From contig OX337235.1 in NCBI GenBank assembly GCA_946965045.2, forward strand, positions 620,001 through 684,000: DNA of 64,000 nt. The letters run 5' to 3'. The notes beneath the pieces were generated by a model. That model searched no databases. It saw nothing but the letters and a program-made list of their open reading frames with translations, and was not told the DNA's origin. This stretch comes from Epithemia pelagica. Taxonomy: Eukaryota > Protista > Bacillariophyta. The position numbers were made by a program, and so were the translations under genes. Shown piece after piece: positions 1-64,000 of the stretch. Each line of letters starts with the position of its first letter. Position 1 is the first letter of the stretch.

Positions 1-3000
1 GGAGATCCGACTTACTTGGGGACTACTTTGCCCCACATCCCTTCTGATTGGCCTGTGTTGCTCCTTTTGCCTTCAGGATGGACTCGACCTGCGCTTCCGG
101 GCGTACAGTGGCTCACCGTGAATCATACTCGCTGTGGGGGCATTACCACGGCAAGAGTTCAGGTCGGCCGCAGGAATCTTCCACCATTGCATTTTCAAGT
201 GGAGGTCCGGCATACCATTTCGGCCATCCTTGATCATTCGATTCGGCCGGTTTCTTGCTCTGCGGTGGGTCCGTCGCAACCTTGTTATCCGCAGCACAGT
301 CAGCTCTACGTCCGAGACTTGAAACGCCACGTTTTGGTTCCTACGACATTTTTCAAGACAGGCTGGGGCCACCGATGTCTCACTCCTGCTGAGTTGGGCG
401 CCGCTTTCGATCTTCCCTTGTGGCTGTCGCCGACTTCCGAGGCTCATGCTTGGTGGCACTCACATGTTTTGGGCGCCCGCTTCATCCCCATCAAGATCCC
501 TGCTGCTGTGTTGGGTGGAGCACTTCCTCATTTGGAACCCGTCTTTGTCCACCATCTCGACCGGGCTGGCGAAAAGCGTGATGGTCCTCCTCCCCATTCA
601 CCTCCGATGACAAAACGGCCGCGGCTGTCCCCTCCCGTGGACGCTGCTACAAAAGATGGACAGCTCGGCACTTGGTTTGCGTCGCTTCGGGCCTTTCTTC
701 CACATGCGGCTTGGCTGGACGACTCTTTGATTGCAACCAAGGCTACCAAGGCTGATGACGCGGAGGCACCTTATGATTTGTGGGACGGCCGCATTCGGGG
801 CGTCTTTCCCTGGCTCACCGATGCGGCTCTCGCTGGTTTTCGTCTTCTTGGCCTTTGGTGGTGGCGACGTTCCTTGTATCGCAGTTTCCTCTCTTATCTG
901 CGGTCTCGGTTTGGCAATGAGTGGCTGTCGCTTCTACCAGCGGCGCGACAGCGCCAGGGGGGGGGGGGGGGTGATACTTTTTCTCTTTACGATGTTTGCG
1001 TGGCTGGGCGTTCGGTCCTTTCTCAATTGCTGGCGGCCTCCTGGTGGGACTGGGACCAGGGCTCCTCCCTCATTTTCTGGCGGTGGAACGGTCTTCAACA
1101 GCAAAGGGATGCCTGGTTCGGTACCCCTATCCATGTTACTGCTCCTCTTCCACACAACAAACGGCCTCAGCGCGCTCCTACCGCCGATTCTCGGCCGCGT
1201 GTGGCGGCAAAACTCGCCAAGGTCCTGTCTCGCGGTTATTTTGATACGGACGCAACGATTCTTAGTCTAACGGATTATTTTGATGTGCCTAAGGGTGAAT
1301 CTGATATACGCATGGTATACAACGGTACCAGCTCTGGTCTAAACGACTCCCTATGGGCACCAAACTTCTGGCTCCCGACGGCGGAGACTTCATTGCGTCT
1401 GCTTACGACGGCCTCCTACTGCGGCGATATGGACCTAGGGGAAATGTTTCTTAATTTTCCTATGGACCGGAATTTGCGACCATTTGCTGGAGTTGATCTT
1501 CGTCCCATCAAGGACTTGTTCCCTTCGGATCTTTTGGAGGCTGGCTGCACCGACAAAGTTCGGTGGAATAGATTGTTCATGGGCATGCTTCCCAGCCCGT
1601 TTCATGCGGTGGAACAATTCTACTTGGCCGAAGAAGTTGCTCGTGGATCCCCGCACGATCTCTTCAACCCATGTGGATTTGACGAGGTTCGCTTCAATAT
1701 TCCAGGCTCGGCTGATTATTCTCCGGTACGCCCTTGGATAATGAAATGGAACTCGCGGACAAACTCCATTGCTGGGGACTCTGTCACCTACATGGACGAC
1801 ATTCGAATCATCGGATCTTTGGCGGAAAATGCCTGGCAAGTAGGTCGACAGTTGGCTGCGCGCCTTCAATACTTCGGAATCCAGGACGCTCCCAGAAAGC
1901 GACGACCACCCTCCAAAACACCGGGAGCTTGGGCTGGGTCCGTCCAACACATTTCAGACACGGCTGTGTCGAAAACAGTCACTCAAGCAAAGTGGGAAAA
2001 GGGGAAGGCCATCATCGAACAGTACAAGAAAGCCTACGACAATTCTGACTCCCCCTCTTTCTCACACAAACAAATGCAACGCGATGTTGGGTTCCTAGTC
2101 CATCTGGCAATGACTTATGCGTGCATGATGCCATTCCTCAAAGGCTTTTATCTATCAATGAACATGTGGCGAGGCGGACGCAACACGGAAGGATGGAAAC
2201 TATCAGCTAGAGAATGGGTTACTGAGCTACAAGAAAAACTGGATGCACGTGAATACGATACACTGTGTGGTTTCGGTGACGACGGTGACAACGCTGACAA
2301 ACCTCCGCCTCAAATACCTGGAGTACCAAGGTTAAAGACGGATGTTGGGGCACTGGTGGCGCTCTTCGACAGTGACGACCCTCCAGTCATAAAGGTCCGC
2401 TGTGAAACCATCTTTATAGCTTTGTACGGATCCGGAGATGCATCAGGTGCCGGTTTTGGTTCGGCGATTCAATTACCGCAAAAGGGGTTATCATACAGAA
2501 TTGGAGTTTGGGACAGCGATGTTGTGGTTGGAGAATCCTCAAACTGGAGGGAATTCACCAACTGCGTGGAAGCGTTGGAAGAGGAAGCGAACAAAGGGTC
2601 GCTGAAGTCTTCGGAGGTCTTTTTCTTTACAGACAACTCCACAGTCGAAAGATGTTTCTATAAAGGCTCGTCTTCCAGCCCTAAATTGCTCGACCTTGTA
2701 ATTCGTTTGCGACGCCTTGAAATGGCCCATTCACTGAGACTACATATGTCGCATGTCTCGGGGAAGAGAATGATTGCATGGGGGGTGGATGGAATTTCTA
2801 GAGGTCAACTAAACAAGGGAGTCATGGCCGGCCAGCCAATGCTCTCTTTCATCCCTTTGCACAAGACACCGATTCAGATGTCGGATTCCCTGATGGGATG
2901 GGTCAAGTCCTGGCTGGGGCCAAAGACGGAATGGCTAACCCCCATGGACTGGTTTACAACCGCCCACGACATTCGAGGCTGGACAATGCCCACGGAGTCA

Positions 3001-3462
3001 AACAAACTGTCCCTGCCCATACTGAGGCCAGGACACTTTGTCTGGAGCCCTCCAGCCGGCGCTGCGGATGCCGCCCTGGAGGAGCTCCGAAAGATTAGAC
3101 ACAAGAGACAAAAATCAACTCATGTCTTCTTGTGCCATCGTCTGCTTACCCCGCGGTGGTACAGACTAATGCACAAAGCTTGCGACCTTGTCATCGAAAT
3201 CCCAGCGGGAACATCATTTTGGCCCCGTGAAAATTATGAGCCACTCATCGTTGGTTTTGCTTTTCCTTTTCTCAGGTTAAAACCATGGCAGCTGCGCGGG
3301 ACGCCAAAAATGTTCGCAGTGGAAAGGAAATTGCGAGAACTGTGGAAAATTGATGAACTGGGTGGACGGGATCTTTTGCGGAAACTTTGCATTCAGTGTT
3401 GGAAACTGGCCACCATGGTGGAAAGCATGGTGTCCAGAGTGTTATTCTTTGAACGAAGATGA
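1..3462 (+). CDS. Retroelement pol: N-terminal domain + reverse transcriptase + RNase H (frame open from base 1)
   Basis: RT motifs DVPKGESDIRMVYNGT, DMDLGEMFLNF, MGMLPSP, YMDD. RNase H motifs GDASGAGFG, SSNWRE, FFFTDN, HVSGKRM...DGISRG. The frame from base 1 (GGA GAT CCG ACT TAC TTG) has no stop, so the track start at 16 is not the real start. Confidence 0.85.
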   Translation, partial: GDPTYLGTTLPHIPSDWPVLLLLPSGWTRPALPGVQWLTVNHTRCGGITTARVQVGRRNLPPLHFQVEVRHTISAILDHSIRPVSCSAVGPSQPCYPQHSQLYVRDLKRHVLVPTTFFKTGWGHRCLTPAELGAAFDLPLWLSPTSEAHAWWHSHVLGARFIPIKIPAAVLGGALPHLEPVFVHHLDRAGEKRDGPPPHSPPMTKRPRLSPPVDAATKDGQLGTWFASLRAFLPHAAWLDDSLIATKATKADDAEAPYDLWDGRIRGVFPWLTDAALAGFRLLGLWWWRRSLYRSFLSYLRSRFGNEWLSLLPAARQRQGGGGGDTFSLYDVCVAGRSVLSQLLAASWWDWDQGSSLIFWRWNGLQQQRDAWFGTPIHVTAPLPHNKRPQRAPTADSRPRVAAKLAKVLSRGYFDTDATILSLTDYFDVPKGESDIRMVYNGTSSGLNDSLWAPNFWLPTAETSLRLLTTASYCGDMDLGEMFLNFPMDRNLRPFAGVDLRPIKDLFPSDLLEAGCTDKVRWNRLFMGMLPSPFHAVEQFYLAEEVARGSPHDLFNPCGFDEVRFNIPGSADYSPVRPWIMKWNSRTNSIAGDSVTYMDDIRIIGSLAENAWQVGRQLAARLQYFGIQDAPRKRRPPSKTPGAWAGSVQHISDTAVSKTVTQAKWEKGKAIIEQYKKAYDNSDSPSFSHKQMQRDVGFLVHLAMTYACMMPFLKGFYLSMNMWRGGRNTEGWKLSAREWVTELQEKLDAREYDTLCGFGDDGDNADKPPPQIPGVPRLKTDVGALVALFDSDDPPVIKVRCETIFIALYGSGDASGAGFGSAIQLPQKGLSYRIGVWDSDVVVGESSNWREFTNCVEALEEEANKGSLKSSEVFFFTDNSTVERCFYKGSSSSPKLLDLVIRLRRLEMAHSLRLHMSHVSGKRMIAWGVDGISRGQLNKGVMAGQPMLSFIPLHKTPIQMSDSLMGWVKSWLGPKTEWLTPMDWFTTAHDIRGWTMPTESNKLSLPILRPGHFVWSPPAGAADAALEELRKIRHKRQKSTHVFLCHRLLTPRWYRLMHKACDLVIEIPAGTSFWPRENYEPLIVGFAFPFLRLKPWQLRGTPKMFAVERKLRELWKIDELGGRDLLRKLCIQCWKLATMVESMVSRVLFFERR

Positions 3463-3690
3463 CGGATTCTACATTGCTAGCAAAAACACCTCCTATGGAC
3501 AAGACGATCTAGACCGACTACCTAGTCGCAGAAAGTTGGAAACATCAAACTAGAGATCGATCGGAGGACTTTCTGAAGGCAAGGAAGGGCGACCATCTAA
3601 TCACCCCTTTCGAGTGCGACTTGTGCATATTTCGCAAACTGCGATTCCAGGATCCAATTCGCAGCGATGTGCAAGATACCTACCTTCTAC
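3350..3690 (+). pseudogene. Frameshifted, truncated N-terminus of the probable tyrosine-recombinase ORF
   Basis: IFCGNF..WPPWWKAWCPECY (3350 frame) is followed after a frameshift near 3510-3550 by ARKGDHLITPFECDLCIFRK. From recall, this resembles the Cys-rich leader of YR ORFs in such elements. The catalytic R-H-R-Y core is absent. Confidence 0.55.
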
Positions 3691-3827
3691 ACGCAAACGT
3701 TCTTGTACAGAACTGCAAACAACGCAAAAAGACGAATCCAGCAAGAACCCTCCTCGAGAAACCAGTGTATCCTTGCAGCAGGCAAAACCGATTCAACGAG
3801 AAGCAGGGGCTACGACTGTGTCGTTGA

Positions 3828-6606
3828 GTGAACAACAAAAGGCACCTTGCTGACGTCAACAACAACAAGACTGTTATTCAAAATGGGTCGGATGAGGAGG
3901 ATGGCAACCGGAAGCGGGCCAGAGTACAGCTTGAGGTGGATGTTGATGAAGCTATAACCCACAAGCCCGAGAATGAGCATCCTCATTCTACTGTAGAAGG
4001 AGAGGACGACCACGAATCGTACGATGCATGGTCGGAGAGCGATGCCGGGTCGGTCAGCATGCTGATAGAAGATGCAGTTACCAACAATGGTCCTCCTCAG
4101 CGCAAGTTGGACATGAAGTGTTTGCAGGAATGTATTAAGAATGGCGAGGCAGCTCTGGAGCAAGTGAATGGCATGGATGTCGTTCTCATCATGGGCAAGA
4201 CGGGTGCTGGAAAGACTACGTTGATTAACGGAATTGCCCGAAAGGAATTGAAAGAAACAGTCATCCAAGAGACAAGTACCGGAGTAACAGTGGAGAAAAA
4301 TGTTTTTATGGCCACGCAGGAGCTTCCCGGCTTTGAGATTGGACATGCCAAACAGTCCATGACCAAATGCCTTCGATGCTTTGCCCCAGAACTTGAAGTT
4401 TCGTCGTCCAAGAAGAAGAGTAGAGTTGTATACGTCGACTCTCCCGGGTTTGAAGACACGGATGGCCCCGAAGTTGACATTGCCACATCGGTGATGATCA
4501 ATCAAGTGGTCAAACGATCCAAAAGTCTTCGATTTGTCATTTTGATCAATTACGCCTCATTGCTCGAAGACCGCGGAGGTTCGATGCGGGCGGTCCTCAA
4601 GCTCATTCATGTGTTTGTTGATGATTTCAAGGCCCACAAGACGAGTTTCACGTTTCTTTTTACGCATATAAATGAGATCAAGGATGTCTCAAAAGACCTG
4701 GCTGGTGCACGAAAATGTCTCTTGAAGGAGTTGATTCGAACCAGAATGGGTACCAATGCATCCGACACAGATGTCGTGCAAATTCTTGACCACATGATCG
4801 ACTACCTAATGAAGCGCAAACATGATCCCAAAAAACCTAAATACCAAATTGTGGACATTTTGCATCCCATTCCGTCAGATTTTGCAAATTTGAAGACGAT
4901 CGTTGAAGAAAGCAAGCCAGTAACAAAGAAGTTTGTCGCAGCTACCTGTGGTCTCTCACCGCAGCTGAAACTGAAACTCGGCGCTGGTCTGGAGAGTATG
5001 TTGCAGCATCTGCGTGTTCTGTTGAACAATAATTCATCGCTTGCAGAGGCCAAGGAGGCCAAGGAGGTTTCTGATTATATGCTTTATTTAATGCGCTTTA
5101 TGGACATTGAAGTGGTCCGTAGCAACGTCACAGCCTGTTCTTCCCTGGCTCAAAAGTACGCAAAACACTTGTGTGATGTCGTGGAAACGGAAACGCGACG
5201 AGGCACGTCGGTACAAGTCAAGTTTGGCCGCTCTAATGTGAAATCGCTCAAGAATGCTCTGGGACAAGTGGAACTGTTGGACAGCTTTTGCGAAGAAGGA
5301 AAACGTTTCAAGGAGGTCAATGCTTTTGTAGACCGTAAAGTTCGAGATTTTCATCAAGAGGCCATGTGTGGATTTGGGTGCGACAACTTGCACATTGTGC
5401 TTGCTCATTTACGTTGCTGGGCTGACGGCTTTGGACAGTTTCAGACTCTCTACCAGAGTGCCCATAGCCATTTCGTCCAGCTGTGCTCGAAGGAGGGTGC
5501 AAATACATTAGTGGCTTCGACCTGGATGGATTTGCTTCTGTATCACAAGACAGTTTGGAGACCTTTGTGGAAACGCTCCGCGATATCGAGCTCGTGTGCA
5601 AACTTGTGGGCCATGCTGCGGAACATGAGATTGACGTTACCGTGCCGCGTCGGGTCGTTGTCAAGGTGAGGCAAGCAATGTTAGAGGCAGTCCAAACAAA
5701 GGCGTCACTTCCAACAAGTGTATGCCCAGAACAACTGGCGGACGTAGCTCGAGTTGCACGGTCCTTAGAATTGTTTCAAAAGTTGGCGAAACGCCACCTC
5801 GTCTTTCCGTCGTTTGATGAAGCATTATCAAGCCACATCCGTAAATTGGGTCAAGAGGTGGCCACGTGCTTCTCGGAAATATATGAGAAAGCCGAAACGG
5901 CAAGTCAGAATTTTGATTCAGGTTGGAATCAAGCTCTCACTAAACTTCAGTATCAGGTTGGTTGCTTTGATGGTCTTCAATCGCCTTGCTGGGGTCCTGT
6001 AAGGGCTGGATTTGCTTCCATCATACGCAAGCTTGAATCTGTTTTGGAAGAACGGATGCGTATTGTCGAAGTTAGAGCGAAAGATGTTTTACAGCATGGG
6101 TTTCGAGACGGGGCCGAAGAGAGAATCGCGATCGATCATCTGGCTGGGTATGAGTGGTTTGACGAATTCCTACATGCCGACCACAAATTTGTGGCTCTGT
6201 CACTGAGGGGAATTCAGAAAAGCTACCAGGAGAGAATTGACTTTGTTTTGCAAGAGATGAAAAAGTACATTTCAGACCTAGTTAGCGATAACCGAGAACG
6301 ACATTCCAAGCTATGTTTGCAAGATTATGTAAGGGAAATTCATGAGATTGGGATTTTTGATACTGGTGTTGCCCCCATGGTATCTGAAGCATTTTCCAGA
6401 CTACAACAGCACATCCAATTGAAAGAAAAACAGGCTGATGAGCTTTTGATAGCCTGGGGGAAAGCGGTTTCGGAATGGAAGAAGCATCTTAACAAACCCG
6501 TCGTTGACGATACCAAAATGGATGATGAACCTCAACAGCAACTTTATGAAGCGGGAAGGCAAGTTGATGATATTTTGGGCAAGATGGAAATGCTTGCTGA
6601 CATGCA
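3828..6606 (+). pseudogene. 5' part of giant GTPase-SecA-vWA gene: TRAFAC (AIG1/septin-like) GTPase + helical region
   Basis: G1 GKTGAGKTT, G2 Thr (SMT), G3 DSPG, G4-like FLFTH. Frameshift at about 5480 (ORF 3828-5669 hands over to 5483-6616) with no plausible intron. No ATG near the 5' end. Interrupted at 6606 by the Copia element. Confidence 0.75.
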
Positions 6607-7338
6607 CTTAATGTAAACAGATATCTAGGTGTTGGTAAAGACACGTGTTAGATATAGGTGGGGTAGTCAACATAGCTCGGGTAGCCAACCTACTGCGGTG
6701 AAACGACGATGGGGCCCTCACCTTCGAATCAGCAACTAGGTCGACTCTCTTTCACAAACAGTTTGGTTACAAACTTTTGGTTTATAAAAAGAGTGAGCTT
6801 ATTCTAAGATGAAAAGTGATTTTGGAGCTGGTTTGATCTCCTCGATCCTCTAGGTATGGAACTTGTTCTATTTGTTCCATAGAGCAGTTCTTTTTGTTCT
6901 GTGCACTAGTGGGAGATCTCACCTCTCCTATTGTATCTTGTTTTGGATCTTTACTCGATGGACTTACCTTTGACACTCTTCAGGTGGCCGGATGGCCTGC
7001 CTGAGATCCATTTGTTTTCTCAATATTGAGAGGAAGATTCGGTATCCGGTGGCTCGCCCGACATGCAAATATATACGGCTGTATAGTGGGCTCGCGGTCT
7101 GGCAAGTTTTTATGTAAATAATATAGTAAGGCGTAAATCACGTAAAGTTCCTTAGTTTTGGCGAGCAGCGCGATCAGTACTCTAAAGCAGCTGCTCGATG
7201 CGTTGAGGTTCAATTGACATGCGTTGAGGTGCAACGCCTGCTTCTGATCGGCATATGGCACGTCTGACCGCACGTCACGCATATAGCTAGAGGAAATAGT
7301 CTAATGTCTAGAGAGTCGAGAGCGGTATTCTATAACTC
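6607..7338 (-). repeat. 3' LTR of Copia-1 (732 bp)
   Basis: Direct repeat of 15608-16339 (offset 9001). Two substitutions seen (tcaaCatag/tcaaTatag; tatatAcgg/tatatGcgg). Confidence 0.96.
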
Positions 7339-7346
7339 TCCCTCTC
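7339..7346 (-). promoter_or_regulatory. Polypurine tract of Copia-1
   Basis: Minus-strand GAGAGGGA directly precedes the 3' LTR, about 45 bp after the pol stop. Confidence 0.75.
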
Positions 7347-7389
7347 ATGGAGTGATTGGTGGAGAATCACGACGTGGTATGATGTCAGC

Positions 7390-9858
7390 TTACCAACCTT
7401 GATTTAATTTGCCGCAGCGCTCAAAGAGCTCTCGATTTTGGCACTTGGTGAGATAGTCTGCCTTTTGATCATTGGTGCCTACCATACTGACCTTTACTCC
7501 TCCGGGATGATCACCGACATGTTCCCAGAAGAAATGTAGGTAATTATTAAAATGTTTTGTCCGGGGTGTAAGGCGTTGCTTGGTAGCTAGGTGGAAAGCT
7601 CCACTGTTGTCTTCAAAGACTTCAGAGAATATAGTTGGCTTTTCAAATGGGAGTTCTAGGTTCTCTAGAAGCTCTTCAATGACTCGTCTTGTTGCAATAA
7701 CACTACGCATTGCTTGAGACAAAGCATGATATTCCGCTTGAAGTGTGCTTAGAGCTACTGAAGATTGAAGTTGCGATCTCCAAATTAGAGGACATCTACA
7801 GAAGGTTAGGATGTATCCCGTTCGTGACTTGGCACTAACCGGGTTATCCTGTGGTTCACAACCATGGAGTCCCGCAAAATCAGCGTCTACATAACAATCT
7901 AGCTTGAAATCTTTAGTTGGAGTAAAGATTGTACCTTTGTCCTTGGTTCTTGATAGATAACGAACAATGGTCTTGATGGCTGTTGCATGTGACTTTTTAG
8001 GTGCTGAACTGAATCTAGCGACTTGACTAACTGCGAAGGCTATATCAGGTCTGGTATTCGTGGATAAATAGAGTAGCATTCCGACTATGGAGCTATAATG
8101 CCAGCTTTCTTTCATGGGCTCACCATCGGGATCGCTGCCGAGACCTAGCTGAGTCGCTGGGGTCCAATTCGGATTGCAGTCGTGTAGTCCCGTGGCATTT
8201 ATTATCTTGGCAATTAACCCCTTCTTGGTCATAGTAATAGACTTATTCTCATTTCGAATAAAGTTGATGCCCAAATAGTCGGTGAAATTGCCTTCTTTCT
8301 TAAGTGATAGGCCTTTCTTCTGTAGTCGTTCGATTAAATCATCAATAAGTTTCATATCAGGGGCACAAACGCCACAGTCGTCAACCCATAGAAAAATGAT
8401 GATGTTGGACTTGTAAAGAAGACATTCGTCATGCTTACTTGATTTGAAACCGTCTTCCTTAAGCGCTTGTACTAGATGGATATACCACAATCTAGGTGCA
8501 GAAGACAGGCCATATAGACTTTTGATGAGTCTTAAGCAGGTCGTTCCGGGCTTACTAGATCGAAACCCTCTAGGTAGATGAATCCATACAGGTTCATCTA
8601 AGGTAGCCTGTACAAATGCGTTGTTGAAATCGATACACGCAAGTTCCCAACCCAAGATTAAACTAAGGGTGAGCACAATACGGATAGTACTCCAGTGAAC
8701 CACTGGACTATAGTTCTCTTGTTCCGTTTCTTGTAGGTCTCCTCTAACACAATATCGAGCCTTATGCTTGATAATATCTCCGTCTGGAGATCGCTTGCGT
8801 TTGAATACCCATGTCCCAGGTAAAATTCGTGTATTAGCCTGGGATTGAGGGACTTCTTCCCAAGTTCCTTTCTCCTCTAGTTCGGTTATTTCCTTGCTAG
8901 CTGCCGCTTTCCATTTCTCTATGTCTGTATCTCGCATAGCCTCATCGTAAGAGAGGGTGTCGGGATCAGAGAGAGAAGCTTTGTGAACTGTTAAAAGGTC
9001 ACTAGGCTCATGAGATGGTGGCATTAGAGAAGGGAGGTTTGCTAGATTGCCTTCTTCAACTAAGCGGGTAGGTCGTTTAATAGTCCTAGCAGATCTCCTA
9101 GTTGGAAGGATCGTCGGTTGGACTGCACGTGGAGGCGGTCGCGGTGGTAATCTAGCTGGAGAAGGAGAAGGGTTGTGAAGAGGGGACTCCCTCTGAGACG
9201 GCGACTCCCTCGGAGAAATGGTAACCTTGTGGGGTGACAGATGGGGAGAAGGCAAACAAGGGGTACTCGGAGCTGTAGATTCAACTCCTGATGATACGGA
9301 CACCTGTCTTTGAGGTGTCTGGTTAGTTGTCTCCCTCTGAGGAGGTGACTCCAACGATGTGGTCAATGGAGTTGGAGTGGGATCCTCACTGGGAGTTGGT
9401 AAAGAAGCGGAGAGTGGCACTGGGAGTGGACGTGTGTTAGGTGTAGATGATGACGTCAACGGAAGATATGGTTGGCGAGTAGCAATTCGTTGTGCGACAT
9501 CTGATTGACGTCGAAGATACGTATTTTGGGTAGCTTCATCAATAGTAGTAGGGGAGTCTAGATCGTCCGTTTCGGATGAATCATCAGTGATATATTGATA
9601 TGCAGAATCTCCAAACAGGCGATACCAAGGTTCGGATGCAAAGTCCGGAAGCTGGTCGACAGACATGGCAATAGTGCTGAACCAATCGTCGAACACTACA
9701 TGGAACTGGGGCGTAATATAGCCAGTTTGAGGATTTAAGACTAATGGAACAGTACTGGCATGTTGCGTACTTAACCCCATAAGTTGGCAGCGAATAGATT
9801 TTGGCTTCCAGCGGGGTAGCTTCTTCCCGTCTGCATGGGACACGTGTGAAAACATCAT
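7390..9858 (-). CDS. Copia-1 pol 3' part: integrase C-terminus, RT, RNase H (disconnected from upstream ORF)
   Basis: GKKLPRWKPKS, WVFKRKR..KHKARYCVRGD, DFNNAFVQ, SLYGL, LWVDD, YVDADFAG, EDNSGA, ADYLTK. Confidence 0.9.
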   Translation of the reverse strand: MMFSHVSHADGKKLPRWKPKSIRCQLMGLSTQHASTVPLVLNPQTGYITPQFHVVFDDWFSTIAMSVDQLPDFASEPWYRLFGDSAYQYITDDSSETDDLDSPTTIDEATQNTYLRRQSDVAQRIATRQPYLPLTSSSTPNTRPLPVPLSASLPTPSEDPTPTPLTTSLESPPQRETTNQTPQRQVSVSSGVESTAPSTPCLPSPHLSPHKVTISPRESPSQRESPLHNPSPSPARLPPRPPPRAVQPTILPTRRSARTIKRPTRLVEEGNLANLPSLMPPSHEPSDLLTVHKASLSDPDTLSYDEAMRDTDIEKWKAAASKEITELEEKGTWEEVPQSQANTRILPGTWVFKRKRSPDGDIIKHKARYCVRGDLQETEQENYSPVVHWSTIRIVLTLSLILGWELACIDFNNAFVQATLDEPVWIHLPRGFRSSKPGTTCLRLIKSLYGLSSAPRLWYIHLVQALKEDGFKSSKHDECLLYKSNIIIFLWVDDCGVCAPDMKLIDDLIERLQKKGLSLKKEGNFTDYLGINFIRNENKSITMTKKGLIAKIINATGLHDCNPNWTPATQLGLGSDPDGEPMKESWHYSSIVGMLLYLSTNTRPDIAFAVSQVARFSSAPKKSHATAIKTIVRYLSRTKDKGTIFTPTKDFKLDCYVDADFAGLHGCEPQDNPVSAKSRTGYILTFCRCPLIWRSQLQSSVALSTLQAEYHALSQAMRSVIATRRVIEELLENLELPFEKPTIFSEVFEDNSGAFHLATKQRLTPRTKHFNNYLHFFWEHVGDHPGGVKVSMVGTNDQKADYLTKCQNRELFERCGKLNQGW

Positions 9859-12800
9859 GGGGGCTTATACCAGTCTCAGTATTGGGTACATGGTTGTGTA
9901 AGAAAACGGCATGTGAAACGGCCATGGGCCAGAGCGCCGGATCGGCCAATTCTGGCCACTGTATGGCAGAGTGTAACATCATGGTGCGTGCAATCCACAT
10001 AATTGTTTGTATTGCCCTTTCAGCTATTCCGGCATGATGATGTGCCCCGACTCCTGCGAACCGCAAAATTTGAGCAAAGTTCTCAAGCGATTGGGAGTAG
10101 GATTTTGAGGTGAAAGCAGCTCCGTTGTCCGTTAGGTATTTGAGAGGAACTACACCCACTTCTCTACAAAATAGCTCAAAGGATCCTTTAACACTAAGCG
10201 TTTCATGAGTGTTAAGGTGTGATTGAAATCCTATCCATGTATACCCCGAGGCGTGATCGACAAAGATCGCGCCGCCCACATAAAGGTTGTCAACTTTTGA
10301 CTTCCCCCGAGAGTCAAATCTTCGTCCTTTTGTGGAGCACACAAAATGATCTACAGAGATACATTGTCCAGGATGGAGGTTGCCATCTTTGGTGACTCCT
10401 CGTCGATCCTTGACAATGGTTGTTGTCGAACCGGGTTCGGTGCGACGACGTTGTTTCCCAAATTGGCATGCTGCGCATAATGGTAAGTCTTGCAAAAGAG
10501 ATGCAGCTTGTGAGTGTAAGCGACGAGTCTTTTCTGTTGTTGCAAGGATACCAGTGCGCATCAAGAACTGTACCTTGCGAAAGTTAAGATGTCCAAGTCT
10601 GTAATGCCATTTGAGTAATTCCTTTTGAGGAGCGGTAAGATTTTCATTGTGTTGTGATACTTCGTTCACTGTTGTGTTGAGAGCTACCGAGCCAGTCATC
10701 ATGTTCTGCTTGTCGTACCCAAACGACATGGGCAGATTGTTGCTGGGATTCACCATGACAGTGACTTCTCGGCGGGATTCATCTCCTGGAATACCGGTTA
10801 AGGTAAGTGTGTAACCGTCTTGAATTATTTTCTCGCCGAAGTATGTTTGAAGTAACGATTGCGTCGACAAAAGTCTAACCGATGTTTTTGGTACTAGGAA
10901 CGCAGGGAGTTTGAGCGATCGGGGCATACCATTGGTGTCCAGGATCGTCCAAACAACTGTTCCACGGGCAGTAGCTTTCATCCGGTTGGCGATGCCCTTT
11001 ACTTGAAGACTTGGCAAAGAGCGAATCGGTCCCACAAAATCTTTCTCGTCGTTGGTAATGCAGACACTGGCCCCAGAGTCCCAGATAATTGGATAAGAGG
11101 CGTGTGAAGGCATAGAAGAGCGAAGTTTCGATGGATCCTGGAGTGCTGCTCTCAAGGCTTGTTGGGTGATATGTTCCCAAGGATGATGGTTCAACTCGGT
11201 GGTTGAGTGGTGGCAACGTGGTGGTTCCTGCAAGAGCATGGCCATTCCCATGAATTTGTTCTGGTTGAGTGGCGATGCAGGGTAGAAGTTGGGTACTTGA
11301 GGAAACGGTACGTTGCTTAAATTGCAGCAAAAGTTGCTGCTGTTTCTAGTATTCGATCTCTGACGGGTGTTGCCTGTCAGGTTGATAGTTGGTTCGGCGG
11401 AGGTCGACGGCTGGAAGCAAGAGGTACTGCGCCGGTTTTTGCAGCGGTGACTCGTCGGCATCCTGCGACGGTTGGTCGGTGGTGTGGAGGTCATGGCGCT
11501 CGGCGGTCGGTTGGGTACACGGCGGCGCTTGCGGTTGTGCCGGCTTGATCCGGAGTAAACGTGCCTGTTGTTCGTCGTGTTCCTGTTTCTCCCTCGCAGC
11601 GGAGTGACATGGCCTCGGAAACCCAGAGGGCCACCCGTCTCGGTGGATGCTGACAATCCCAACAATCTGCAAACCAACACAACAATCAACCTCAAAGCGG
11701 AGAAACAAAATCCAACAATCAAACTTGGAGGTGGAAGAGATCGTGGCTTTGAGCGGATTGGATTGCGGGTGTGGATGCGAGCGAGTCGGTACTTGAATCG
11801 GTTGACATGGTAGTTGGGGTGGTGTCCGAACCATGGTGAGTCAGGATAGCGAGAAGAGACGCGCCGAATGACCACCAAAACAACAATCCAACATGAGAGC
11901 CAAGTGATGATGGCAGGCATGAAGGATGGATGAGTCACGTATGAGAGCAGTAAGAACCATAGACCTGTATATAAGTCGTAGATTCCTGTTAGAAAATGGC
12001 TTAGACCGATGTAAATTGTAGTCTTTCCTTCATTGTAATAGGTGTCAGCTCCCGTAGAGGGTGAAGCGGTAGGGTAGAGCCACTGGATCACAGGTAGGAC
12101 AAGGACAAGGTGGGCGAGTGCAACTAAGAAAAGGTGCAGCCACGCAGAAGTTTCTGCCGTAGGTGTCTCGTCCGACTCACGCGCCAGCCGATCATCAAAA
12201 TCGCGACGGACCGGCGAAGGGGTCACGTGTCCGAACCTGAATGGGGTGTAGTGGACTTCTACGCATTTCCCTACCAGAGAATCCTCGTCGGATGATACTG
12301 TTTCGTCCATAGTGTCAATTGGGACGTTTTGTCGGTCCTGGGGACCTCCCTCCGATTCATTATTCTTGATCCAGAAATTTTGGGTCTCATTTTTAGAACA
12401 ATCGTCGACCCATGCCATGTTGGCAAAGTATTTGGTGAGCGGCACGGTTTTTGCTGAGTCGCCACCACTGCTTGCTGTGTCTGCATCGGTAGGTACGTAC
12501 TTCTCCCCAAGAGTGTTGTTGGGTGTAAACGAAGTAGAAGACAAACTGTCTGCACTACTCTCACGATGTGTTCGGAGTTGTGTTGATGCAGGTGTAAAGC
12601 GATGGCCAATGGACGACGTGTCCATCGGTTGAATATCGAAGCAAGGCATCATCGGTCCAGGAGGAATGGGGAACATGCCAGGGAAAGAGTGTTCCGGTCG
12701 AGGGTGATTTGGGATCAAAGTCCCATCGACATAGTATCCCATTGCCCATTCTTCTTCCTTGACACGCTGATATGCTTCAGCGACGGTAAGTTTTGGTTCA

Positions 12801-15187
12801 CGCCATGCATTGGCAAAGACTGTTTTTGCTGCACGTTCGTATCTCATTCCATCACGTTTTGCCTGTTCTGCTTCGAGAACGAATTGTTCAGACGAGTAAC
12901 GAGCAATTGGCTGCTGCATGGTGAGTTTTCGTCGCGAAGGCAGTTGCGGTGGAGGAGACGGAGCTTGGTGTGCCAGCGCAAAGGGTGCTGATGGCCGTGG
13001 CGGAAGCGGTGGCTGTGGAAGAATTGGTGAGATGGCAGGGAGTTTCTTTTCAAGGCTAGGTGGTCGTCCCTCCTGCAGCATTTTGAGAGGGGCATTCATA
13101 TCATCGACGGACAAATCCATGCTGGCTTCTGGCGTACGGTAAGTGTCATTATTTGCCATGCTGGTGTCTTTTGTGTCTTGATCCATGCTTTCATAGCTCT
13201 CATTGACTGCTGCTGCTGCCTGGATTTCTTTGTCGTACAAACCTTCGAGGAAACGTTGGGTTTCCAAATCGGAGAATTTGACAGCTTCAGAATCGAGGGC
13301 AGACAGAGATGGTCCCAGTTCCTCCCACTTGTTGAAATACTTCGGCTCGTTTCCAAAGTCAGGTTCAATGGAAGTTGAGGTAGGTTCCGTGGTATTGATT
13401 GTGCTTGTTGTGTTGCAAGAAGAAGAGTCTTGCATGTCGCTTGTGGTTGTCTCACTGTCTTGTTCTTCTTGTTCCAATGCTGCTGAGGTAATGCGATCAG
13501 GCGTTACCAGGTTCAAGGTATTGGATGAGAAGAGGGACGAGGAGGTTGATGACCCATCGTCCATTTCTTCTTCGGTGTCAACGATTTGGGTCAAATTGAC
13601 CACAAGATTGTACGCACAAAGGTTGTACTCGTCGTCCGTCTCGGGGCAATCCACATCAGTTTTAGCGTCGTCCATGTTGGGAGGACACTTCACACAAACA
13701 CAATTTGCTTCAAAATCGTCGTGGTCGAAGAGCCAAGAGTGCTCTTTGTTGACCATTTCGTAAGTATTCGCATCATCAAAGCCGTTTTTCTCGATGTATG
13801 CTGCCCATGCTGCCGGTTCCATTTCTAACTTGTTTGCTTGATGCTGTTTGGAACTCGACTTGTTGGATTTGAAACCAACAATATGCTCACTGGTTTTGTG
13901 AGTTGGATTCCAGTTGGTGCATTTTCCGCACCAATACATGGGCTTTCCGTCCACCATCCGCATTTCTGGTTCCCCTTCTTTGGGAGGGATGCGGCGCCAG
14001 TTGTTATCGCTGGAAGAGGTACGTTTCGTGAAGTTGTTGTTGTTTTTGTTTTTGTTGTTGTTCTTCCCCTTCTCACGAACGTATGTCTTCTTGTTCCCGG
14101 GTGTGTTCATTTGCTGAACAAGAGCGTTGGCTTGAATGGACTTGGTCTGTTTTCCTTTCTTGGAAACTGTGGCATTGTTAGCACCATACGATGTTGGTGG
14201 TGCCTTGGAATCCCGGTGAGTGCTCTTTGCGCTCCATTCCCCGCGCTTTACACTAACCCAATATTTGCTGTTTGCCTCTTCGATCACGTGCATATAGAGC
14301 AGCTTGTTTGTGGTCATGTATTGATCCGCTGCTGCACGGTCGAGAAACCGAATGTGATCGACACTGTCCTGGACAGACTTGTTCAGGAGCAGGAGAGAAA
14401 ACTTCGGAGTCGGCGGCCATTCTGCTTTCAAAATGTTTGTGAGCAGGCTCGCCGTGAGGGTGTGGTCGTAAAGACCAGCGGCGGTAAGAGATCGGGCCTT
14501 TGCGGCGAAATCGGTGGTAAGTGCAGTGATGTCATGGCCGGTGTAGTTGTGCGGGTCCAATGAACGCATCTCACTTTTTACGATTTCCCAATGTTCGATT
14601 GAGTCGTCCGTAATAATCCGGACGATGATCATGAACAGCTCCGGAAAGGATGCAACGTCGCGGGATTGGTCCTCCACTTCCCGTCGAAATGTCTTATCCA
14701 ATGAGTCAAGTAAGTAGTCTTGCGCCGCGGCATCGTTGTTGGCGTCATACTTATCATACTTGCTCACCTGTTGTTTCATTGCTTCGTGAACCTTTGTGTG
14801 AGTGAACCGTGGGTGTTCGGTAACGATGTTGAGCATGGAGGACTTACTGAGTGGATCGAGTAAGTACATAATCGTATCCATGCCGTGTTTCGTGAAATGG
14901 CGGACTAATTCATCTTGGAGTCTTGAAAAATCGCCTTTCTTCTTATCGAACTTTTCTACAGGGCCAGTCACCCGATCAAGGTACCGCTTGTCGGTAAAGG
15001 TACGTAGCTGGAGACTGCGGACTGGATGGTCCTTGGCTTTGTGGTCTAACCCTTTCCAATCTGGTTTGGGTTTACCGCCAGTCCAGGGGACGTACGTGTC
15101 CTTGCTGGATTGAACGAGGCCGCCCATTCTGGGACGGTCGGGCACAAAGACATCAGTGTCTTGTTGGGGAGAGTCTTCACCTGACAT
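9584..15187 (-). CDS. Copia-1 gag-protease-integrase polyprotein
   Basis: ATG at 15187. Gag with zinc knuckle WCGKC..WNPTHKTSEH, protease IIWDSGAS, pre-integrase WHYRLGH...CAAC, integrase SVDH / LTDNG / AERAIQ. Residues after FTRV are out-of-frame read-through. Confidence 0.9.
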   Translation of the reverse strand: MSGEDSPQQDTDVFVPDRPRMGGLVQSSKDTYVPWTGGKPKPDWKGLDHKAKDHPVRSLQLRTFTDKRYLDRVTGPVEKFDKKKGDFSRLQDELVRHFTKHGMDTIMYLLDPLSKSSMLNIVTEHPRFTHTKVHEAMKQQVSKYDKYDANNDAAAQDYLLDSLDKTFRREVEDQSRDVASFPELFMIIVRIITDDSIEHWEIVKSEMRSLDPHNYTGHDITALTTDFAAKARSLTAAGLYDHTLTASLLTNILKAEWPPTPKFSLLLLNKSVQDSVDHIRFLDRAAADQYMTTNKLLYMHVIEEANSKYWVSVKRGEWSAKSTHRDSKAPPTSYGANNATVSKKGKQTKSIQANALVQQMNTPGNKKTYVREKGKNNNKNKNNNNFTKRTSSSDNNWRRIPPKEGEPEMRMVDGKPMYWCGKCTNWNPTHKTSEHIVGFKSNKSSSKQHQANKLEMEPAAWAAYIEKNGFDDANTYEMVNKEHSWLFDHDDFEANCVCVKCPPNMDDAKTDVDCPETDDEYNLCAYNLVVNLTQIVDTEEEMDDGSSTSSSLFSSNTLNLVTPDRITSAALEQEEQDSETTTSDMQDSSSCNTTSTINTTEPTSTSIEPDFGNEPKYFNKWEELGPSLSALDSEAVKFSDLETQRFLEGLYDKEIQAAAAVNESYESMDQDTKDTSMANNDTYRTPEASMDLSVDDMNAPLKMLQEGRPPSLEKKLPAISPILPQPPLPPRPSAPFALAHQAPSPPPQLPSRRKLTMQQPIARYSSEQFVLEAEQAKRDGMRYERAAKTVFANAWREPKLTVAEAYQRVKEEEWAMGYYVDGTLIPNHPRPEHSFPGMFPIPPGPMMPCFDIQPMDTSSIGHRFTPASTQLRTHRESSADSLSSTSFTPNNTLGEKYVPTDADTASSGGDSAKTVPLTKYFANMAWVDDCSKNETQNFWIKNNESEGGPQDRQNVPIDTMDETVSSDEDSLVGKCVEVHYTPFRFGHVTPSPVRRDFDDRLARESDETPTAETSAWLHLFLVALAHLVLVLPVIQWLYPTASPSTGADTYYNEGKTTIYIGLSHFLTGIYDLYTGLWFLLLSYVTHPSFMPAIITWLSCWIVVLVVIRRVSSRYPDSPWFGHHPNYHVNRFKYRLARIHTRNPIRSKPRSLPPPSLIVGFCFSALRLIVVLVCRLLGLSASTETGGPLGFRGHVTPLRGRNRNTTNNRHVYSGSSRHNRKRRRVPNRPPSAMTSTPPTNRRRMPTSHRCKNRRSTSCFQPSTSAEPTINLTGNTRQRSNTRNSSNFCCNLSNVPFPQVPNFYPASPLNQNKFMGMAMLLQEPPRCHHSTTELNHHPWEHITQQALRAALQDPSKLRSSMPSHASYPIIWDSGASVCITNDEKDFVGPIRSLPSLQVKGIANRMKATARGTVVWTILDTNGMPRSLKLPAFLVPKTSVRLLSTQSLLQTYFGEKIIQDGYTLTLTGIPGDESRREVTVMVNPSNNLPMSFGYDKQNMMTGSVALNTTVNEVSQHNENLTAPQKELLKWHYRLGHLNFRKVQFLMRTGILATTEKTRRLHSQAASLLQDLPLCAACQFGKQRRRTEPGSTTTIVKDRRGVTKDGNLHPGQCISVDHFVCSTKGRRFDSRGKSKVDNLYVGGAIFVDHASGYTWIGFQSHLNTHETLSVKGSFELFCREVGVVPLKYLTDNGAAFTSKSYSQSLENFAQILRFAGVGAHHHAGIAERAIQTIMWIARTMMLHSAIQWPELADPALWPMAVSHAVFLHNHVPNTETGISPHDVFTRVPCRREEATPLEAKIYSLPTYGVKYATCQYCSISLKSSNWLYYAPVPCSVRRLVQHYCHVCRPASGLCIRTLVSPVWRFCISIYH

Positions 15188-15589
15188 GGTGTTGGAAGCA
15201 ACAATCAGCCGCTTTTGGGAAGAACGAGACGCGTCGGTTTGCTGGGCAGAGCCAGAGAGAGGTGCGGTCTGTTGCTGGGGTTCTTGCTGGGTGTTTGCAA
15301 GATCAGGTGGTACACTGAGTGGAGGCTCAGTGGGGTCAGTCCGATTCGGGTCAGGAGTGGTGTCAGACTCGTCGACACTCTCTGCTGTTACGAGTTCGAA
15401 ACTGCCAGCGCCACTAGAGGTAGGAGAGTCTTGGTCTTCCTCCGTTGTGGCTACGGGGTGGATGCCTTGCTAGGGATGTCCACTCCTTGCGCGCGTATAG
15501 ATGCCGTAGTAAGAGGTGAACCTTATAGAGTTCTCCCTCTTGGTAATATAATAGTCGATCGATCAGGAAACGTCTGGTTTACCAGCCTT

Positions 15590-15607
15590 ATTTGGGCTCA
15601 GCAACCA
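15590..15607 (-). promoter_or_regulatory. Putative primer-binding site of Copia-1
   Basis: Minus-strand TGGTTGCTGAGCCCAAAT starts immediately after the 5' LTR. TGG is complementary to tRNA CCA. The priming tRNA was not identified. Confidence 0.6.
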
Positions 15608-16339
15608 CTTAATGTAAACAGATATCTAGGTGTTGGTAAAGACACGTGTTAGATATAGGTGGGGTAGTCAATATAGCTCGGGTAGCCAACCTACTGCGGT
15701 GAAACGACGATGGGGCCCTCACCTTCGAATCAGCAACTAGGTCGACTCTCTTTCACAAACAGTTTGGTTACAAACTTTTGGTTTATAAAAAGAGTGAGCT
15801 TATTCTAAGATGAAAAGTGATTTTGGAGCTGGTTTGATCTCCTCGATCCTCTAGGTATGGAACTTGTTCTATTTGTTCCATAGAGCAGTTCTTTTTGTTC
15901 TGTGCACTAGTGGGAGATCTCACCTCTCCTATTGTATCTTGTTTTGGATCTTTACTCGATGGACTTACCTTTGACACTCTTCAGGTGGCCGGATGGCCTG
16001 CCTGAGATCCATTTGTTTTCTCAATATTGAGAGGAAGATTCGGTATCCGGTGGCTCGCCCGACATGCAAATATATGCGGCTGTATAGTGGGCTCGCGGTC
16101 TGGCAAGTTTTTATGTAAATAATATAGTAAGGCGTAAATCACGTAAAGTTCCTTAGTTTTGGCGAGCAGCGCGATCAGTACTCTAAAGCAGCTGCTCGAT
16201 GCGTTGAGGTTCAATTGACATGCGTTGAGGTGCAACGCCTGCTTCTGATCGGCATATGGCACGTCTGACCGCACGTCACGCATATAGCTAGAGGAAATAG
16301 TCTAATGTCTAGAGAGTCGAGAGCGGTATTCTATAACTC
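15608..16339 (-). repeat. 5' LTR of Copia-1 (732 bp)
   Basis: Direct repeat of 6607-7338, bounded by the PBS on one side and TSD ATGCA on the other. Confidence 0.96.
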
Positions 16340-19300
16340 ATGCATCAATGCTCAACAGATGGTACGCTGAGTAAGCTTACAGCGAATATTCGTCAATGCT
16401 TTCATCAATTTGAGGAGGATAGTCAAGAGATAGTCAAGTGCCAAGGAAGGTATTTCGCCAAGCACCGTATTATATGTGCTTTGCACGAATTCGCTAATTT
16501 ATCTCACATTCCTATCAAGGGAGCCGAAACGATGAAAGTTGAAGCAAAAGCTGGAATAAAGCAACATGCAATTTCAATCAAACAAATGATATCGGATGGA
16601 TCAGATCCACCAAAGATCGAAAGAGAGCTAAAAGCGTTGAGAAAGTCTGTATCAATTGACCATTTCACTGGAAACGAAGGTACATCCTGTCTTCATGTCA
16701 TTCAAAATATCCAAGAGGAAGAGGGCGAAGAGTTGGAAAGCGAAATACGAAACCTGATTGAGCACCGAGAGTACTCACGCGTCATCGATCTCCTGAAGCC
16801 CTACAAAAACTGCCGAACTACTCATACCAACAAGTGTCGTACAATTGTCTCCACAAATTTGCTCCGTATTCTTTATGAATCTTTCTCGGAACTCTCGGCT
16901 CGTAATATGAGCGGAGATGGTCTCGATACCGTCGCAGAAAACATAGCTGTCCTTAAGCGATTTTTGGACGGGCTTGGAGACTTTACTGTAGATTGCAGAC
17001 TTTCCTTACCGCGAGATATACGAAAACTCAAGACGAAGATCAATTCTTGCCTGTGCTTGATATGCTCAGATATGAAAGAGTCAGCGAAACGGCCAGACTT
17101 TGTCAGCCTCGGTACAGGAAAAATTGCTGTAAAAGCATTCTCGTCATCCAAGATTCATGTCTACATTTCGAAAGCAACTAGATCCCAAATGAACAATGCA
17201 TTGGCTGCTTTCAAGGAAGCAGTTGATTCCGTTTCACGTCATCTGGAGAATTTCGTTTCGTCTGGCTTGACAGAAGGCTCTTTGTTAGTTGGTGATCTAA
17301 TTAGTTTGCGCGAGGCCCGTGATCACGATTCCCAAACTCTGGAGGAACTCTCGACGATCTATACATCGATACAAAAAGATCTTATCAAGCAATTGAACGA
17401 GAAGTACAGGACTATATCAATGGCGGTTGAACGCCATATGTGTTTCGAAGAAGCCATAGCGTGGATGAGAGCACTTGGGCGACAGATGGACTTTGGTTTG
17501 CGCGACCATCTACGAACCAAGGACCTTGTTTTTGACATCAACGCACAGGTGGATCGTTGGCGTTCGCAGAAGACTGATTACGAGAAGGACTTGGAGTTTG
17601 AAGGAATTGACGCCGACATTAAGCTGGACAAATGGTCTCATTCCCTCGCTAGTTTGGATCCAAAGTCAAAGTGGTGGTTCCCCGGGTTCCTGCGGTCTGG
17701 GCGAGACAGTGCCTATTGGCGCCTTTGTTACACGCTTGAAACCAAGATAGAACGAGTTTTTATGTCTGGAAAAGCGGCACTATTAAGGAACAAAGATCAT
17801 GAAACGGCATAGGAGAAGATATCAATGTTGGACTTAATCAGCAAGAAGCTGGGTAAGAATGTCTCGAAATCTATTGTAGCTCGAGACGAATTGAAGAAAA
17901 TTGCATTGGATTCGTTTCTTTGCCTTTGCCGTGATGCCCAACATGCATTGGAGGTCGGAGGACTAAGTCATCAGTTCCAGCGGCTCTTCCCTGACTATCG
18001 AAATTTTGTTATCCATGTTCCGGTAGCAATGCTTTCAGATTCCGGAAAGAATGCTTTCTCTTCGACAAATCAAAAAAATACGAAGAACTTGATAAAAAGA
18101 TTGCTGAGTTGGAAAGCTTATTAGAGTCATTTGACTTCCGGAAAATTAAGGAACCGGTTGAGCATCTGCGGTTGGATGGGGGCTTCATAGCAGATAGGTT
18201 CACACTGCTGCATGAGGAAGTGGAATGTTCCGAACATGCGAATGTTGATCGGTGGTTAGAAAAGATTCAGTCCCTTTCCATGACTCACTTTTGCCGTGGT
18301 CGCCGTCTTGACAAGATAAAGCATTTCGCCGTCCTCGGGTTGCCTCCTTCGGCTTCTCTGACGGACATCATCCAGACAAAGGAAACAATGGATGGACAAC
18401 TAAAAAGAAAGGGTGGCTACAAGAATGACAGCGAGTTGAGAGCGAAGTTACGAAAAGTTGAGATTGCTTATTTGGAGTTGACCAAATATGAGAGCACGGA
18501 CATTGAGAATGTTGCACAACCTTTTGATGATGTAGTCTTTTCTCTTGGAGATCGCCTGCGAAAGCGAACGAGAGAGTTGCTACAACAACAGAAATATCAT
18601 CAGGTCGAGCAGTTGCTGTTTAAACTGGATGGTCTGCATTTATTGGATGATCTAGTCAGTCCTCCGATGGAGTCAAACAAGACTTTACAAGCGGTAAGCC
18701 AATTGGTAAAACAGCACGTAGACGGGGTGAGGGTTGATGTAAATACGAACTGGTCAGAACGAAAATACAAGTCCGTCAATGAGAATATTGCTGATCTGAA
18801 ACAAATGGAGGCGAGTTTCAAGTCTTACCATGATATTTTTCCAACATCATGGAACACCGGAGTATTACGTGCTATCGAATCCGAGATTGAGTCGCTGGGC
18901 GCTCGGGCACGTGGCTTTCTGGAATCGAAAGTTACAGCGTACCAGAAGTTGGATGACTTTCGTCGATGCTTTGTACGGATGGGGTATGTCCTTGATGAAT
19001 TGGTTTGGTTCAAAGATATCACGAAATCGACGATGTATTCAGTCCTGGAGGCTTGTTTGAATGCTGATTGGGGCCACGGGTTCTTGTTTGAACTGGGACT
19101 TAGTCTACAACGAGGTGACGCAAATGCAGATGATGACGAGAATCGCATTTGTCAAATGATCGTTGCAGAGTTTAGTCATTTCAAGGAGGTTCAGACTATG
19201 GTGTGGAATGAAGAGACATGCCAGAAGCCTGCCGATGATACAGTTCATGATATACGAGGAGAGCAACGAAGTAGCTCAGGCACGAAAGAGTTGGACATTG

Positions 19301-22300
19301 ATAAGCACGAGCTGTTGAAGAAATTTTGGTCCTTTGAAGAGAAGTACAAGCTGTATTTGGCTGAATATCTGAATCCAGATGCAGATATAAATGAGCTTGT
19401 ACAAACAGTGGTTAGAGCAGCGACAAGTTTACAACCTATCAAATGTGCTGGTGGATGGACAACGGAGGTGAAAGAACGTCTTCCGTCGGTAGTGGCAGGT
19501 GTTTTTGCTGTATTTACGGTCCTCAAATCTTCTGCAACGTATAATCGAATTGGCAATGACGAACTAGGAGAAAAAATTCTCATGAAACCACACAACATCC
19601 AAGTCTTGACGATTCTGTCCATGTTTGGATGTGGTGATTTGACAAGCTCTAATCTTGAGAACCAAGTCATGCAGATCCGCACAGGTGAGGGAAAATCTCT
19701 GATTCTTGGTGCCTCGGCTGTTGTACTGGCGCTTTTTGGTTTCCGTGTTCGTTGCGTATGCTACAGCGAGTATCTTTCAAATCGCGACTACGAGTTATTC
19801 AAGGATTTGTTTGGATGTTTCCAGTTGACAGATAAAATCACGTACTCCAAGATCACGACACTTTCCGAAGATTGCACAAGAGCAAAAGGGGACATCCGCA
19901 AGTTGACCGGTGGCCTATTAAGAGGTTCTCTCGCCCATGATGGTACCGCGATTCGGACGACAGGACAAGGCGGCCTTGACGAGGAGATTTTGGTTGTGGA
20001 TGAATTTGATGTATTCTTTGGCTCCGACTTTTATGGCCAAACATATAATCAGGTTTACCAGTTGCAAGAAGACGAAATTGCTGAGATACTTAAATTCATT
20101 TGGGCGAACAACATGCGAGGAGGACCAAAACTGAAACTTGCGGATGTACAAAGAATCGAGCCATACCGTCACCTTGTGCAGAAGTATCCTGACTTTGCTT
20201 ATGTATTCGACAACGAAATTTTGTTGATGATTGATCAAGTGAAGAGAGTCGACGAGGAACCATACCATCTTGACGAAGTTACGGGACGCATCGGGTACAA
20301 AGTAATGGATACAATCGAGTACGATGTTACTTATGGATACTGTACGATGTTTGCATACCTCAAGGAAGCCGAAAAGGGAAAACTGCAGAATGCCGAGACA
20401 AGACTGGCGAATGTTCTTGCAAGGCCCGTGTCATGTGGACAGTTTTCGTATGCCGGTATCAGTCCACTTCGAATTCTAGGTGTTTCTGGAACAGTGGAGG
20501 CAATGGGTCAATACGAACACGATGTTCTGGCGAAGTATGGAATTGAAAGGTTTATCTACGTTCCGAGTGTCTATGGTCAATCCAATTTCAAATTTGACAT
20601 GGCTGGAGATGGTATATTCGTGGAACCATCGGTTAGCGATTTCTTTCACAAAATCACGGATGTCATTCTCGATGTGACGAAGCAAAGGAGGGCTGCGATC
20701 GTGTTCTTTCATGATAACTTGCGCTTACATGAATACAAACAAAGTTCATTCTTCAAGAGGCTTGGTCGTCGTCAAATTCGATTGCTGACAGAGGATATGA
20801 GCGCTGATGATAAAGGTTTTGTTGTGAAAAAAGCTGCGACGGCTGGTCAGATAACATTGTGTACAGCGTCGTTTGGTCGAGGAACAGATTTCTTTTGCAA
20901 GGATGATGTTGTGCAAAAGAATGGCGGTGTCCACGTCATCCAAGCTTTTTTGTCGGAGGAACTCAGTGAGGAGGTTCAAATCAGAGGCCGAACAGCTAGG
21001 CAGGGGAAGCAAGGATCTTATCAGATGGTATTGCTTGAATCTGACCTCGAGACTCACTTTGATATCGAGCGAGGTGCAAAAGACAAAGTTCCAAAAAAGG
21101 ATAGATATGAATGGCTTTCTAATGCCCGCCGAAAGAAGCATCAAAGTCATTGCCATGTGATGGACGTCAATCTCGAGGGTGCCACCGAAAAGGATAAGAA
21201 CACAAATCTTTACTTTGATTCTCTTCTACAGGGTAACGCGCGGAGGGCACAGGACTTGTTCAAAGAGTTGTACTTTTCAATGAAAACCCAGGCATTGGCT
21301 GCAAACACGGAAATTGACATTGCGTTTCTGATTGATGTCACTGGAAGCATGGGGCCTTACAGTTCTGCGATTGCGGCCACTATCCGAACACTGATTGACA
21401 AGCAGGGAGTAGTCATGGGACGCCTCAAAGCTAACTACCCAGACACGGAGTTCACCTTCCGCACCGCAGTGATGGCTTTTAGGGACATTGATGACAAGGC
21501 GAAACAATTCACTGAGAGTGTATGGCAATCAAAGAGTCGTTTCACAGACGTTGCCGATGAAGCAATTCGTTTTGTCGAACGTGAAACTAAACAGTCATCT
21601 GGTGGTGGTGATTTGGCCGAAGATATTCTAGGAGCTCTTGATCGCTCTGCAGAATGGAAGGGCCCAGGAGCTTGGACTTCAAGACTTAAGTTTATGATGG
21701 TTCTCACAGATGCGGCTGCACATGGGTTGGCCAATCCGGCAGTAGCAGGTGGTCCAAACGGAGACCACTATTCTTCACGGCATCCTCTTGGTTTGACCGC
21801 TCATAGTGTGATGGGTAAACTTGTTTCCAAGGGGATTGATCTGTTCATGTGTTCGTTCAACCCAATGGCAACATTGAAGACTGAAGAGGAACTTTCCCAG
21901 ACGTATCTCAACCACCCTAGCAATAAGGATCAACGTGAAGTGACAACTATCCCCCTAGTACCTACTTCCAAACAGTCAGGTGCTCACGATCCAGTGAGCT
22001 ACAATCGACACATTGTTTTTGTGCTGGATGAGTCAGGATCAATGTACAATGACTGGTCGGGGGTAGTGGTTGCTTACAATCAATACATTTCACGTCGCCG
22101 GCAGTACCAGTGCGACTCAGATCTCGTGTCGGTTGTCCAGTTTTCTAGTCAATCAAGAATCACAATTCAGCAGCAGAAAATCCAAGAGGCTCCGAAGTCC
22201 TTGCACTTTCACAATGGTGGAACTCAGTTCAGTCCAGCTGCTCAGAATGCCTGTGCCTTGGCAAGGGGTACTCCGTCGACGCATGTACCAGTCATTGTCT

Positions 22301-22623
22301 TTATGAGTGATGGTTGCGCAGACGATGCTTCACAAGCAGCATCGTATTTTTCTTCACTTAATAATTACATCAAGGGACGCACCGGCAGTGATCTTGAGCT
22401 TCATGTAATTGCCTTCGGGTTGAATGCAAGTCAGGCTCAACTCAGTCAAATTGCCGCCGCGTCGCCGATTGGCAAGGTTCGCGCCAGTACCGACACGGCG
22501 GACTTGTCCAAAGTCTTTGAAGAGATTGCGGGTGGTGCGAATGTGGCTGGACTCCTCGAGGCCGAAATTGGAAAACGAGTTTCGGAGGCCGTGGGCAACA
22601 AACTTGCCCTCGAATTCATGTAA
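16340..22623 (+). pseudogene. 3' part of giant gene: helical region, J-like domain, SecA-type SF2 ATPase, two vWA domains
   Basis: Removing the Copia and one TSD restores the frame (..MLADMHQCSTDG..). In-frame TAG at 17810-17812 and frameshift in the A7 run at 18072-18078. J-like HFAVLGLPPSAS..DI...KVEIAYLEL. SecA motifs TGEGKS, YLSNRD, DEFD, GVSGT, FGRGTDF, QIRGRTARQG. vWA motifs LIDVTGSM and VLDESGSM / GGTQF / FMSDG. Confidence 0.85.
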
Positions 22624-23491
22624 TTCATACACCTGGGCACGTGGACATGGGCTGTTTGGTTTGGCAGTCGTTGTCAATGGTCACGCTTCTTTACGTCATA
22701 TCCTCTCGTAGTCTCTTTCGTGGACTTTATATGCATGTTGCGCTCAACAATAAGATAATAACAGTACATTTGTTTTGTTCGCTTTGACTGGAATCTATCT
22801 CTTGTCTAGCTGGGAAGCAGCAGCCTCTCGCTTGTAGCTATGGATTGTGCGTTCTGGCCACAAGATGGTGTTCTCTCGTAACCTTGAGATGTGGATCGGT
22901 TGTAGACAGACGAGGCTTCTATAGATTGCCAAGAATATGGAACCGACTCTACTAAAGCAACACAGACCGTTGCATGAAATAACATCTACCTATTAGGCAG
23001 AATCGACATAGCATTGGCTTTTATGCGACCGGTATTGATGGTGGAAGGCAGAGCCGTCGTGTTTCAGTCGCTTATATTAAATCGTGTCAAAAGTAAACCG
23101 GAAGTAGATCTTTTTCCACGAACTTTTTCGACCATGATGATATCTTATTCCGAGAGAGGAATTACTCACAACAAACCCACCGTTAGCCATGTTTGAAACA
23201 GTGATGCATCGTATCCGTCGACTTTCCTTGTTTGCTGTCTGTCTTTCTTCTCCGCTTTTCGCATCTCGTTCTTTCTTCCTGTTCGTCGTGTGCGATGCTG
23301 CATCATCGGGTGTTCACGTTCATGAATTGGCACCCAGAATCTATCACAAAGGCGATCAGTGAGTACAACAGAGCCTTGTGTTTACTTGCACCACTCATGG
23401 CTGTGGACAGCCATTGTCACCGCTCGCGACTCTCACTTGATCTTTCTGTCAATCTCATGCTACCCATGGGCACGAACATCACCTGCAAAAC

Positions 23492-25900
23492 GTGACTAGG
23501 GTGGAGCTCAAAACAAACAAGCTCTATTCGACAAAGACATTGATACCCGTCGATTATTTCTCGCTTCCCTTTATCCAAAATGAGTGTTCAGGTACTCTGG
23601 ACCAACAATATCAAAACGTTGGCGTGTTGCTGCAAGGTGATCGTATCCATAAGTTGCCATACCGCATCGGGTTTCTCAAGGATGTCTATTGTGAGCAACT
23701 GGGCATTACCAATGCCGGCCGAGGTGAACGTAAAGGCACATGCGACAATCGAATGGTCGCCGCTATTCACAACAGTTATGGCAGCAATTGGATTGTCGAC
23801 AATCTTCCTGCGTTGAAAATGTATTTCGACAAGGCTGAAATAAAGCAGTATGTTCCTGGTGCCGCTCCTATTGGCTTTGTGTCGTCGGCAGATGGCATTG
23901 CTTATTTGAACAATCATGTAAGTATCATTCTCTTTCAAAACACTCTGCCTTTCTTTAGACATCGCTGACATCGGCTCCTTTATGCATATACTATAAGGTC
24001 AACATCATATTGGAATACCAAGTGGTACAAGGCAAGAAGGATTCGTACCAGATTGTAGGGTTCGCCCTTGAACCATTTAGTTTTCATCAAGACTTTGAGT
24101 TCCTTCAGGATTCCACTGATGGTAGTGCCCCCTTTGTCGAGATTATCAACCCGATTCCCTCCTGTAGCTCGGCTATACGTGATCCTCCACATGTCTACCA
24201 AAGAGCAATTGAGGATCTTTCTCCTCAACCAGCTTCGGGCAAGGTACTCTTCACCTACGTAAGACTTTCAAAGATAATTTCACCAAAACTGTGACACCGC
24301 AAAGTCCTCATCATTCTATTTTGTTCTCTTTCTCCAGGATGTCATTTGGAAAGAAAAAGCGAACGTTTCATGGTCCAATCGATGGGATCCCTACGTCCAA
24401 AATTGGATTCCACCCGTCATACAAACGACTCTGATGGGTCAATAAGTCTTTTTGTTGATTGTCGTGTCGGGCATTGCCTTGTGGGTGGTACTTCAAAAGC
24501 TTTGTTGCCAGAAACGACGGCAACGACCCTGGCGTGATGAAGTGGATTATCAACGTGTTTCGACCTCCACGACCGAATCGACAGCTGGGCAAGGCCCTTT
24601 GGATTCGAACCCAGAAGCACAACCGGACATGGTTTCTGACAATGACGACCGAAACACTACCAATTCCGGTAACGCATCATCACCCACAGGGCCTTGTTGG
24701 ATTACGGCACAGGCCTCCATGATACGTCCTCCCGCGACTGCACCCAAATTCTTGGTCTTGTTTGTGGGTACGGGAGCACAACTATTGGTCATGACTGTGG
24801 GCATGCTCTGCATGGGACTCCAGGGTTCCTTGAGCCCGGCCATTCCCGGTCGGTTGCATACAGCACAACTCTTTTGGTACAGCATGGGTGGTTTGGTGGG
24901 TGGATACAGTTCCACACGATTGTACGAATGTTTTGGAGGGAACAAGAAAGACTGGGGTCCTCATGCTCTTCGTATGGCTCACTTTTTCCCCTTTGTAGCG
25001 AATGTAGCCTATTGTTTCATCAATTTCATTGCGCTGGGACAACGATCAACATATGTCATGCCCTTTCGCGTGACAGGCTATTTGCTCATGCTCTGGTTGG
25101 GTCTTTCGACACCCATGGTATATCTGGGTAATATGATTGCTCGAGGTCAGAGTGCAATCGGCTTTGTGCCCGACACAACAGCTATTGACAATAACAATTC
25201 ATCCTCGGATGCGCTCAGTGACAGGTCCTCACCACATCAAGTACCGTTTTGGTTGTCTCCTCCATGTACCATTGCCATGGCAGGAGCTGTGCCCTATTTT
25301 GGTGCCATCTCCTTTGAGTTCCGCAATCTTCTCATGCCAAGCTTGTGGAACAATGATTTGTTCCATGACTATGTCTACCTTGCCAAAACGATGGTACTCT
25401 TTGTCCTGCTCGTTCAATTCATGACTTTGTTGCTCCATGTCAAATTGTTGTGTCATCACCAGTACGACACTTGGTGGTGGCGATCCTTTGTGCATGGCGG
25501 TGCCTCGGCGTTGTGGATGTGGGGCAACAGTTTGACGTACTACATGCACATGTACCTTTGGACGGCTAGTTTCGGTACATTTCTGATTTATTTTGTGTAC
25601 ATGACGGTGCTATCGTTAAGTGTCTTTTTGACACTGGGCTTTGTGGGTCTGTCCACCATTTACTTATTTCATCACCTGGCCGTTGCTTGCAGTTTCCCAA
25701 TCCCATCTCCCACGGCAAGCCAAAACAACAACACTCATGATTTGGAAATGAGCGAGGCCGACAGTCCCCTGTTGCAAACTAGTAGTAGTAATGCAAACGA
25801 CGCTTCCTCTTCCGTAGAAGAATCGCACCCGAAATCCAATCTCGTCGATACAATCTCGTCGGATTCACCAACAGACACACCGGCATTGTCCCCGCCGTGA
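23492..25900 (+). pseudogene. TM9SF: Divergent nonaspanin (TM9SF/EMP70) gene with premature stop
   Basis: VELKTNKLYSTKTLIPVDYFSLPF, GDRI, NH|VNIILEY, YQIVGF..EP, FTY|DVIW...WSNRWD.Y, then multiple TM helices (YSSTRLY, WWWRSF). GT-AG introns at 23918-23997 and 24259-24337. In-frame TAA at 24443-24445. No in-frame signal peptide upstream. Confidence 0.75.
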
Positions 25901-26136
25901 TTGAGTCACTGACATGTGTCACTCCTGATTTCAATCTCATCGATGCAATCTCGTCCGGTCCACCACCAGACACACCGGCATTGTCCCCGCCGTGACAATC
26001 GCAGTACTCTCTTCTGTATTAAATCCTATCACCCGGATTTCAATCTCATCGATGCAATCTCGTCCGGTCCACCACCAGACACACCGGCATTGTCCCCGCC
26101 GTGACAATCGCAGTACTCTCTTCTGTATTAAATCCT
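25852..26136 (+). repeat. Tandem duplication (109-bp period) of the TM9SF 3' coding end
   Basis: CAGACACACCGGCATTGTCCCCGCCGTGA occurs three times (ending 25900, 25995, 26104). Units starting at 25927 and 26036 are nearly identical. Confidence 0.9.
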
Positions 26137-26300
26137 GTTTGTTCTCAATGATGCAGGGTTCTAGAACTACAGATATAAATACTTGATATAAACAAGATAC
26201 GTTTCCTTTCCTTTGTCGTTTCGATCGACTGATGTAATGGAAGGACCGGCAAATCCAATCTAATTTTGTCATTTTATTTCGAACAAGACGAAGATGACCT

Positions 26301-27821
26301 TTACGGACCCGCATTGTTGTTGTCGTTGTTGTTGTCGTTGTTGTTGTTGTTGTCGTTGTTGTTGCTGTTGTTGTTCCACCAGTTGTTCCACAGACGTTGC
26401 GCCTTGGCAGTCACATGGTCGACCCTTTGTGTCATGGACGACACTGGCAACGTGGAGTTGGATCGAGTCCAGGACGATGACGATACGGAGGAAGCCACGC
26501 CTCTTCTTGTTGTTGCTGCTGTTGCTGTTGGTGGATCACGAAAGGAGACTTGTCGATGACGTCGGCCATGCCGTAAGGACGACGACGACAAGCGTGTTGT
26601 TGGGTTGGATCGTGCTCGTTTCGCATTCCGGGTGTGGGTGACCTTGGTTGAAACCGTCGGTGTTCTTTTGGTTTGTTTGGAAATATATCGTGGACTCGTC
26701 CACAGGGAGCCCAATAGGGTTTGTTCGTTTTCTTCTGGTTTGGTACCGGAAAATGACAGGGGTAGTTTTCTCGTGGTGCTGGTGCTGGGCGTTGTCGTTG
26801 GAGGAGGACATGGCGATGCCGAATTTCTCAAGTTCAATCGGGGACGTTTGCGAGGTCTCGGTGTTGTGGCAGTAGTTGTCGTAGGAATTGGGCTGGCCAT
26901 ATTGCTGCTGCTTGTTGTTTCTTGTCCCAACGAGGCTGCCACATTCCTGGCGTCTAGCGTGGCATTCATCAGTACGGTGTCGTGTTTTGGATTGTTCTTT
27001 TCCTGGAATGGCCACAGCAACGAAGACCAAGACGTTGGACGAGAGCGTTTTCGTCCCTTGGTGGAATGTCGTGGAGTACTACTAGTCTGCATTGGATTGG
27101 CAATGGACGTTGTCGAGATATTGTTGCGCCTTGCTGTCGCATCAGTGCCGAAAATGACCGGCCCTTGTGAAGGACAAGGAGAAGAAGAGGAGGGCAATGA
27201 TGATGATGATGATGATGATGATTTGCATTTTGGCGTTGGTAGGTGTGCCACTGTGGTGGTGGAACCAGGGGGACAAGGTTGCTCTCTCTTCTTTTGACGT
27301 TGTTGTCGTTGTCGTTTCTGGTGATGATGAGAATAATAGCAGGGCCGACACACAAAGGTATCGGCCAACAAGAGTCTTCCACACAAGGGACTATTGTGCA
27401 GTGGTTTTTGACACGATGCACACCACGTCACTGCTGCCGCCATTCGGACCGTCGTCGGGGCGGTTGGAGGCCTTTTCCTCGACGAGGCGATTGCTGTGGT
27501 GGTTTCTTCTGGAGTGGATGAATTCTGGAGCGGCAAATTCCTGTGGGTGTGAAGAATGGCGCGCTGGTTGTGCGTTGCTTGATTGGAACGTTGTGGTTCG
27601 TCTGGACTAGCGGTTTCCAAACCCACGAAACCTGTGTTTTGAGTAGCGCAATCGTCCTTCTTCTTGTCCTTGTCCTGAGATTTCGTCGTCGTCTCATCAG
27701 CGGCAACATCCACCATCTCCAACAGGTCGTGGATCCACGTTGTTTCGTGGCCACAGGCAATACCCGCACAACAATGCACCATTTGGATGGTTCGAGGGTG
27801 TGTGTTTTGGGTGCAATGCAA
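26301..27821 (-). CDS. Hypothetical low-complexity Ser/Thr/Arg-rich protein with a CxxC...CxxC motif
   Basis: 506-codon ORF with WCASC...VCRPC, basic clusters and a poly-Asn microsatellite tail. No family recognised, and low-complexity DNA gives long ORFs by chance. Confidence 0.35.
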   Translation of the reverse strand: MHCTQNTHPRTIQMVHCCAGIACGHETTWIHDLLEMVDVAADETTTKSQDKDKKKDDCATQNTGFVGLETASPDEPQRSNQATHNQRAILHTHRNLPLQNSSTPEETTTAIASSRKRPPTAPTTVRMAAAVTWCASCQKPLHNSPLCGRLLLADTFVCRPCYYSHHHQKRQRQQRQKKREQPCPPGSTTTVAHLPTPKCKSSSSSSSSLPSSSSPCPSQGPVIFGTDATARRNNISTTSIANPMQTSSTPRHSTKGRKRSRPTSWSSLLWPFQEKNNPKHDTVLMNATLDARNVAASLGQETTSSSNMASPIPTTTTATTPRPRKRPRLNLRNSASPCPPPTTTPSTSTTRKLPLSFSGTKPEENEQTLLGSLWTSPRYISKQTKRTPTVSTKVTHTRNAKRARSNPTTRLSSSSLRHGRRHRQVSFRDPPTATAATTRRGVASSVSSSSWTRSNSTLPVSSMTQRVDHVTAKAQRLWNNWWNNNSNNNDNNNNNDNNNDNNNAGP

Positions 27822-28565
27822 ACCGCTATTCTCCTTCTCCTCGTTTCGTTTCCGAGAGTATCGGATGATTTTATCAGAAAATCGTCCGTGTCAACTCCTC
27901 ATACGATTTGTTCTGCCAGATCTCTACATACGCCATGGTCGTCGCCAATCAAAAAATGAGGGCGAGCCGGCGATCGATGGGTTTTCGCGACTGATCAGCG
28001 GTCGTCTCATCATACAGACGATGAAAAGCTACCATAGCACGTACTCCTTGTGCTAGGTAGGAGTAGTTTGGAAAGCGAGTTGTGTTACCTTTGCTGTCGT
28101 AACACAAATGATAGATTCAATCCAGTGGTGCATGAGTAGGAAGTAGGAATCGACCAAGTGTCCGTCTGGACGATTCACAACCGCCCATGGATGGCGGCCA
28201 CGGCGATCACGCTCAATGTCCAAAGGAAAATGATCCATAGAGCAAAGAAAGGCCTGTTTCGTAAACGCTGCTAGCCGTGGAGAATCCCTCGAAAACGGTG
28301 TGTGGTATGTACACACGCTATAAGTTGGGTCCTTGTCACACAACTGCAACAGCAGACGGAGCACTATTGGTAGCGTTCTGGCACGAATGGAACAGCAATG
28401 ATTGGCCACCAACACGGCGACTCTCGAAGCTGCGCTAAACAGATGTCATTAGGAACTTGCCGTCAGAGACGGCTTTTGAATTTGTCCATCCAAGAGTATC
28501 GTTGCAATGACATCTATCTAATCATAGGGTAGTAACTATAGACACCCTAGCTAGACACCCGCTAA

Positions 28566-29673
28566 GGCTATCTCCACCCGAGCGCCGCTATGCTGACGTA
28601 TTGGGGCTTTCTGATTGGCCTCGCTATCCGGATAGCGGATTAGCGGAGCCAAAGGGAAATAAATAGAGGTTGGACCCGCGAGCTCAAATCGATGCGGGTA
28701 GGTTACCCGCGCATCCCAGCCTTTGCGGCTCCAAGTACCCGCGTGTTCCGCAGTTCCGCACTACTATCGGATTTTATGTACTCTGCACAAATGTGACGTA
28801 CGGGCGGTCAGACCTAGAGAGGACCAAATCGCTGCACCCCGCCTTTACTGTGCGTAGGTGCGAGTAGTGCGGATCGGAACCGCCAGTCTCTTTCGTTGCG
28901 GTTCCAGGGATCAGCACCGCTGATCCGCGGATCCGATCCGCAGCACCGCGGTGCGGGTCCAACCTCTTGAAATAAACTCCACGATCTCCGTTAAAAGAAC
29001 GCCGCTATCTCGCGTTGCGCGTACGCATTGCGCATATGCCCTCTCTTGTTTCGGTTAAAAAGGTGCCCGGCGTGCGGCCGCGGAAGTTGCGGAATTCAAA
29101 TAAGACAATCAACGAGAGCACAAAGCATAAACCAAAGATGGAGGACTCGTTGTTCTCCCTCTTCATTGTTGACTGTCATGGTGAATCATGTTGTTGTTCA
29201 TGGCCAATGTAGATGTAGGTTGTAGGTTGCAGTCCAATCGTCCTATTGTATTCCCTGTCCGATTTCCGATTGATTGTCTGATAATCGAACACATCAATAG
29301 TTTGAATGATGCATTTGTTTGATTGTTGCATTCCTTCCGATCCGTGATCCTCGAATCATCTTGCTGTGCATGGTTCTTATCCCATTGTAGGAAGTAGGGA
29401 ACACAACAATGGAAAAAGAGATGGTAAGCGATCGTCACAAATCAATACGTGCCATTGCCATGTTTTCGACACGAGAGATACTGTTGGCAGCAGACGTTAA
29501 TTTATATTTATGCCGACGGTTATATTTTGCTCCGCTATCCGCTATTTTCCCCGCTATTCGGGGCTCCAAATAGCGGCAAAAATAGCGGATAGTGGAGCTG
29601 TTTAGCGGTTAGAGGAGATGGTGGAGTTCGATAGCGGTTTTTGGACCTTTAGCGGCCCCGGGTGGAGATAGCC
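28566..29673. mobile_element. Non-autonomous PIF/Harbinger-type element (Tourist-like MITE, 1108 bp including nested insert)
   Basis: Perfect 15-bp TIRs GGCTATCTCCACCCG (28566-28580) and CGGGTGGAGATAGCC (29659-29673). TAA TSD at 28563-28565 and 29674-29676. Clustered subterminal TAGCGG/CCGCTA motifs. Confidence 0.88.
28664..28968. mobile_element. hAT-type MITE (305 bp) nested in the Harbinger-type element
   Basis: TIR TAGAGGTTGGACCCGC / GCGGGTCCAACCTCTT (terminal mismatch only). Exact 8-bp TSD GAAATAAA at 28656-28663 and 28969-28976. Internal GCGGATC/GATCCGC repeats. Confidence 0.85.
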
Positions 29674-29862
29674 TAAGTTACAAGATTGAGGGCCATCTTG
29701 TGGGGGAGAGAATGGTAGACTACCCCCCCCGCTCTGACCATCGTCCGTCTTTGGCGCCGGACCAAAATTTCTTTCAAATTTTTTGGTGAACTGTGCCGCC
29801 CATTTTGGCCACACCACCCAACTTTCGACGCACCTCTGCTCTCTATATCTATATGGCATGTC

Positions 29863-32525
29863 GTGGAAACTCCAAATGCCAGTGTCACAACCCCAACAGC
29901 GAGAGTATCTATTCGTAGGATGAGGAAGGTTTCGGTGGGTGCAACAAGCAGCACGAGCAGGAAGCAGAGGTTGGTGTTCTTGTTCTTGTCGTGGTCCGTG
30001 TTGCCGGAAAATGTGGTAGGATCGTCTTCCTTTGTTTTGGATGGTTCCGACTATCAGGAGGACAGCATTTGCATTCCTCCTTCTTCCGCCCTTGCTCGTC
30101 CAAAAGAGGAGGAGGACGAGGAGGCACAAACAGCAATCCTGACACACCTGCTTCATCAGCAAAACAACGACACCTTGGACGAGGACTACCAGGAAAGGTC
30201 CAGCACCACAACCACAATCGATCCACTACTACCATCACGCAAGGAGGACGACTCGTGTGGCGTGTATTTTGCCACGTCGACCATTGCCGGTGGCAAGGCG
30301 GGCAATGGCATTTTTGCCGGCAAGGCCTTTGCCGAAGGCGATATGGTGACACCAGGAGATTTGGCCGTCTTGTTGACCGATTTGGAATTTCATCATCCCT
30401 GGCAGACGCGAACCAACAAGTTTTTGTGGGAAGAGTACGTATATATATATATAGAGAGAGAGGAATGAGAGATGGTGTGCTTTTGTACAAACAAACATGG
30501 GGCTCGTGTTGGCGCATGTCTCACAACAAGAGGTCTTTTTGGTTCTTGTTTCGTGTGGTTCGGTTTTGGTTGTGGGCACAGATATGTGTGGGAAAGCCAC
30601 AAGGATGAGGCCACCATGGCGGATATGGCCATTTTTGGAATTGGAGCAGCCGTCAATTGCGATCATGGTTTGGTCAATGTCGATCGATCCAGTCCGGAAA
30701 CTAGCTGGTCCGAACGCAACACGGGTGGACAGGAGCATCCGGGAGCGGGAGCTTCCACCGTCTACCACAATGTCTATGGCTTTGCCACCCAAGACATACA
30801 ACCGGGGTACGTTTCGTGTGTCGTGACGCAAAACGACAAGACTCCAAGAAACGATTTGTGTGATTTTGTGTGTGTGTGTCTCACGAGTTTGGTGGTCTGT
30901 TGCTGTTGGTATGATTGGTATGCGTTTTTGATTCTTTGTTGTTTATCTATAGCATATAACTTTTTTTGGATTATGGACAAGATTATTTTTCCTCGAGGGA
31001 TCATTACAACGTTCCCTCGGCTCCGCACTTTGAAAAGGGCACCAAGCTGCTCCATTCCTTTGCCACGCTGCGAGACTCGATAGTGGTCAGAACCAACAAC
31101 AACAACAACAACAAGACCAGCACCACCACAACCAGTACGGGTAGTACTACCGCAGAACAAACACCGGCATGGGTCCAAGACTTGTATCGTTTTGTCAAGG
31201 ACGAGGTTCCCTCCCTTTGGGAGGATGGTACTGCGACCATTGCCACCTTACCGGATAAAGTGGAACGAGTCGATGACATTTTGGAGTCCAAGGATATTGG
31301 ACGAGCTCATGTCCACAAGAGTATTCGGTCTGTGGAGTGGCTCCACCAACATGGGAGTTGTGCCGATCACTTGCAAGCGCAACCCAGCACTCTACCACAT
31401 GCAGGACGAGGGGCCTTTACCCGTCGGCCCATTGCCCAGGGAGAAACGGTTGCACCTGTTCCCCTGATTCACATTGCCCATCGATCCATTTTTGACATGT
31501 ACGAAACCTTGAACGTGACACATCATCAATATGGATATCCCATGAGCAAAAGCGACGAGAAAAAACGAAGACGAAAGCTGTTCCTAGGACAGGGCAAAGA
31601 ACCCGCCCATCAGCAATTGCTTCTCAATTACTGTTTTGGTCATGCCGAGACAGACATTCTGCTCTGCCCATACGGCATTGGTACAGCCCTCATTAACCAT
31701 TCGCCCGAACATGACAAGGCCAATGTGAAAATGGTTTGGAGTACCAAACACACGACGCATCCGGAATGGTTTGATCAACATCCCCGGAAATGGGCCAATC
31801 ATATCGGTGCCGCTTTGGCCTGGGAATTTGTGGCGACTCGCGATTTGGCGGCGGGAGAAGAAGTGTTGATTGATTATGGCCACGAATGGGACGAGGCTTG
31901 GTCGAATCATGTCGCTTCCTGGTCGTCCCAGTCGTCTTTGTCATCGTCGTGCCGCCCGTTGAGTGCGCACTATTTGAATGAAGAACGGGACCAGTGGATT
32001 CTTCCCACCTGGTCGGAAGGGTATGACTCCTTTTCCTTGCTCAATTCCAAAGAACACACACAAGACCCTGCTTTTTGCGACTCTCCACCACCACAAGCCT
32101 TTCCCAAAGTACGTTGTCATGATGTGTATTTGGATATGGCAGGCTTGTCCGAGTATTCCTTTGCCCGATGGAGAGCGACCTATCCCTGTCGACCTGTGGA
32201 TCGGTACATGGATGAGGACACGGGAACTGTCCTGTACACGGTGGAGTTGTATTCCTTGAATCAAAATTTGCTGGACAAGGAGGACGAGGACGAAGAACAA
32301 CAAGAAGAGGAAGACGATGAGGAGGACGACGACGAGGATCCACCACAATGCGAAGAATTCTTTGAAGGTGTCATGTTTAATGTACCAGGAGATGTGTTCC
32401 ACTTTGTGGATCGTCCCTATACCAGTGATGCCTCCCAACCCTGGTCCTTTCGACATGACATGAGAATTCCAGATCATCTTCTTCCTTCCGCGTGGACAAG
32501 AAGAAACGATGCGCAAACCAACTAA
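29863..32525 (+). pseudogene. Tandem-SET-domain protein (3 exons) with in-frame TAA in exon 3; paralogue of the 62344 gene
   Basis: Introns 30435-30581 and 30807-30952 have the same phase and position as in the paralogue. SET1 CGVYFATS..AGNGIFAG / AAVNCD / LFLDYG. SET2 PSTLPHAGRGAF / LINHS / GEEVLIDYG. TAA at 30957-30959 aligns with GAA (Glu) in the paralogue. Confidence 0.75.
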
Positions 32526-33050
32526 AAAACGAATTATATATCCACAGTATGAATGATTATGAATCGACAATCCTTGTGATTTCGCTAGGACAATGAGGAT
32601 GACAGCTACTATACAAGCATGTGACTTCTTGGAGATGCTAGCGTCCGTTCTCCGATGCACATAGAGTTAGGAGTAGGAGTTCAAATCTAGCAGGTGCTTT
32701 GGACGTTTGTCGGACCGATCAAGAGATTGGAGTTAGCTCGTTCGTCACACTCTCTATTAGTCGAGTAAAGAGTACGATAATGGTCGAGACAACGTTCCAA
32801 GTCAATAATTCTAGAGGGGTATGTTGATCACTTTGCCATCCATGGAAACTCAACATCGCGTCAAAGATCGGGCATAGAGCTATCAAAGCTATCTGTCCTT
32901 CGAAATGGTTCGAGAAAAGCGAGTACGACGCGCAAGCACAGCGCCTGCATGCAAACATTTTGCGTGACACTTTTGAAGAACGGCGACAGGCCCTACTCGC
33001 ATTCTTTCAAAAAAACGAACGTCGCGCCACTTTTTTTCTGTGTCTCGACC

Positions 33051-34559
33051 ATGACCGTCGAATCCGATTTACCCACCACCGTCCGCACCTCTTCCAATGC
33101 AATGGAACAATACCAGTCCGACGACGAGGAGCGCCACGAACGATTGCCGAATGGGAATGACGAGGAGTCGTTGCAAAAACCCTCGCATCTTCTCGACCGT
33201 AGTACCAACACCAAAGATATCATTGTGAATGGCCGAATCAAGGATGGTCCTTGCACCCGTCCTGTTTTTCCAGGAGAAGAAGGGTTTGACGAAAACAATG
33301 CCGCCTTGCCGGTCGTCATTAATGAATGGGCGCAGGGTACGTCCATTCATGGAGTGCCCTTGGTGACGGATGCGACCGTGTGGAAATTTTGGAAACGAGC
33401 CATCTGGATTGTCTTGGTCTTTATTTCGGCTGGATTCATGTTGTGGCAAGTGACGCAATTGATTCGACAATACCGCGATTATGAAGTCATTACCGATACC
33501 GAAACGATCAATCCAGAATCGCTCGAGTTTCCCCGCATCACAGTCTGCAATGCCAGTCCGTTTTCCCAATCACGCAAAGACCGATTCAACATTCCGTATC
33601 CCAAGAACGAGGAGGAATTTGTCCAAGTGTCAACGCCGTTGGAAGAATTCATTGGCGCTTCCTGGTTCAATGGCATTGAACTTAATGTATCCGAGGTTTG
33701 GAAACCTGTTATTTTACCCGAAGAAGTAGGTCGCTGTTGGGCCTTTGATACCAACGAGACGGTTCGTCGTCCCGGATACTATGGTGGTCTCAAAATCTGG
33801 ATTGATTTGAGACAATACGATTACGACAAATGGTCGGAATTTGCCGCCGCCTTTTTGTGGTCACAACACAAGGACATGCTGCTGGATAGTCAGTTGCCCA
33901 TTGCCACGGCCAAACCGGGACATGAAACCCTCATTTCCCTCCAAATGAGTCAATTTCAACGCGAAAAACAACTACCCTGGGCCCGGTGTGAAGGAGAAGC
34001 GCCCGAATACACACAAGGGCGTTGTCGGTCCGAATGCATTATGGAATACATTCGAGAGAAATGTCAATGTCGACGCTACGGTGATGAAACCGATAAGGAT
34101 CGTCTCGATTTTTGTCCTCCCGACGACGAGTGTTTGCAATTTGCCATTAACAGTGGAGGGATTGTATCGGAACAGCAATGCCCCAATGCCTGTGACATGC
34201 CGACATGTGCCGTCACGGAATACGAATTCACTACGGCCGAGGCCAATTTTGCCGAAACCTGGTTGGAACAATTTCCCTATGACGACTTTAACATTACCGA
34301 AGAATACCTCTTGCAAAACTTTGTATCGGTGACTGTCAATTTTCGAAGGATTCAATACAGTTTGTTGACCGAAAGCAAGGCTGTTTCGTTTGCCCAATTG
34401 CTCGGTTCGATTGGTGGTTCCATGGGCTTTTTTCTGGGAATTTCTCTCCTGAGTATTTTTGAATTGGTGGGTGATTTGGGCATGTTACGATTGCTCCCTC
34501 GATGGTTTGGCCATCGACACTTGTATGGATTGGGTGCCGTCGAACACAAGGTCGAGTGA
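33051..34559 (+). CDS. DEG/ENaC (ASIC-like) channel subunit, copy 1
   Basis: Pre-M1 TSIHG, M1 helix, FPRITVCN, GRCWAF, Cys-rich thumb, M2 LLGSIGGSMGFFLGISLLSIFEL. Start placed at ATG 33051 (MTVE) by comparison with the paralogues. Confidence 0.92.
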   Translation: MTVESDLPTTVRTSSNAMEQYQSDDEERHERLPNGNDEESLQKPSHLLDRSTNTKDIIVNGRIKDGPCTRPVFPGEEGFDENNAALPVVINEWAQGTSIHGVPLVTDATVWKFWKRAIWIVLVFISAGFMLWQVTQLIRQYRDYEVITDTETINPESLEFPRITVCNASPFSQSRKDRFNIPYPKNEEEFVQVSTPLEEFIGASWFNGIELNVSEVWKPVILPEEVGRCWAFDTNETVRRPGYYGGLKIWIDLRQYDYDKWSEFAAAFLWSQHKDMLLDSQLPIATAKPGHETLISLQMSQFQREKQLPWARCEGEAPEYTQGRCRSECIMEYIREKCQCRRYGDETDKDRLDFCPPDDECLQFAINSGGIVSEQQCPNACDMPTCAVTEYEFTTAEANFAETWLEQFPYDDFNITEEYLLQNFVSVTVNFRRIQYSLLTESKAVSFAQLLGSIGGSMGFFLGISLLSIFELVGDLGMLRLLPRWFGHRHLYGLGAVEHKVE

Positions 34560-35071
34560 GAAAAAGACGGGGCGACGGTATACGACGAGAGCAGCCAAAG
34601 GAGAGATAGTTCCTTGGTATGGCATATATTTGTCAAAAGACGATCCTCTGGTGCGTGTGGGCAGTGTCGCTTGGAGGACTCTGTCAGTAGGAGATGAAGC
34701 GAGTAAATGTTGCTACTACTAGTAGGAGAATAGTTGAAGATTCGTTCCAATCGATGAAAAAACTTGACCTCTACTACCTCCATGTTACACGCGGTCCGTT
34801 CACGTGTGGAGAATATACCATGTTCTCCGCTCTAGACTGAAAAGAGCCGATGGCCTCCCGTTGTGTACTCCTATGAGATAGGAGTAAGAGACTTCCCAAT
34901 AATTCCATTCCCATTGGTATTGGTGGGTTTTGCCCGATCTTGGGAAAATAATATGACATCGTAAACCATAAACCATGCTATTCCATTCGTAGTCGTGAGT
35001 GTGACGTCGGGATCGCGAGGCGCTCTTGGTCTTGGGGGCTTGGGGTGCGCGTTGAATAACCGCTGTTTTTC

Positions 35072-35238
35072 TGTCTCATTCCGGCTGATACACGAATTCT
35101 GACCCAATACGGGACACATACGTCAGAAATACAACGGTCATTACCGTTTACCGTTTTACTGGTTTCATGCGTTGAATGTAGCGTAATTCTTCATCTTAAT
35201 CTTTCTTTGGAGTGGATTCTATCAAGTAGAATAAGACA
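35072..35238 (+). repeat. 5' LTR of Copia-2
   Basis: TGTCTCATT...AATAAGACA, identical to 41476-41642. Confidence 0.97.
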
Positions 35239-35282
35239 GTTTATCAGACCCACCGTCTGGTAAGGGTAAGAAAGAGAGAGAG

Positions 35283-38200
35283 ATGGTTACTTCAACGCGT
35301 TCTAACACGAAAACGGCTGCTACCGCAACTGGGACTCAGGGCGGTAGTGGAGGAAGCGGAAGTGGAAGCGGAAGCGGAAGTGGAAGCGGAAGCACAGGAG
35401 CCTCGGAAACTGGCAGGGATCGTACTTCACGCCATGGCGCGAGTACGGGAGCTGGAGCCGGCACTCATGCCGGAGGAGGGACGCCAGGAGCTACTACCAT
35501 GGGGACTGGCGCCGGGACAGCGGCCGGTGCGGCCGTGGGTGGAGGCATGGCTCCTGATGCAGGTGCAACTGGAGGTGCACCAGGAGGTGGCGCAGGAGCT
35601 GGCGCTGCGGGAATGGGAGGCGCTGGTGTTGCTGCCGGCGCAGGAGGAGGAATGGCAGGCGGAGGCGCCGCAGCAGGAGTACCTGGCGGCGCAGGAGGAG
35701 GTGCTGGAGGGCATGGAGCAGGCGGAGGCGCTGGTGGAGGCGCTGGTGGAGGCGCCGGTGGAGGCGCTGGTGGCGGTGCTGGAGGTGGCCCAGCAGGAGG
35801 CGGTGGTGGCGACGGCGGCGCTGGAGGAGGAGGAGGAGGAGGAGTACCTCCAGGCGTGCCTCCCCCACCATTGTCTGCAGTCGGGATGGCACTTACTACT
35901 TGTGGGGCCAATCCCTACGAGATCTACGCGCTTGAGCATACGGAAAGGCTTAACACAATCGAAGCCTTTGGACGAATGACCTCTGAAGACGTGACGAACC
36001 TTGTGTCACGACTCGAGAAGCGTCCGTACCCCCACAGTGTAGCCATCCCTACCAGTGTCATCAAGAACATTCAAGGTTTGTGTTTCTGGTCCGCCAGGGC
36101 GCGTCGCCAGGGGCGTCGCCTTCAATATGGCGATTTCGATCAGGACGCACTAATGGAATCCCTCGACGCTATGGAAATTCAAGCCGAGAAGACTTCTTCG
36201 CCGGATATTAAGCCCTCTGCCCTCAAGGAAGATGACTGGGAAGATTGGAGTCAGGAGTTCCCTACCTACCTGTCCCACATATTTGGCAAGCAGAAGGCCC
36301 CGTTGGACTATGTGATTCGCCCCGACTTGGATCCCGCACACGTTTTTGCAAGTACCCGTGAGCAGGAACTATACAGCTACCCCCTCGGTGGTCCGTATTT
36401 TCGTGAAGACAACAAGGAAGTGTTTAGGTTGTTGAGCGACTTGGTCAAGGACCAGCCAGCAACGTGGATCCAGCCTTTCCAAGCGTCGCAAGACGGACGT
36501 CGTGCCTGGTTGGCACTCGTGAACCATTTCGATGGCGGTGGACAAAAGGAGAAGCGGATCTCCAAGGCTGAGGCCGTCCTTGACACTCTGTACTATAATA
36601 ATGAGCGTGTTTTTAGTTTTGATGCTTATGCGTCTAAGCTATTACGTGCATTCCGGACTCTCGATAACACACCCAATCGGCGTACCCCGTCCAACCAAGT
36701 CAAGATCCTCATCGATAACATCAAGATCACGTCGGCTGAGTTCGCGGTCATTAAAGGACACGTGCGTAGCAACCATCGCACGGACCTGCATGCCGCAATC
36801 GATTATATTTCACGTGAGATTGCCGAAATCTTTCCTGATGTCTCGATTGGAAATCGCCGCGGTCAGGCGCGTCATCGATTCGTCTCGGAAACCGCCTCTC
36901 AAGCGGCGTCTCGACCACGCAACTTCGCTGGATTGTCGCATAACAACGGCATCTATACCTTTTATGGTGTAGATGTCACCGATGTGACGCGACGTTTCAC
37001 ATCGCAAGAAATGATCACTCTTGGAACGCAAGGACAGGCGTACATTCACCAAGAAAGGGCTCGGTTGCGCGGGCAAGGTGGTGGTCGTGGCGGCCGTGGT
37101 TTCGGCGGTCGGGGACGAGGAAACTATGGCGGCCGTGGTGCTGGTGGACGTGGGGTTGCCGAGATCAGCACAAGTGGCGACCAGTCTGTTATCACGGACA
37201 TCACCAACGACCAAGGGGACCGCACGACAGCGGCGGAAACGGGGACAACAAACACTGACAGGGGCAGCCACAATGGCCGAAGATTTGGAAACGGGGCATA
37301 TGAACAGGGAAATGGGAATGAAGAGGGAAGTAGTCGTACAGGGGGAATCTCCGTTGTGAATTGTGGACCGCAACGTCGCGTAGGAAAAGTTGAAAAGGGT
37401 TGGTTGTTGGAAAGTGATTCCGCCGTGGGAAGGAACGAGATGGACACGATGGCCGACACTTGTTGTGCCGGCAAGAATTGGGCACTGGTAGAAACTACTG
37501 GCATGGAATGCACAGTAAACGATTTCGCGGGGAATCAAGTGGGCAGGACGTCGGTACCTGTTGCAACATGCGCCACGGTGGTTAGAGAAAGGAAAACAGG
37601 AGTCGAAATTGTGGTGATCGGACACCAGATGTTATGGTTTGGTAATTACCTAGATAAATCTCTTCTTAACCAAAATCAGATTCGGCATGCTGGACACGAA
37701 GTGAGGGATGATCCGACAAGACAAATGAAAGAAGGATTTGGGATTTGGGTGGACGGGGTCCACATTCCGTTTGAAGTACAAGGCACGACTGTGTATTTCG
37801 AGTCACGTGCTCCTACTCAGCACGAGTTGGAGAATCTACCGTCGATAACACTCACGAGACAGGAGCTATGGGACCCACAGAATGTGGACATCACCCAACA
37901 GGATTCAAGTCCGTATCTGGAAGCATATGGTGCAAGCATGGCGGGCATTGGGGAAGTGTCTCGCGTGTTGACGCCGCAAGGACTTGCTTCCGAATTGGCT
38001 AGTATCCCGCAAGTCCGACAGGTCGAGAGCTCGCGACATTCTGCCGTGACGGCCGAATCTCTCAGTCGCAAGTGGAAGATTGGCCTTGATACCGCAAGAG
38101 CTACCCTCCGAGTCACCACCCAACAGGGGATCCGGACAGCTATATCACCTATTACACGTCGCTATCGCGTGGACAATCTAGCCTTGCATCGGAACAGGCT

Positions 38201-41200
38201 CCAGACAAGATTTTATACGGATACATTATTTTCTAAGACATTGTCTTTGTCAGGAAACAAGTGCGCACAGATCTTCACCGACGGGCAGTTCACGACTGTT
38301 TATCCGTTATCTAGCAAGAGTCAGGTCGGACAGGCCTTGTCGAGCTTCATTGATGAAGTCGGAATCCCAGATAGACTTACCGCCGATCTGGCCGGTGAAC
38401 AAGCCGGGGACTCAACCTTATTCAAGAAACTCGTTCGATTGCATCGCATTGACATGCAATGGGCGGAGCGTCACACGGGCAAACAAAATCATCGCGCCGA
38501 ACGTGAGATTGGCCTCTTAAAACAACGTTGGCACCGTCGCATGATGGAGTTGGACGTACCTCGTCGTCTATGGGATTTTGGTCTCGTCTACGAGGCCGGT
38601 GTTTTAAGTCGAGTCGCCCGGGGACCAGATATGCGCTCCGGCGTTGAACGACTCTCCGGCAACACGCCTGACATCTCGGAATGGACCGACTTCTCGTTTT
38701 ATGACGTCGTTTGGTACCACAACAATGTCAAGGCGGACGCTACCGATGATCCAGTGCAACTTGGCCGGTGGCTTGGAATAGCACACAGGATCGGGAGCGA
38801 CCTCTGCTACTGGATTCTCACCAAGAGTGGAAAAATTATCGCAAGAACCACCGTCCAACACGTCACCGAGGAGGACTTGGCGAAGCCCGAAATGGAAGAA
38901 CGTATTCGACAGTTCAAGTTGATTGTTGAGGAAAGGTTGGACGATCGGAACTTTACGGACGATAGCAAGAATGGACCCGGTTACTTGGAAGACGTAGATT
39001 TGGAGGAAGAAAAGCGGGGACGTGCCGGGGTTGTACCGTCCGATGAAGAATACGGTGGAATGATAGTTGAACAAGCTCCCGAGGCAGATGAGCACGGGGA
39101 TGGATACGACAACTATGTCGGGGCACAAGTGCAGGTCGATATCGGGGGAGAAACGATCCTGGGAACGGTAACAAAGAGACAGAAAGGGTTAGACGGCAAG
39201 CCAGTGGGAAGGGCGCATCGGAATCCGACGTTCGATACACGGACTTACGAAGTTAGTTTCCCAGGTGGATTGTTACATGAGTATACCGCCAACATAGTGG
39301 CGGAGAACCTTTACTCAAGATTGGACAACGAAGGGAAGAGGCATCTGGTGATCAAAGAGATCGTCGGACACAGGAAAGACGGGGACGCCGTCCCGCAGGA
39401 AGAAGGCTACCAATATTCATCCAATGGTAACAAACACCCGAAAAGGACAACGAAAGGGTGGGAGATAGCAGTCGAATGTCGTGACGGTACCCAGATTTGG
39501 ATACCTCTCAAGGATGCGAAGAATGGATATCCTCTGGAACTTGCCGAATATGCGATTGCGCAGGGAATCCAAGACGAACCGGCATTCAAGTGGTGGGTAC
39601 CACAGACGATCAACCACATGCGCCGCCTGGTGAAGAAAGTGAAGAAAAAGTATTGGAAGACGACACACAAGTATGGGGTGAAACTCCCGCATTCGGTCGA
39701 TGAAGCGCTGAGGATTGATGAGCAGACAGGTACTAGCCTATGGAAGAACGCCATCGACAAGGAACTCCGAGTAGTCAAAATAGCATGGGAAGCACGGGAA
39801 GACCTAGACCTAGACGAGGTGAGGGCAGGAAGGCAACTTGTGGGCTATACTGAAATAAAGTGTCATATGGTCTTTGACGTAAAAATGGACCTTACTCGGA
39901 AGGCGAGGTTGGTCGCGGGAGGACACATGACGGAAGCGCCAGCCAGTCTTACTTACTCAAGTGTCGTGAGCCGAGATTCCATTCGCATCGCTTTCTTGGT
40001 TGCTGCACTAAATGGACTGAACGTTTTAGCGTGTGATATTGGAAACGCGTACTTAAACGCGCCGTGCCGAGAGAAAATATGGTTCCATGGTGGACCCGAA
40101 GTCGGAAATGAATTTCAAGGAAAGGTATGTGTCATGGTAAGAGCTTTGTACGGGTTGAAGTCGTCAGGGGCGAGTTGGCGGGCAACATTAATGGCGACGC
40201 TGTATGACATGGGATTTTCGGACACGCAGGCCGATCCTTGTGTACTACGGCGAAAAAGGAAGAAGTCAACAGGAGAAGAGTATTATGAGCTTATGTTAGT
40301 ATATGTAGACGACATTCTACTGGTGAGCGAGGTTCCACAGGAAGTACTCGACCAAATCGACAAACACTACAAGATCAAGGCCGGTAGCACAGGGGAACCG
40401 ACTGTATACCTAGGTGCCCAAATATACAAGCACAACCTTCCGAATGGATCATGGGCCTGGGGGATGTCGAGCGAAAAATACGTCAACAACGCCATCAAGA
40501 TTGTGGAGGGACTCTTGGAAGAAGACGGGGACGGGAAGAAATTGAAATCAACCGCCAAGGTCCCAGTATCGTCGTCTTACAAACCTGAGCTAGACATGAG
40601 TCCGGAGCTCAGCCCAGCCCTTACATCACGTTATCAACAGTTGATTGGTATATTGAGGTGGGCCGTGGAGTTGGGTCGGGTGGATATATACCTGGAGGTA
40701 TCGCTCCTTTCCCAATTCTTGGCCAATCCACGGGTCGGCCACCTGGAAGTGGTGTACCACATCTTCGCATTCTTGAAGTCTCACCCGAAATTGAAGATGG
40801 TCTTCGATCCGATGGACGTGAACCTTGATGAGAGTTGTTTCCCACAAGTGCCCATCGATGAATGGAAGGAGTTCTACGGCGACGTGGCCGAGGAATTGCC
40901 TGTGAAAATGCCCAAGCCCCTGGGACGGCCAGTTACCATCACTTGTTTCGTAGACGCAGACCACGCGGGGAATGTGGTCACTCGACGTTCTCACACCGGG
41001 ATTGTTATCTTCATACAGAATGCCCCGATCTTGTGGTATTCCAAGAGGCAGAATACAGTGGAGTCGTCAAGCTTCGGAAGCGAGTTCGTGGCACTCAGGA
41101 TCGCTAAAGAGATGATTGTTGCCTTAAGGTACAAGCTCCGAATGTTTGGTGTGCCTGTTCCTTCACCGGCGAACATACTCTGTGACAATCGTGGTGTCGT

Positions 41201-41462
41201 GAAGAACACCAGCATACCTGCTTCCGTGTTGAATAAGAAGCACAATGCCATCAACTACCACTCAGTCAGGGAAGCCGCGGCTGCATCAATCCTACGGGTT
41301 GGGAAGGAAGATACCGAAACCAACATTGCAGATTTGTTCACAAAGATTCTGCCACGAGAACGGAGAAACGTGCTTATTTCGCAATTTACTTATTCTTCGG
41401 CGTTTGGTCCAGGGGGGCCCCCATCCATTGCGAACAAGCGCGTATTCCCCGCTCACTTCTAA
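35283..41462 (+). CDS. Copia-2 gag-pol polyprotein
   Basis: Gly-rich N-terminus, gag, RGG tract, protease EMDTMADTCCAG, integrase YTDT / TADLAGE / AEREIG, chromodomain-like segment, RT DIGNAYL / LYGLKSSG / YVDD, RNase H FVDADHAG / CDN. Confidence 0.95.
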   Translation: MVTSTRSNTKTAATATGTQGGSGGSGSGSGSGSGSGSTGASETGRDRTSRHGASTGAGAGTHAGGGTPGATTMGTGAGTAAGAAVGGGMAPDAGATGGAPGGGAGAGAAGMGGAGVAAGAGGGMAGGGAAAGVPGGAGGGAGGHGAGGGAGGGAGGGAGGGAGGGAGGGPAGGGGGDGGAGGGGGGGVPPGVPPPPLSAVGMALTTCGANPYEIYALEHTERLNTIEAFGRMTSEDVTNLVSRLEKRPYPHSVAIPTSVIKNIQGLCFWSARARRQGRRLQYGDFDQDALMESLDAMEIQAEKTSSPDIKPSALKEDDWEDWSQEFPTYLSHIFGKQKAPLDYVIRPDLDPAHVFASTREQELYSYPLGGPYFREDNKEVFRLLSDLVKDQPATWIQPFQASQDGRRAWLALVNHFDGGGQKEKRISKAEAVLDTLYYNNERVFSFDAYASKLLRAFRTLDNTPNRRTPSNQVKILIDNIKITSAEFAVIKGHVRSNHRTDLHAAIDYISREIAEIFPDVSIGNRRGQARHRFVSETASQAASRPRNFAGLSHNNGIYTFYGVDVTDVTRRFTSQEMITLGTQGQAYIHQERARLRGQGGGRGGRGFGGRGRGNYGGRGAGGRGVAEISTSGDQSVITDITNDQGDRTTAAETGTTNTDRGSHNGRRFGNGAYEQGNGNEEGSSRTGGISVVNCGPQRRVGKVEKGWLLESDSAVGRNEMDTMADTCCAGKNWALVETTGMECTVNDFAGNQVGRTSVPVATCATVVRERKTGVEIVVIGHQMLWFGNYLDKSLLNQNQIRHAGHEVRDDPTRQMKEGFGIWVDGVHIPFEVQGTTVYFESRAPTQHELENLPSITLTRQELWDPQNVDITQQDSSPYLEAYGASMAGIGEVSRVLTPQGLASELASIPQVRQVESSRHSAVTAESLSRKWKIGLDTARATLRVTTQQGIRTAISPITRRYRVDNLALHRNRLQTRFYTDTLFSKTLSLSGNKCAQIFTDGQFTTVYPLSSKSQVGQALSSFIDEVGIPDRLTADLAGEQAGDSTLFKKLVRLHRIDMQWAERHTGKQNHRAEREIGLLKQRWHRRMMELDVPRRLWDFGLVYEAGVLSRVARGPDMRSGVERLSGNTPDISEWTDFSFYDVVWYHNNVKADATDDPVQLGRWLGIAHRIGSDLCYWILTKSGKIIARTTVQHVTEEDLAKPEMEERIRQFKLIVEERLDDRNFTDDSKNGPGYLEDVDLEEEKRGRAGVVPSDEEYGGMIVEQAPEADEHGDGYDNYVGAQVQVDIGGETILGTVTKRQKGLDGKPVGRAHRNPTFDTRTYEVSFPGGLLHEYTANIVAENLYSRLDNEGKRHLVIKEIVGHRKDGDAVPQEEGYQYSSNGNKHPKRTTKGWEIAVECRDGTQIWIPLKDAKNGYPLELAEYAIAQGIQDEPAFKWWVPQTINHMRRLVKKVKKKYWKTTHKYGVKLPHSVDEALRIDEQTGTSLWKNAIDKELRVVKIAWEAREDLDLDEVRAGRQLVGYTEIKCHMVFDVKMDLTRKARLVAGGHMTEAPASLTYSSVVSRDSIRIAFLVAALNGLNVLACDIGNAYLNAPCREKIWFHGGPEVGNEFQGKVCVMVRALYGLKSSGASWRATLMATLYDMGFSDTQADPCVLRRKRKKSTGEEYYELMLVYVDDILLVSEVPQEVLDQIDKHYKIKAGSTGEPTVYLGAQIYKHNLPNGSWAWGMSSEKYVNNAIKIVEGLLEEDGDGKKLKSTAKVPVSSSYKPELDMSPELSPALTSRYQQLIGILRWAVELGRVDIYLEVSLLSQFLANPRVGHLEVVYHIFAFLKSHPKLKMVFDPMDVNLDESCFPQVPIDEWKEFYGDVAEELPVKMPKPLGRPVTITCFVDADHAGNVVTRRSHTGIVIFIQNAPILWYSKRQNTVESSSFGSEFVALRIAKEMIVALRYKLRMFGVPVPSPANILCDNRGVVKNTSIPASVLNKKHNAINYHSVREAAAASILRVGKEDTETNIADLFTKILPRERRNVLISQFTYSSAFGPGGPPSIANKRVFPAHF

Positions 41463-41475
41463 AGCTTGCGGGGAC

Positions 41476-41642
41476 TGTCTCATTCCGGCTGATACACGAA
41501 TTCTGACCCAATACGGGACACATACGTCAGAAATACAACGGTCATTACCGTTTACCGTTTTACTGGTTTCATGCGTTGAATGTAGCGTAATTCTTCATCT
41601 TAATCTTTCTTTGGAGTGGATTCTATCAAGTAGAATAAGACA
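41476..41642 (+). repeat. 3' LTR of Copia-2
   Basis: Identical to the 5' LTR, preceded by a short purine-rich GCGGGGAC. Confidence 0.97.
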
Positions 41643-41685
41643 TTTCCACCGTGTTTTTTATTTTTCTGCTAACGCCAATCGTAAT

Positions 41686-41737
41686 CGAGTAGTAAATACA
41701 CTACTCCGATAAATTCGAGTAGTAAATACACTACTCC
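41686..41737. repeat. Two palindromic 22-bp direct repeats (30-bp period)
   Basis: CGAGTAGTAAATACACTACTCC at 41686-41707 and 41716-41737, each with GAGTAGT/ACTACTC arms. A related pair lies at 45640-45691. Confidence 0.8.
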
Positions 41738-42420
41738 CATAATTTCAAGTCGTCCTATCTATGTCAATTTCAATTTGTTGGGTTTCTTTGAGCTTGCTTC
41801 TGGTAGAACTTGAGATTCTGAACACATTGATGTATGATAGTCTACACTAATTTTCACATGATCACCGTCGTTTTGGCCGTCAAAATTTCAGCAATTTTCA
41901 TGATTTTTTGAATCCATCGACCATGGCCCAACTTTGAATGCTACGGACACAGTCAATAGCCAATAACAAATGCCAAGACCTTCCATTCTGGTGTAAAATA
42001 ACATGAACTATAGGACTGTGCCTTTACATGTTATTTGCAAATGCCTCTGTCGAGCATTTGCCACTTCTCTCTCTCGGACCGTGTTTTTCCAGGTTCATCC
42101 CATTGACCCTTTTTCGACACATTGCATCTTTCCTTCGTCAACTTTGGCCACCACACACCATCTGTCTTGATCATATGGCTTTATTTCATCCATTCTCACC
42201 TGGCTTGGCCTCACTGGAAGATGATCCATGCCATTTTCATGGTCCGTCCTCATTGTCTCTCATGGTCCTCGCAAAAAAAAGAGGTACAGTCTATTTTAAC
42301 GCTGCCGCGCGCACCCGCTAGGGTGACGTCGACCGACGCGCCCGGCTCCACACAAAATGAGGAGCGAGGACTAAACATGACGGGACAAGTTGTGAGGACG
42401 GGACAGAGAGTAGAAATCGG

Positions 42421-45162
42421 TTACAAGGGTGGGGCAGCATCCCTGAGAATGACAGGGCGCCAGGTATTGATCCAAGAGCGAAGAGAAACAGCAGTAGTTT
42501 CCGCTGCGAAATGAGCAGCGGTAGACGAGTAGAAAATATCGCGTTCAGAGGGCGGGAGACGGGTGCGGAATTCGTATAAAGTCGTGATTTCGCGTTGTGC
42601 TTGGGCGTAAGATGCGGCTTCAACTGTTTGGGGTGAATTACCGTGAAGGTTGTGGTTTCGAGTGATCCATAGAGCATGGATATGTTTCCATAAGAGTTTA
42701 ATTGTGCCAGTAACAAAATGAGTCCCGGAGACTGTGCGTGAATGTTGATGGGTGGTGGAGAGATAGTTGTCTTGAAGATTGCGCCATTGAATAGTGAAGC
42801 GGCCGAAAAAGATGTGAGCGTATCCGATAAGTTGTTGTTGAGTTACCAGCGATTGATATGAGAGGGAGAGGGTGGGAAAAGACGGTGGAACGTTGGCGAG
42901 CCAAGAGTGAATAATCTCCACAAGAAGTAGGTTCAGAGTTGGGTCGAGGGATTGGAGACGCCAGAAATCTTGCAGTTCATCAAGAAGAGGTCCTTTCCAT
43001 TGTCGGTGAGGACAACAGAGAAAGTGAGAGCGAGTCTCAACAACAGAGGGAGTGCAGAGGGGGCATGTTTCTGTGTAGTAAGTGGCGTAGCGAGAACGAA
43101 GATAGCCAAGGGGAAGCCAGTCATGGAGAAACTTAATGTGGAATTGTCGACGGGTGAAAACAGTCGTGATAGCGCGTCCGTGTGCCGTCCAATCAATCAT
43201 CTCGAAAGTCTCGAGCGACCACTCGTTGCGATTGCATAAGTATTGGCGTAAAGCTTTCCATGTAGAGAGGTAGCGCAGAATAGATCGGTAATTCGAATTG
43301 ATAGTCCCTTTGGGAGAATGAAGTATGGCTTGGCTGCCTGTGATAAGAGGGACATGTGTCGATGAAATAGTAGGCGGGTATTCCTATGAGTCTGCCAATC
43401 GGTCAGCGTCTACATTGAGCTGGGCAGCAAGGGTCAGTGTTGGATATGGTCGCAGGCGATCTTGGTGGCCCCGAACATGTAGGAAACTTGGAGTTTCTGG
43501 GAATTGTTTGATAGATGTACTAATTGATTGTTGGATATCCCAGTCTGCTTCCATCGTAGAGTATGGGAAGTCATAGACCCATTCCAGTCGCTTTTCCACA
43601 GTATTGATCAAACTTTTGGAATCGGTATAGAAGATTAATTGTGTCGGAAGACTGAAGCCATAAGACGTCGTAAGATGAATCACAGCACGTAGCAATGCAA
43701 GCATTCCATAACTCTCCGACCGGAAGGACGAAGTACGATAACCAGGAGCAGGACCACTTAATTGAAAAAGGCGTTGTCCAGTATCCGTGCTGCAAATACA
43801 GCCAAATTTGCCAGTGAACATAGCCGCTGAGCCATCGCTGCACAAGAAGAGGCGGACAGTCGGAGTGGTGAAACTTTGTTGGATTTGTTGAGGTTGGCAA
43901 AGGAGGACAAGTTTGGACATTAGGTGTTGATCCCATTGTTCGAGAGAAGAGACGTAGTCAGGAAAAGTCTGGGGTGGTGGTGGATCGGAAGGTATGGCTT
44001 GAGGACGGCAAGGCAGAATAATGAAAGCGGGACCGGAGTGGTTGACATGAACGGGCACTGCTGTCGATGGGGGACTTGGAGAGAGTTGAGACGTTGGAAG
44101 AAAAAGTGGGTGTTGGTACCAGTAGTGTCGAAAAATATTGGGAGATTCGGCCACATAGAGCTTGGAGCTCGGGCAGTCAACGAGGAATTTCCAATGGCGA
44201 TGTAATTTCTGTCCAGGTACAGTCCAGGAACCGAGAGGGTGTACCAGCATTCGTGTAACTCCTGTTTGTCTGACTAAGTCAAGGTATTTGTCCCACTGTT
44301 GCCAAGCGCCGGGGCCCGGCCGGTCTTGGTACGGAATCAGGCCGTGATGAGTCGAGAAATCGTCATGGCGATGTTCAATAGTAAACAACGAGAGTTTCGT
44401 GCCATCAGGAGTGGATATATCACTGAGCAATGTCACACCCAGGTAGATACGGCATGCATTGAGCAGAATCAGTTCCGTTGGAGTGAATTGCGACGACTCT
44501 ATTGCAATATCCATGAGGAAACGGTCGTTGACTCGTTGGAGAGCGGGAAGGAATTTGGATTCGAGTTCAATATTGCAGTTTGCTTTTTGGAGGAAGGTTC
44601 GCACTTGTGGGATCCATTGCATCGGAATATGGAAATGCTAGTACCCGCGAGAAATTGAGCCCACGAGATCGCGATCTTGGCAAGTTGTGCCGGAACTCCC
44701 GGTGATCTGAGACATGCTAGCAGTAGGTAAGTCTGAGAAATTCCACGCTCCACTGAGAGCGTTCGCAGTCCGATTCCTCCTAATTCTGCTGGTCCGTAAA
44801 CGACTGCGTTTGGCATATGGCGATTGAAGCCATACTTGGGTAAAAAGGCCTTCTTGAACTGGACTTGTAAGGCATTGCAGTGGCCATCAGAGAGGGAAGA
44901 CGAGGGTAGCGGATATGATATGCTAGGGAGGTAGATAGCAAGGTAATAGGCCCAGGCGTCGGTTCTGGAGAAAGGGCTGGTGGCCATCACGGAAGTATGA
45001 GCTTTGTTCTTTTTCGCAAGAGCAAGGTACAACCCTTTATCTGTTCGATGTGGCGATTTCTGTACACCCAAAGTCTTGTGACTCCGATAGGAAGATAATT
45101 GTTTGATCGGTATTGTTTGGTCCGAATCATGGAAGTGAATTGTAATTTGAGGTGTGGTCGCT
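42421..45162 (-). mobile_element. 5'-truncated, decayed non-LTR retrotransposon (LINE with RNase H)
   Basis: RT thumb (KTLGV, YLPSISYPL, GFNRHMP.AVVYGP.ELGGIGL), RNase H (CSDGS, SFRSESYG, YTDSKSLI, HVRGHQD, NVDADRLA), C-terminal CPLC..ETRSHFLCC. Frameshift near 44620 and in-frame TAG at 43384-43386. RT YxDD core not present. Confidence 0.85.
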
Positions 45163-45826
45163 CAAGTTAAAAAAGAGCGACTAAGATGACAAAAAATTCT
45201 CACTATCAATAAATTTGTACTCGAAGTTAAAACGGACTGTTTTCAAACCGTGTTAAGGCCGGAGCATTAAATTCGAGCATTTTAACTAACTCTATACCTA
45301 GCTATGCAGGTAGTTCGTCTCACATTTTTATTTTACAGTAGAATTTTATTGTAGAGCCGGGAAGTAGTAATCGTGCGATTCGCGCGACATCATGGGTGAA
45401 CCGTGTAAGGAACATTATGTCGTTGCGACATCCCAACTCGTAATAAAACCGGGCGGTGGTCACTACCTACACATCTAGATATAAATAAGCAGATTACTCC
45501 CCTGTGTTTTCTCACTCCTTCCTCGTCGGGCGCCCGGCATATGTCTTGTCGGGCATGCGCCCTCCTCGAACATATGCCCTCCTCGTCATTCTACCCTCCG
45601 CGCCGGGCGACCCTCCTCTAAAGGACTGAAACACCGTGAAGTAGTCTTACTACTCCCATAAAATTTATCCGAGTAGTAAATCCACTGCTCGAAAGGCCTT
45701 AAAGCGCGTTCCTTACGAATGGCGTTAAGTTGTTGTTGTTGTGGATGGAGTTCCGATTTCGTACCAACATTATACCAAAGAGAACATCACAGACACAAAG
45801 TCCAGCAACTGCGATAACAAACAACC

Positions 45827-47413
45827 ATGACAGTAGAACCGGAAGAAGGCCCCATCGTAGGATCGCAAAACCCCAGGTTGAATTCGAGTGCAGCAGACCG
45901 ACGACCAGGAAACTTGTCGTCCTCCTCCTCCTTGAAGAACCAGAACCAACTGGTGTGGTCCTCCTCCTATGGCGAAACCAACCTCGATCATGGACACGAA
46001 ACCAACACTGATGAACCGTCGCAAACGCTTGTACACGCCGAATCACAACAAGAACGACTGTCATTGCACCAACGCAATAGTATCCAGAAACTTTTTTCTT
46101 CTTCGCCGCCGCATCCCCTTTATCCAGGTGACGAGGGCTTTGACGAAAACAATGCGGCCCTCCAAGTTGTTGTCAACGAATGGGCACAAGGTACCTCCAT
46201 TCATGGTGTGCCTTTGGTCACAGATGCGAGTGTGTGGAAATTGTGGAAACGGTCCGTCTGGATTGTCTTGGTTCTGGTTTCGTCAGGCTTTATGGTGTGG
46301 CAAATGACTCAATTGATTCGACAATATCGCAGTTACGAAGTCTTGACCCGAACCGAAACCATTAATCCGGAATCCATGGCCTTTCCACGTGTTACCATTT
46401 GCAATGCCAGTCCTTTTTCACGTTCACGAATGCAAGAATTTGGCTTGGAAAATCCTACAACGTTGCAAGAATTTGAACAAATATCGACTCCCTTGGAGGA
46501 TTTTATCAATCGCACCTGGTTCAATGGTGTGGAATTACCCGTCTCCCAATCGTGGCAGTCAACCTTTATGCAAGGGGATTTGGGTCGATGTTGGTCGTTT
46601 GATACGACGGAACATGTGTCGAGTCCCGGTTATTATGGTGGATTGCGGGTGTTTATCGATTTGAATCAGTACGATTATGACGATACAGTTGATTTTGCTG
46701 CCGCCATTGTTTGGGTCCAACAAGCCGGTACCTTTTTGGATACTCAATTACCCATTTATGCCGTCAAACCGGGCAAGAAAAGCTTGTTGTCCATTACCTT
46801 GAATCGATTTGAACGAGAACAAGAAGCACCCTGGGCGCGGTGTCAGGGACAGGCACCCGAGTATACGCAAGGACGATGTCGATCGGAATGTATTTTGCGG
46901 TATATTCGTGAAACCTGTCAATGTCGTCGGTACGGCGATGCCACCGACCCGTCCCTCTTGTTTTGTCCCCGGTACGATCCCTGTCTCTTGTCCGCCCTGA
47001 GCAATTCCAATACCATTATCCAAGAGTCCTGCACCCAAGATTGCAATCTTCCCAGTTGTATTGTCAATGAATACACGGCCAATGTGCAAGATGTCGACTT
47101 TGCCCGCAATTGGGTGTCCAATTTTGACTATGACCTGTACAATGTTACACCGCAGTACTTGTTGGAGAATTATCTCATTTTGAATGTCAATTTTGAAAAG
47201 ATTGAATATCACTTGCTGACCGAAACCAAGGCTGTCACCTCGGCCCAATTATTGGGATCCATTGGTGGTTCCATGGGACTCTTTTTGGGCATTTCCTTGT
47301 TGAGTGTGTTTGAATTGGTGGGTGATTTGGGTTTGTTGCGATTGTTCCCACGATGGTTAGGCCATCGTCATTTGTTGGGATTGGGTGCCGTGGTTTCCCA
47401 CAAATCCGACTAA
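45827..47413 (+). CDS. DEG/ENaC (ASIC-like) channel subunit, copy 2
   Basis: Same motifs as copy 1 (TSIHG, FPRVTICN, thumb cysteines, LLGSIGGSMGLFLGIS). Intact and intronless. Confidence 0.93.
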   Translation: MTVEPEEGPIVGSQNPRLNSSAADRRPGNLSSSSSLKNQNQLVWSSSYGETNLDHGHETNTDEPSQTLVHAESQQERLSLHQRNSIQKLFSSSPPHPLYPGDEGFDENNAALQVVVNEWAQGTSIHGVPLVTDASVWKLWKRSVWIVLVLVSSGFMVWQMTQLIRQYRSYEVLTRTETINPESMAFPRVTICNASPFSRSRMQEFGLENPTTLQEFEQISTPLEDFINRTWFNGVELPVSQSWQSTFMQGDLGRCWSFDTTEHVSSPGYYGGLRVFIDLNQYDYDDTVDFAAAIVWVQQAGTFLDTQLPIYAVKPGKKSLLSITLNRFEREQEAPWARCQGQAPEYTQGRCRSECILRYIRETCQCRRYGDATDPSLLFCPRYDPCLLSALSNSNTIIQESCTQDCNLPSCIVNEYTANVQDVDFARNWVSNFDYDLYNVTPQYLLENYLILNVNFEKIEYHLLTETKAVTSAQLLGSIGGSMGLFLGISLLSVFELVGDLGLLRLFPRWLGHRHLLGLGAVVSHKSD

Positions 47414-48570
47414 GACACTGAAAGAGTGAGAAGCGGACGACGCGTCGAATACTTGCGTGACTCTCTCTCTCGGCTCAGAGAGGGCGGTCCTCTTGTGTGT
47501 GAGATGTTGGCCTCTGGACCACAATGCTTCGATGTGTCTACCACTGGATCTGTGGTTCCTCTCATCGTTTGCGTCTGTGCGTCGGTAAGCGCGAGTCTTT
47601 TTTCTCTGTCGGCGCAGGACACGTGTGAGACCCATCCACAGACAACCACACCACCACCAACAACAAGAACACACACTGTGGAAGGATGATCATAACGCTC
47701 GGGTCCCTGTATTCGACGACCAACGCTTCCAACAAGAATAAGAAGAAGAACTGATTCAACATGTGAATGCAAGATGATGACGATGATGGTCTCTGGTTGC
47801 AAGGGGTGTTGTCACCCTGTTGGTGTGCGCCCAAACAAGAAGAACGATTTTGCCGCAGCCATGACTCTCTCAGCAATTCCGGATAGATACAGTATAGTAG
47901 GTATAGTAGAGCAAAGGGGAAAAGCTCTAGCTTGCACAGCTTCTTGTGGTTGAATCGTTTCGTAGTTGTGTTCCGCTTTAGTTGTCTGGGTGTGGTTCTC
48001 TTCTTTGTTGGAACCCGAATACACAGTCTCGATAATACACCTCTTTATTATGTAGACTAGGCGAAGGAACCGTTGCCGCTAGAATTTGGAAAATGTGCAC
48101 GTCCTGGTATAGTCGACGGGCTCGCACGCTGGCCCTTCGGACAGGCAACTATTTGGAGAGCCTGCGACAACGACTGACGCGCGCGGATGTGGATCTCCCA
48201 CACTGGACTCTTCGGTGGCAGCAACAAAACGGAGCGAAGACGAGACAAGGAAAGGTGTGTATAGAATACATTGCAACAACCACCGACCGTCGTGTATCGC
48301 TAGACCCAGGGTCTACATCATTGGTGTGTGTGTCGTAACAAGAGAGAGAGAGAGAGAGAGGACTTATTTCAACGAGACGAGTGAGACCCAATCGTCGTTC
48401 TTTTGTCCATTACAGAACATACAAACCGTCATTTGAGAGGTCTCCTTTCGAAAACGTTGAGGTTCCGTGGCTTTGGTTCTTTGCTGGCTGTGGGATAATT
48501 TGTGGATCGTTGTGTGTGTGTGTGTGGTCACTGGAGAGTTGTTGCCGTTTCCAACAATATCATCATCATC

Positions 48571-50841
48571 ATGTCGGCAATTAAAATGGATGAATTGTTG
48601 GTGTCGTGGTTGGGCAGTGACGATGTGTATGAAAATGTCTTGGATTTGATTGAAAATTATCGTGCCACACACGAGGATGAAAAAAAGGACGAACCATCGG
48701 CCGAAGGAGATCCGTTGAAAACAGCCACAACGACGGACAACCACAACAACAACGAGGACGATCCTACCGTGGACTCGTCGGATCCTCCTCCCACCACCAC
48801 AACGACTCCAACCATGATGCCTCCTCCCATTCCTCCCTTTTATCCTGTCAAGGTGGCCGGTCGCATTCGGAAACGACGTCAAATGACCGTCTCGCAAAAG
48901 GATACCTGGGATCCCTTGCCGGAAGGAAGTACTACGACAACTACTTCGACGACCAGCAGCAGCAGCACCACCACACCGTCTTCACCGCCTCCGGCCGCTG
49001 GTTCTTCGGCTTCCAATCCCATTCCCTTGTTGCCGCAATTGTTGGATTCACGATCCTCCGCCTCCTCGTCTCCGCATGTCAAGGAAGATGGTACAGCCGA
49101 AGGTGAGGAAGGAGCGGCATCTGCCGAACAACAACAGCAAGCACAACAAGAACCGTCGATTTGCGTTCGCGATCAAACCATGGCAATTTATGCCGAATTG
49201 GGTCAAGATCCACCCCTGGCCAGTCCCACTTCGGACGATGACGATGACGACTATGGGGACTCGACGACGACCAATAATTCCAAACGGTTTGCCCAAAAAT
49301 ACTTGACGGTCGAAACCTTTGTCCGCGTCACCAAGGATGTCTGTGGCTTTCCGTCCTTTTTCAATATTCCCTTGTACGCTCGCATTTTGGCGCTCTGGAA
49401 TGCCAAGACGAGTGAATTGGCCGCCGCACCCATGGAAGTGATTACCTTGGAAATGTTGGAATGGTTTTGGAAGACGGAAATGGAACCCTACGATCCCTGC
49501 GATCGCTTTTTTCGACTCGTGGCGCAAATTGGGGCCGACGCCATTTTGCGCGATGATTTCTTGCCCTTTATCAAGGCCCTGTTGCAAGATCATCCCGGTT
49601 TGGAATTTTTGAGCAGCCATGCGGAATTTCAAGAAAAGTATGCCGTCACGGTCATTACCCGCATCTTTTATGGCGTCAATACCTGTCATTCCGGACGCAT
49701 CACGGCCCGGCAAGTCCGACGCTCCGATTTGTTGCAAGCCTTTCAACAAGTCGATGAAGAAGAAGATATCAATAAGGTGACACGATACTTTTCCTACGAA
49801 CATTTCTATGTCTTGTATTGTCGCTTTTGGGAGTTGGATCATGATCGAGATTATCGGATTACCCGAGAAGATTTGTTAAAATATGGCGATCAATCCCTCT
49901 CCCACATGATTGTCGATCGCATTTTTGATGCCGCCCCGCGACCCTTTGAACCGCAACAACAATTGCTCTTGCTGCAACAGCAGCAACAACAAGGCGATGC
50001 GCAGCAACAACAACAACAACAATTGTTGGCCTTGCAACAACAGCCTCCCCGTCCCAGTCACCGCGATTATTTGAGTTACGAAGATTTTATTTATTTCATG
50101 TTATCCGAAGAAGACAAGTCCAATGAAGTCTCGGTCAAGTATTGGTTCACCTGCGTCGATGTCGACGGCGATGGCAAACTCAACAATATGGAATTGCGAT
50201 CCTTTTATGCCGTCCAATTGCATCGCATGCAATTCATGGGCCATGAGGTAGTCCCCTTTGAAGACATGTTGTGTCAAATGATGGATATGATCAAACCCGC
50301 GCACAATGACTTTTTGGTCGAAACCGACTTTTTGCAACCCGAATGTCGTCAAGTGTCGGGGGCCCTCTTTGATGCCCTCTTCAATCTCAACAAGTACCTC
50401 TTGTTTGAACAACGCGATCCCTTTGTCGAACGACAAAAACGGGAAGATGAATTTGATTGCGATTGGGACCGATTTGCCTGTCTGGATTATTCACGATTGG
50501 CCATGGAAGAAGAAGCCCGCGAAGAAGAAGCCATGGAAATTGATTGGGTCACGGTCGATGACGAGGAGGAAGATGAAGACGATGACGAAGAGGACGACGA
50601 CGATGAAGACGATGACGACGACGACGATGGTCCTCGGGGAGGTGGTTTGACTTACGATGACGATGATTTGCAACATACCGATGACGATTCCGAAAGTGAT
50701 TTGCAAGGAGCGGCCATGCTTCAATATGGCATGATGCAGCAGCAGCAACAACAGCATCATCCCCATGCGCATCATCACCATCATCATCATGGACATCATG
50801 GAGGTGGAGGCGGAAATGTTGCTAGTGAAGCGCCCTTTTAA
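48571..50841 (+). CDS. PPP2R3: PP2A regulatory subunit B'' (EF-hand)
   Basis: MDELLVSWL N-terminus, FLPFIKALLQDHPGLEFL, EKYAVTVITRIFY, FSYEHFYVLYCRFWELDHDRD, SVKYWFTCVDVDGDG, LFDALFNLNKYLLFEQRDPF. Start set at ATG 48571. Confidence 0.93.
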   Translation: MSAIKMDELLVSWLGSDDVYENVLDLIENYRATHEDEKKDEPSAEGDPLKTATTTDNHNNNEDDPTVDSSDPPPTTTTTPTMMPPPIPPFYPVKVAGRIRKRRQMTVSQKDTWDPLPEGSTTTTTSTTSSSSTTTPSSPPPAAGSSASNPIPLLPQLLDSRSSASSSPHVKEDGTAEGEEGAASAEQQQQAQQEPSICVRDQTMAIYAELGQDPPLASPTSDDDDDDYGDSTTTNNSKRFAQKYLTVETFVRVTKDVCGFPSFFNIPLYARILALWNAKTSELAAAPMEVITLEMLEWFWKTEMEPYDPCDRFFRLVAQIGADAILRDDFLPFIKALLQDHPGLEFLSSHAEFQEKYAVTVITRIFYGVNTCHSGRITARQVRRSDLLQAFQQVDEEEDINKVTRYFSYEHFYVLYCRFWELDHDRDYRITREDLLKYGDQSLSHMIVDRIFDAAPRPFEPQQQLLLLQQQQQQGDAQQQQQQQLLALQQQPPRPSHRDYLSYEDFIYFMLSEEDKSNEVSVKYWFTCVDVDGDGKLNNMELRSFYAVQLHRMQFMGHEVVPFEDMLCQMMDMIKPAHNDFLVETDFLQPECRQVSGALFDALFNLNKYLLFEQRDPFVERQKREDEFDCDWDRFACLDYSRLAMEEEAREEEAMEIDWVTVDDEEEDEDDDEEDDDDEDDDDDDDGPRGGGLTYDDDDLQHTDDDSESDLQGAAMLQYGMMQQQQQQHHPHAHHHHHHHGHHGGGGGNVASEAPF

Positions 50842-51448
50842 GGGAACGGAAAGAAGGAAAAGTCTAGGAAACGACGTATATCCGATTAGGAATACGAGTC
50901 GGTGGTAGCGAACCATTACACGATCTATATCGTAACGACTGCATTTTACTTAGTTTCCATAGGCGAGAGATTGGGAGGCAACATTACATTAAATGTTTTG
51001 CAAACGACGGTGCGACACTTGGAATTGCAAATAACGTTGGATTCGCGAGACAAGCGAGCAAGTGGTACCATTGAAAAGTACTGCGTAGATTGCCTCAGGG
51101 GGCACCAAAACCATGCGATCCAGGTTCTGCTCTTCTTGTTCTGGTCAAAAGAGAGCAACGTTACGTTGACATGGAACGTATTCTACGTACATGGATTCCT
51201 TTCGTGGTTGGTTGTGTCGATCCCTATTCATGTCACAGTTAAATTGCTGCAACAACAACAACAACTGGATGATTTCCCAAAAAGGTAGACAGCTCTCTCG
51301 TCTGCACAGGAGAAACGTGACCTCACAGGAAGGCTATACTTGCGAATGTCTCAGCACGTCGGGGCTGTCATCGTCACTGACTTGTTCTTTTCTCTTTATC
51401 GTCCCAGAAATAAAGAAGAAGAATCGGTACGTGGTGGGTATGGTCCTT

Positions 51449-51532
51449 GTTGCCTCCGACATGTTTGACCAAGAAGTGGCTGATCAGACACGTATCTTGT
51501 ACGGCGGAAGTGTTAGTCCCAAATCAATCGAT
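51449..51532 (+). pseudogene. TPI: Isolated triosephosphate isomerase fragment (28 codons)
   Basis: VASDMFDQEVADQTRILYGGSVSPKSID contains the TIM loop-7 signature RILYGGSV.P. No other TPI sequence is visible on either side. Confidence 0.65.
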
Positions 51533-51568
51533 ACAAGTGTCCTCAGTTTCTCACTCTCTCTGAGTGTG

Positions 51569-53143
51569 TTACTCGGGTTTGTGGGAAACCACGGCACCCA
51601 ATCCCAACAAGTGACGATGGCCAAACCATCGGGGAAACAATCGCAAGAATCCCAAATCACCCACCAATTCAAACACACTCAACAAGGAAATACCCATAAA
51701 GAGTCCCATGGAACCACCAATCGATCCCAACAATTGGGCAAAGGTGACCGCCTTGGTTTCGGTCAGCAAGTGATATTGAATCTTGTCAAAATTGACCGTC
51801 AAGAGAACATAATTTTCCAACAAGTACTCTCGTGTGATATTTAACCGGTCATAGTCAAAACTGGCCAACCAATTGCGGGCCAAGTTCACATCTTGCACAT
51901 TGGCCTTGTATTCATTGACAATGCAACTGGGACGACTGCAATCTTGTGCACAATGCTGCTGAACAATCGCACTGGAATTTCCAATGGCCGACGAGAGACA
52001 GGGATCGTACCGGGGACAAAACAAGAGGGATGGGTCAGTGTCATCGCCGTAATAGCGACAGTGGCATTGTTCTCGAATATAGCGCAAGATACATTCCATT
52101 CGACATCGTCCTTGGGTATACTCCGGTGCCTGTCCCTGACACCGCGCCCACGTTGCTTCTTGTTCTCGTTCAAATCGATCCAATTCAACCGTCAACAAGG
52201 TTTCCACACCAGGTTTGACGGAATACAGGGGCAAGTGGGCATCCAAAGTGGTACCGGCTTCTTGGACCCAGACAATGGCCGCGGCAAAATCGACTGTTTC
52301 GTCATAGTCATACTGATTCAAATCGAGCAACACCCGCAATCCACCATAATAGCCTGGACTCGACACATGTTCCGTCGTATCAAACGACCAACATCGACCC
52401 AAATTGCCTTGCACAAAGGTTGACTGCCACGGTTGAGAGACGGGCAATTCCACGCCATTGAACCAGGTGCGCTTGATAAAATCCTCCAAGGTAGTCGATA
52501 TTTGTTCAAATTCTTGCCCCGTTGTGGGACTCTCCAAGCCAACTTCTTGCATCCGTGAACGTGAAAAGGGACTGGCATTGCAAATGGTAACACGTGGAAA
52601 GGCCATTGATTCTGGATTAATGGTTTCGGTTCGGGTCAAAACTTCATAATCGCGATATTGTCGAATCAATTGAGTAATTTGCCATACCATAAAGCCTGAC
52701 GAAACTAGCACCAAGACAATCGAGACGGACCGTTTCCACAATTTCCACACGCTCGCATCGGTGACCAAGGGCACACCATGAATGGAGGTACCTTGTGCCC
52801 ATTCATTCACCACAACTTGGAGGGCCGCATCGGTTTCGTCAAAGCCCTCGTCGCCTGGATAAAGGGGATGCGGCGGCGAAGAAGAATAAGCCGGTTTCTG
52901 AATACAATTGCGTTCGTGCAAAGACAATCGTCGTATTTCTGAATGTACGAGCTGCTTGGGCGACGGTTCGTCCTCGCTGCTTGTTTCTGGTCGATGGAGG
53001 TTGTCATTGGAGGACCTCACCATTTTGTCGGCGTTGGAGGACGAGAACGAGGACCTACCATCTGCGTGACGGTCCGCCGCACTCGAATTCAACCTGGAGT
53101 TTGGCGACAACCCGATGGGACTCTCTTGCGGTTCCACGGTCAT
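51569..53143 (-). CDS. DEG/ENaC (ASIC-like) channel subunit, copy 3 (inverted relative to copy 2)
   Basis: Intact 524-aa ORF, closest to copy 2 (long identical peptide runs), with the same channel motifs. Confidence 0.93.
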   Translation of the reverse strand: MTVEPQESPIGLSPNSRLNSSAADRHADGRSSFSSSNADKMVRSSNDNLHRPETSSEDEPSPKQLVHSEIRRLSLHERNCIQKPAYSSSPPHPLYPGDEGFDETDAALQVVVNEWAQGTSIHGVPLVTDASVWKLWKRSVSIVLVLVSSGFMVWQITQLIRQYRDYEVLTRTETINPESMAFPRVTICNASPFSRSRMQEVGLESPTTGQEFEQISTTLEDFIKRTWFNGVELPVSQPWQSTFVQGNLGRCWSFDTTEHVSSPGYYGGLRVLLDLNQYDYDETVDFAAAIVWVQEAGTTLDAHLPLYSVKPGVETLLTVELDRFEREQEATWARCQGQAPEYTQGRCRMECILRYIREQCHCRYYGDDTDPSLLFCPRYDPCLSSAIGNSSAIVQQHCAQDCSRPSCIVNEYKANVQDVNLARNWLASFDYDRLNITREYLLENYVLLTVNFDKIQYHLLTETKAVTFAQLLGSIGGSMGLFMGISLLSVFELVGDLGFLRLFPRWFGHRHLLGLGAVVSHKPE

Positions 53144-53859
53144 GGTTGCTTTTTTTCTATTGGAACGTTTCGTCTCTGTGTGTTATTTTTTTGAGCAAAG
53201 ACACAAGCAAGTTCCGACGAAGAACAGATGGAAATGGAAGACAGTTCTGTTGTTGAACGTTGAAAGACACGCGATAGAGCGTTCAGCGGCTATCGTGTCG
53301 TTAACACGCGCGCACTCGCACCCCAAGCCCAACGTCATATTCCCGACTCACAAGTCGGTGGAGAACAAATAATAATGATGGGTGTAAAAGTGTGGGTGTA
53401 GATCACGATGCCTCTTGCCTTACTTGGAATATGCCATGACAACCATGGGCTTCGGTGTACTTCTCCTGTGGGAAAAACCAAGTTTGTCCAGGATACATTC
53501 TTGTACCGTTCACGTCGGGTTCATATTGTCTTCTCTTTCCTCTCGAATGCCAAGGGTGATGACCAGGGAACTATTTCCTGGCAAGATAAATTCATTGCAA
53601 GCCCTATATTAGCCATAAGATATGGTTTCGGAAGAGTTGAACACGGTGCTTTGTCAGATGCTTTATTTAAGCGCAAATCTACCTTAAGATGTGGAATCAA
53701 GAAAATGTATCGCATTTTTTGTTGATCTCCTCCACATACTTGATAACTCTCCTGTTAAGCTCATTCATGTCGTAAGCCTTGACCTCGTTCGCTTCCGAGT
53801 TTTCTCCGCCTGTAGTCCACATGAGATTAGTCTTGCAAACGTTGTCGATGACATGCTCT

Positions 53860-54987
53860 TCAATCAAGTAACGCAGTGAAATACTGCACGAGTCCACGAC
53901 GCTTGCAAATCAGAATGCCAGAGCCCACAGACGTGTGCGATTCTGCGCAGCTGTCTGCCAAAGTCACTTCATCAGCTACTTTCATCCTTTTGTTCGATTC
54001 CGCCCTTTCTCCTTGTTGCATCTGGTGGGTTCTCAAGGTGTCCGCAGTAAGGGCTGAATTCAGAGAGTCTGTGTGAATTGCGATTGCCTTGCCCCTGTAG
54101 ACATATGGTCCTCCACAGGAACCGTCAAAGCCTCCATTTTGGAAGTCAATGTAATTCTTTTTCACCAAACCAACAGATCCCTGCTTGGGGGTGGCATGGA
54201 GTCTATCAGTGAATAGCGTGTCATCTCGAAACAATGCAACTGGAACATGATAAAATGTCATTGGCTCGCTAGCACCATCTCTTGGGATATCCGCTACTGA
54301 AGTGGCAACAGGTATCGTCTGCGGAAAGACACCACCATCACTCCTCTCGAGCACAGCCCAGTCATTCTCAAAGTGAAACTTTTTGACCCTGACAGGTATC
54401 TCCACTTTGCCTTCTTCCGGTGAAATGACACCATTGTTGCGAACAAGGACCGTTGTGAGAAAGAGTGGTTCGTCAATGAGTTGTATTTTGCCACTGGTCT
54501 CGTCCTTGCTCGAGATGACATGTCCGGCGGTGAGTACAGCCGTCTTTGTCGCCGCAAAAGCCGTGGCGATCACCACAATTTCATGTTCATGTGGTTTGGA
54601 ATACAAAATGTAAATGCTGTCATGGAAAGGATAGCCTGGGTCACCGGACGGCTGTTTCTTTGGAGCGGGTGCCACCACGATCAAGGGGTGATGGTCGGAT
54701 GTGGGAGAAAATGTATCCTTCAACTCATCCACTATCTCTTTCAATTTCCTGCCTGGGTTATACTTTTTCTTGTCACGAAAAGATTTCGAGAAGGGTCGTT
54801 CGGTATCTGGGGGGTACACCACAAGAGCTGCGGAATCACAGTGGTTGAGATCGACTGGTCTCTCGCTTTTGCTGGCCTTCGCCAAGTCGGCAACGTCATC
54901 AGGTGCTGGACTTATTTTTATAGGGTTGCCCTCCGGCTCATCCTTTCCCTTGTAGTAGAGCTGAACCCAAACAGATGAAGAAGACAT
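53860..54987 (-). CDS. Crinkler-like header + trypsin-fold peptidase, copy A
   Basis: N-terminal VWVQLYY...DVADL.KA header, then VLTAGH, DWAVL and GFDGSCGGPY. Confidence 0.75.
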   Translation of the reverse strand: MSSSSVWVQLYYKGKDEPEGNPIKISPAPDDVADLAKASKSERPVDLNHCDSAALVVYPPDTERPFSKSFRDKKKYNPGRKLKEIVDELKDTFSPTSDHHPLIVVAPAPKKQPSGDPGYPFHDSIYILYSKPHEHEIVVIATAFAATKTAVLTAGHVISSKDETSGKIQLIDEPLFLTTVLVRNNGVISPEEGKVEIPVRVKKFHFENDWAVLERSDGGVFPQTIPVATSVADIPRDGASEPMTFYHVPVALFRDDTLFTDRLHATPKQGSVGLVKKNYIDFQNGGFDGSCGGPYVYRGKAIAIHTDSLNSALTADTLRTHQMQQGERAESNKRMKVADEVTLADSCAESHTSVGSGILICKRRGLVQYFTALLD

Positions 54988-55404
54988 GATGATATTTTGC
55001 TGTTGCCGTTGTTGACGTATCGTGTATCGTCGTCTTCGTTGTTGCTATTGTTGTTGCAACATTGAAAGCGACTGCTGCGGCTGTTGTTCTTGTTGTTGCC
55101 GCTGCGGAGTGTCTTTTTATTGGTGTTGCTGTTGGATGCTCAGTCGGTCGTCGTTGTTGCTCTGCGGTTATCTTGGAGAGACAATGACAAATGATCCACA
55201 CCCCCAGCGGGGTGAATTATAGAGTGTAATTTCTGTGTACTCCCTAGCGGAAGGGTGAGTCCTGGTCGTGAATGAGGGTTTGTGCATTCTGATACTCACC
55301 CCCAAGGCGCCATCGCGCTCACTCTCGACTTTGACACAAACCCAAAATTTCACGTCACACATTCACTGCATCCACCACGGTGGGTGGAGGTGCAACAACC
55401 TACC

Positions 55405-56406
55405 ATGTCGTCCAACAAGTCTTCTTCGTCCCACAAGCGACGCCGTCGGTCTCAGCACGATGTTAGAGAGGCCTACGGTGCTCCCGCCACCAAGGAAACG
55501 TCGATACCAAGCAGTGTTGGAGGCACTACTAACGGCAACCCATCTATCGCCGAAATTGAACCAGGAGCATCTTCCATCTCCCAACCACCCCTTGATCCTC
55601 CTTCGAACGATCCTCGCGATGATGATGCCAGTAATTATTTGCAGTATCCCGACGTTCCTGATCCAATGGATTCAAGTGACGAGGAGGACGAGGAGAAAGA
55701 CGAATACCAAACTCCGAACAACAGAGCGTTTCCCACTATTGCTCAACAACAAGACAACATCAACAATAGCTCCGAGCCGTCCACCTTTCTTGCCAGTGTG
55801 GCGGCCAGTGACTTGTCCACCAGCCTTCCCTCAACCTCCGATCGCAGTAGCAAGCCTCCTCCCCCGCCTCCTCCCCAAAACACTTCATTCTCGGCTGCCT
55901 TTCCCTTAGCGAATGTGGCTTCTCCGTCCAATCACCTCCCAGCAACATCCAGGCCTCCTTCCAATACGACGACCTTGCCACCCTCCTCGACCAATACGAG
56001 GGTTTCGTCTTTAAATTTCAATGTTTGGCACCGGCAGTACTCTTTGGGCTCGCTGCAATATGGAACACAATCATCTCCACAAAAATCCCTCAATCTCCTC
56101 CCTGCCATTGAAGGACAAGCCAACGCCACAACGTCCGTAGCCAATCCAACCACCAACCCGCCCTCCCGTTCCCCCAGCGCCTCCGTCCCTACCATGGTAC
56201 CTACACAACCTTCTGTCCCGGAGGATACCACCCAAGACCCTGTTGCGGCCGCTCCTCTTGGTCTTACTCGCGCTGTTGGAACTCACAAGCCTCCTCCTCT
56301 GAACCTAAAGACCCTACTACCAGACGTTGGTCCCGGTTCGTTCTTGATCAAACTCCGTCGTCTTGATCCCTTCTATTGCAAAAACCCAGGTCCCTCGTCG
56401 TTGTAG
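55405..56406 (+). CDS. Hypothetical Ser/Pro/Thr-rich disordered protein (possibly a fragment)
   Basis: Open frame from ATG 55405 (MSSNKSSSSHKRRRRS, NLS-like) with an acidic patch. No recognisable domain. Confidence 0.4.
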   Translation: MSSNKSSSSHKRRRRSQHDVREAYGAPATKETSIPSSVGGTTNGNPSIAEIEPGASSISQPPLDPPSNDPRDDDASNYLQYPDVPDPMDSSDEEDEEKDEYQTPNNRAFPTIAQQQDNINNSSEPSTFLASVAASDLSTSLPSTSDRSSKPPPPPPPQNTSFSAAFPLANVASPSNHLPATSRPPSNTTTLPPSSTNTRVSSLNFNVWHRQYSLGSLQYGTQSSPQKSLNLLPAIEGQANATTSVANPTTNPPSRSPSASVPTMVPTQPSVPEDTTQDPVAAAPLGLTRAVGTHKPPPLNLKTLLPDVGPGSFLIKLRRLDPFYCKNPGPSSL

Positions 56407-57916
56407 ATATTCATGAACTTGCCTTTCAGTAGGAAAGAAAAAGGAAAAGGCAATGGCAAAGCTATAGTATAATCATTTTGTTCTCAAACACTTGTCTTTT
56501 TCTCTGGTGAATCCTTGTAGTAGAAATAAGGCAAAGACAAAAAAAACAATGGATTATCCAGAGGTTTGCAATGTATTGTTTGCTAGATTACAAACGTCTA
56601 TAAGAGGCACAAACGAATCACTGCGCCTGTAGGACGGCACTCGTTGTATTCTCTTATAGAGCGACGGATATCACCTAATTCTCTTTCTTATCCCAAATCT
56701 CACCGTCCTCAAACTCTACCGTATACAACCGTGTGCCAGCACTGTAGAAGGTGCCTCGGGATTTATCATGTCTCCGTCTAAAATCGATTGCAATTGCACG
56801 ACAAGTTTCATAATCCCCTACGACATGTGGAAGTTGTCGTGCTCCTCCTCTATGACATCATCAACACATCAGCATGTACTTGAACGGTGGCTCCTACTAG
56901 AGACGGTGGATCAAAGCGAGTCACCATCTCCACTTCATGTTCATTAAATTCTTGTTTCAAATCGAGACGTTACCATCCATCGGTATAGGCATCGGCAATG
57001 ACACACATGTGCCAATACTGACGTTCGCGAACTTGAGCAGTTAAACCGGATACCAGCCAGGCGTTTCTCGAAGGTTCTTGGATAGGTGTGGGCCAAGGAT
57101 TGGGCATGCGACCAAAAATGGATATCGGGGACGGTGCCACAGCATGACGAGGCTCAACAGAGATCCCTTGCATGGGTGCCAACTTCGCTTTCCCACCATA
57201 AAAGTTTCTTTCTGGAACGCATGCGGTTCGTGAATCGTCTCCAAAGCAGAACTATCTGCCGTTGTTTGAAGGCGACTCGACATCAATTTGGAGGACGACG
57301 CAAGAGTGCCTGGCTCCGAAACGAGATATTGAATCGAGACATGGTCGGCTGTTTCCATGGCTATCGTCAAGAGCCGTTCTGACATGACGATAGGCCAACG
57401 CTGTGGCTCGGTATACACCAAACCACCATTCCGACAATACGGGTTCTATTGTTTCTTGAAGCAACCAATACAAGACAGGATATACGGCTTGACTCAATAA
57501 CCGATGTGACACCAATTGCAAGGCTTGTGAATGACTCATGAGAAACAATTGTCCATCTTGTCCTTGCTGCAAAAACCGTGCGGCCTCCCCTGTTTCTTGT
57601 CCATGTCTTAGTGTCTGGTATATCCAGTTTGCCACCGCGTCGCATGACATCCATATCATGGCAGACGGATTCCGCTCGTCACGGTCGCTTTTGGTGCTGA
57701 CAAAGGCTTGAATGTGTTGATTCAAGTTGCGATCGCCCCAATGGCCCTTGTGACAATGCCCAAGTATATCGCTCCACCCAATCGATATTCTACCAAAACA
57801 TCGGAGTGAGTAGGAAAGGTCGATCATCCCTCCCTCACAAGATCGGCAAAGTTATCTTCATGACTCAAGACGGAGGCAACGGAGGCAAACGAGAAGCAAT
57901 GGATTGATTCATTGAT

Positions 57917-59047
57917 CTATTTTTCTTGCAACAAGTACGCAGTGACATACTGCACAAGTCCACGACGCTTGTAAATCAGAATGCCAGATCCCACAGATGT
58001 ATGCGATTCTGCACAGCTGTCTGCCAAAGTCACTTCATCAGCTACTTTCATCCTTTTGTTCGATTCCGTTCTGTCACCTTGTTGCATCCGGTGGATTCTC
58101 AAGCTCTCTACAGTAAGGGCTGAATTCAAAGAGTCTGTGTGAATTGCGATTGCCTTGCCCCTGTAGACATATGGTCCTCCACAGGAACCGTCAAAGCCTC
58201 CATTTTGGAAGTCAATGTAATTCTTTTTCACCAAACCAACAGATCCCTGCTTGGGGGTGGCATGGAGTCTATCAGTGAATAGCGTGTCATCTCGAAACAA
58301 TGCAACTGGAACATGATAAAATGTCATTGGCTCGCAAGCACCATTTCTTGGGATATCCGCTACTGAAGTGGCAACAGGTATCGTCTGCGGAAAGACACCA
58401 CCATCACTCCGCTCGAGCACAGCCCAGTCATTCTCAAAGTGAAACTTTTTGACCCTGACAGGTATCTCCACTTTGCCTTCTTCCGGTGAAATGACACCAT
58501 TGTTGCGAACAAGGACCGTTGTGAGAAAGAGTGGTTCGTCAATGAGTTGTATTTTGCCACTGGTCTCGTCCTTGCTCGAGATGACATGTCCGGCGGTGAG
58601 TACAGCCGTCTTTGTCGCCGCAAAAGCCGTGGCGATCACCACAATTTCATGTTCATGTGGTTTGGAATACAAAATGTAAATGCTGTCATGGAAAGGATAG
58701 CCTGGGTCACCGGACGGCTGTTTCTTTGGAGCGGGTGCCACCACGATCAAGGGGTGATGGTCGGATGTGGGAGAAAATGTATCCTTCAACTCATCCACTA
58801 TCTCTTTCAATTTCCTGCCTGGGTTATACTTTTTCTTGTCACGAAAAGATTTCGAGAAGGGTCGTTCGGTATCTGGGGGGTACACCACAAGAGCTGCGGA
58901 ATCACAGTGGTTGAGATCGACTGGTCTCTCGCTTTTGATGGCCTTCGCCAAGTCGGCAACGTCATCAGGTGCTGGATTTATTTTTATAGGGTTGCCCTCC
59001 GGTCCATCATTTCCCTTGTAGTAGAGCTGAACCCAAACAGTGGACAT
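57917..59047 (-). CDS. Crinkler-like header + trypsin-fold peptidase, copy B
   Basis: Direct duplicate of copy A with the same catalytic motifs. Start at ATG 59047 (MSTVWVQLYY). Confidence 0.75.
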   Translation of the reverse strand: MSTVWVQLYYKGNDGPEGNPIKINPAPDDVADLAKAIKSERPVDLNHCDSAALVVYPPDTERPFSKSFRDKKKYNPGRKLKEIVDELKDTFSPTSDHHPLIVVAPAPKKQPSGDPGYPFHDSIYILYSKPHEHEIVVIATAFAATKTAVLTAGHVISSKDETSGKIQLIDEPLFLTTVLVRNNGVISPEEGKVEIPVRVKKFHFENDWAVLERSDGGVFPQTIPVATSVADIPRNGACEPMTFYHVPVALFRDDTLFTDRLHATPKQGSVGLVKKNYIDFQNGGFDGSCGGPYVYRGKAIAIHTDSLNSALTVESLRIHRMQQGDRTESNKRMKVADEVTLADSCAESHTSVGSGILIYKRRGLVQYVTAYLLQEK

Positions 59048-59603
59048 GATGTTGTGTGGTTTCGTTTTTGCGTTGTGTACCAGCCTTACCAAGAGGTGTA
59101 GTCCAGATTTCGTTCATGTGCGACCGCTTTTACGCTAAATCTTTCTTTCACATCTTCCGAAAGAACGAGTCCATGGACATCTTGGCTAGCTAACGTAGGC
59201 AGCTTCATCTCATCCATTTTATATTATATCTCTAGAGAGAGAAAAGAAGAGGAGGGATATGCAAAGATCTACTTTAAAAAACAGTGGGAAATCTCTTTCA
59301 AACCAAGAACCAGGTGGGCCAGTGCAGTGCGCTTCGTTTGCTGGCATTCTTCTGCAGCTGGTTCCTCCATGGCACCATGTTTGAAAGAATGTGAAAAGGT
59401 CTTGAATTAAAAACAACAGAAATTTCACTTGAGGCAGTGTCGCCTCAAGTCATTTGGTTCTCATCCAATGGTGGAATCCATCAAACGAGAACAGGTGGGT
59501 ATCTATCCAACAGAAGTAATGTAGTAGTAAAAGTACACAGAGAGTCGCACCGTCGTGGGCGCCATTTTCCGGGGCTGCCCTTCTGGTGGTGACTCGTTTC
59601 GTA

Positions 59604-60170
59604 TTAGTGTGATCGTTGCGATACAATGGCCATGTGATCTTCATCGTGAGAGACGACCGTGGCAAGGCCTTGTGTCTGATCTGGATGTCCTGGTCGACCC
59701 ACCGTACTGGTTCCAATATGAGACGTTCCTCGCGATGACAAGGATGACTGTCGGTAGGGCAAGGGACTGAGTGCCAAGGCATCATCGTCATCTCCATGAT
59801 GATGATCGTCTTCGTCTTCTCGTTCCGTCAAACTGGTCAAGACACTTTCTTCATCAAACAAGAATTGTTTGTACAATTCCACATCCAGGCCGGCCACCGC
59901 CGCCGCTCGGGCCGGTGCGGCCAAGACACCCGCCGCACCGACGGAGGATACGACACTCACCATGCGATTCATGGTCGTGGAGCAATCTTCTTGTCGAATC
60001 TCATATTCCACTTGTTCGTCCACATACAAACTGCACATGCGAACACAGGTTGTATTGGAAATGAGCTTGGTAAACTTGTTGCCAGGCCGATGAATCCAAT
60101 CGGAACCTTGAGATGTAACAATGGTAGAAGCGTCGGATCGTTTCGAAGCAGGCATGGTGACGAGTGTCAA
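59604..60170 (-). CDS. Hypothetical protein
   Basis: 188-codon ORF with protein-like composition and an acidic/His patch. No family recognised. Confidence 0.25.
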   Translation of the reverse strand: MTLVTMPASKRSDASTIVTSQGSDWIHRPGNKFTKLISNTTCVRMCSLYVDEQVEYEIRQEDCSTTMNRMVSVVSSVGAAGVLAAPARAAAVAGLDVELYKQFLFDEESVLTSLTEREDEDDHHHGDDDDALALSPLPYRQSSLSSRGTSHIGTSTVGRPGHPDQTQGLATVVSHDEDHMAIVSQRSH

Positions 60171-62343
60171 GATGGATCGATTTGGAATGACAAGCTGGAT
60201 AGATGAATGACTGATGGCTTGATGTCAAGATTGGGTTGGTCAAGATGGCGCTTTACAATGGGTCTTTGGACTTTGCAATGTAAGAACAAGTCGTGATGAT
60301 CAATGAAGCGTATGTATTCTTTTGGTTCTCTTTTGTTTTTGTTTGTTTGTTGATTGATGGTGCACCCTTTGATCGGAATGCCTCTCTCTTCTCCGTACCT
60401 CTTCCTCTGCTGTGGAGTAGGACCACACAAACTGTATCTCCAAAAATGACTGTTCCGTTCTAGCGAGAGCGACTGCCGCGCCAAGACCAAATCGTGTAGC
60501 GGTTTTTTGCCATCACGACTGGCTTTCTTTGTACTTCCCAACGAGAATTCGTTGAAATATACTTAGAGAATGGCCGGCGTACCAATGTCTACTTAGGTTG
60601 ATAACTTCCGAATGGCGCGTGTTCGTCCAGCTTCTGTTTCTCAGACCCGCGTGCGGTACCGAATCCCCCCGCACGAGTCGAATCGGTCCTTGCAAGAAGG
60701 AACAGAAGGAGAAGAAGGCGGCCCGCCCGACGAAAATCGTAACGTCTCCGTGTCGGTCCCAACGAGATCAACGGCCTTTCAGTACGGGACTCACATAAAC
60801 TGGGTCTTGTGTTCAGGAGTTGCAACGGACACGATCCTTGCGGTTGGACAAATTTGTGGAGCAGCCCTCCTCTAGGTACGAAACAAGGTACGAGTCGTTC
60901 GACGGGGTCGATCGTCTAAGTAAGTGGCAGAATTCTTTTATGCTTCCGCGGGGTTCAGGCCTCTCACATTTTGCTTCTTTCAGTAGTCTCCACTTTTTGT
61001 GCCACCCCGGTTTTCTCTATGCTATAGCAAAAGGAGGTCATTTTCCTTTTCGTCCTGCGCATGACCATGATGGGAGCTGTAAAAGTAGGTTACGTAGGTT
61101 AGATGATAGGAGTAGGTTGGTTACGTTGTTACTATGATATTCTCTGCCTGAGATTTTTCCAATGCGCGATCGACCTGGATTCGGCGTAATGGAGTGCCTA
61201 CTCCATCGGGCTGCTAGGATTTTGAATCTCCTGGTGGCGACCCGTCAAAGATCCATGGCTGCGTTCTTCTGTTGTGCCGAAATCACAGAGCCATTTTGCT
61301 ACTTGTCGACGAGTTTATGATTTAATACGATGACGAACCACATTGGAGATTTCCCTACTCCAAACTCCATCCCCTTTGGCCTCTACATAGAGGTGGTGGC
61401 TTGTTTGGCTTGTTTTTCTTGTTGCCACTTCTTGTGTTGTTTTCCTTACTAGCGAGTAAAGAAAAGGACTCTTGTTGCACAATTGTGTGTCTACGGTGTT
61501 AGGTTCTACGTCTCCATCCCCAACTGTCGTCGATGCGTTGAATCGTTGGTGGAGACGTTGTGTCACCAATTTGGGCGACGAGATTTGTTATGGACGGGCC
61601 TGCCACCGTTCGTGGGATATCGCTGACTCTAAGTATCCTCTGATTCACTTAGGGCCATGGACCGTTATTACAATGGTCATGGGATCCCGTCCATAAGAAA
61701 GACAATCGTTACATAGGCATCGTCGCCTGGATCCATCGTTCGTCGTTTTGCATTTTGTGAAAGGCGGTTCGATGATGCGTTGGGCCTAATGGAGTCATGA
61801 GGTTTGCGTCTGCGGTCCCCCAAGGTCCCCATCGGTTACATATGCCCGCATGTACAATATTCGAACATTCTTGGAGATGGATCCAGAAATAATAATGAAA
61901 CCCGTTCATCATATCATAGAGAATAGAGACCTTCGCGCCGGCCTCCGAGTAAACAAAGGCGACGCCGCTCATATTCTAGTAGCTCTAATAGTATGATAGA
62001 GGGCAAAACTCATGCCACCTTTCATATCTTTCCTCTCGGAGAAATGATTATGGGTCGCACAACATAACTACTATTCATCGTCTGGATGACGTTTCAATTT
62101 TGTCATATTTTAGGTGAAATGAGGTACGGAGCACTTGGTTGTAAGTTTGTGACCTTAAGAATGGAACGTTTTCCAGACTTTCCCCCTTGACACTGATACA
62201 CATCCGAATCCGACATGGCCAAGATGACCATGTCGCATTTCACGTTAGCATCATAGTCCCTATCTATGGATTGCAAACGTTAAAGATAGTGTTATTTCGA
62301 GACAGAGGCGACATCACAACAACGACCGCGAGCGGCAACAATC

Positions 62344-64000
62344 ATGAGGTTCCAGTGCTTTCCACCCTTCTTTCGATTCGTTTTTCTCGTGGCAGCATTG
62401 GCCGAGTCACTGGATGGACCGTCCGAATGCGTGGTCGACTCGGACGGCAACTGCGACGCAAAAGATCATCCAAAAGAAGAAGAAGAATCTTTGAATCCAG
62501 TGAGAAACGACAAGGCCGACGATGACGATGCAGATCGAAACAGTACCATTCTAGAAGAAGACGCGACAACCTGTGGTGTGTACTTTGCTTCCTCCTCCTT
62601 GCCCGGTGCTGGCAATGGACTCTTTGCCGGCCATGACTTTTTCAAAGGCGATCAAGTCATCCCAGGAGACTTGTCGGTCACCATTACTGATTTGGGATTT
62701 CACTCTTTTCTGGGCAAAGACGAACTGGATGACCAGTTTTTATGGAACGAGTGAGTCAAAGGAGAGGAGCTTGGAGAACAGGTATAGTGGCCACGAGATC
62801 TGGCAAAAAATCTGACCATATTTCACTCTTGCAATTCCGCCTTTAATTTTGTGTCCATTCCTTACAGATATACGTGGGCATCGGACATCATTGAAGGCAT
62901 GGATGGGGAGGCCACAAGAGTAGATGTGGGGAGCTTTGGCATTGGAGCCGCTATTAACTGTGACTTTGGTTTGGAGAATGTGGACACCTATGGAGGCCAA
63001 ATGTCACCCTCAGGGAAAACATGGTCGCCTGAAGCACCCATGGGTGAACACCCCGGTGTCGGTGCCTTTACCATTTTTCATGACCGTCAAACTGTGGCCT
63101 ATCTAGATATACCAGCAGGGTACGAGCGCATTGTTGATTGTTGTCCAAGCGTCTTATGCCAATAGATTTCTTTTTTGTCTCGATTCTAACAATCCATGGT
63201 TTCTCTTTGTTTTGATTCAGAATGGAACTTTTCTTGAGTTATGGTGAAGAATACTTCTCCTCTCGAGACTATAATGATGTTCCACTGACAGTACATTTTA
63301 AGAGAGGGACGTCTCTGCTCAAGAGTTTTAATTCCTTGTTGAAGAGGTTAGGAACCGACAAGTCTGAATCTCCTCCCCCTTGGATGAACGACCTGTATAA
63401 CCTTGTTCGACACGAAATGGATGAGGTGTGGGGTGGAGCAACCTTGAAAACCTGGCCGGATACCATGGACCGAGTGGATGAAGTCCTTGATTTGGGCATC
63501 CGTAGTGCTCATGCGCACAAGAGCATTCGTTCCATGGAAATGCTCCAGACAGTTGGAAGTTGTGCCGATCATTTGGAAGCCCAACCTAGCACTCTACCAC
63601 ATGCCGGACGGGGAGCCTTTACACGTCGACGCATTGCTAAGGGAGAAACGGTGGCACCTGTACCCTTGATTCATATTCCCAATCGATCCATTTTCGACAT
63701 GTACGAGCCTTTGGTACCCGGCCATTATCCCAAACCGAGGAAAATTGATTTTCGAAATGTGACGGACGTTCCCGTGCATCGGCAATTGCTGTTAAATTAT
63801 TGCTTTGGTCATGCGGATACCGATCTATTACTTTGCCCGTACGGCGTTGGAACGGCGCTCATTAACCACTCCAAAGAAAAGGTCAATGCTAAGATTGTTT
63901 GGAGTACCAAGCATACCACTCATCCCGAATGGCTGGATATGAACCCTGCAGAATGGACCACCAGCTCCTCTGCTGGATTGGCTTGGGAGTTTGTCGCGAC
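62344..64000 (+). CDS. Signal-peptide-bearing tandem-SET-domain protein (runs off the window)
   Basis: MRFQCFPPFFRFVFLVAALA signal-like start. GT-AG introns 62751-62867 and 63120-63220. SET1 CGVYFASS..GAGNGLFAG / AAINCD / ELFLSYG. SET2 PSTLPHAGRGAF / LINHS. Exon 3 is open to the window end. Confidence 0.85.

What the first reader, a model, noticed from the sequence alone, without database searches (positions are those of the whole stretch)
3828..22623. Giant GTPase - J-like - SecA ATPase - vWA - vWA protein: candidate conflict/immunity machine
Seen: after removing Copia-1 and correcting two frameshifts and one stop, one intronless protein of about 3,000 aa can be rebuilt. It has a TRAFAC GTPase (GKTGAGKTT, DSPG), about 1,000 aa of helical sequence, a J-like hairpin, a full SecA-type SF2 core (TGEGKS, DEFD, GRGTDF, QxRGRTARQG) and two different MIDAS-bearing vWA domains. 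Known: canonical SecA is a Sec translocation motor with no GTPase or vWA partners, while NTPase+vWA giant proteins are typical of lineage-expanded conflict systems. Inference: a two-NTPase sensor/remodeller in which the GTPase switches, the SecA motor threads polypeptides and the vWA domains select targets. I know of no characterised protein with this combined architecture. This is the strongest candidate for an undescribed system in the window.
Basis: partly seen in the sequence, partly recalled or inferred. Interest (0 to 1): 0.8.

Follow-up and report, generated by a model that had tools for sequence, protein, structure and literature searches.

The report
Dead copy of giant SecA-like gene
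A diatom gene for a roughly 3,000-residue protein (a GTP switch, a long helical arm, a worn-out J domain, a motor like bacterial SecA and two vWA docking domains) is really there, but this copy is a recently duplicated pseudogene split by a Copia retrotransposon. An intact twin lies 36 kb upstream, and the unstudied family is widespread in eukaryotes.

Summary
Four + strand ORF pieces (3828-22623) join into one gene once a 9.7-kb Copia element is removed (LTRs 6607-7338 and 15608-16339, target duplication ATGCA). The remaining lesions are a +2 frameshift (5482), a TAG (17810) and a -1 frameshift (18078). An uninterrupted 3,121-codon paralogue 36 kb upstream (99% identical) shows the reconstruction is correct and that this copy is a pseudogene from a recent ~36-kb tandem duplication.

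All domains were verified:
- a TRAFAC G domain;
- a J domain that has lost its HPD motif;
- a SecA-type motor (Z 23-25 to SecA, about 16 to DEAD-box helicases), with no sign of SecA's PPXD or wing domain and no room for its two-helix finger;
- two MIDAS-bearing vWA domains.

The fused architecture is conserved in many diatoms. Its core also occurs in pelagophytes, a green alga, ciliates and rotifers. This genome has at least nine members, and canonical SecA genes lie elsewhere in it. I found no paper on the family.

The conflict/immunity reading is untested: there is birth-and-death turnover, but the neighbouring genes are ordinary. The scan had already found this family on adjacent DNA (s1-238731) and on another contig (s1-248279).

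The parts
2900..3686 (+). 3' end of a multi-copy transposon that abuts the left edge of homology with the intact paralogue. It replaces the gene's original 5' flank.
   Evidence: At least 30 copies in the genome, all ending near query position 787. The paralogue's upstream DNA is single-copy and was not found in the 24 kb of DNA upstream of the window copy.
3687..6606 (+). 5' part of the pseudogene: N-terminal region, G domain and the first part of the helical arm
   Evidence: 98.8-98.9% identical to paralogue positions 2938-5854
4071..5198 (+). TRAFAC-class G domain with its helical extension (P-loop at 4194, DxxG at 4437)
   Evidence: Pfam MMR_HSR1. Model pLDDT 91. Z about 13 to Era, GIMAP7, GIMAP2, EngB and Toc34. 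G1, G2 Thr and G3 are invariant in 38 homologues.
5482..5483 (+). Lesion 1: 2-nt insertion (TG) causing a frameshift at codon 655 of the paralogue
6602..6606 (.). Target-site duplication ATGCA, left copy
6607..16339 (-). Lesion 2: Copia-type LTR retrotransposon, 9,733 bp. LTRs at 6607-7338 and 15608-16339. Two ORFs: 15187-9584 (gag, protease, integrase) and 9858-7390 (reverse transcriptase).
16340..16344 (.). Target-site duplication ATGCA, right copy
16345..18321 (+). Rest of the poorly conserved helical arm
   Evidence: Contiguous with paralogue position 5855 onwards. Low conservation across 51 homologues. No Pfam domain.
17810..17812 (+). Lesion 3: nonsense codon TAG (CAG in the paralogue, codon 1518)
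   Evidence: Also present in the contig of run X1.
18078..18078 (+). Lesion 4: 1-nt deletion in an A-rich run, causing a frameshift at codon 1607
   Evidence: Also present in the contig of run X1.
18322..18489 (+). Degenerate J domain (no HPD motif)
   Evidence: The family profile hits DnaJ J domains at E 4e-17. HPD is present in most homologues but is replaced here.
19252..21282 (+). SecA-like ATPase module: NBD1 (TGEGKS 19681, DEFD 19999), an insert at the PPXD position, NBD2 (GRGTD 20875, QIRGRTARQG 20977) and a long scaffold helix
   Evidence: Pfam SecA_DEAD and P-loop_SecA. PDB profile E 5e-17 to SecA2/SecA. Model pLDDT 89. Foldseek E 1.7e-17 and VIA Z 23-25 to SecA, against about 16 for DEAD-box helicases.
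21313..21972 (+). vWA domain 1, divergent, MIDAS DVTGS at 21334
   Evidence: VWA_4 matched by 15 of 20 homologues. DxTGS, a later Thr (nearly invariant) and Asp are conserved.
22006..22530 (+). vWA domain 2, MIDAS DESGS at 22027. The stop codon ends at 22623.
   Evidence: Pfam VWA E 8.5e-12

Best explanation
The feature is a young pseudogene. A tandem segmental duplication of about 36 kb copied an intact, intronless gene of about 2,940-3,120 codons (C8:587768-597130). The window copy then lost its 5' flank to one transposon, took a Copia insertion inside the helical arm, and acquired one nonsense codon and two frameshifts. The parent gene belongs to a multi-copy family that no paper I could search describes. 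In the full form, conserved across diatoms, its members are soluble giant proteins built in a fixed order: a TRAFAC G domain, about 1,100 aa of fast-evolving helical arm, a J domain, a SecA-type DEAD motor with a scaffold helix, and two MIDAS vWA domains. Other eukaryotes share the G domain, the motor and at most one vWA domain. Inferred mechanism for intact members (about 35% likely in this form): a nucleotide-driven protein-remodelling machine that works like midasin. The MIDAS domains hook client proteins. The SecA-type motor clamps and pulls on an extended polypeptide. The J domain, where HPD survives, hands the chain to Hsp70. The G domain gates assembly or localisation. Shown here: the domains, their order, the invariance of the catalytic motifs, purifying selection on them, and the death of this copy. 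Inferred: the substrate, the coupling between modules, and any role in conflict or immunity.
For: An intact 3,121-codon open frame is 99% identical to the window copy, and the two flanks of the Copia element meet on it without a gap. The LTRs differ at 2 of 732 positions and a target duplication is present. The duplication extends from window 3687 to 32931. Differences between the two copies are 25 synonymous, 36 non-synonymous and 1 stop. pN/pS is 0.22 in the catalytic domains and 0.84 in the arm, so the copy was under constraint for part of its life. The contig of run X1 carries both the TAG and the 1-nt deletion. There are at least nine family loci in the genome, two of them uninterrupted. 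The same architecture occurs in over 50 full-length homologues from diatoms; pelagophyte, Cymbomonas, Tetrahymena and rotifer proteins share the N-terminal P-loop, the SecA-like module and at most one vWA domain. ATPase motifs I, II, V and VI are invariant in 42 sequences, and G1, G2 and G3 are invariant in 38. SecA is the best structural match. The J-domain profile gives E 4e-17. No transmembrane segment was found. Between the two intact paralogues dN/dS is 0.09-0.24.
Against: No RNA data exist, so expression of any member is unproven. The mechanism is analogy only. The module shows no Pfam signal for SecA's PPXD or wing domain and leaves no room for a wing domain or two-helix finger, the parts that engage preprotein and SecY. 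HPD is lost in this subclade, so Hsp70 coupling cannot be general. The G4 NKxD motif is absent, so GTP specificity is unproven. X1 may be the data set the assembly came from, so its support for the lesions may not be independent.
Confidence: 0.85

Rival explanations
1. The breaks are not real. The locus is a working gene whose apparent frameshifts and stop are assembly errors, small introns or programmed recoding.
For: The 1-nt deletion at 18078 lies in an A-rich run, a typical long-read error context. Contigs of runs X2-X4 over this stretch show the intact letters.
Against: The X2-X4 contigs match the paralogue at all 25 variable sites, so they represent the paralogue and not this copy. The X1 contig keeps both the TAG and the deletion. 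The 9.7-kb Copia element with a target duplication sits inside the coding sequence. There is no room for introns, because the paralogue reads straight through the same positions. The 5' flank is replaced by a transposon.
Confidence: 0.04
2. The protein is a diverged organellar SecA orthologue, that is, a Sec translocation motor.
For: SecA HMMs and SecA structures are the best matches.
Against: Scores are at most 65 bits against cut-offs of 725-1493 bits. Canonical SecA genes scoring 1062 and 850 bits exist on C14, C23 and C1. No PPXD or wing-domain Pfam signal appears in the window copy, its paralogue or the precomputed lists of the homologues. No transmembrane segment was seen; a targeting signal was not looked for. 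The module is embedded in a 3,000-aa multi-copy protein.
Confidence: 0.01
3. The SecA-like motor of the family acts on RNA or another nucleic acid, as DEAD-box or RIG-I-like proteins do, rather than on polypeptides. The giant protein would then be a nucleic-acid sensor or remodeller.
For: The SecA motor is a DEAD-box relative. eIF4A, Dbp5 and DDX17 align at Z 15-16, and MDA5/LGP2 appear in Foldseek at about 1e-6. The SecA parts that handle preprotein show no Pfam signal or no room.
Against: SecA stands clearly above helicases: Z 23-25 with 377-557 residues aligned, against Z 16 with about 330; sequence E 5e-17 against 6e-5. There is an insert at the PPXD position. J and vWA partners point to protein clients.
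Confidence: 0.15
4. Intact family members are housekeeping proteostasis or trafficking factors, not immunity or conflict proteins. Copy turnover simply reflects the transposon-rich region.
For: The neighbours are ordinary: EMP70, SET, ENaC-type channels and a PP2A B'' subunit. There is strong purifying selection on the catalytic domains. No effector-type domain (TIR, death, nuclease or protease) was detected by Pfam in the window copy or its paralogue, or listed for the homologues.
Against: Features typical of conflict families are present: at least nine copies in two subfamilies, tandem clusters recurring in other diatoms, pseudogenes, large expansions in rotifers, Reticulomyxa and Hexamita, a fast-evolving arm and patchy distribution.
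Confidence: 0.4

Closest known systems
Bacterial/plastid SecA and accessory SecA2 (preprotein translocase ATPase)
   Same: Two-lobe DEAD motor with SecA-type motifs (TGEGKS, DExD, GxSGT, GRGTD, QxxGRxxRQG), an insertion at the PPXD site and a long helix after NBD2. Best structural match: Z 23-25, Foldseek E 1.7e-17.
   Different: No PPXD or SecA_SW (wing/scaffold) Pfam signal. No room for a wing domain or two-helix finger before vWA1. No C-terminal zinc tail. Scores are far below family cut-offs. The module is embedded in a soluble 3,000-aa protein. The genome has separate canonical SecA genes.
Midasin/Rea1 and VWA8 (giant ATPases ending in a MIDAS/vWA domain)
   Same: The logic of a large motor, a long linker and a terminal MIDAS domain that hooks a protein client. 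This comparison rests on established knowledge of midasin and is an analogy only.
   Different: Their motor is an AAA+ ring, not a SecA-type SF2. They have no G domain and no J domain. The only sequence match to midasin is its P-loop.
TRAFAC GTPases of the Era/EngB and GIMAP/AIG1/Toc34 groups
   Same: G-domain fold, with G1, a switch-I Thr and G3 DxxG conserved. Z 12-13.6. GIMAP7 is the top Foldseek hit.
   Different: The subfamily is not resolved because the Z values tie. No NKxD G4 motif (FTHxxE instead). The domain is fused to a roughly 2,700-aa C-terminal body.
J-domain co-chaperones (DnaJ/Hsp40, Sec63)
   Same: The family profile matches J domains at E 4e-17, and most members keep HPDK.
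   Different: This copy, its intact twin and the closest Epithemia homologues have lost HPD. By established knowledge of J domains they should therefore not activate Hsp70.
SecA-like 'helicase-related' and GIMAP-type GTPase domains listed among Amoebophilus effector proteins (Zhang et al. 2012, PMC3482391)
   Same: The paper lists the same two unusual domain types among the effectors of an intracellular bacterium. A gammaproteobacterial MAG protein is 40% identical to the rotifer SecA-like module (P0151).
   Different: That paper gives only a list of domains, with no architecture or function. I did not test the relation to the eukaryotic family.

Membership tests
SecA (preprotein translocase ATPase) | DEAD motor NBD1+NBD2 with SecA-type motifs I, II, III, V and VI | tested here: met
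   Motifs are present and invariant in 42 homologues. 3bxz SecA motor: Z 23.2, rmsd 3.2 over 387 residues.
SecA (preprotein translocase ATPase) | Preprotein cross-linking domain (PF01043) | tested here: inconclusive
   PF01043 was not found in the window copy or its paralogue, nor in the precomputed Pfam lists of the roughly 230 family homologues. An insert of about 120 aa sits at the same position in the model.
SecA (preprotein translocase ATPase) | Helical wing domain and two-helix finger (PF07516), C-terminal tail | tested here: not met
   No PF07516 hit. Only two helices (63 residues) follow NBD2, and MIDAS1 starts 18 residues later.
SecA (preprotein translocase ATPase) | Score above the curated family cut-off | tested here: not met
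   Best score 64.7 bits against a cut-off of 862 (NF006630). TIGR00963 gives 27.5 bits against 800. True SecA genes in this genome score 850-1062 bits.
SecA (preprotein translocase ATPase) | Works with the SecYEG channel at a membrane | not testable with these tools
   No transmembrane segment in the protein. No partner data.
J-domain proteins | J-domain fold/sequence profile | tested here: met
   Profile A4 against DnaJ structures, E 4e-17
J-domain proteins | HPD motif between helices II and III | tested here: not met
   Replaced by KRKGGYKND in this copy and its twin. Present in most other homologues.
vWA/MIDAS domains | vWA profile match and the MIDAS motif DxSxS...T...D | tested here: met
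   vWA2: Pfam VWA E 8.5e-12, DESGS. vWA1: weak VWA_4 match, with DxTGS and a later Asp invariant and a later Thr nearly invariant.
TRAFAC-class GTPases | G1 P-loop, G2 Thr and G3 DxxG on a G-domain fold | tested here: met
TRAFAC-class GTPases | G4 (N/T)KxD guanine-specificity motif | tested here: not met
   The position reads FTHxxE in diatoms and FTKY in distant members. Base specificity is therefore open.
Copia-type LTR retrotransposon (the inserted element) | Paired LTRs, a 5-bp target duplication, and the order gag-protease-integrase-RT | tested here: met
Processed or unprocessed pseudogene | Disabling lesions relative to an intact close paralogue | tested here: met

The most novel reading that the evidence does not exclude
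Intact members of this family are a so far undescribed class of eukaryotic cytosolic machine. In it a SecA-derived motor, freed from the Sec channel, unfolds or extracts proteins captured by MIDAS domains and passes them to Hsp70. A G domain controls the machine, and cells deploy it against invaders such as viruses or intracellular bacteria. The fast-evolving helical arm would be the recognition surface.
Probability: 0.15. Interest if true: 0.85.

Novelty: new variant of a known kind. Interest (0 to 1): 0.5.

Why it matters
SecA is regarded as a motor dedicated to Sec translocation in bacteria and plastids. Here the same kind of motor sits in soluble 3,000-residue eukaryotic proteins, with invariant catalytic motifs, beside a G domain, a J domain and two MIDAS domains. 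The family is present across several eukaryotic supergroups and expanded in diatoms, rotifers and foraminifera. No paper I could search mentions it. If a member were characterised, it would show what a SecA-type motor does without a channel, and possibly reveal a new protein-remodelling or defence system in ecologically important algae. The locus itself matters less. It documents birth-and-death turnover of the family and gives a dated example: duplication at about 1.2% synonymous divergence, then a Copia insertion at 0.27% LTR divergence.

Tried and rejected
- **Introns or recoding at the breaks.** Rejected, because the paralogue reads through the same positions.
- **Organellar SecA orthologue.** Rejected.
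- **Subfamily of the G domain.** Foldseek favours GIMAP7, but VIA-align ties Era, GIMAP, EngB and Toc34 at Z about 13. The subfamily stays open. The sequence profile against the PDB mostly hit generic P-loops.
- **Helical arm.** No Pfam family was found. The Atlas feature search gave dynein-tail and WASH-like helical scaffolds, with a recognition value below the useful range, so this is only a lead.
- **Expression.** No RNA run holds the stretch, so expression could not be tested.
- **Reads.** The runs are contigs only. They cannot give copy-specific depth or confirm the Copia junction.
- **Literature.** Four searches for a described eukaryotic SecA-like/vWA/J/GTPase protein found nothing relevant.
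- **Defence island.** The neighbours are ordinary genes.
- **Not done.** I did not run the exhaustive representative search, because relatives were already plentiful. I did not run complex prediction, because I make no binding claim.
Full report
**1. What is at the locus**

The + strand between 3828 and 22623 carries four long ORFs: 3828-5669, 5483-6616, 16340-17812 and 18109-22623. Two long - strand ORFs lie between them. The - strand ORFs carry RVT_2, integrase core and gag-pre-integrase domains. They are framed by 732-bp direct repeats at 6607-7338 and 15608-16339 that differ at only two positions. The 5-bp target duplication ATGCA sits at 6602-6606 and 16340-16344. This is a young Copia-type LTR retrotransposon of 9,733 bp, inserted in antisense. 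Removing it together with one ATGCA copy joins the second and third ORFs in frame.

**2. Proof from an intact twin**

A six-frame search of the window's own genome (60.5 Mb, 23 contigs; the window is C8:620001-684000) found a 99% identical copy at C8:587768-597130. It is one uninterrupted open frame of 3,121 codons, with the first Met at codon 181. The two flanks of the Copia element align to adjacent bases of that copy (5854 and 5855).

Against the twin, the window copy has:
- a 2-nt insertion at 5482;
- a CAG>TAG change at 17810;
- a 1-nt deletion at 18078;
- a +2/-1 pair at 3837/3850, upstream of the first Met.

Homology starts at 3687, directly after the end of a transposon present in at least 30 copies. 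The twin's own upstream DNA is single-copy and was not found in the 24 kb upstream of the window copy. Downstream, the homology runs on to at least window 32931. So a tandem duplication of about 36 kb made this copy.

Contigs of public run X1 keep both the TAG and the 1-nt deletion. Contigs of runs X2-X4 over the same stretch carry the twin's letters at all 25 variable sites, so they represent the twin. X1 may be the assembly's own data, so this is only partial corroboration. No RNA run holds the stretch.

**3. History**

The two copies differ by 25 synonymous changes, 36 non-synonymous changes and one stop. pS is 1.2% and pN/pS is 0.42.

| Region | pN/pS |
|---|---|
| G domain, SecA-like and vWA parts | 0.22 |
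| Helical arm | 0.84 |

The contrast between the arm plus J region and the catalytic domains gives Fisher p = 0.02. The copy was therefore still under constraint for part of the time since duplication. LTR divergence of 0.27% places the Copia insertion later than the duplication.

**4. Domains**

*G domain.* The P-loop GKTGAGKT, a switch-I Thr and DSPG are invariant across 38 homologues. The AlphaFold model (pLDDT 91) is a TRAFAC G domain. Foldseek ranks GIMAP7 first. VIA-align ties Era, GIMAP7, GIMAP2, EngB and Toc34 at Z 12.7-13.6, so I leave the subfamily open. The NKxD motif is absent (FTHxxE).

*Helical arm.* About 1,100 residues with no Pfam family and low conservation. The two ends that I modelled are helical. 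The Atlas feature search points weakly to dynein-tail-like scaffolds.

*J domain.* The family profile matches DnaJ J domains at E 4e-17, and most members keep HPDK. This copy, its twin, the neighbouring paralogue and the closest Epithemia proteins have lost HPD.

*SecA-like module.*
- Pfam finds SecA_DEAD and P-loop_SecA.
- The profile hits SecA2/SecA structures at E 5e-17, against 6e-5 for the best DEAD-box helicase.
- The model (pLDDT 89) matches SecA at Foldseek E 1.7e-17.
- VIA-align gives Z 23-25 with 377-557 residues aligned. Helicases reach about Z 16.
- Motifs I, II, V and VI are invariant in 42 sequences.
- An insert of about 120 residues sits where SecA has its PPXD, and a 45-residue helix follows NBD2.
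- PF01043 and PF07516 are not found in the window copy or its twin, nor in the precomputed Pfam lists of the family homologues. MIDAS1 begins 18 residues after the last helix, so there is no room for a wing domain or two-helix finger.

*vWA domains.* vWA2 is a plain Pfam VWA with DESGS. vWA1 is divergent: VWA_4 is matched by 15 of 20 members, with DxTGS and a later Asp invariant and a later Thr nearly invariant.

*Membrane segments.* No transmembrane segment was found.

**5. The family**

This genome has at least nine loci in two subfamilies.
- Four vWA-bearing genes lie within 90 kb on C8: the twin and a 3,611-codon gene, both uninterrupted with motifs intact; a copy split over several frames; and the window pseudogene.
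- One further vWA-bearing gene lies on C11.
- Four more distant copies in which no vWA domain matched lie on C11 and C5.

Between the two intact C8 genes dN/dS is 0.09-0.24, and the arm is only 37-48% identical.

Outside this genome, over 50 full-length proteins of 2,700-3,500 aa share the architecture. Most are from diatoms. The best hit is Epithemia clementina at 72%, so the organism is a diatom near that genus. Pelagophyte, Cymbomonas (with an added kinase), Tetrahymena and rotifer proteins share the N-terminal P-loop, the SecA-like module and at most one vWA domain. The SecA-like module also occurs in dinoflagellates, Hexamita, Reticulomyxa, Hydra and Ectocarpus. The nearest Atlas fold cluster is eukaryotic. 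All source names are 'hypothetical', 'helicase-related' or 'SecA family profile domain-containing'. Tandem pairs recur in other diatoms; for example, consecutive locus tags SGBAC_004162/004163 pair a vWA-bearing member with a vWA-less one.

Canonical SecA genes scoring 1062 and 850 bits lie on C14, C23 and C1. The giant proteins score at most 65 bits on SecA models.

**6. Function**

Shown: the domain order, invariant NTPase and MIDAS motifs, purifying selection on them, a fast-evolving arm, gene turnover, and the death of this copy.

Inferred: a soluble mechanochemical machine in which MIDAS domains hold a protein client, the SecA-type motor clamps and pulls an extended chain, the J domain (where intact) recruits Hsp70, and the G domain gates assembly. 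This resembles the logic of midasin, by analogy from established knowledge only. I give this form about 35%.

An RNA-directed role gets about 15%, because SecA's client-handling parts show no signal here and DEAD-box proteins are the next-best fold.

Whether the family serves immunity is open. Turnover, expansions and patchy distribution fit that idea. Ordinary neighbours (EMP70, SET, ENaC-type channels, PP2A B''), the absence of effector domains and the lack of expression data do not.

**7. Literature and earlier scan notes**

Four full-text searches found no description of this eukaryotic family. The nearest mention is a list of 'SecA-like helicase-related' and GIMAP-type domains in Amoebophilus effectors (PMC3482391).

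The scan has met the family before: on the adjacent cluster (s1-238731) and on another contig (s1-248279). I agree with both on the architecture and the lack of literature. I differ on one detail: I find two uninterrupted genes in the C8 cluster, not one.

**8. Verdict**

The locus is a pseudogene of an uncharacterised but widespread family. It is interesting at the family level and ordinary at the locus level.

Noticed in passing
window 7390-15187 (- strand): In the Copia element, about 900 aa of low-complexity, Pro/Ser-rich and strongly hydrophobic sequence lies between the gag zinc-knuckle region and the protease DSGA motif. The gag-protease-integrase ORF is therefore 1,867 aa, far longer than usual. 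No Pfam hit in that stretch.
   Followed up: partly
window 3687-32931 versus G000:C8:587937-613706: A tandem segmental duplication of about 36 kb at 98-99% identity. It also copies the downstream EMP70 and SET-domain genes. The upstream copy carries an extra segment of about 6.3 kb.
   Followed up: partly
window 32949-34559, 45827-47413 (+) and 51569-53143 (-): Three genes of the amiloride-sensitive sodium channel (ASC/ENaC) family, Pfam E about 1e-59 each. An unexpected family to see in triplicate in a diatom.
   Followed up: no
G000:C14:17930-20455, C23:25254-27779, C1:1820484-1823087: Three canonical secA loci. Two score identically, so they are probably the same organellar sequence on two contigs. 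The third, on a large nuclear contig, has one in-frame TAA.
   Followed up: no
paralogues at C8:587768-597130 and C8:567897-578729: Synonymous divergence between the two intact paralogues is uneven: about 0.66 in the SecA-like part but above 1.8 (saturated) in the N-terminal half. This suggests gene conversion of the 3' half, or a mosaic origin.
   Followed up: no
protein P0151: A gammaproteobacterial MAG protein is 40% identical over 99% of the rotifer SecA-like module. This is either contamination or transfer between eukaryotes and intracellular bacteria.
   Followed up: no
window 35283-41462 (+): A second Copia-like ORF of 2,059 aa, with RVT_2 only at residues 1528-1716. Like the first element, it has an unusually long N-terminal part.
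   Followed up: no
window 16345-20825, run X1: The X1 contig is a mosaic. It shares the window's letters at the lesions and at about 12 other diagnostic sites, but the twin's letters at 9 sites. This could mean strain differences, gene conversion or a chimeric contig.
   Followed up: no

Follow-up and report, generated by a model that had tools for sequence, protein, structure and literature searches.

Three predicted DEG/ENaC channel subunits of a probable diatom-type branch in the pennate diatom Epithemia pelagica

Animals rely heavily on DEG/ENaC channels for salt handling, touch and acid sensing, and the origin of the family is debated. A cluster of three apparent channel genes (P1, P2 and P3) in the assembly of Epithemia pelagica (GCA_946965045.2) raises the question of whether diatoms possess DEG/ENaC channels of their own and, if so, what such channels might do. 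The genes lie within the window, by which we mean the whole 64,000-nucleotide stretch that was analysed (OX337235.1:620001-684000), and their coordinates are collected with those of the other features in Table 1. Published work contains only a few unicellular DEG/ENaC homologues, including a heterokont one (PMC10507113). Those of the heterokont Cafeteria roenbergensis and of Tunicaraptor unikontum (Elkhatib et al. 2023, PMC10507113) are, like the diatom genes, DEG/ENaCs of unicellular organisms, and are uncharacterised too. Diatoms lay outside the sampling of that study, in which the word “diatom” occurs 0 times, and the diatom channel survey that we searched, which concerns Ca2+ channels, does not mention the DEG/ENaC family. 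The initial annotation stated that no member was known to have been functionally characterised in diatoms, which agrees with our search: in the papers searched, a diatom member is neither described nor tested. Our reading, to which as a whole, with the duplication history and the proposed channel mechanism given below, we assign a probability of roughly 60%, is that P1, P2 and P3 encode complete ASIC-like (DEG/ENaC) channel subunits, that they are part of the nuclear genome of a pennate diatom, and that they represent a separate diatom-type branch of the family.

Table 1. Features of the locus, in window positions
Feature	Position	Strand	Basis or remark
SET-domain host gene upstream of P1	30966..32525	+	Pfam SET 5.2e-07
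P1, DEG/ENaC subunit gene	33051..34559	+	502 aa ORF; Pfam ASC 2.9e-59
Copia-type LTR retrotransposon between P1 and P2	35071..41645	+	absent from other haplotype
Second insertion, ~2.9 kb, retroelement-like ORFs	42274..45153	-	absent from other haplotype
P2, DEG/ENaC subunit gene	45827..47413	+	528 aa ORF; Pfam ASC 1.9e-60
His-Gly (HG) motif of P2 (H126-G127), before TM1	46202..46207	+	alignment
G-I-S pore belt of P2 (G488, I489, S490), in TM2	47288..47296	+	alignment
EF-hand_13 / EF-hand_7 host gene between P2 and P3	48502..50841	+	Pfam EF-hand_13 3.1e-33
P3, DEG/ENaC subunit gene	51569..53143	-	524 aa ORF; Pfam ASC 1.3e-58
11 bases deleted in other P3 allele (CDS nt 522-532, just after TM1)	52612..52622	-	window vs L001 alignment

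Architecture of the predicted subunits

ORF calling found P1, P2 and P3 without interruption in the window haplotype, and all three products matched the Pfam ASC profile (PF00858) with 200-206 bits (E 1.3e-58 to 2e-61), against a curated cut-off of 23.6 bits. A second in-frame ATG lies upstream of P1 at 32949; the ATG at 33051 was taken as the start because P1, P2 and P3 then all begin with MTVE. The three proteins are colinear with ASIC from before TM1 through TM2, so introns are unnecessary. The sequence around the HG motif (TSIHGV) is the same in P1, P2 and P3, an FPxVTxCN motif follows TM1 in each, and all three share 12 conserved ectodomain cysteines, comprising 10 in the thumb and a pair after TM1. 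Most of these cysteines are invariant among 29 aligned sequences and are colinear with those of ASIC, as judged by sequence alignment only. The belt residues G488-I489-S490, which HMMER aligns with G-A-S of ASIC, and the TM2 residue E496 were invariant in 29/29 aligned sequences, and a cytosolic tail motif (RLxPRxFGxRxLxGxG) is conserved across the diatom clade. ORFs, Pfam matches and motifs thus agree with the first description of the genes as three intronless paralogues carrying the HG motif, two TM helices, thumb cysteines and a GxS belt.

In the motif screen, the H-G pair was kept in all rows shown except those of a far clade (P0024-P0028), from which it is missing. This far clade is AT-rich, its contigs having about 30% GC; there is no evidence either way on whether it derives from a ciliate or a giant virus.

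P2 was the one protein of the three for which a structure was predicted. The core of its AF2 model is beta-rich with pLDDT above 90, and helices span residues 139-168 and 472-510. The model matched ASIC1 in Foldseek (E 1e-29, TM 0.64-0.72) and ASIC1/ASIC2 structures in VIA-align (Z 28-29 over 340-376 residues), while a sequence search of the PDB with P2 (HMMER) also returned ASIC1/ASIC2 (E about 1e-28). The diatom proteins share with vertebrate ASIC1/ASIC2 (PDB 6x9h, 5wku, 6l6p and others) the fold, the two TM helices, the HG and FPxVTxCN motifs, the ten thumb cysteines, the pair after TM1, the GxS belt, the TM2 Glu and the Gly at the degenerin position of L-L-G, but identity is only 22-28%. 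Unlike ASIC, they have a long disordered N-terminus and the diatom-specific RLxPRxFG tail motif, and their belt reads G-I-S instead of G-A-S. The span from TM1 to TM2 is ~55 residues shorter in the P2 model than in ASIC1, which is most simply a reduced finger. The ASIC1 ectodomain contains 14 cysteines, whereas the 12 of the diatom proteins leave one ASIC disulfide pair absent. A subunit would accordingly run from a disordered cytosolic N-terminus of ~100 residues through the HG motif and TM1 to an ASIC-like ectodomain (palm, beta-ball, 10-cysteine thumb and reduced finger), followed by TM2 and the tail motif.

Diatom origin and relatives

The gene order of the locus is the same on a second-haplotype contig of the assembly (L001), additional ASC genes are found on other contigs, and the GC3 of P1, P2 and P3 resembles that of adjoining genes. 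The nearest homologues came from Entomoneis paludosa, Entomoneis sp. CCMP467, Epithemia clementina and Seminavis robusta, and complete MMETSP transcripts of homologues were present in relatives. The proposal that DEG/ENaC paralogues reside here in a non-animal genome is therefore upheld by the second haplotype and by the diatom relatives. All three proteins have the features by which we recognise diatom-type sequences, namely the HG motif, a G-I-S-type belt, the RLxPRxFG tail and placement in the clade. In the tree, the diatom-type clade (45 rows) was monophyletic (SH-aLRT 100) with P1, P2 and P3 nested within it; its stem is long (1.25 substitutions per site), and it contains many deep subclades and has signature motifs of its own. 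At 50% identity the branch divides into no fewer than about 60 clusters, and the diatom members named here are gliding, benthic raphid pennates only (Entomoneis, Epithemia and Seminavis).

In a search of a large library without taxon labels, 10 matches could be named. Among the top 150 library matches looked up, a Saccoglossus ASIC3-like protein was the lone verified animal sequence; its identity is about 27%, and its place in the tree is outside the diatom clade. Neither of two profiles used in word-index searches reached animal or model-diatom sequences. The tree holds this one verified animal sequence and leaves out metazoan clades A and B, Cafeteria and Tunicaraptor, and the diatom clade stands apart in it from the sole verified animal ASIC-like sequence, at a very thin animal sampling. 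The same clade includes Seminavis robusta P0065, which NCBI and UniRef automatically name “Acid-sensing ion channel” and which has the HG motif, the G-I-S belt and the tail motif. Its position is in a basal subclade, and the best-matching reference diatom protein shares 37% identity with it; no paper in the searched literature discusses it. The diatom branch is already in databases, and is undescribed in the searched papers.

Two other origins were weighed. Since the family is best known from animals, and since the Saccoglossus protein appeared among the top 150 library matches, the contig or its genes might represent animal contamination of the algal assembly. Contamination would, however, have to account for a contig of 1.03 Mb that has its counterpart on the second haplotype, for P1, P2 and P3 standing among genes of like GC3, for ASC genes on further contigs of the same assembly, and for every close relative (33-81% identity) coming from diatoms or from unlabelled marine data, while the verified animal protein is so much more distant and lies outside the clade. 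We consider this explanation refuted for practical purposes by the second haplotype, the GC3 and the diatom relatives. Horizontal transfer into diatoms from an animal or another protist, instead of descent from an old eukaryotic gene, is unlikely, though it has points in its favour: the family is patchily distributed among eukaryotes, extensive loss or lateral transfer was raised by Elkhatib et al. 2023 (PMC10507113), and the named diatom members are all from one type of diatom. The long stem, the many deep subclades and the clade's own signature motifs argue against a recent event, so any transfer would be ancient; the tree gives no direction of transfer because it contains a single verified animal sequence.

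Gene turnover at the locus and the state of P3

The three genes formed one lineage-specific clade, (P1,(P2,P3)), with support of 100/97, confirming the local expansion that had been suspected. P1 is ~57% identical to P2 and to P3, and P2 and P3 share 80% aa identity. The trio would have arisen by two local duplications after the split from the nearest sampled relative, P1 branching first as the oldest copy and P2 and P3 then forming an inverted pair around the EF-hand gene. Omega was 0.22 for P1-P2 (bootstrap 0.16-0.30) and 0.36 for P2-P3 (bootstrap 0.28-0.46), and was significantly below 1 for all pairs. The proposed selection on the trio, against which silent genes with neutral dN/dS would have counted, is in line with these values of 0.22-0.36, and all three genes were retained under purifying selection. 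On the other haplotype, the P1 allele is intact with 7 nucleotide differences and the P2 allele is intact with 19 (omega 0.21).

The description of the surroundings as a decaying region was not sustained, because the neighbouring SET and EF-hand_13 genes are intact and the bulk of the P1-P2 interval consists of the two haplotype-specific insertions. Both host genes are also present on the other haplotype, the EF-hand gene in the same place. The Copia element has LTRs of 171 bp (35071-35241 and 41475-41645) that are 99% identical, and a single intact 2059-aa ORF with RVT_2; at its empty site, L001 12008-12011 links window position 35071 straight to 41643. For the second insertion, the blastn gap between window positions 42273 and 45154 is closed in L001, and empty and filled sites were read; its ORFs had no Pfam match, and the sites read showed no clear terminal signature. 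With its duplications, polymorphic transposon insertions and segregating null allele, the locus is an ordinary case of tandem gene-family turnover.

Among the public sequencing runs listed for this organism, none is recorded as RNA. Logan contigs of four runs, of unrecorded kind, were aligned over P3, the EF-hand gene and the final 164 bp of P2. In runs X2 and X3 the depth is uneven and follows genes, and in X3 it is zero at the 3' end of P2; because of this uneven, gene-tracking depth, X2 and X3 are probably RNA-derived, but such contigs are no proof of transcription and give no more than a hint of expression in this organism.

The claim that all three frames are intact stands for the window haplotype and fails for the other one, in which the 11-bp deletion shifts the P3 frame. 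On L001, gene calling split P3 into pieces of 208 and 327 aa, and the same gap occurs in a contig of the independent public run X2. A contig of X3 carries the linked SNPs of that haplotype without the gap; the deletion is therefore recent. P3 also has derived replacements at family-conserved sites (W141S in TM1, Q303H, P331T and L483M in TM2), so that, counting sites where 80% or more of the family agree, it shows 4 such replacements against 0 in P2; this parsimony count stands in for a branch-specific omega, as the only outgroup is dS-saturated. Because of the segregating frameshift allele and these 4 replacements, constraint on P3 looks weaker. The copies might then be redundant and heading for loss, with P3 in particular an early pseudogene and the intact frames reflecting youth, and the higher omega of P2-P3 relative to P1-P2 would fit. 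We consider this rather improbable, though the least so of the alternatives: omega is significantly below 1 in every pair, derived changes are similar overall (10 in P3 and 11 in P2), the 4-versus-0 contrast is statistically weak, the frameshift is recent on an otherwise intact background, and P1 and P2 are intact on both haplotypes, with an allelic omega of ~0.2 for P2. Retention of the trio, with P3 under weaker-looking constraint, remains the reading that we favour.

Gating and significance of the diatom branch

We take the roles of individual residues in proton sensing, the acidic pocket and Ca2+ block to be those assigned in the ASIC literature. In HMMER alignments, the His after TM1 of ASIC2 (Q-H-V-T-K) faces Val in the diatom protein, the acidic-pocket motif of the ASIC thumb (C-A-D-P-A-L-D) faces C-L-L-S-A-L-S, and the D of L-L-G-D-I-G-G faces Ser. 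At the positions of the ASIC proton sensor, the acidic pocket and the carboxylates of Ca2+ block, the diatom proteins thus have other residues, and none of these ASIC features is conserved in them. For the proton-sensing determinants, residue roles were also drawn from PMC10507113. Proton-gated channels that sense pH in the manner of bilaterian ASICs are suggested by the best sequence and structure matches (ASIC1 and ASIC2) and by the NCBI name of the Seminavis homologue. A best match to ASIC is nevertheless similarity and not phylogenetic placement, and these substitutions, together with the shorter TM1-to-TM2 span, make such gating very unlikely. The pH sensing that the initial annotation proposed is hence unsupported in its ASIC-mechanism version, as the proton-sensor and acidic-pocket positions differ, and the gating cue is unreadable from homology because the sensor, pocket and Ca2+-block residues have all changed. 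The heterotrimers suggested in that annotation, and its salinity and chemical cues, are speculative.

Na+/Ca2+ excitability is known in diatoms. Putative trimers of these subunits at the plasma membrane would probably make up a cation pore that is voltage-independent and prefers Na+; its ion selectivity is uncertain because the middle residue of the belt is Ile, for which we know of no characterised precedent. An extracellular or mechanical cue, probably not protons in the ASIC manner, would open the pore and depolarise the cell, feeding into this excitability. Tentatively, and with more doubt than confidence, we propose that the diatom-type clade is a functionally new DEG/ENaC class, marked by finger reduction, an invariant G-I-S belt and a tail motif of its own, that responds to a non-proton cue of benthic life (contact or shear, salinity steps, or a chemical signal) upstream of Na+/Ca2+ action potentials.

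A diversified, selectively maintained diatom branch would provide an outgroup for the ancestral gating mode of the family and, for benthic diatoms of ecological importance, a candidate for a depolarising sensor. This genome has several family loci, some of the carrier species are culturable, and the genome of Seminavis robusta is published. If the proposal of a new channel class is true, a non-animal DEG/ENaC would for the first time be open to experiment, with consequences for whether the family is older than animals.

Three channel genes in a diatom genome

The three DEG/ENaC (ASIC-like) subunit genes P1, P2 and P3 matched the Pfam ASC family (PF00858) with E-values of 1e-59 to 2e-61, far beyond the 23.6-bit cut-off. 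A second in-frame ATG lies upstream of P1 at 32949; because P1, P2 and P3 all open with MTVE, the P1 start at 33051 is supported, and it was also chosen by the public gene call. The P2 sequence matched PDB chains of ASIC2 and ASIC1 at E about 1e-28 (HMMER), and more weakly ASIC5, ENaC, FaNaC and PPK. The ORFs and channel features described in the initial annotation were thus borne out by the Pfam match, the motifs and the P2 model. The locus is real and well preserved; its superfamily is known, its host unusual.

Features of the window and their positions
Feature	Position	Strand	Description
P1	33051-34559	+	uninterrupted ORF, 502 aa
P2	45827-47413	+	uninterrupted ORF, 528 aa
P3	51569-53143	-	uninterrupted ORF, 524 aa
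Post-TM2 motif of P2	about 47321-47386		residues 499-520
11 bp absent from other-haplotype P3	52612-52622		CDS nt 522-532, directly past TM1
Copia-type LTR retrotransposon	35071-41645		171-bp LTRs 99% identical; one intact 2059-aa gag-pol ORF with RVT_2
Second insertion	42274-45153		2.9 kb, haplotype-specific; three ORFs on minus strand
Segment without counterpart in other haplotype	28541-29681 (within 28540-29900)		~1.1 kb; flanking blocks colinear
CAA/CAG-rich low-complexity tracts	47650-47849, 49850-50049, 50450-50850		

Animal contamination is excluded for practical purposes by a second haplotype, by codon composition and by the closest homologues. The contig that contains the window is 1.03 Mb long and belongs to ENA assembly ERZ21939226. 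In that assembly, SET gene, P1, P2, EF-hand gene and P3 follow one another in identical order on another contig, L001, at 97-99% identity; L001 is therefore the other haplotype. GC3 of P1-P3 is 0.51-0.53, like that of neighbouring genes. The strongest homologues (33-81% identity) were diatom or unlabelled marine sequences only: complete MMETSP transcripts came from Entomoneis paludosa and Entomoneis sp. CCMP467, Epithemia clementina was represented by NCBI proteins, and others were additional genes on other contigs of ERZ21939226. A profile of more distant members retrieved a Seminavis robusta protein that already carries the NCBI and UniRef name "Acid-sensing ion channel".

Elsewhere in this assembly, contig L003 (ctg1286l) holds DEG/ENaC genes at 8001-9380 and 15826-17358, ~6.4 kb apart, and L006 (ctg1343l) holds one at 3001-4668. 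Since the L003 and L006 genes fall in different deep subclades, the family has diversified in this genome beyond the P1-P3 trio.

Local expansion, selection and haplotype differences

A 35-sequence maximum-likelihood tree grouped P1-P3 in one clade, (P1,(P2,P3)), with support of 100/97; its sister group came from another diatom assembly, ERZ25042306, and both fell within a subclade containing Entomoneis. As the trio is monophyletic with its sister elsewhere, it represents a lineage-specific local expansion, as proposed initially. P2 and P3 lie on either side of an EF-hand_13 gene as an inverted pair. Selection on the trio was likewise upheld by Nei-Gojobori omega estimates (ranges are bootstrap 95%), which argue against neutral dN/dS: 0.22 for P1-P2 (range 0.16-0.30; dS about 1.5), 0.22 for P1-P3 (no bootstrap range), and 0.36 for P2-P3 over the whole gene (range 0.28-0.46), or 0.29 in the channel core (dS 0.30). 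The disordered N-terminus evolves faster (omega 0.59).

The claim that all three frames are intact holds for the window haplotype; in the other, P3 lacks 11 bp and is frameshifted, and public annotation calls two fragments. We examined Logan contigs of unrecorded kind from four public sequencing runs (X1-X4). An X2 contig has the identical gap, linked to an adjacent haplotype SNP, which rules out an assembly error; an X3 contig, from another sample, has the SNPs of the gapped haplotype with the 11 bp present. It follows that the deletion arose recently and is segregating. X1 and X4 contigs end at the deletion site. P3 has four derived replacements at positions at least 80% conserved in the diatom family (W141S in TM1, Q303H, P331T and L483M in TM2) versus none in P2, with 10 and 11 derived changes overall, respectively. 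Constraint on P3 thus looks weaker, on modest evidence.

The surroundings, initially described as decaying, are not in decay: relative to the other haplotype, the 11.3 kb separating P1 from P2 consists of a 1.8-kb spacer plus two insertions. The Copia element is present in one haplotype only and therefore inserted very recently; it may still be active. The first ~200 residues of its ORF are an extreme Gly/Ala-rich low-complexity tract. ORFs of the second insertion had no Pfam match; one has RNase H-like residues, and an A8 run opens the left end of the insert. The segment at 28541-29681 is probably a further insertion/deletion polymorphism. Duplication, polymorphic transposons and a null allele make this an ordinary locus history.

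Entomoneis homologues are transcribed, as complete MMETSP ORFs, and the public sequencing run listing gave no RNA-labelled run for the window's organism. X1 and X4 showed flat depth (~130) and very long contigs, and are therefore DNA. In X2 and X3, depth between P2 and the EF-hand gene was several-fold to more than ten-fold below that of the EF-hand gene and P3; in X3, one contig stops 40 nt short of the P3 ATG on its upstream side. This pattern fits RNA-derived contigs and hints that P3 is transcribed, although contigs cannot establish transcription. At the P2 3' end, X3 depth is zero. The CAA/CAG tracts, which encode poly-Gln in the EF-hand gene, attract foreign contigs and produce spurious "joints" and depth spikes in run comparisons that are not due to splicing.

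Extent of the family

When 1.84 billion cluster representatives were searched exhaustively with a profile, 20,032 matched at E <= 1e-3, of which 2,388 reached E <= 1e-30; the best 150 were classified by similarity and motifs. With earlier matches, about 60 representatives were diatom-type, with HG, a G-I-S-type belt and the RLxPR tail motif; about 90 of the best 150 formed a second, non-diatom group of K/N/I-rich proteins from AT-rich genomes, one subgroup of which lacks HG and retains a G-x-S belt. Members of the AT-rich group (P0024-P0028, P0072, P0082-P0184) derive from JGI sample 3300071567, ENA and one NCBI "hypothetical protein"; their genes include L005 5257-6681 and L007 3958-5505 and 10001-11557, on contigs of 30-33% GC. 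A tree of 78 sequences recovered the 45 diatom-type rows as monophyletic (SH-aLRT 100), with a long stem and separate from both the AT-rich group (99) and Saccoglossus ASIC3-like, the sole verified animal sequence. Diatom-type members with organism names were benthic raphid pennate diatoms only; word searches, too insensitive to prove absence, gave no named match in Phaeodactylum, Thalassiosira or other planktonic models.

Non-animal DEG/ENaCs have been reported from Heterokonta (Cafeteria roenbergensis) and a filasterean relative (Elkhatib et al. 2023, PMC10507113; Aguilar-Camacho et al. 2023, PMC9822975), neither paper mentioning diatoms. Literature searches found no paper that brings together degenerin and diatoms, or Seminavis robusta and acid-sensing; a survey published in 2024 on Ca2+ channels in diatoms names neither ENaC nor ASIC, and a 2026 preprint names PF00858 in passing among algal metagenome domains. 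The diatom-type family is thus already in databases, partly auto-named, and undescribed in the papers searched, in agreement with the initial statement that none is functionally characterised in diatoms.

Predicted structure and function

P2 was folded with AlphaFold2 from an alignment of 29 sequences. The model has a disordered N-terminus (residues 1-96), long helices at 139-168 and 472-510, and pLDDT >90 across residues 170-470. It matched ASIC1/2 at E 1e-29 with TM 0.64-0.72 (Foldseek) and Z 29 over 343-376 aligned residues (VIA-align). As residues 139-507 correspond to ASIC1 40-465, the TM1-to-TM2 span is ~55 residues shorter than in ASIC1, which would most simply reflect a reduced finger. 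HG occurs as T-S-I-H-G-V (H126-G127 in P2), F-P-x-V-T-x-C-N follows TM1, and 10 of the 12 ectodomain cysteines common to P1-P3 are colinear with ASIC thumb cysteines. The TM2 G-I-S belt was invariant (29/29 sequences).

Immediately past TM2, P2 carries a cytosolic motif, G-D-L-x3-R-L-x-P-R-x-F-G-x-R-x-L-x-G-x-G, found at the corresponding place in P1 and P3, kept across the diatom-type clade and missing from the AT-rich clade. We know of no counterpart among animal DEG/ENaCs; it could be a putative trafficking or regulatory site.

The suggested pH sensing was unsupported by homology. In HMMER alignments, the ASIC His after TM1 is Val in P2, the thumb acidic-pocket motif C-A-D-P-A-L-D is C-L-L-S-A-L-S, and the Asp of L-L-G-D-I-G-G is Ser; the functions attributed to these ASIC residues are those given in the established literature on ASICs and in PMC10507113. 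Because the whole pore module is conserved (HG, degenerin-position Gly, Gly four residues ahead of the belt, GxS belt and TM2 Glu), P1-P3 are predicted from sequence to form a trimeric cation channel of the amiloride-sensitive class; heteromers among them are possible. The protein has cytosolic termini and neither a signal peptide nor a plastid-type leader, and its most likely predicted site is the plasma membrane.

Diatoms show Na+/Ca2+ excitability (work by Taylor; Helliwell and colleagues). Some of this work is in the reference list of PMC11085791. Because an open Na+ pore in sea water would depolarise the cell strongly, the most economical predicted role for these channels would be that of a gated sensor triggering this excitability.
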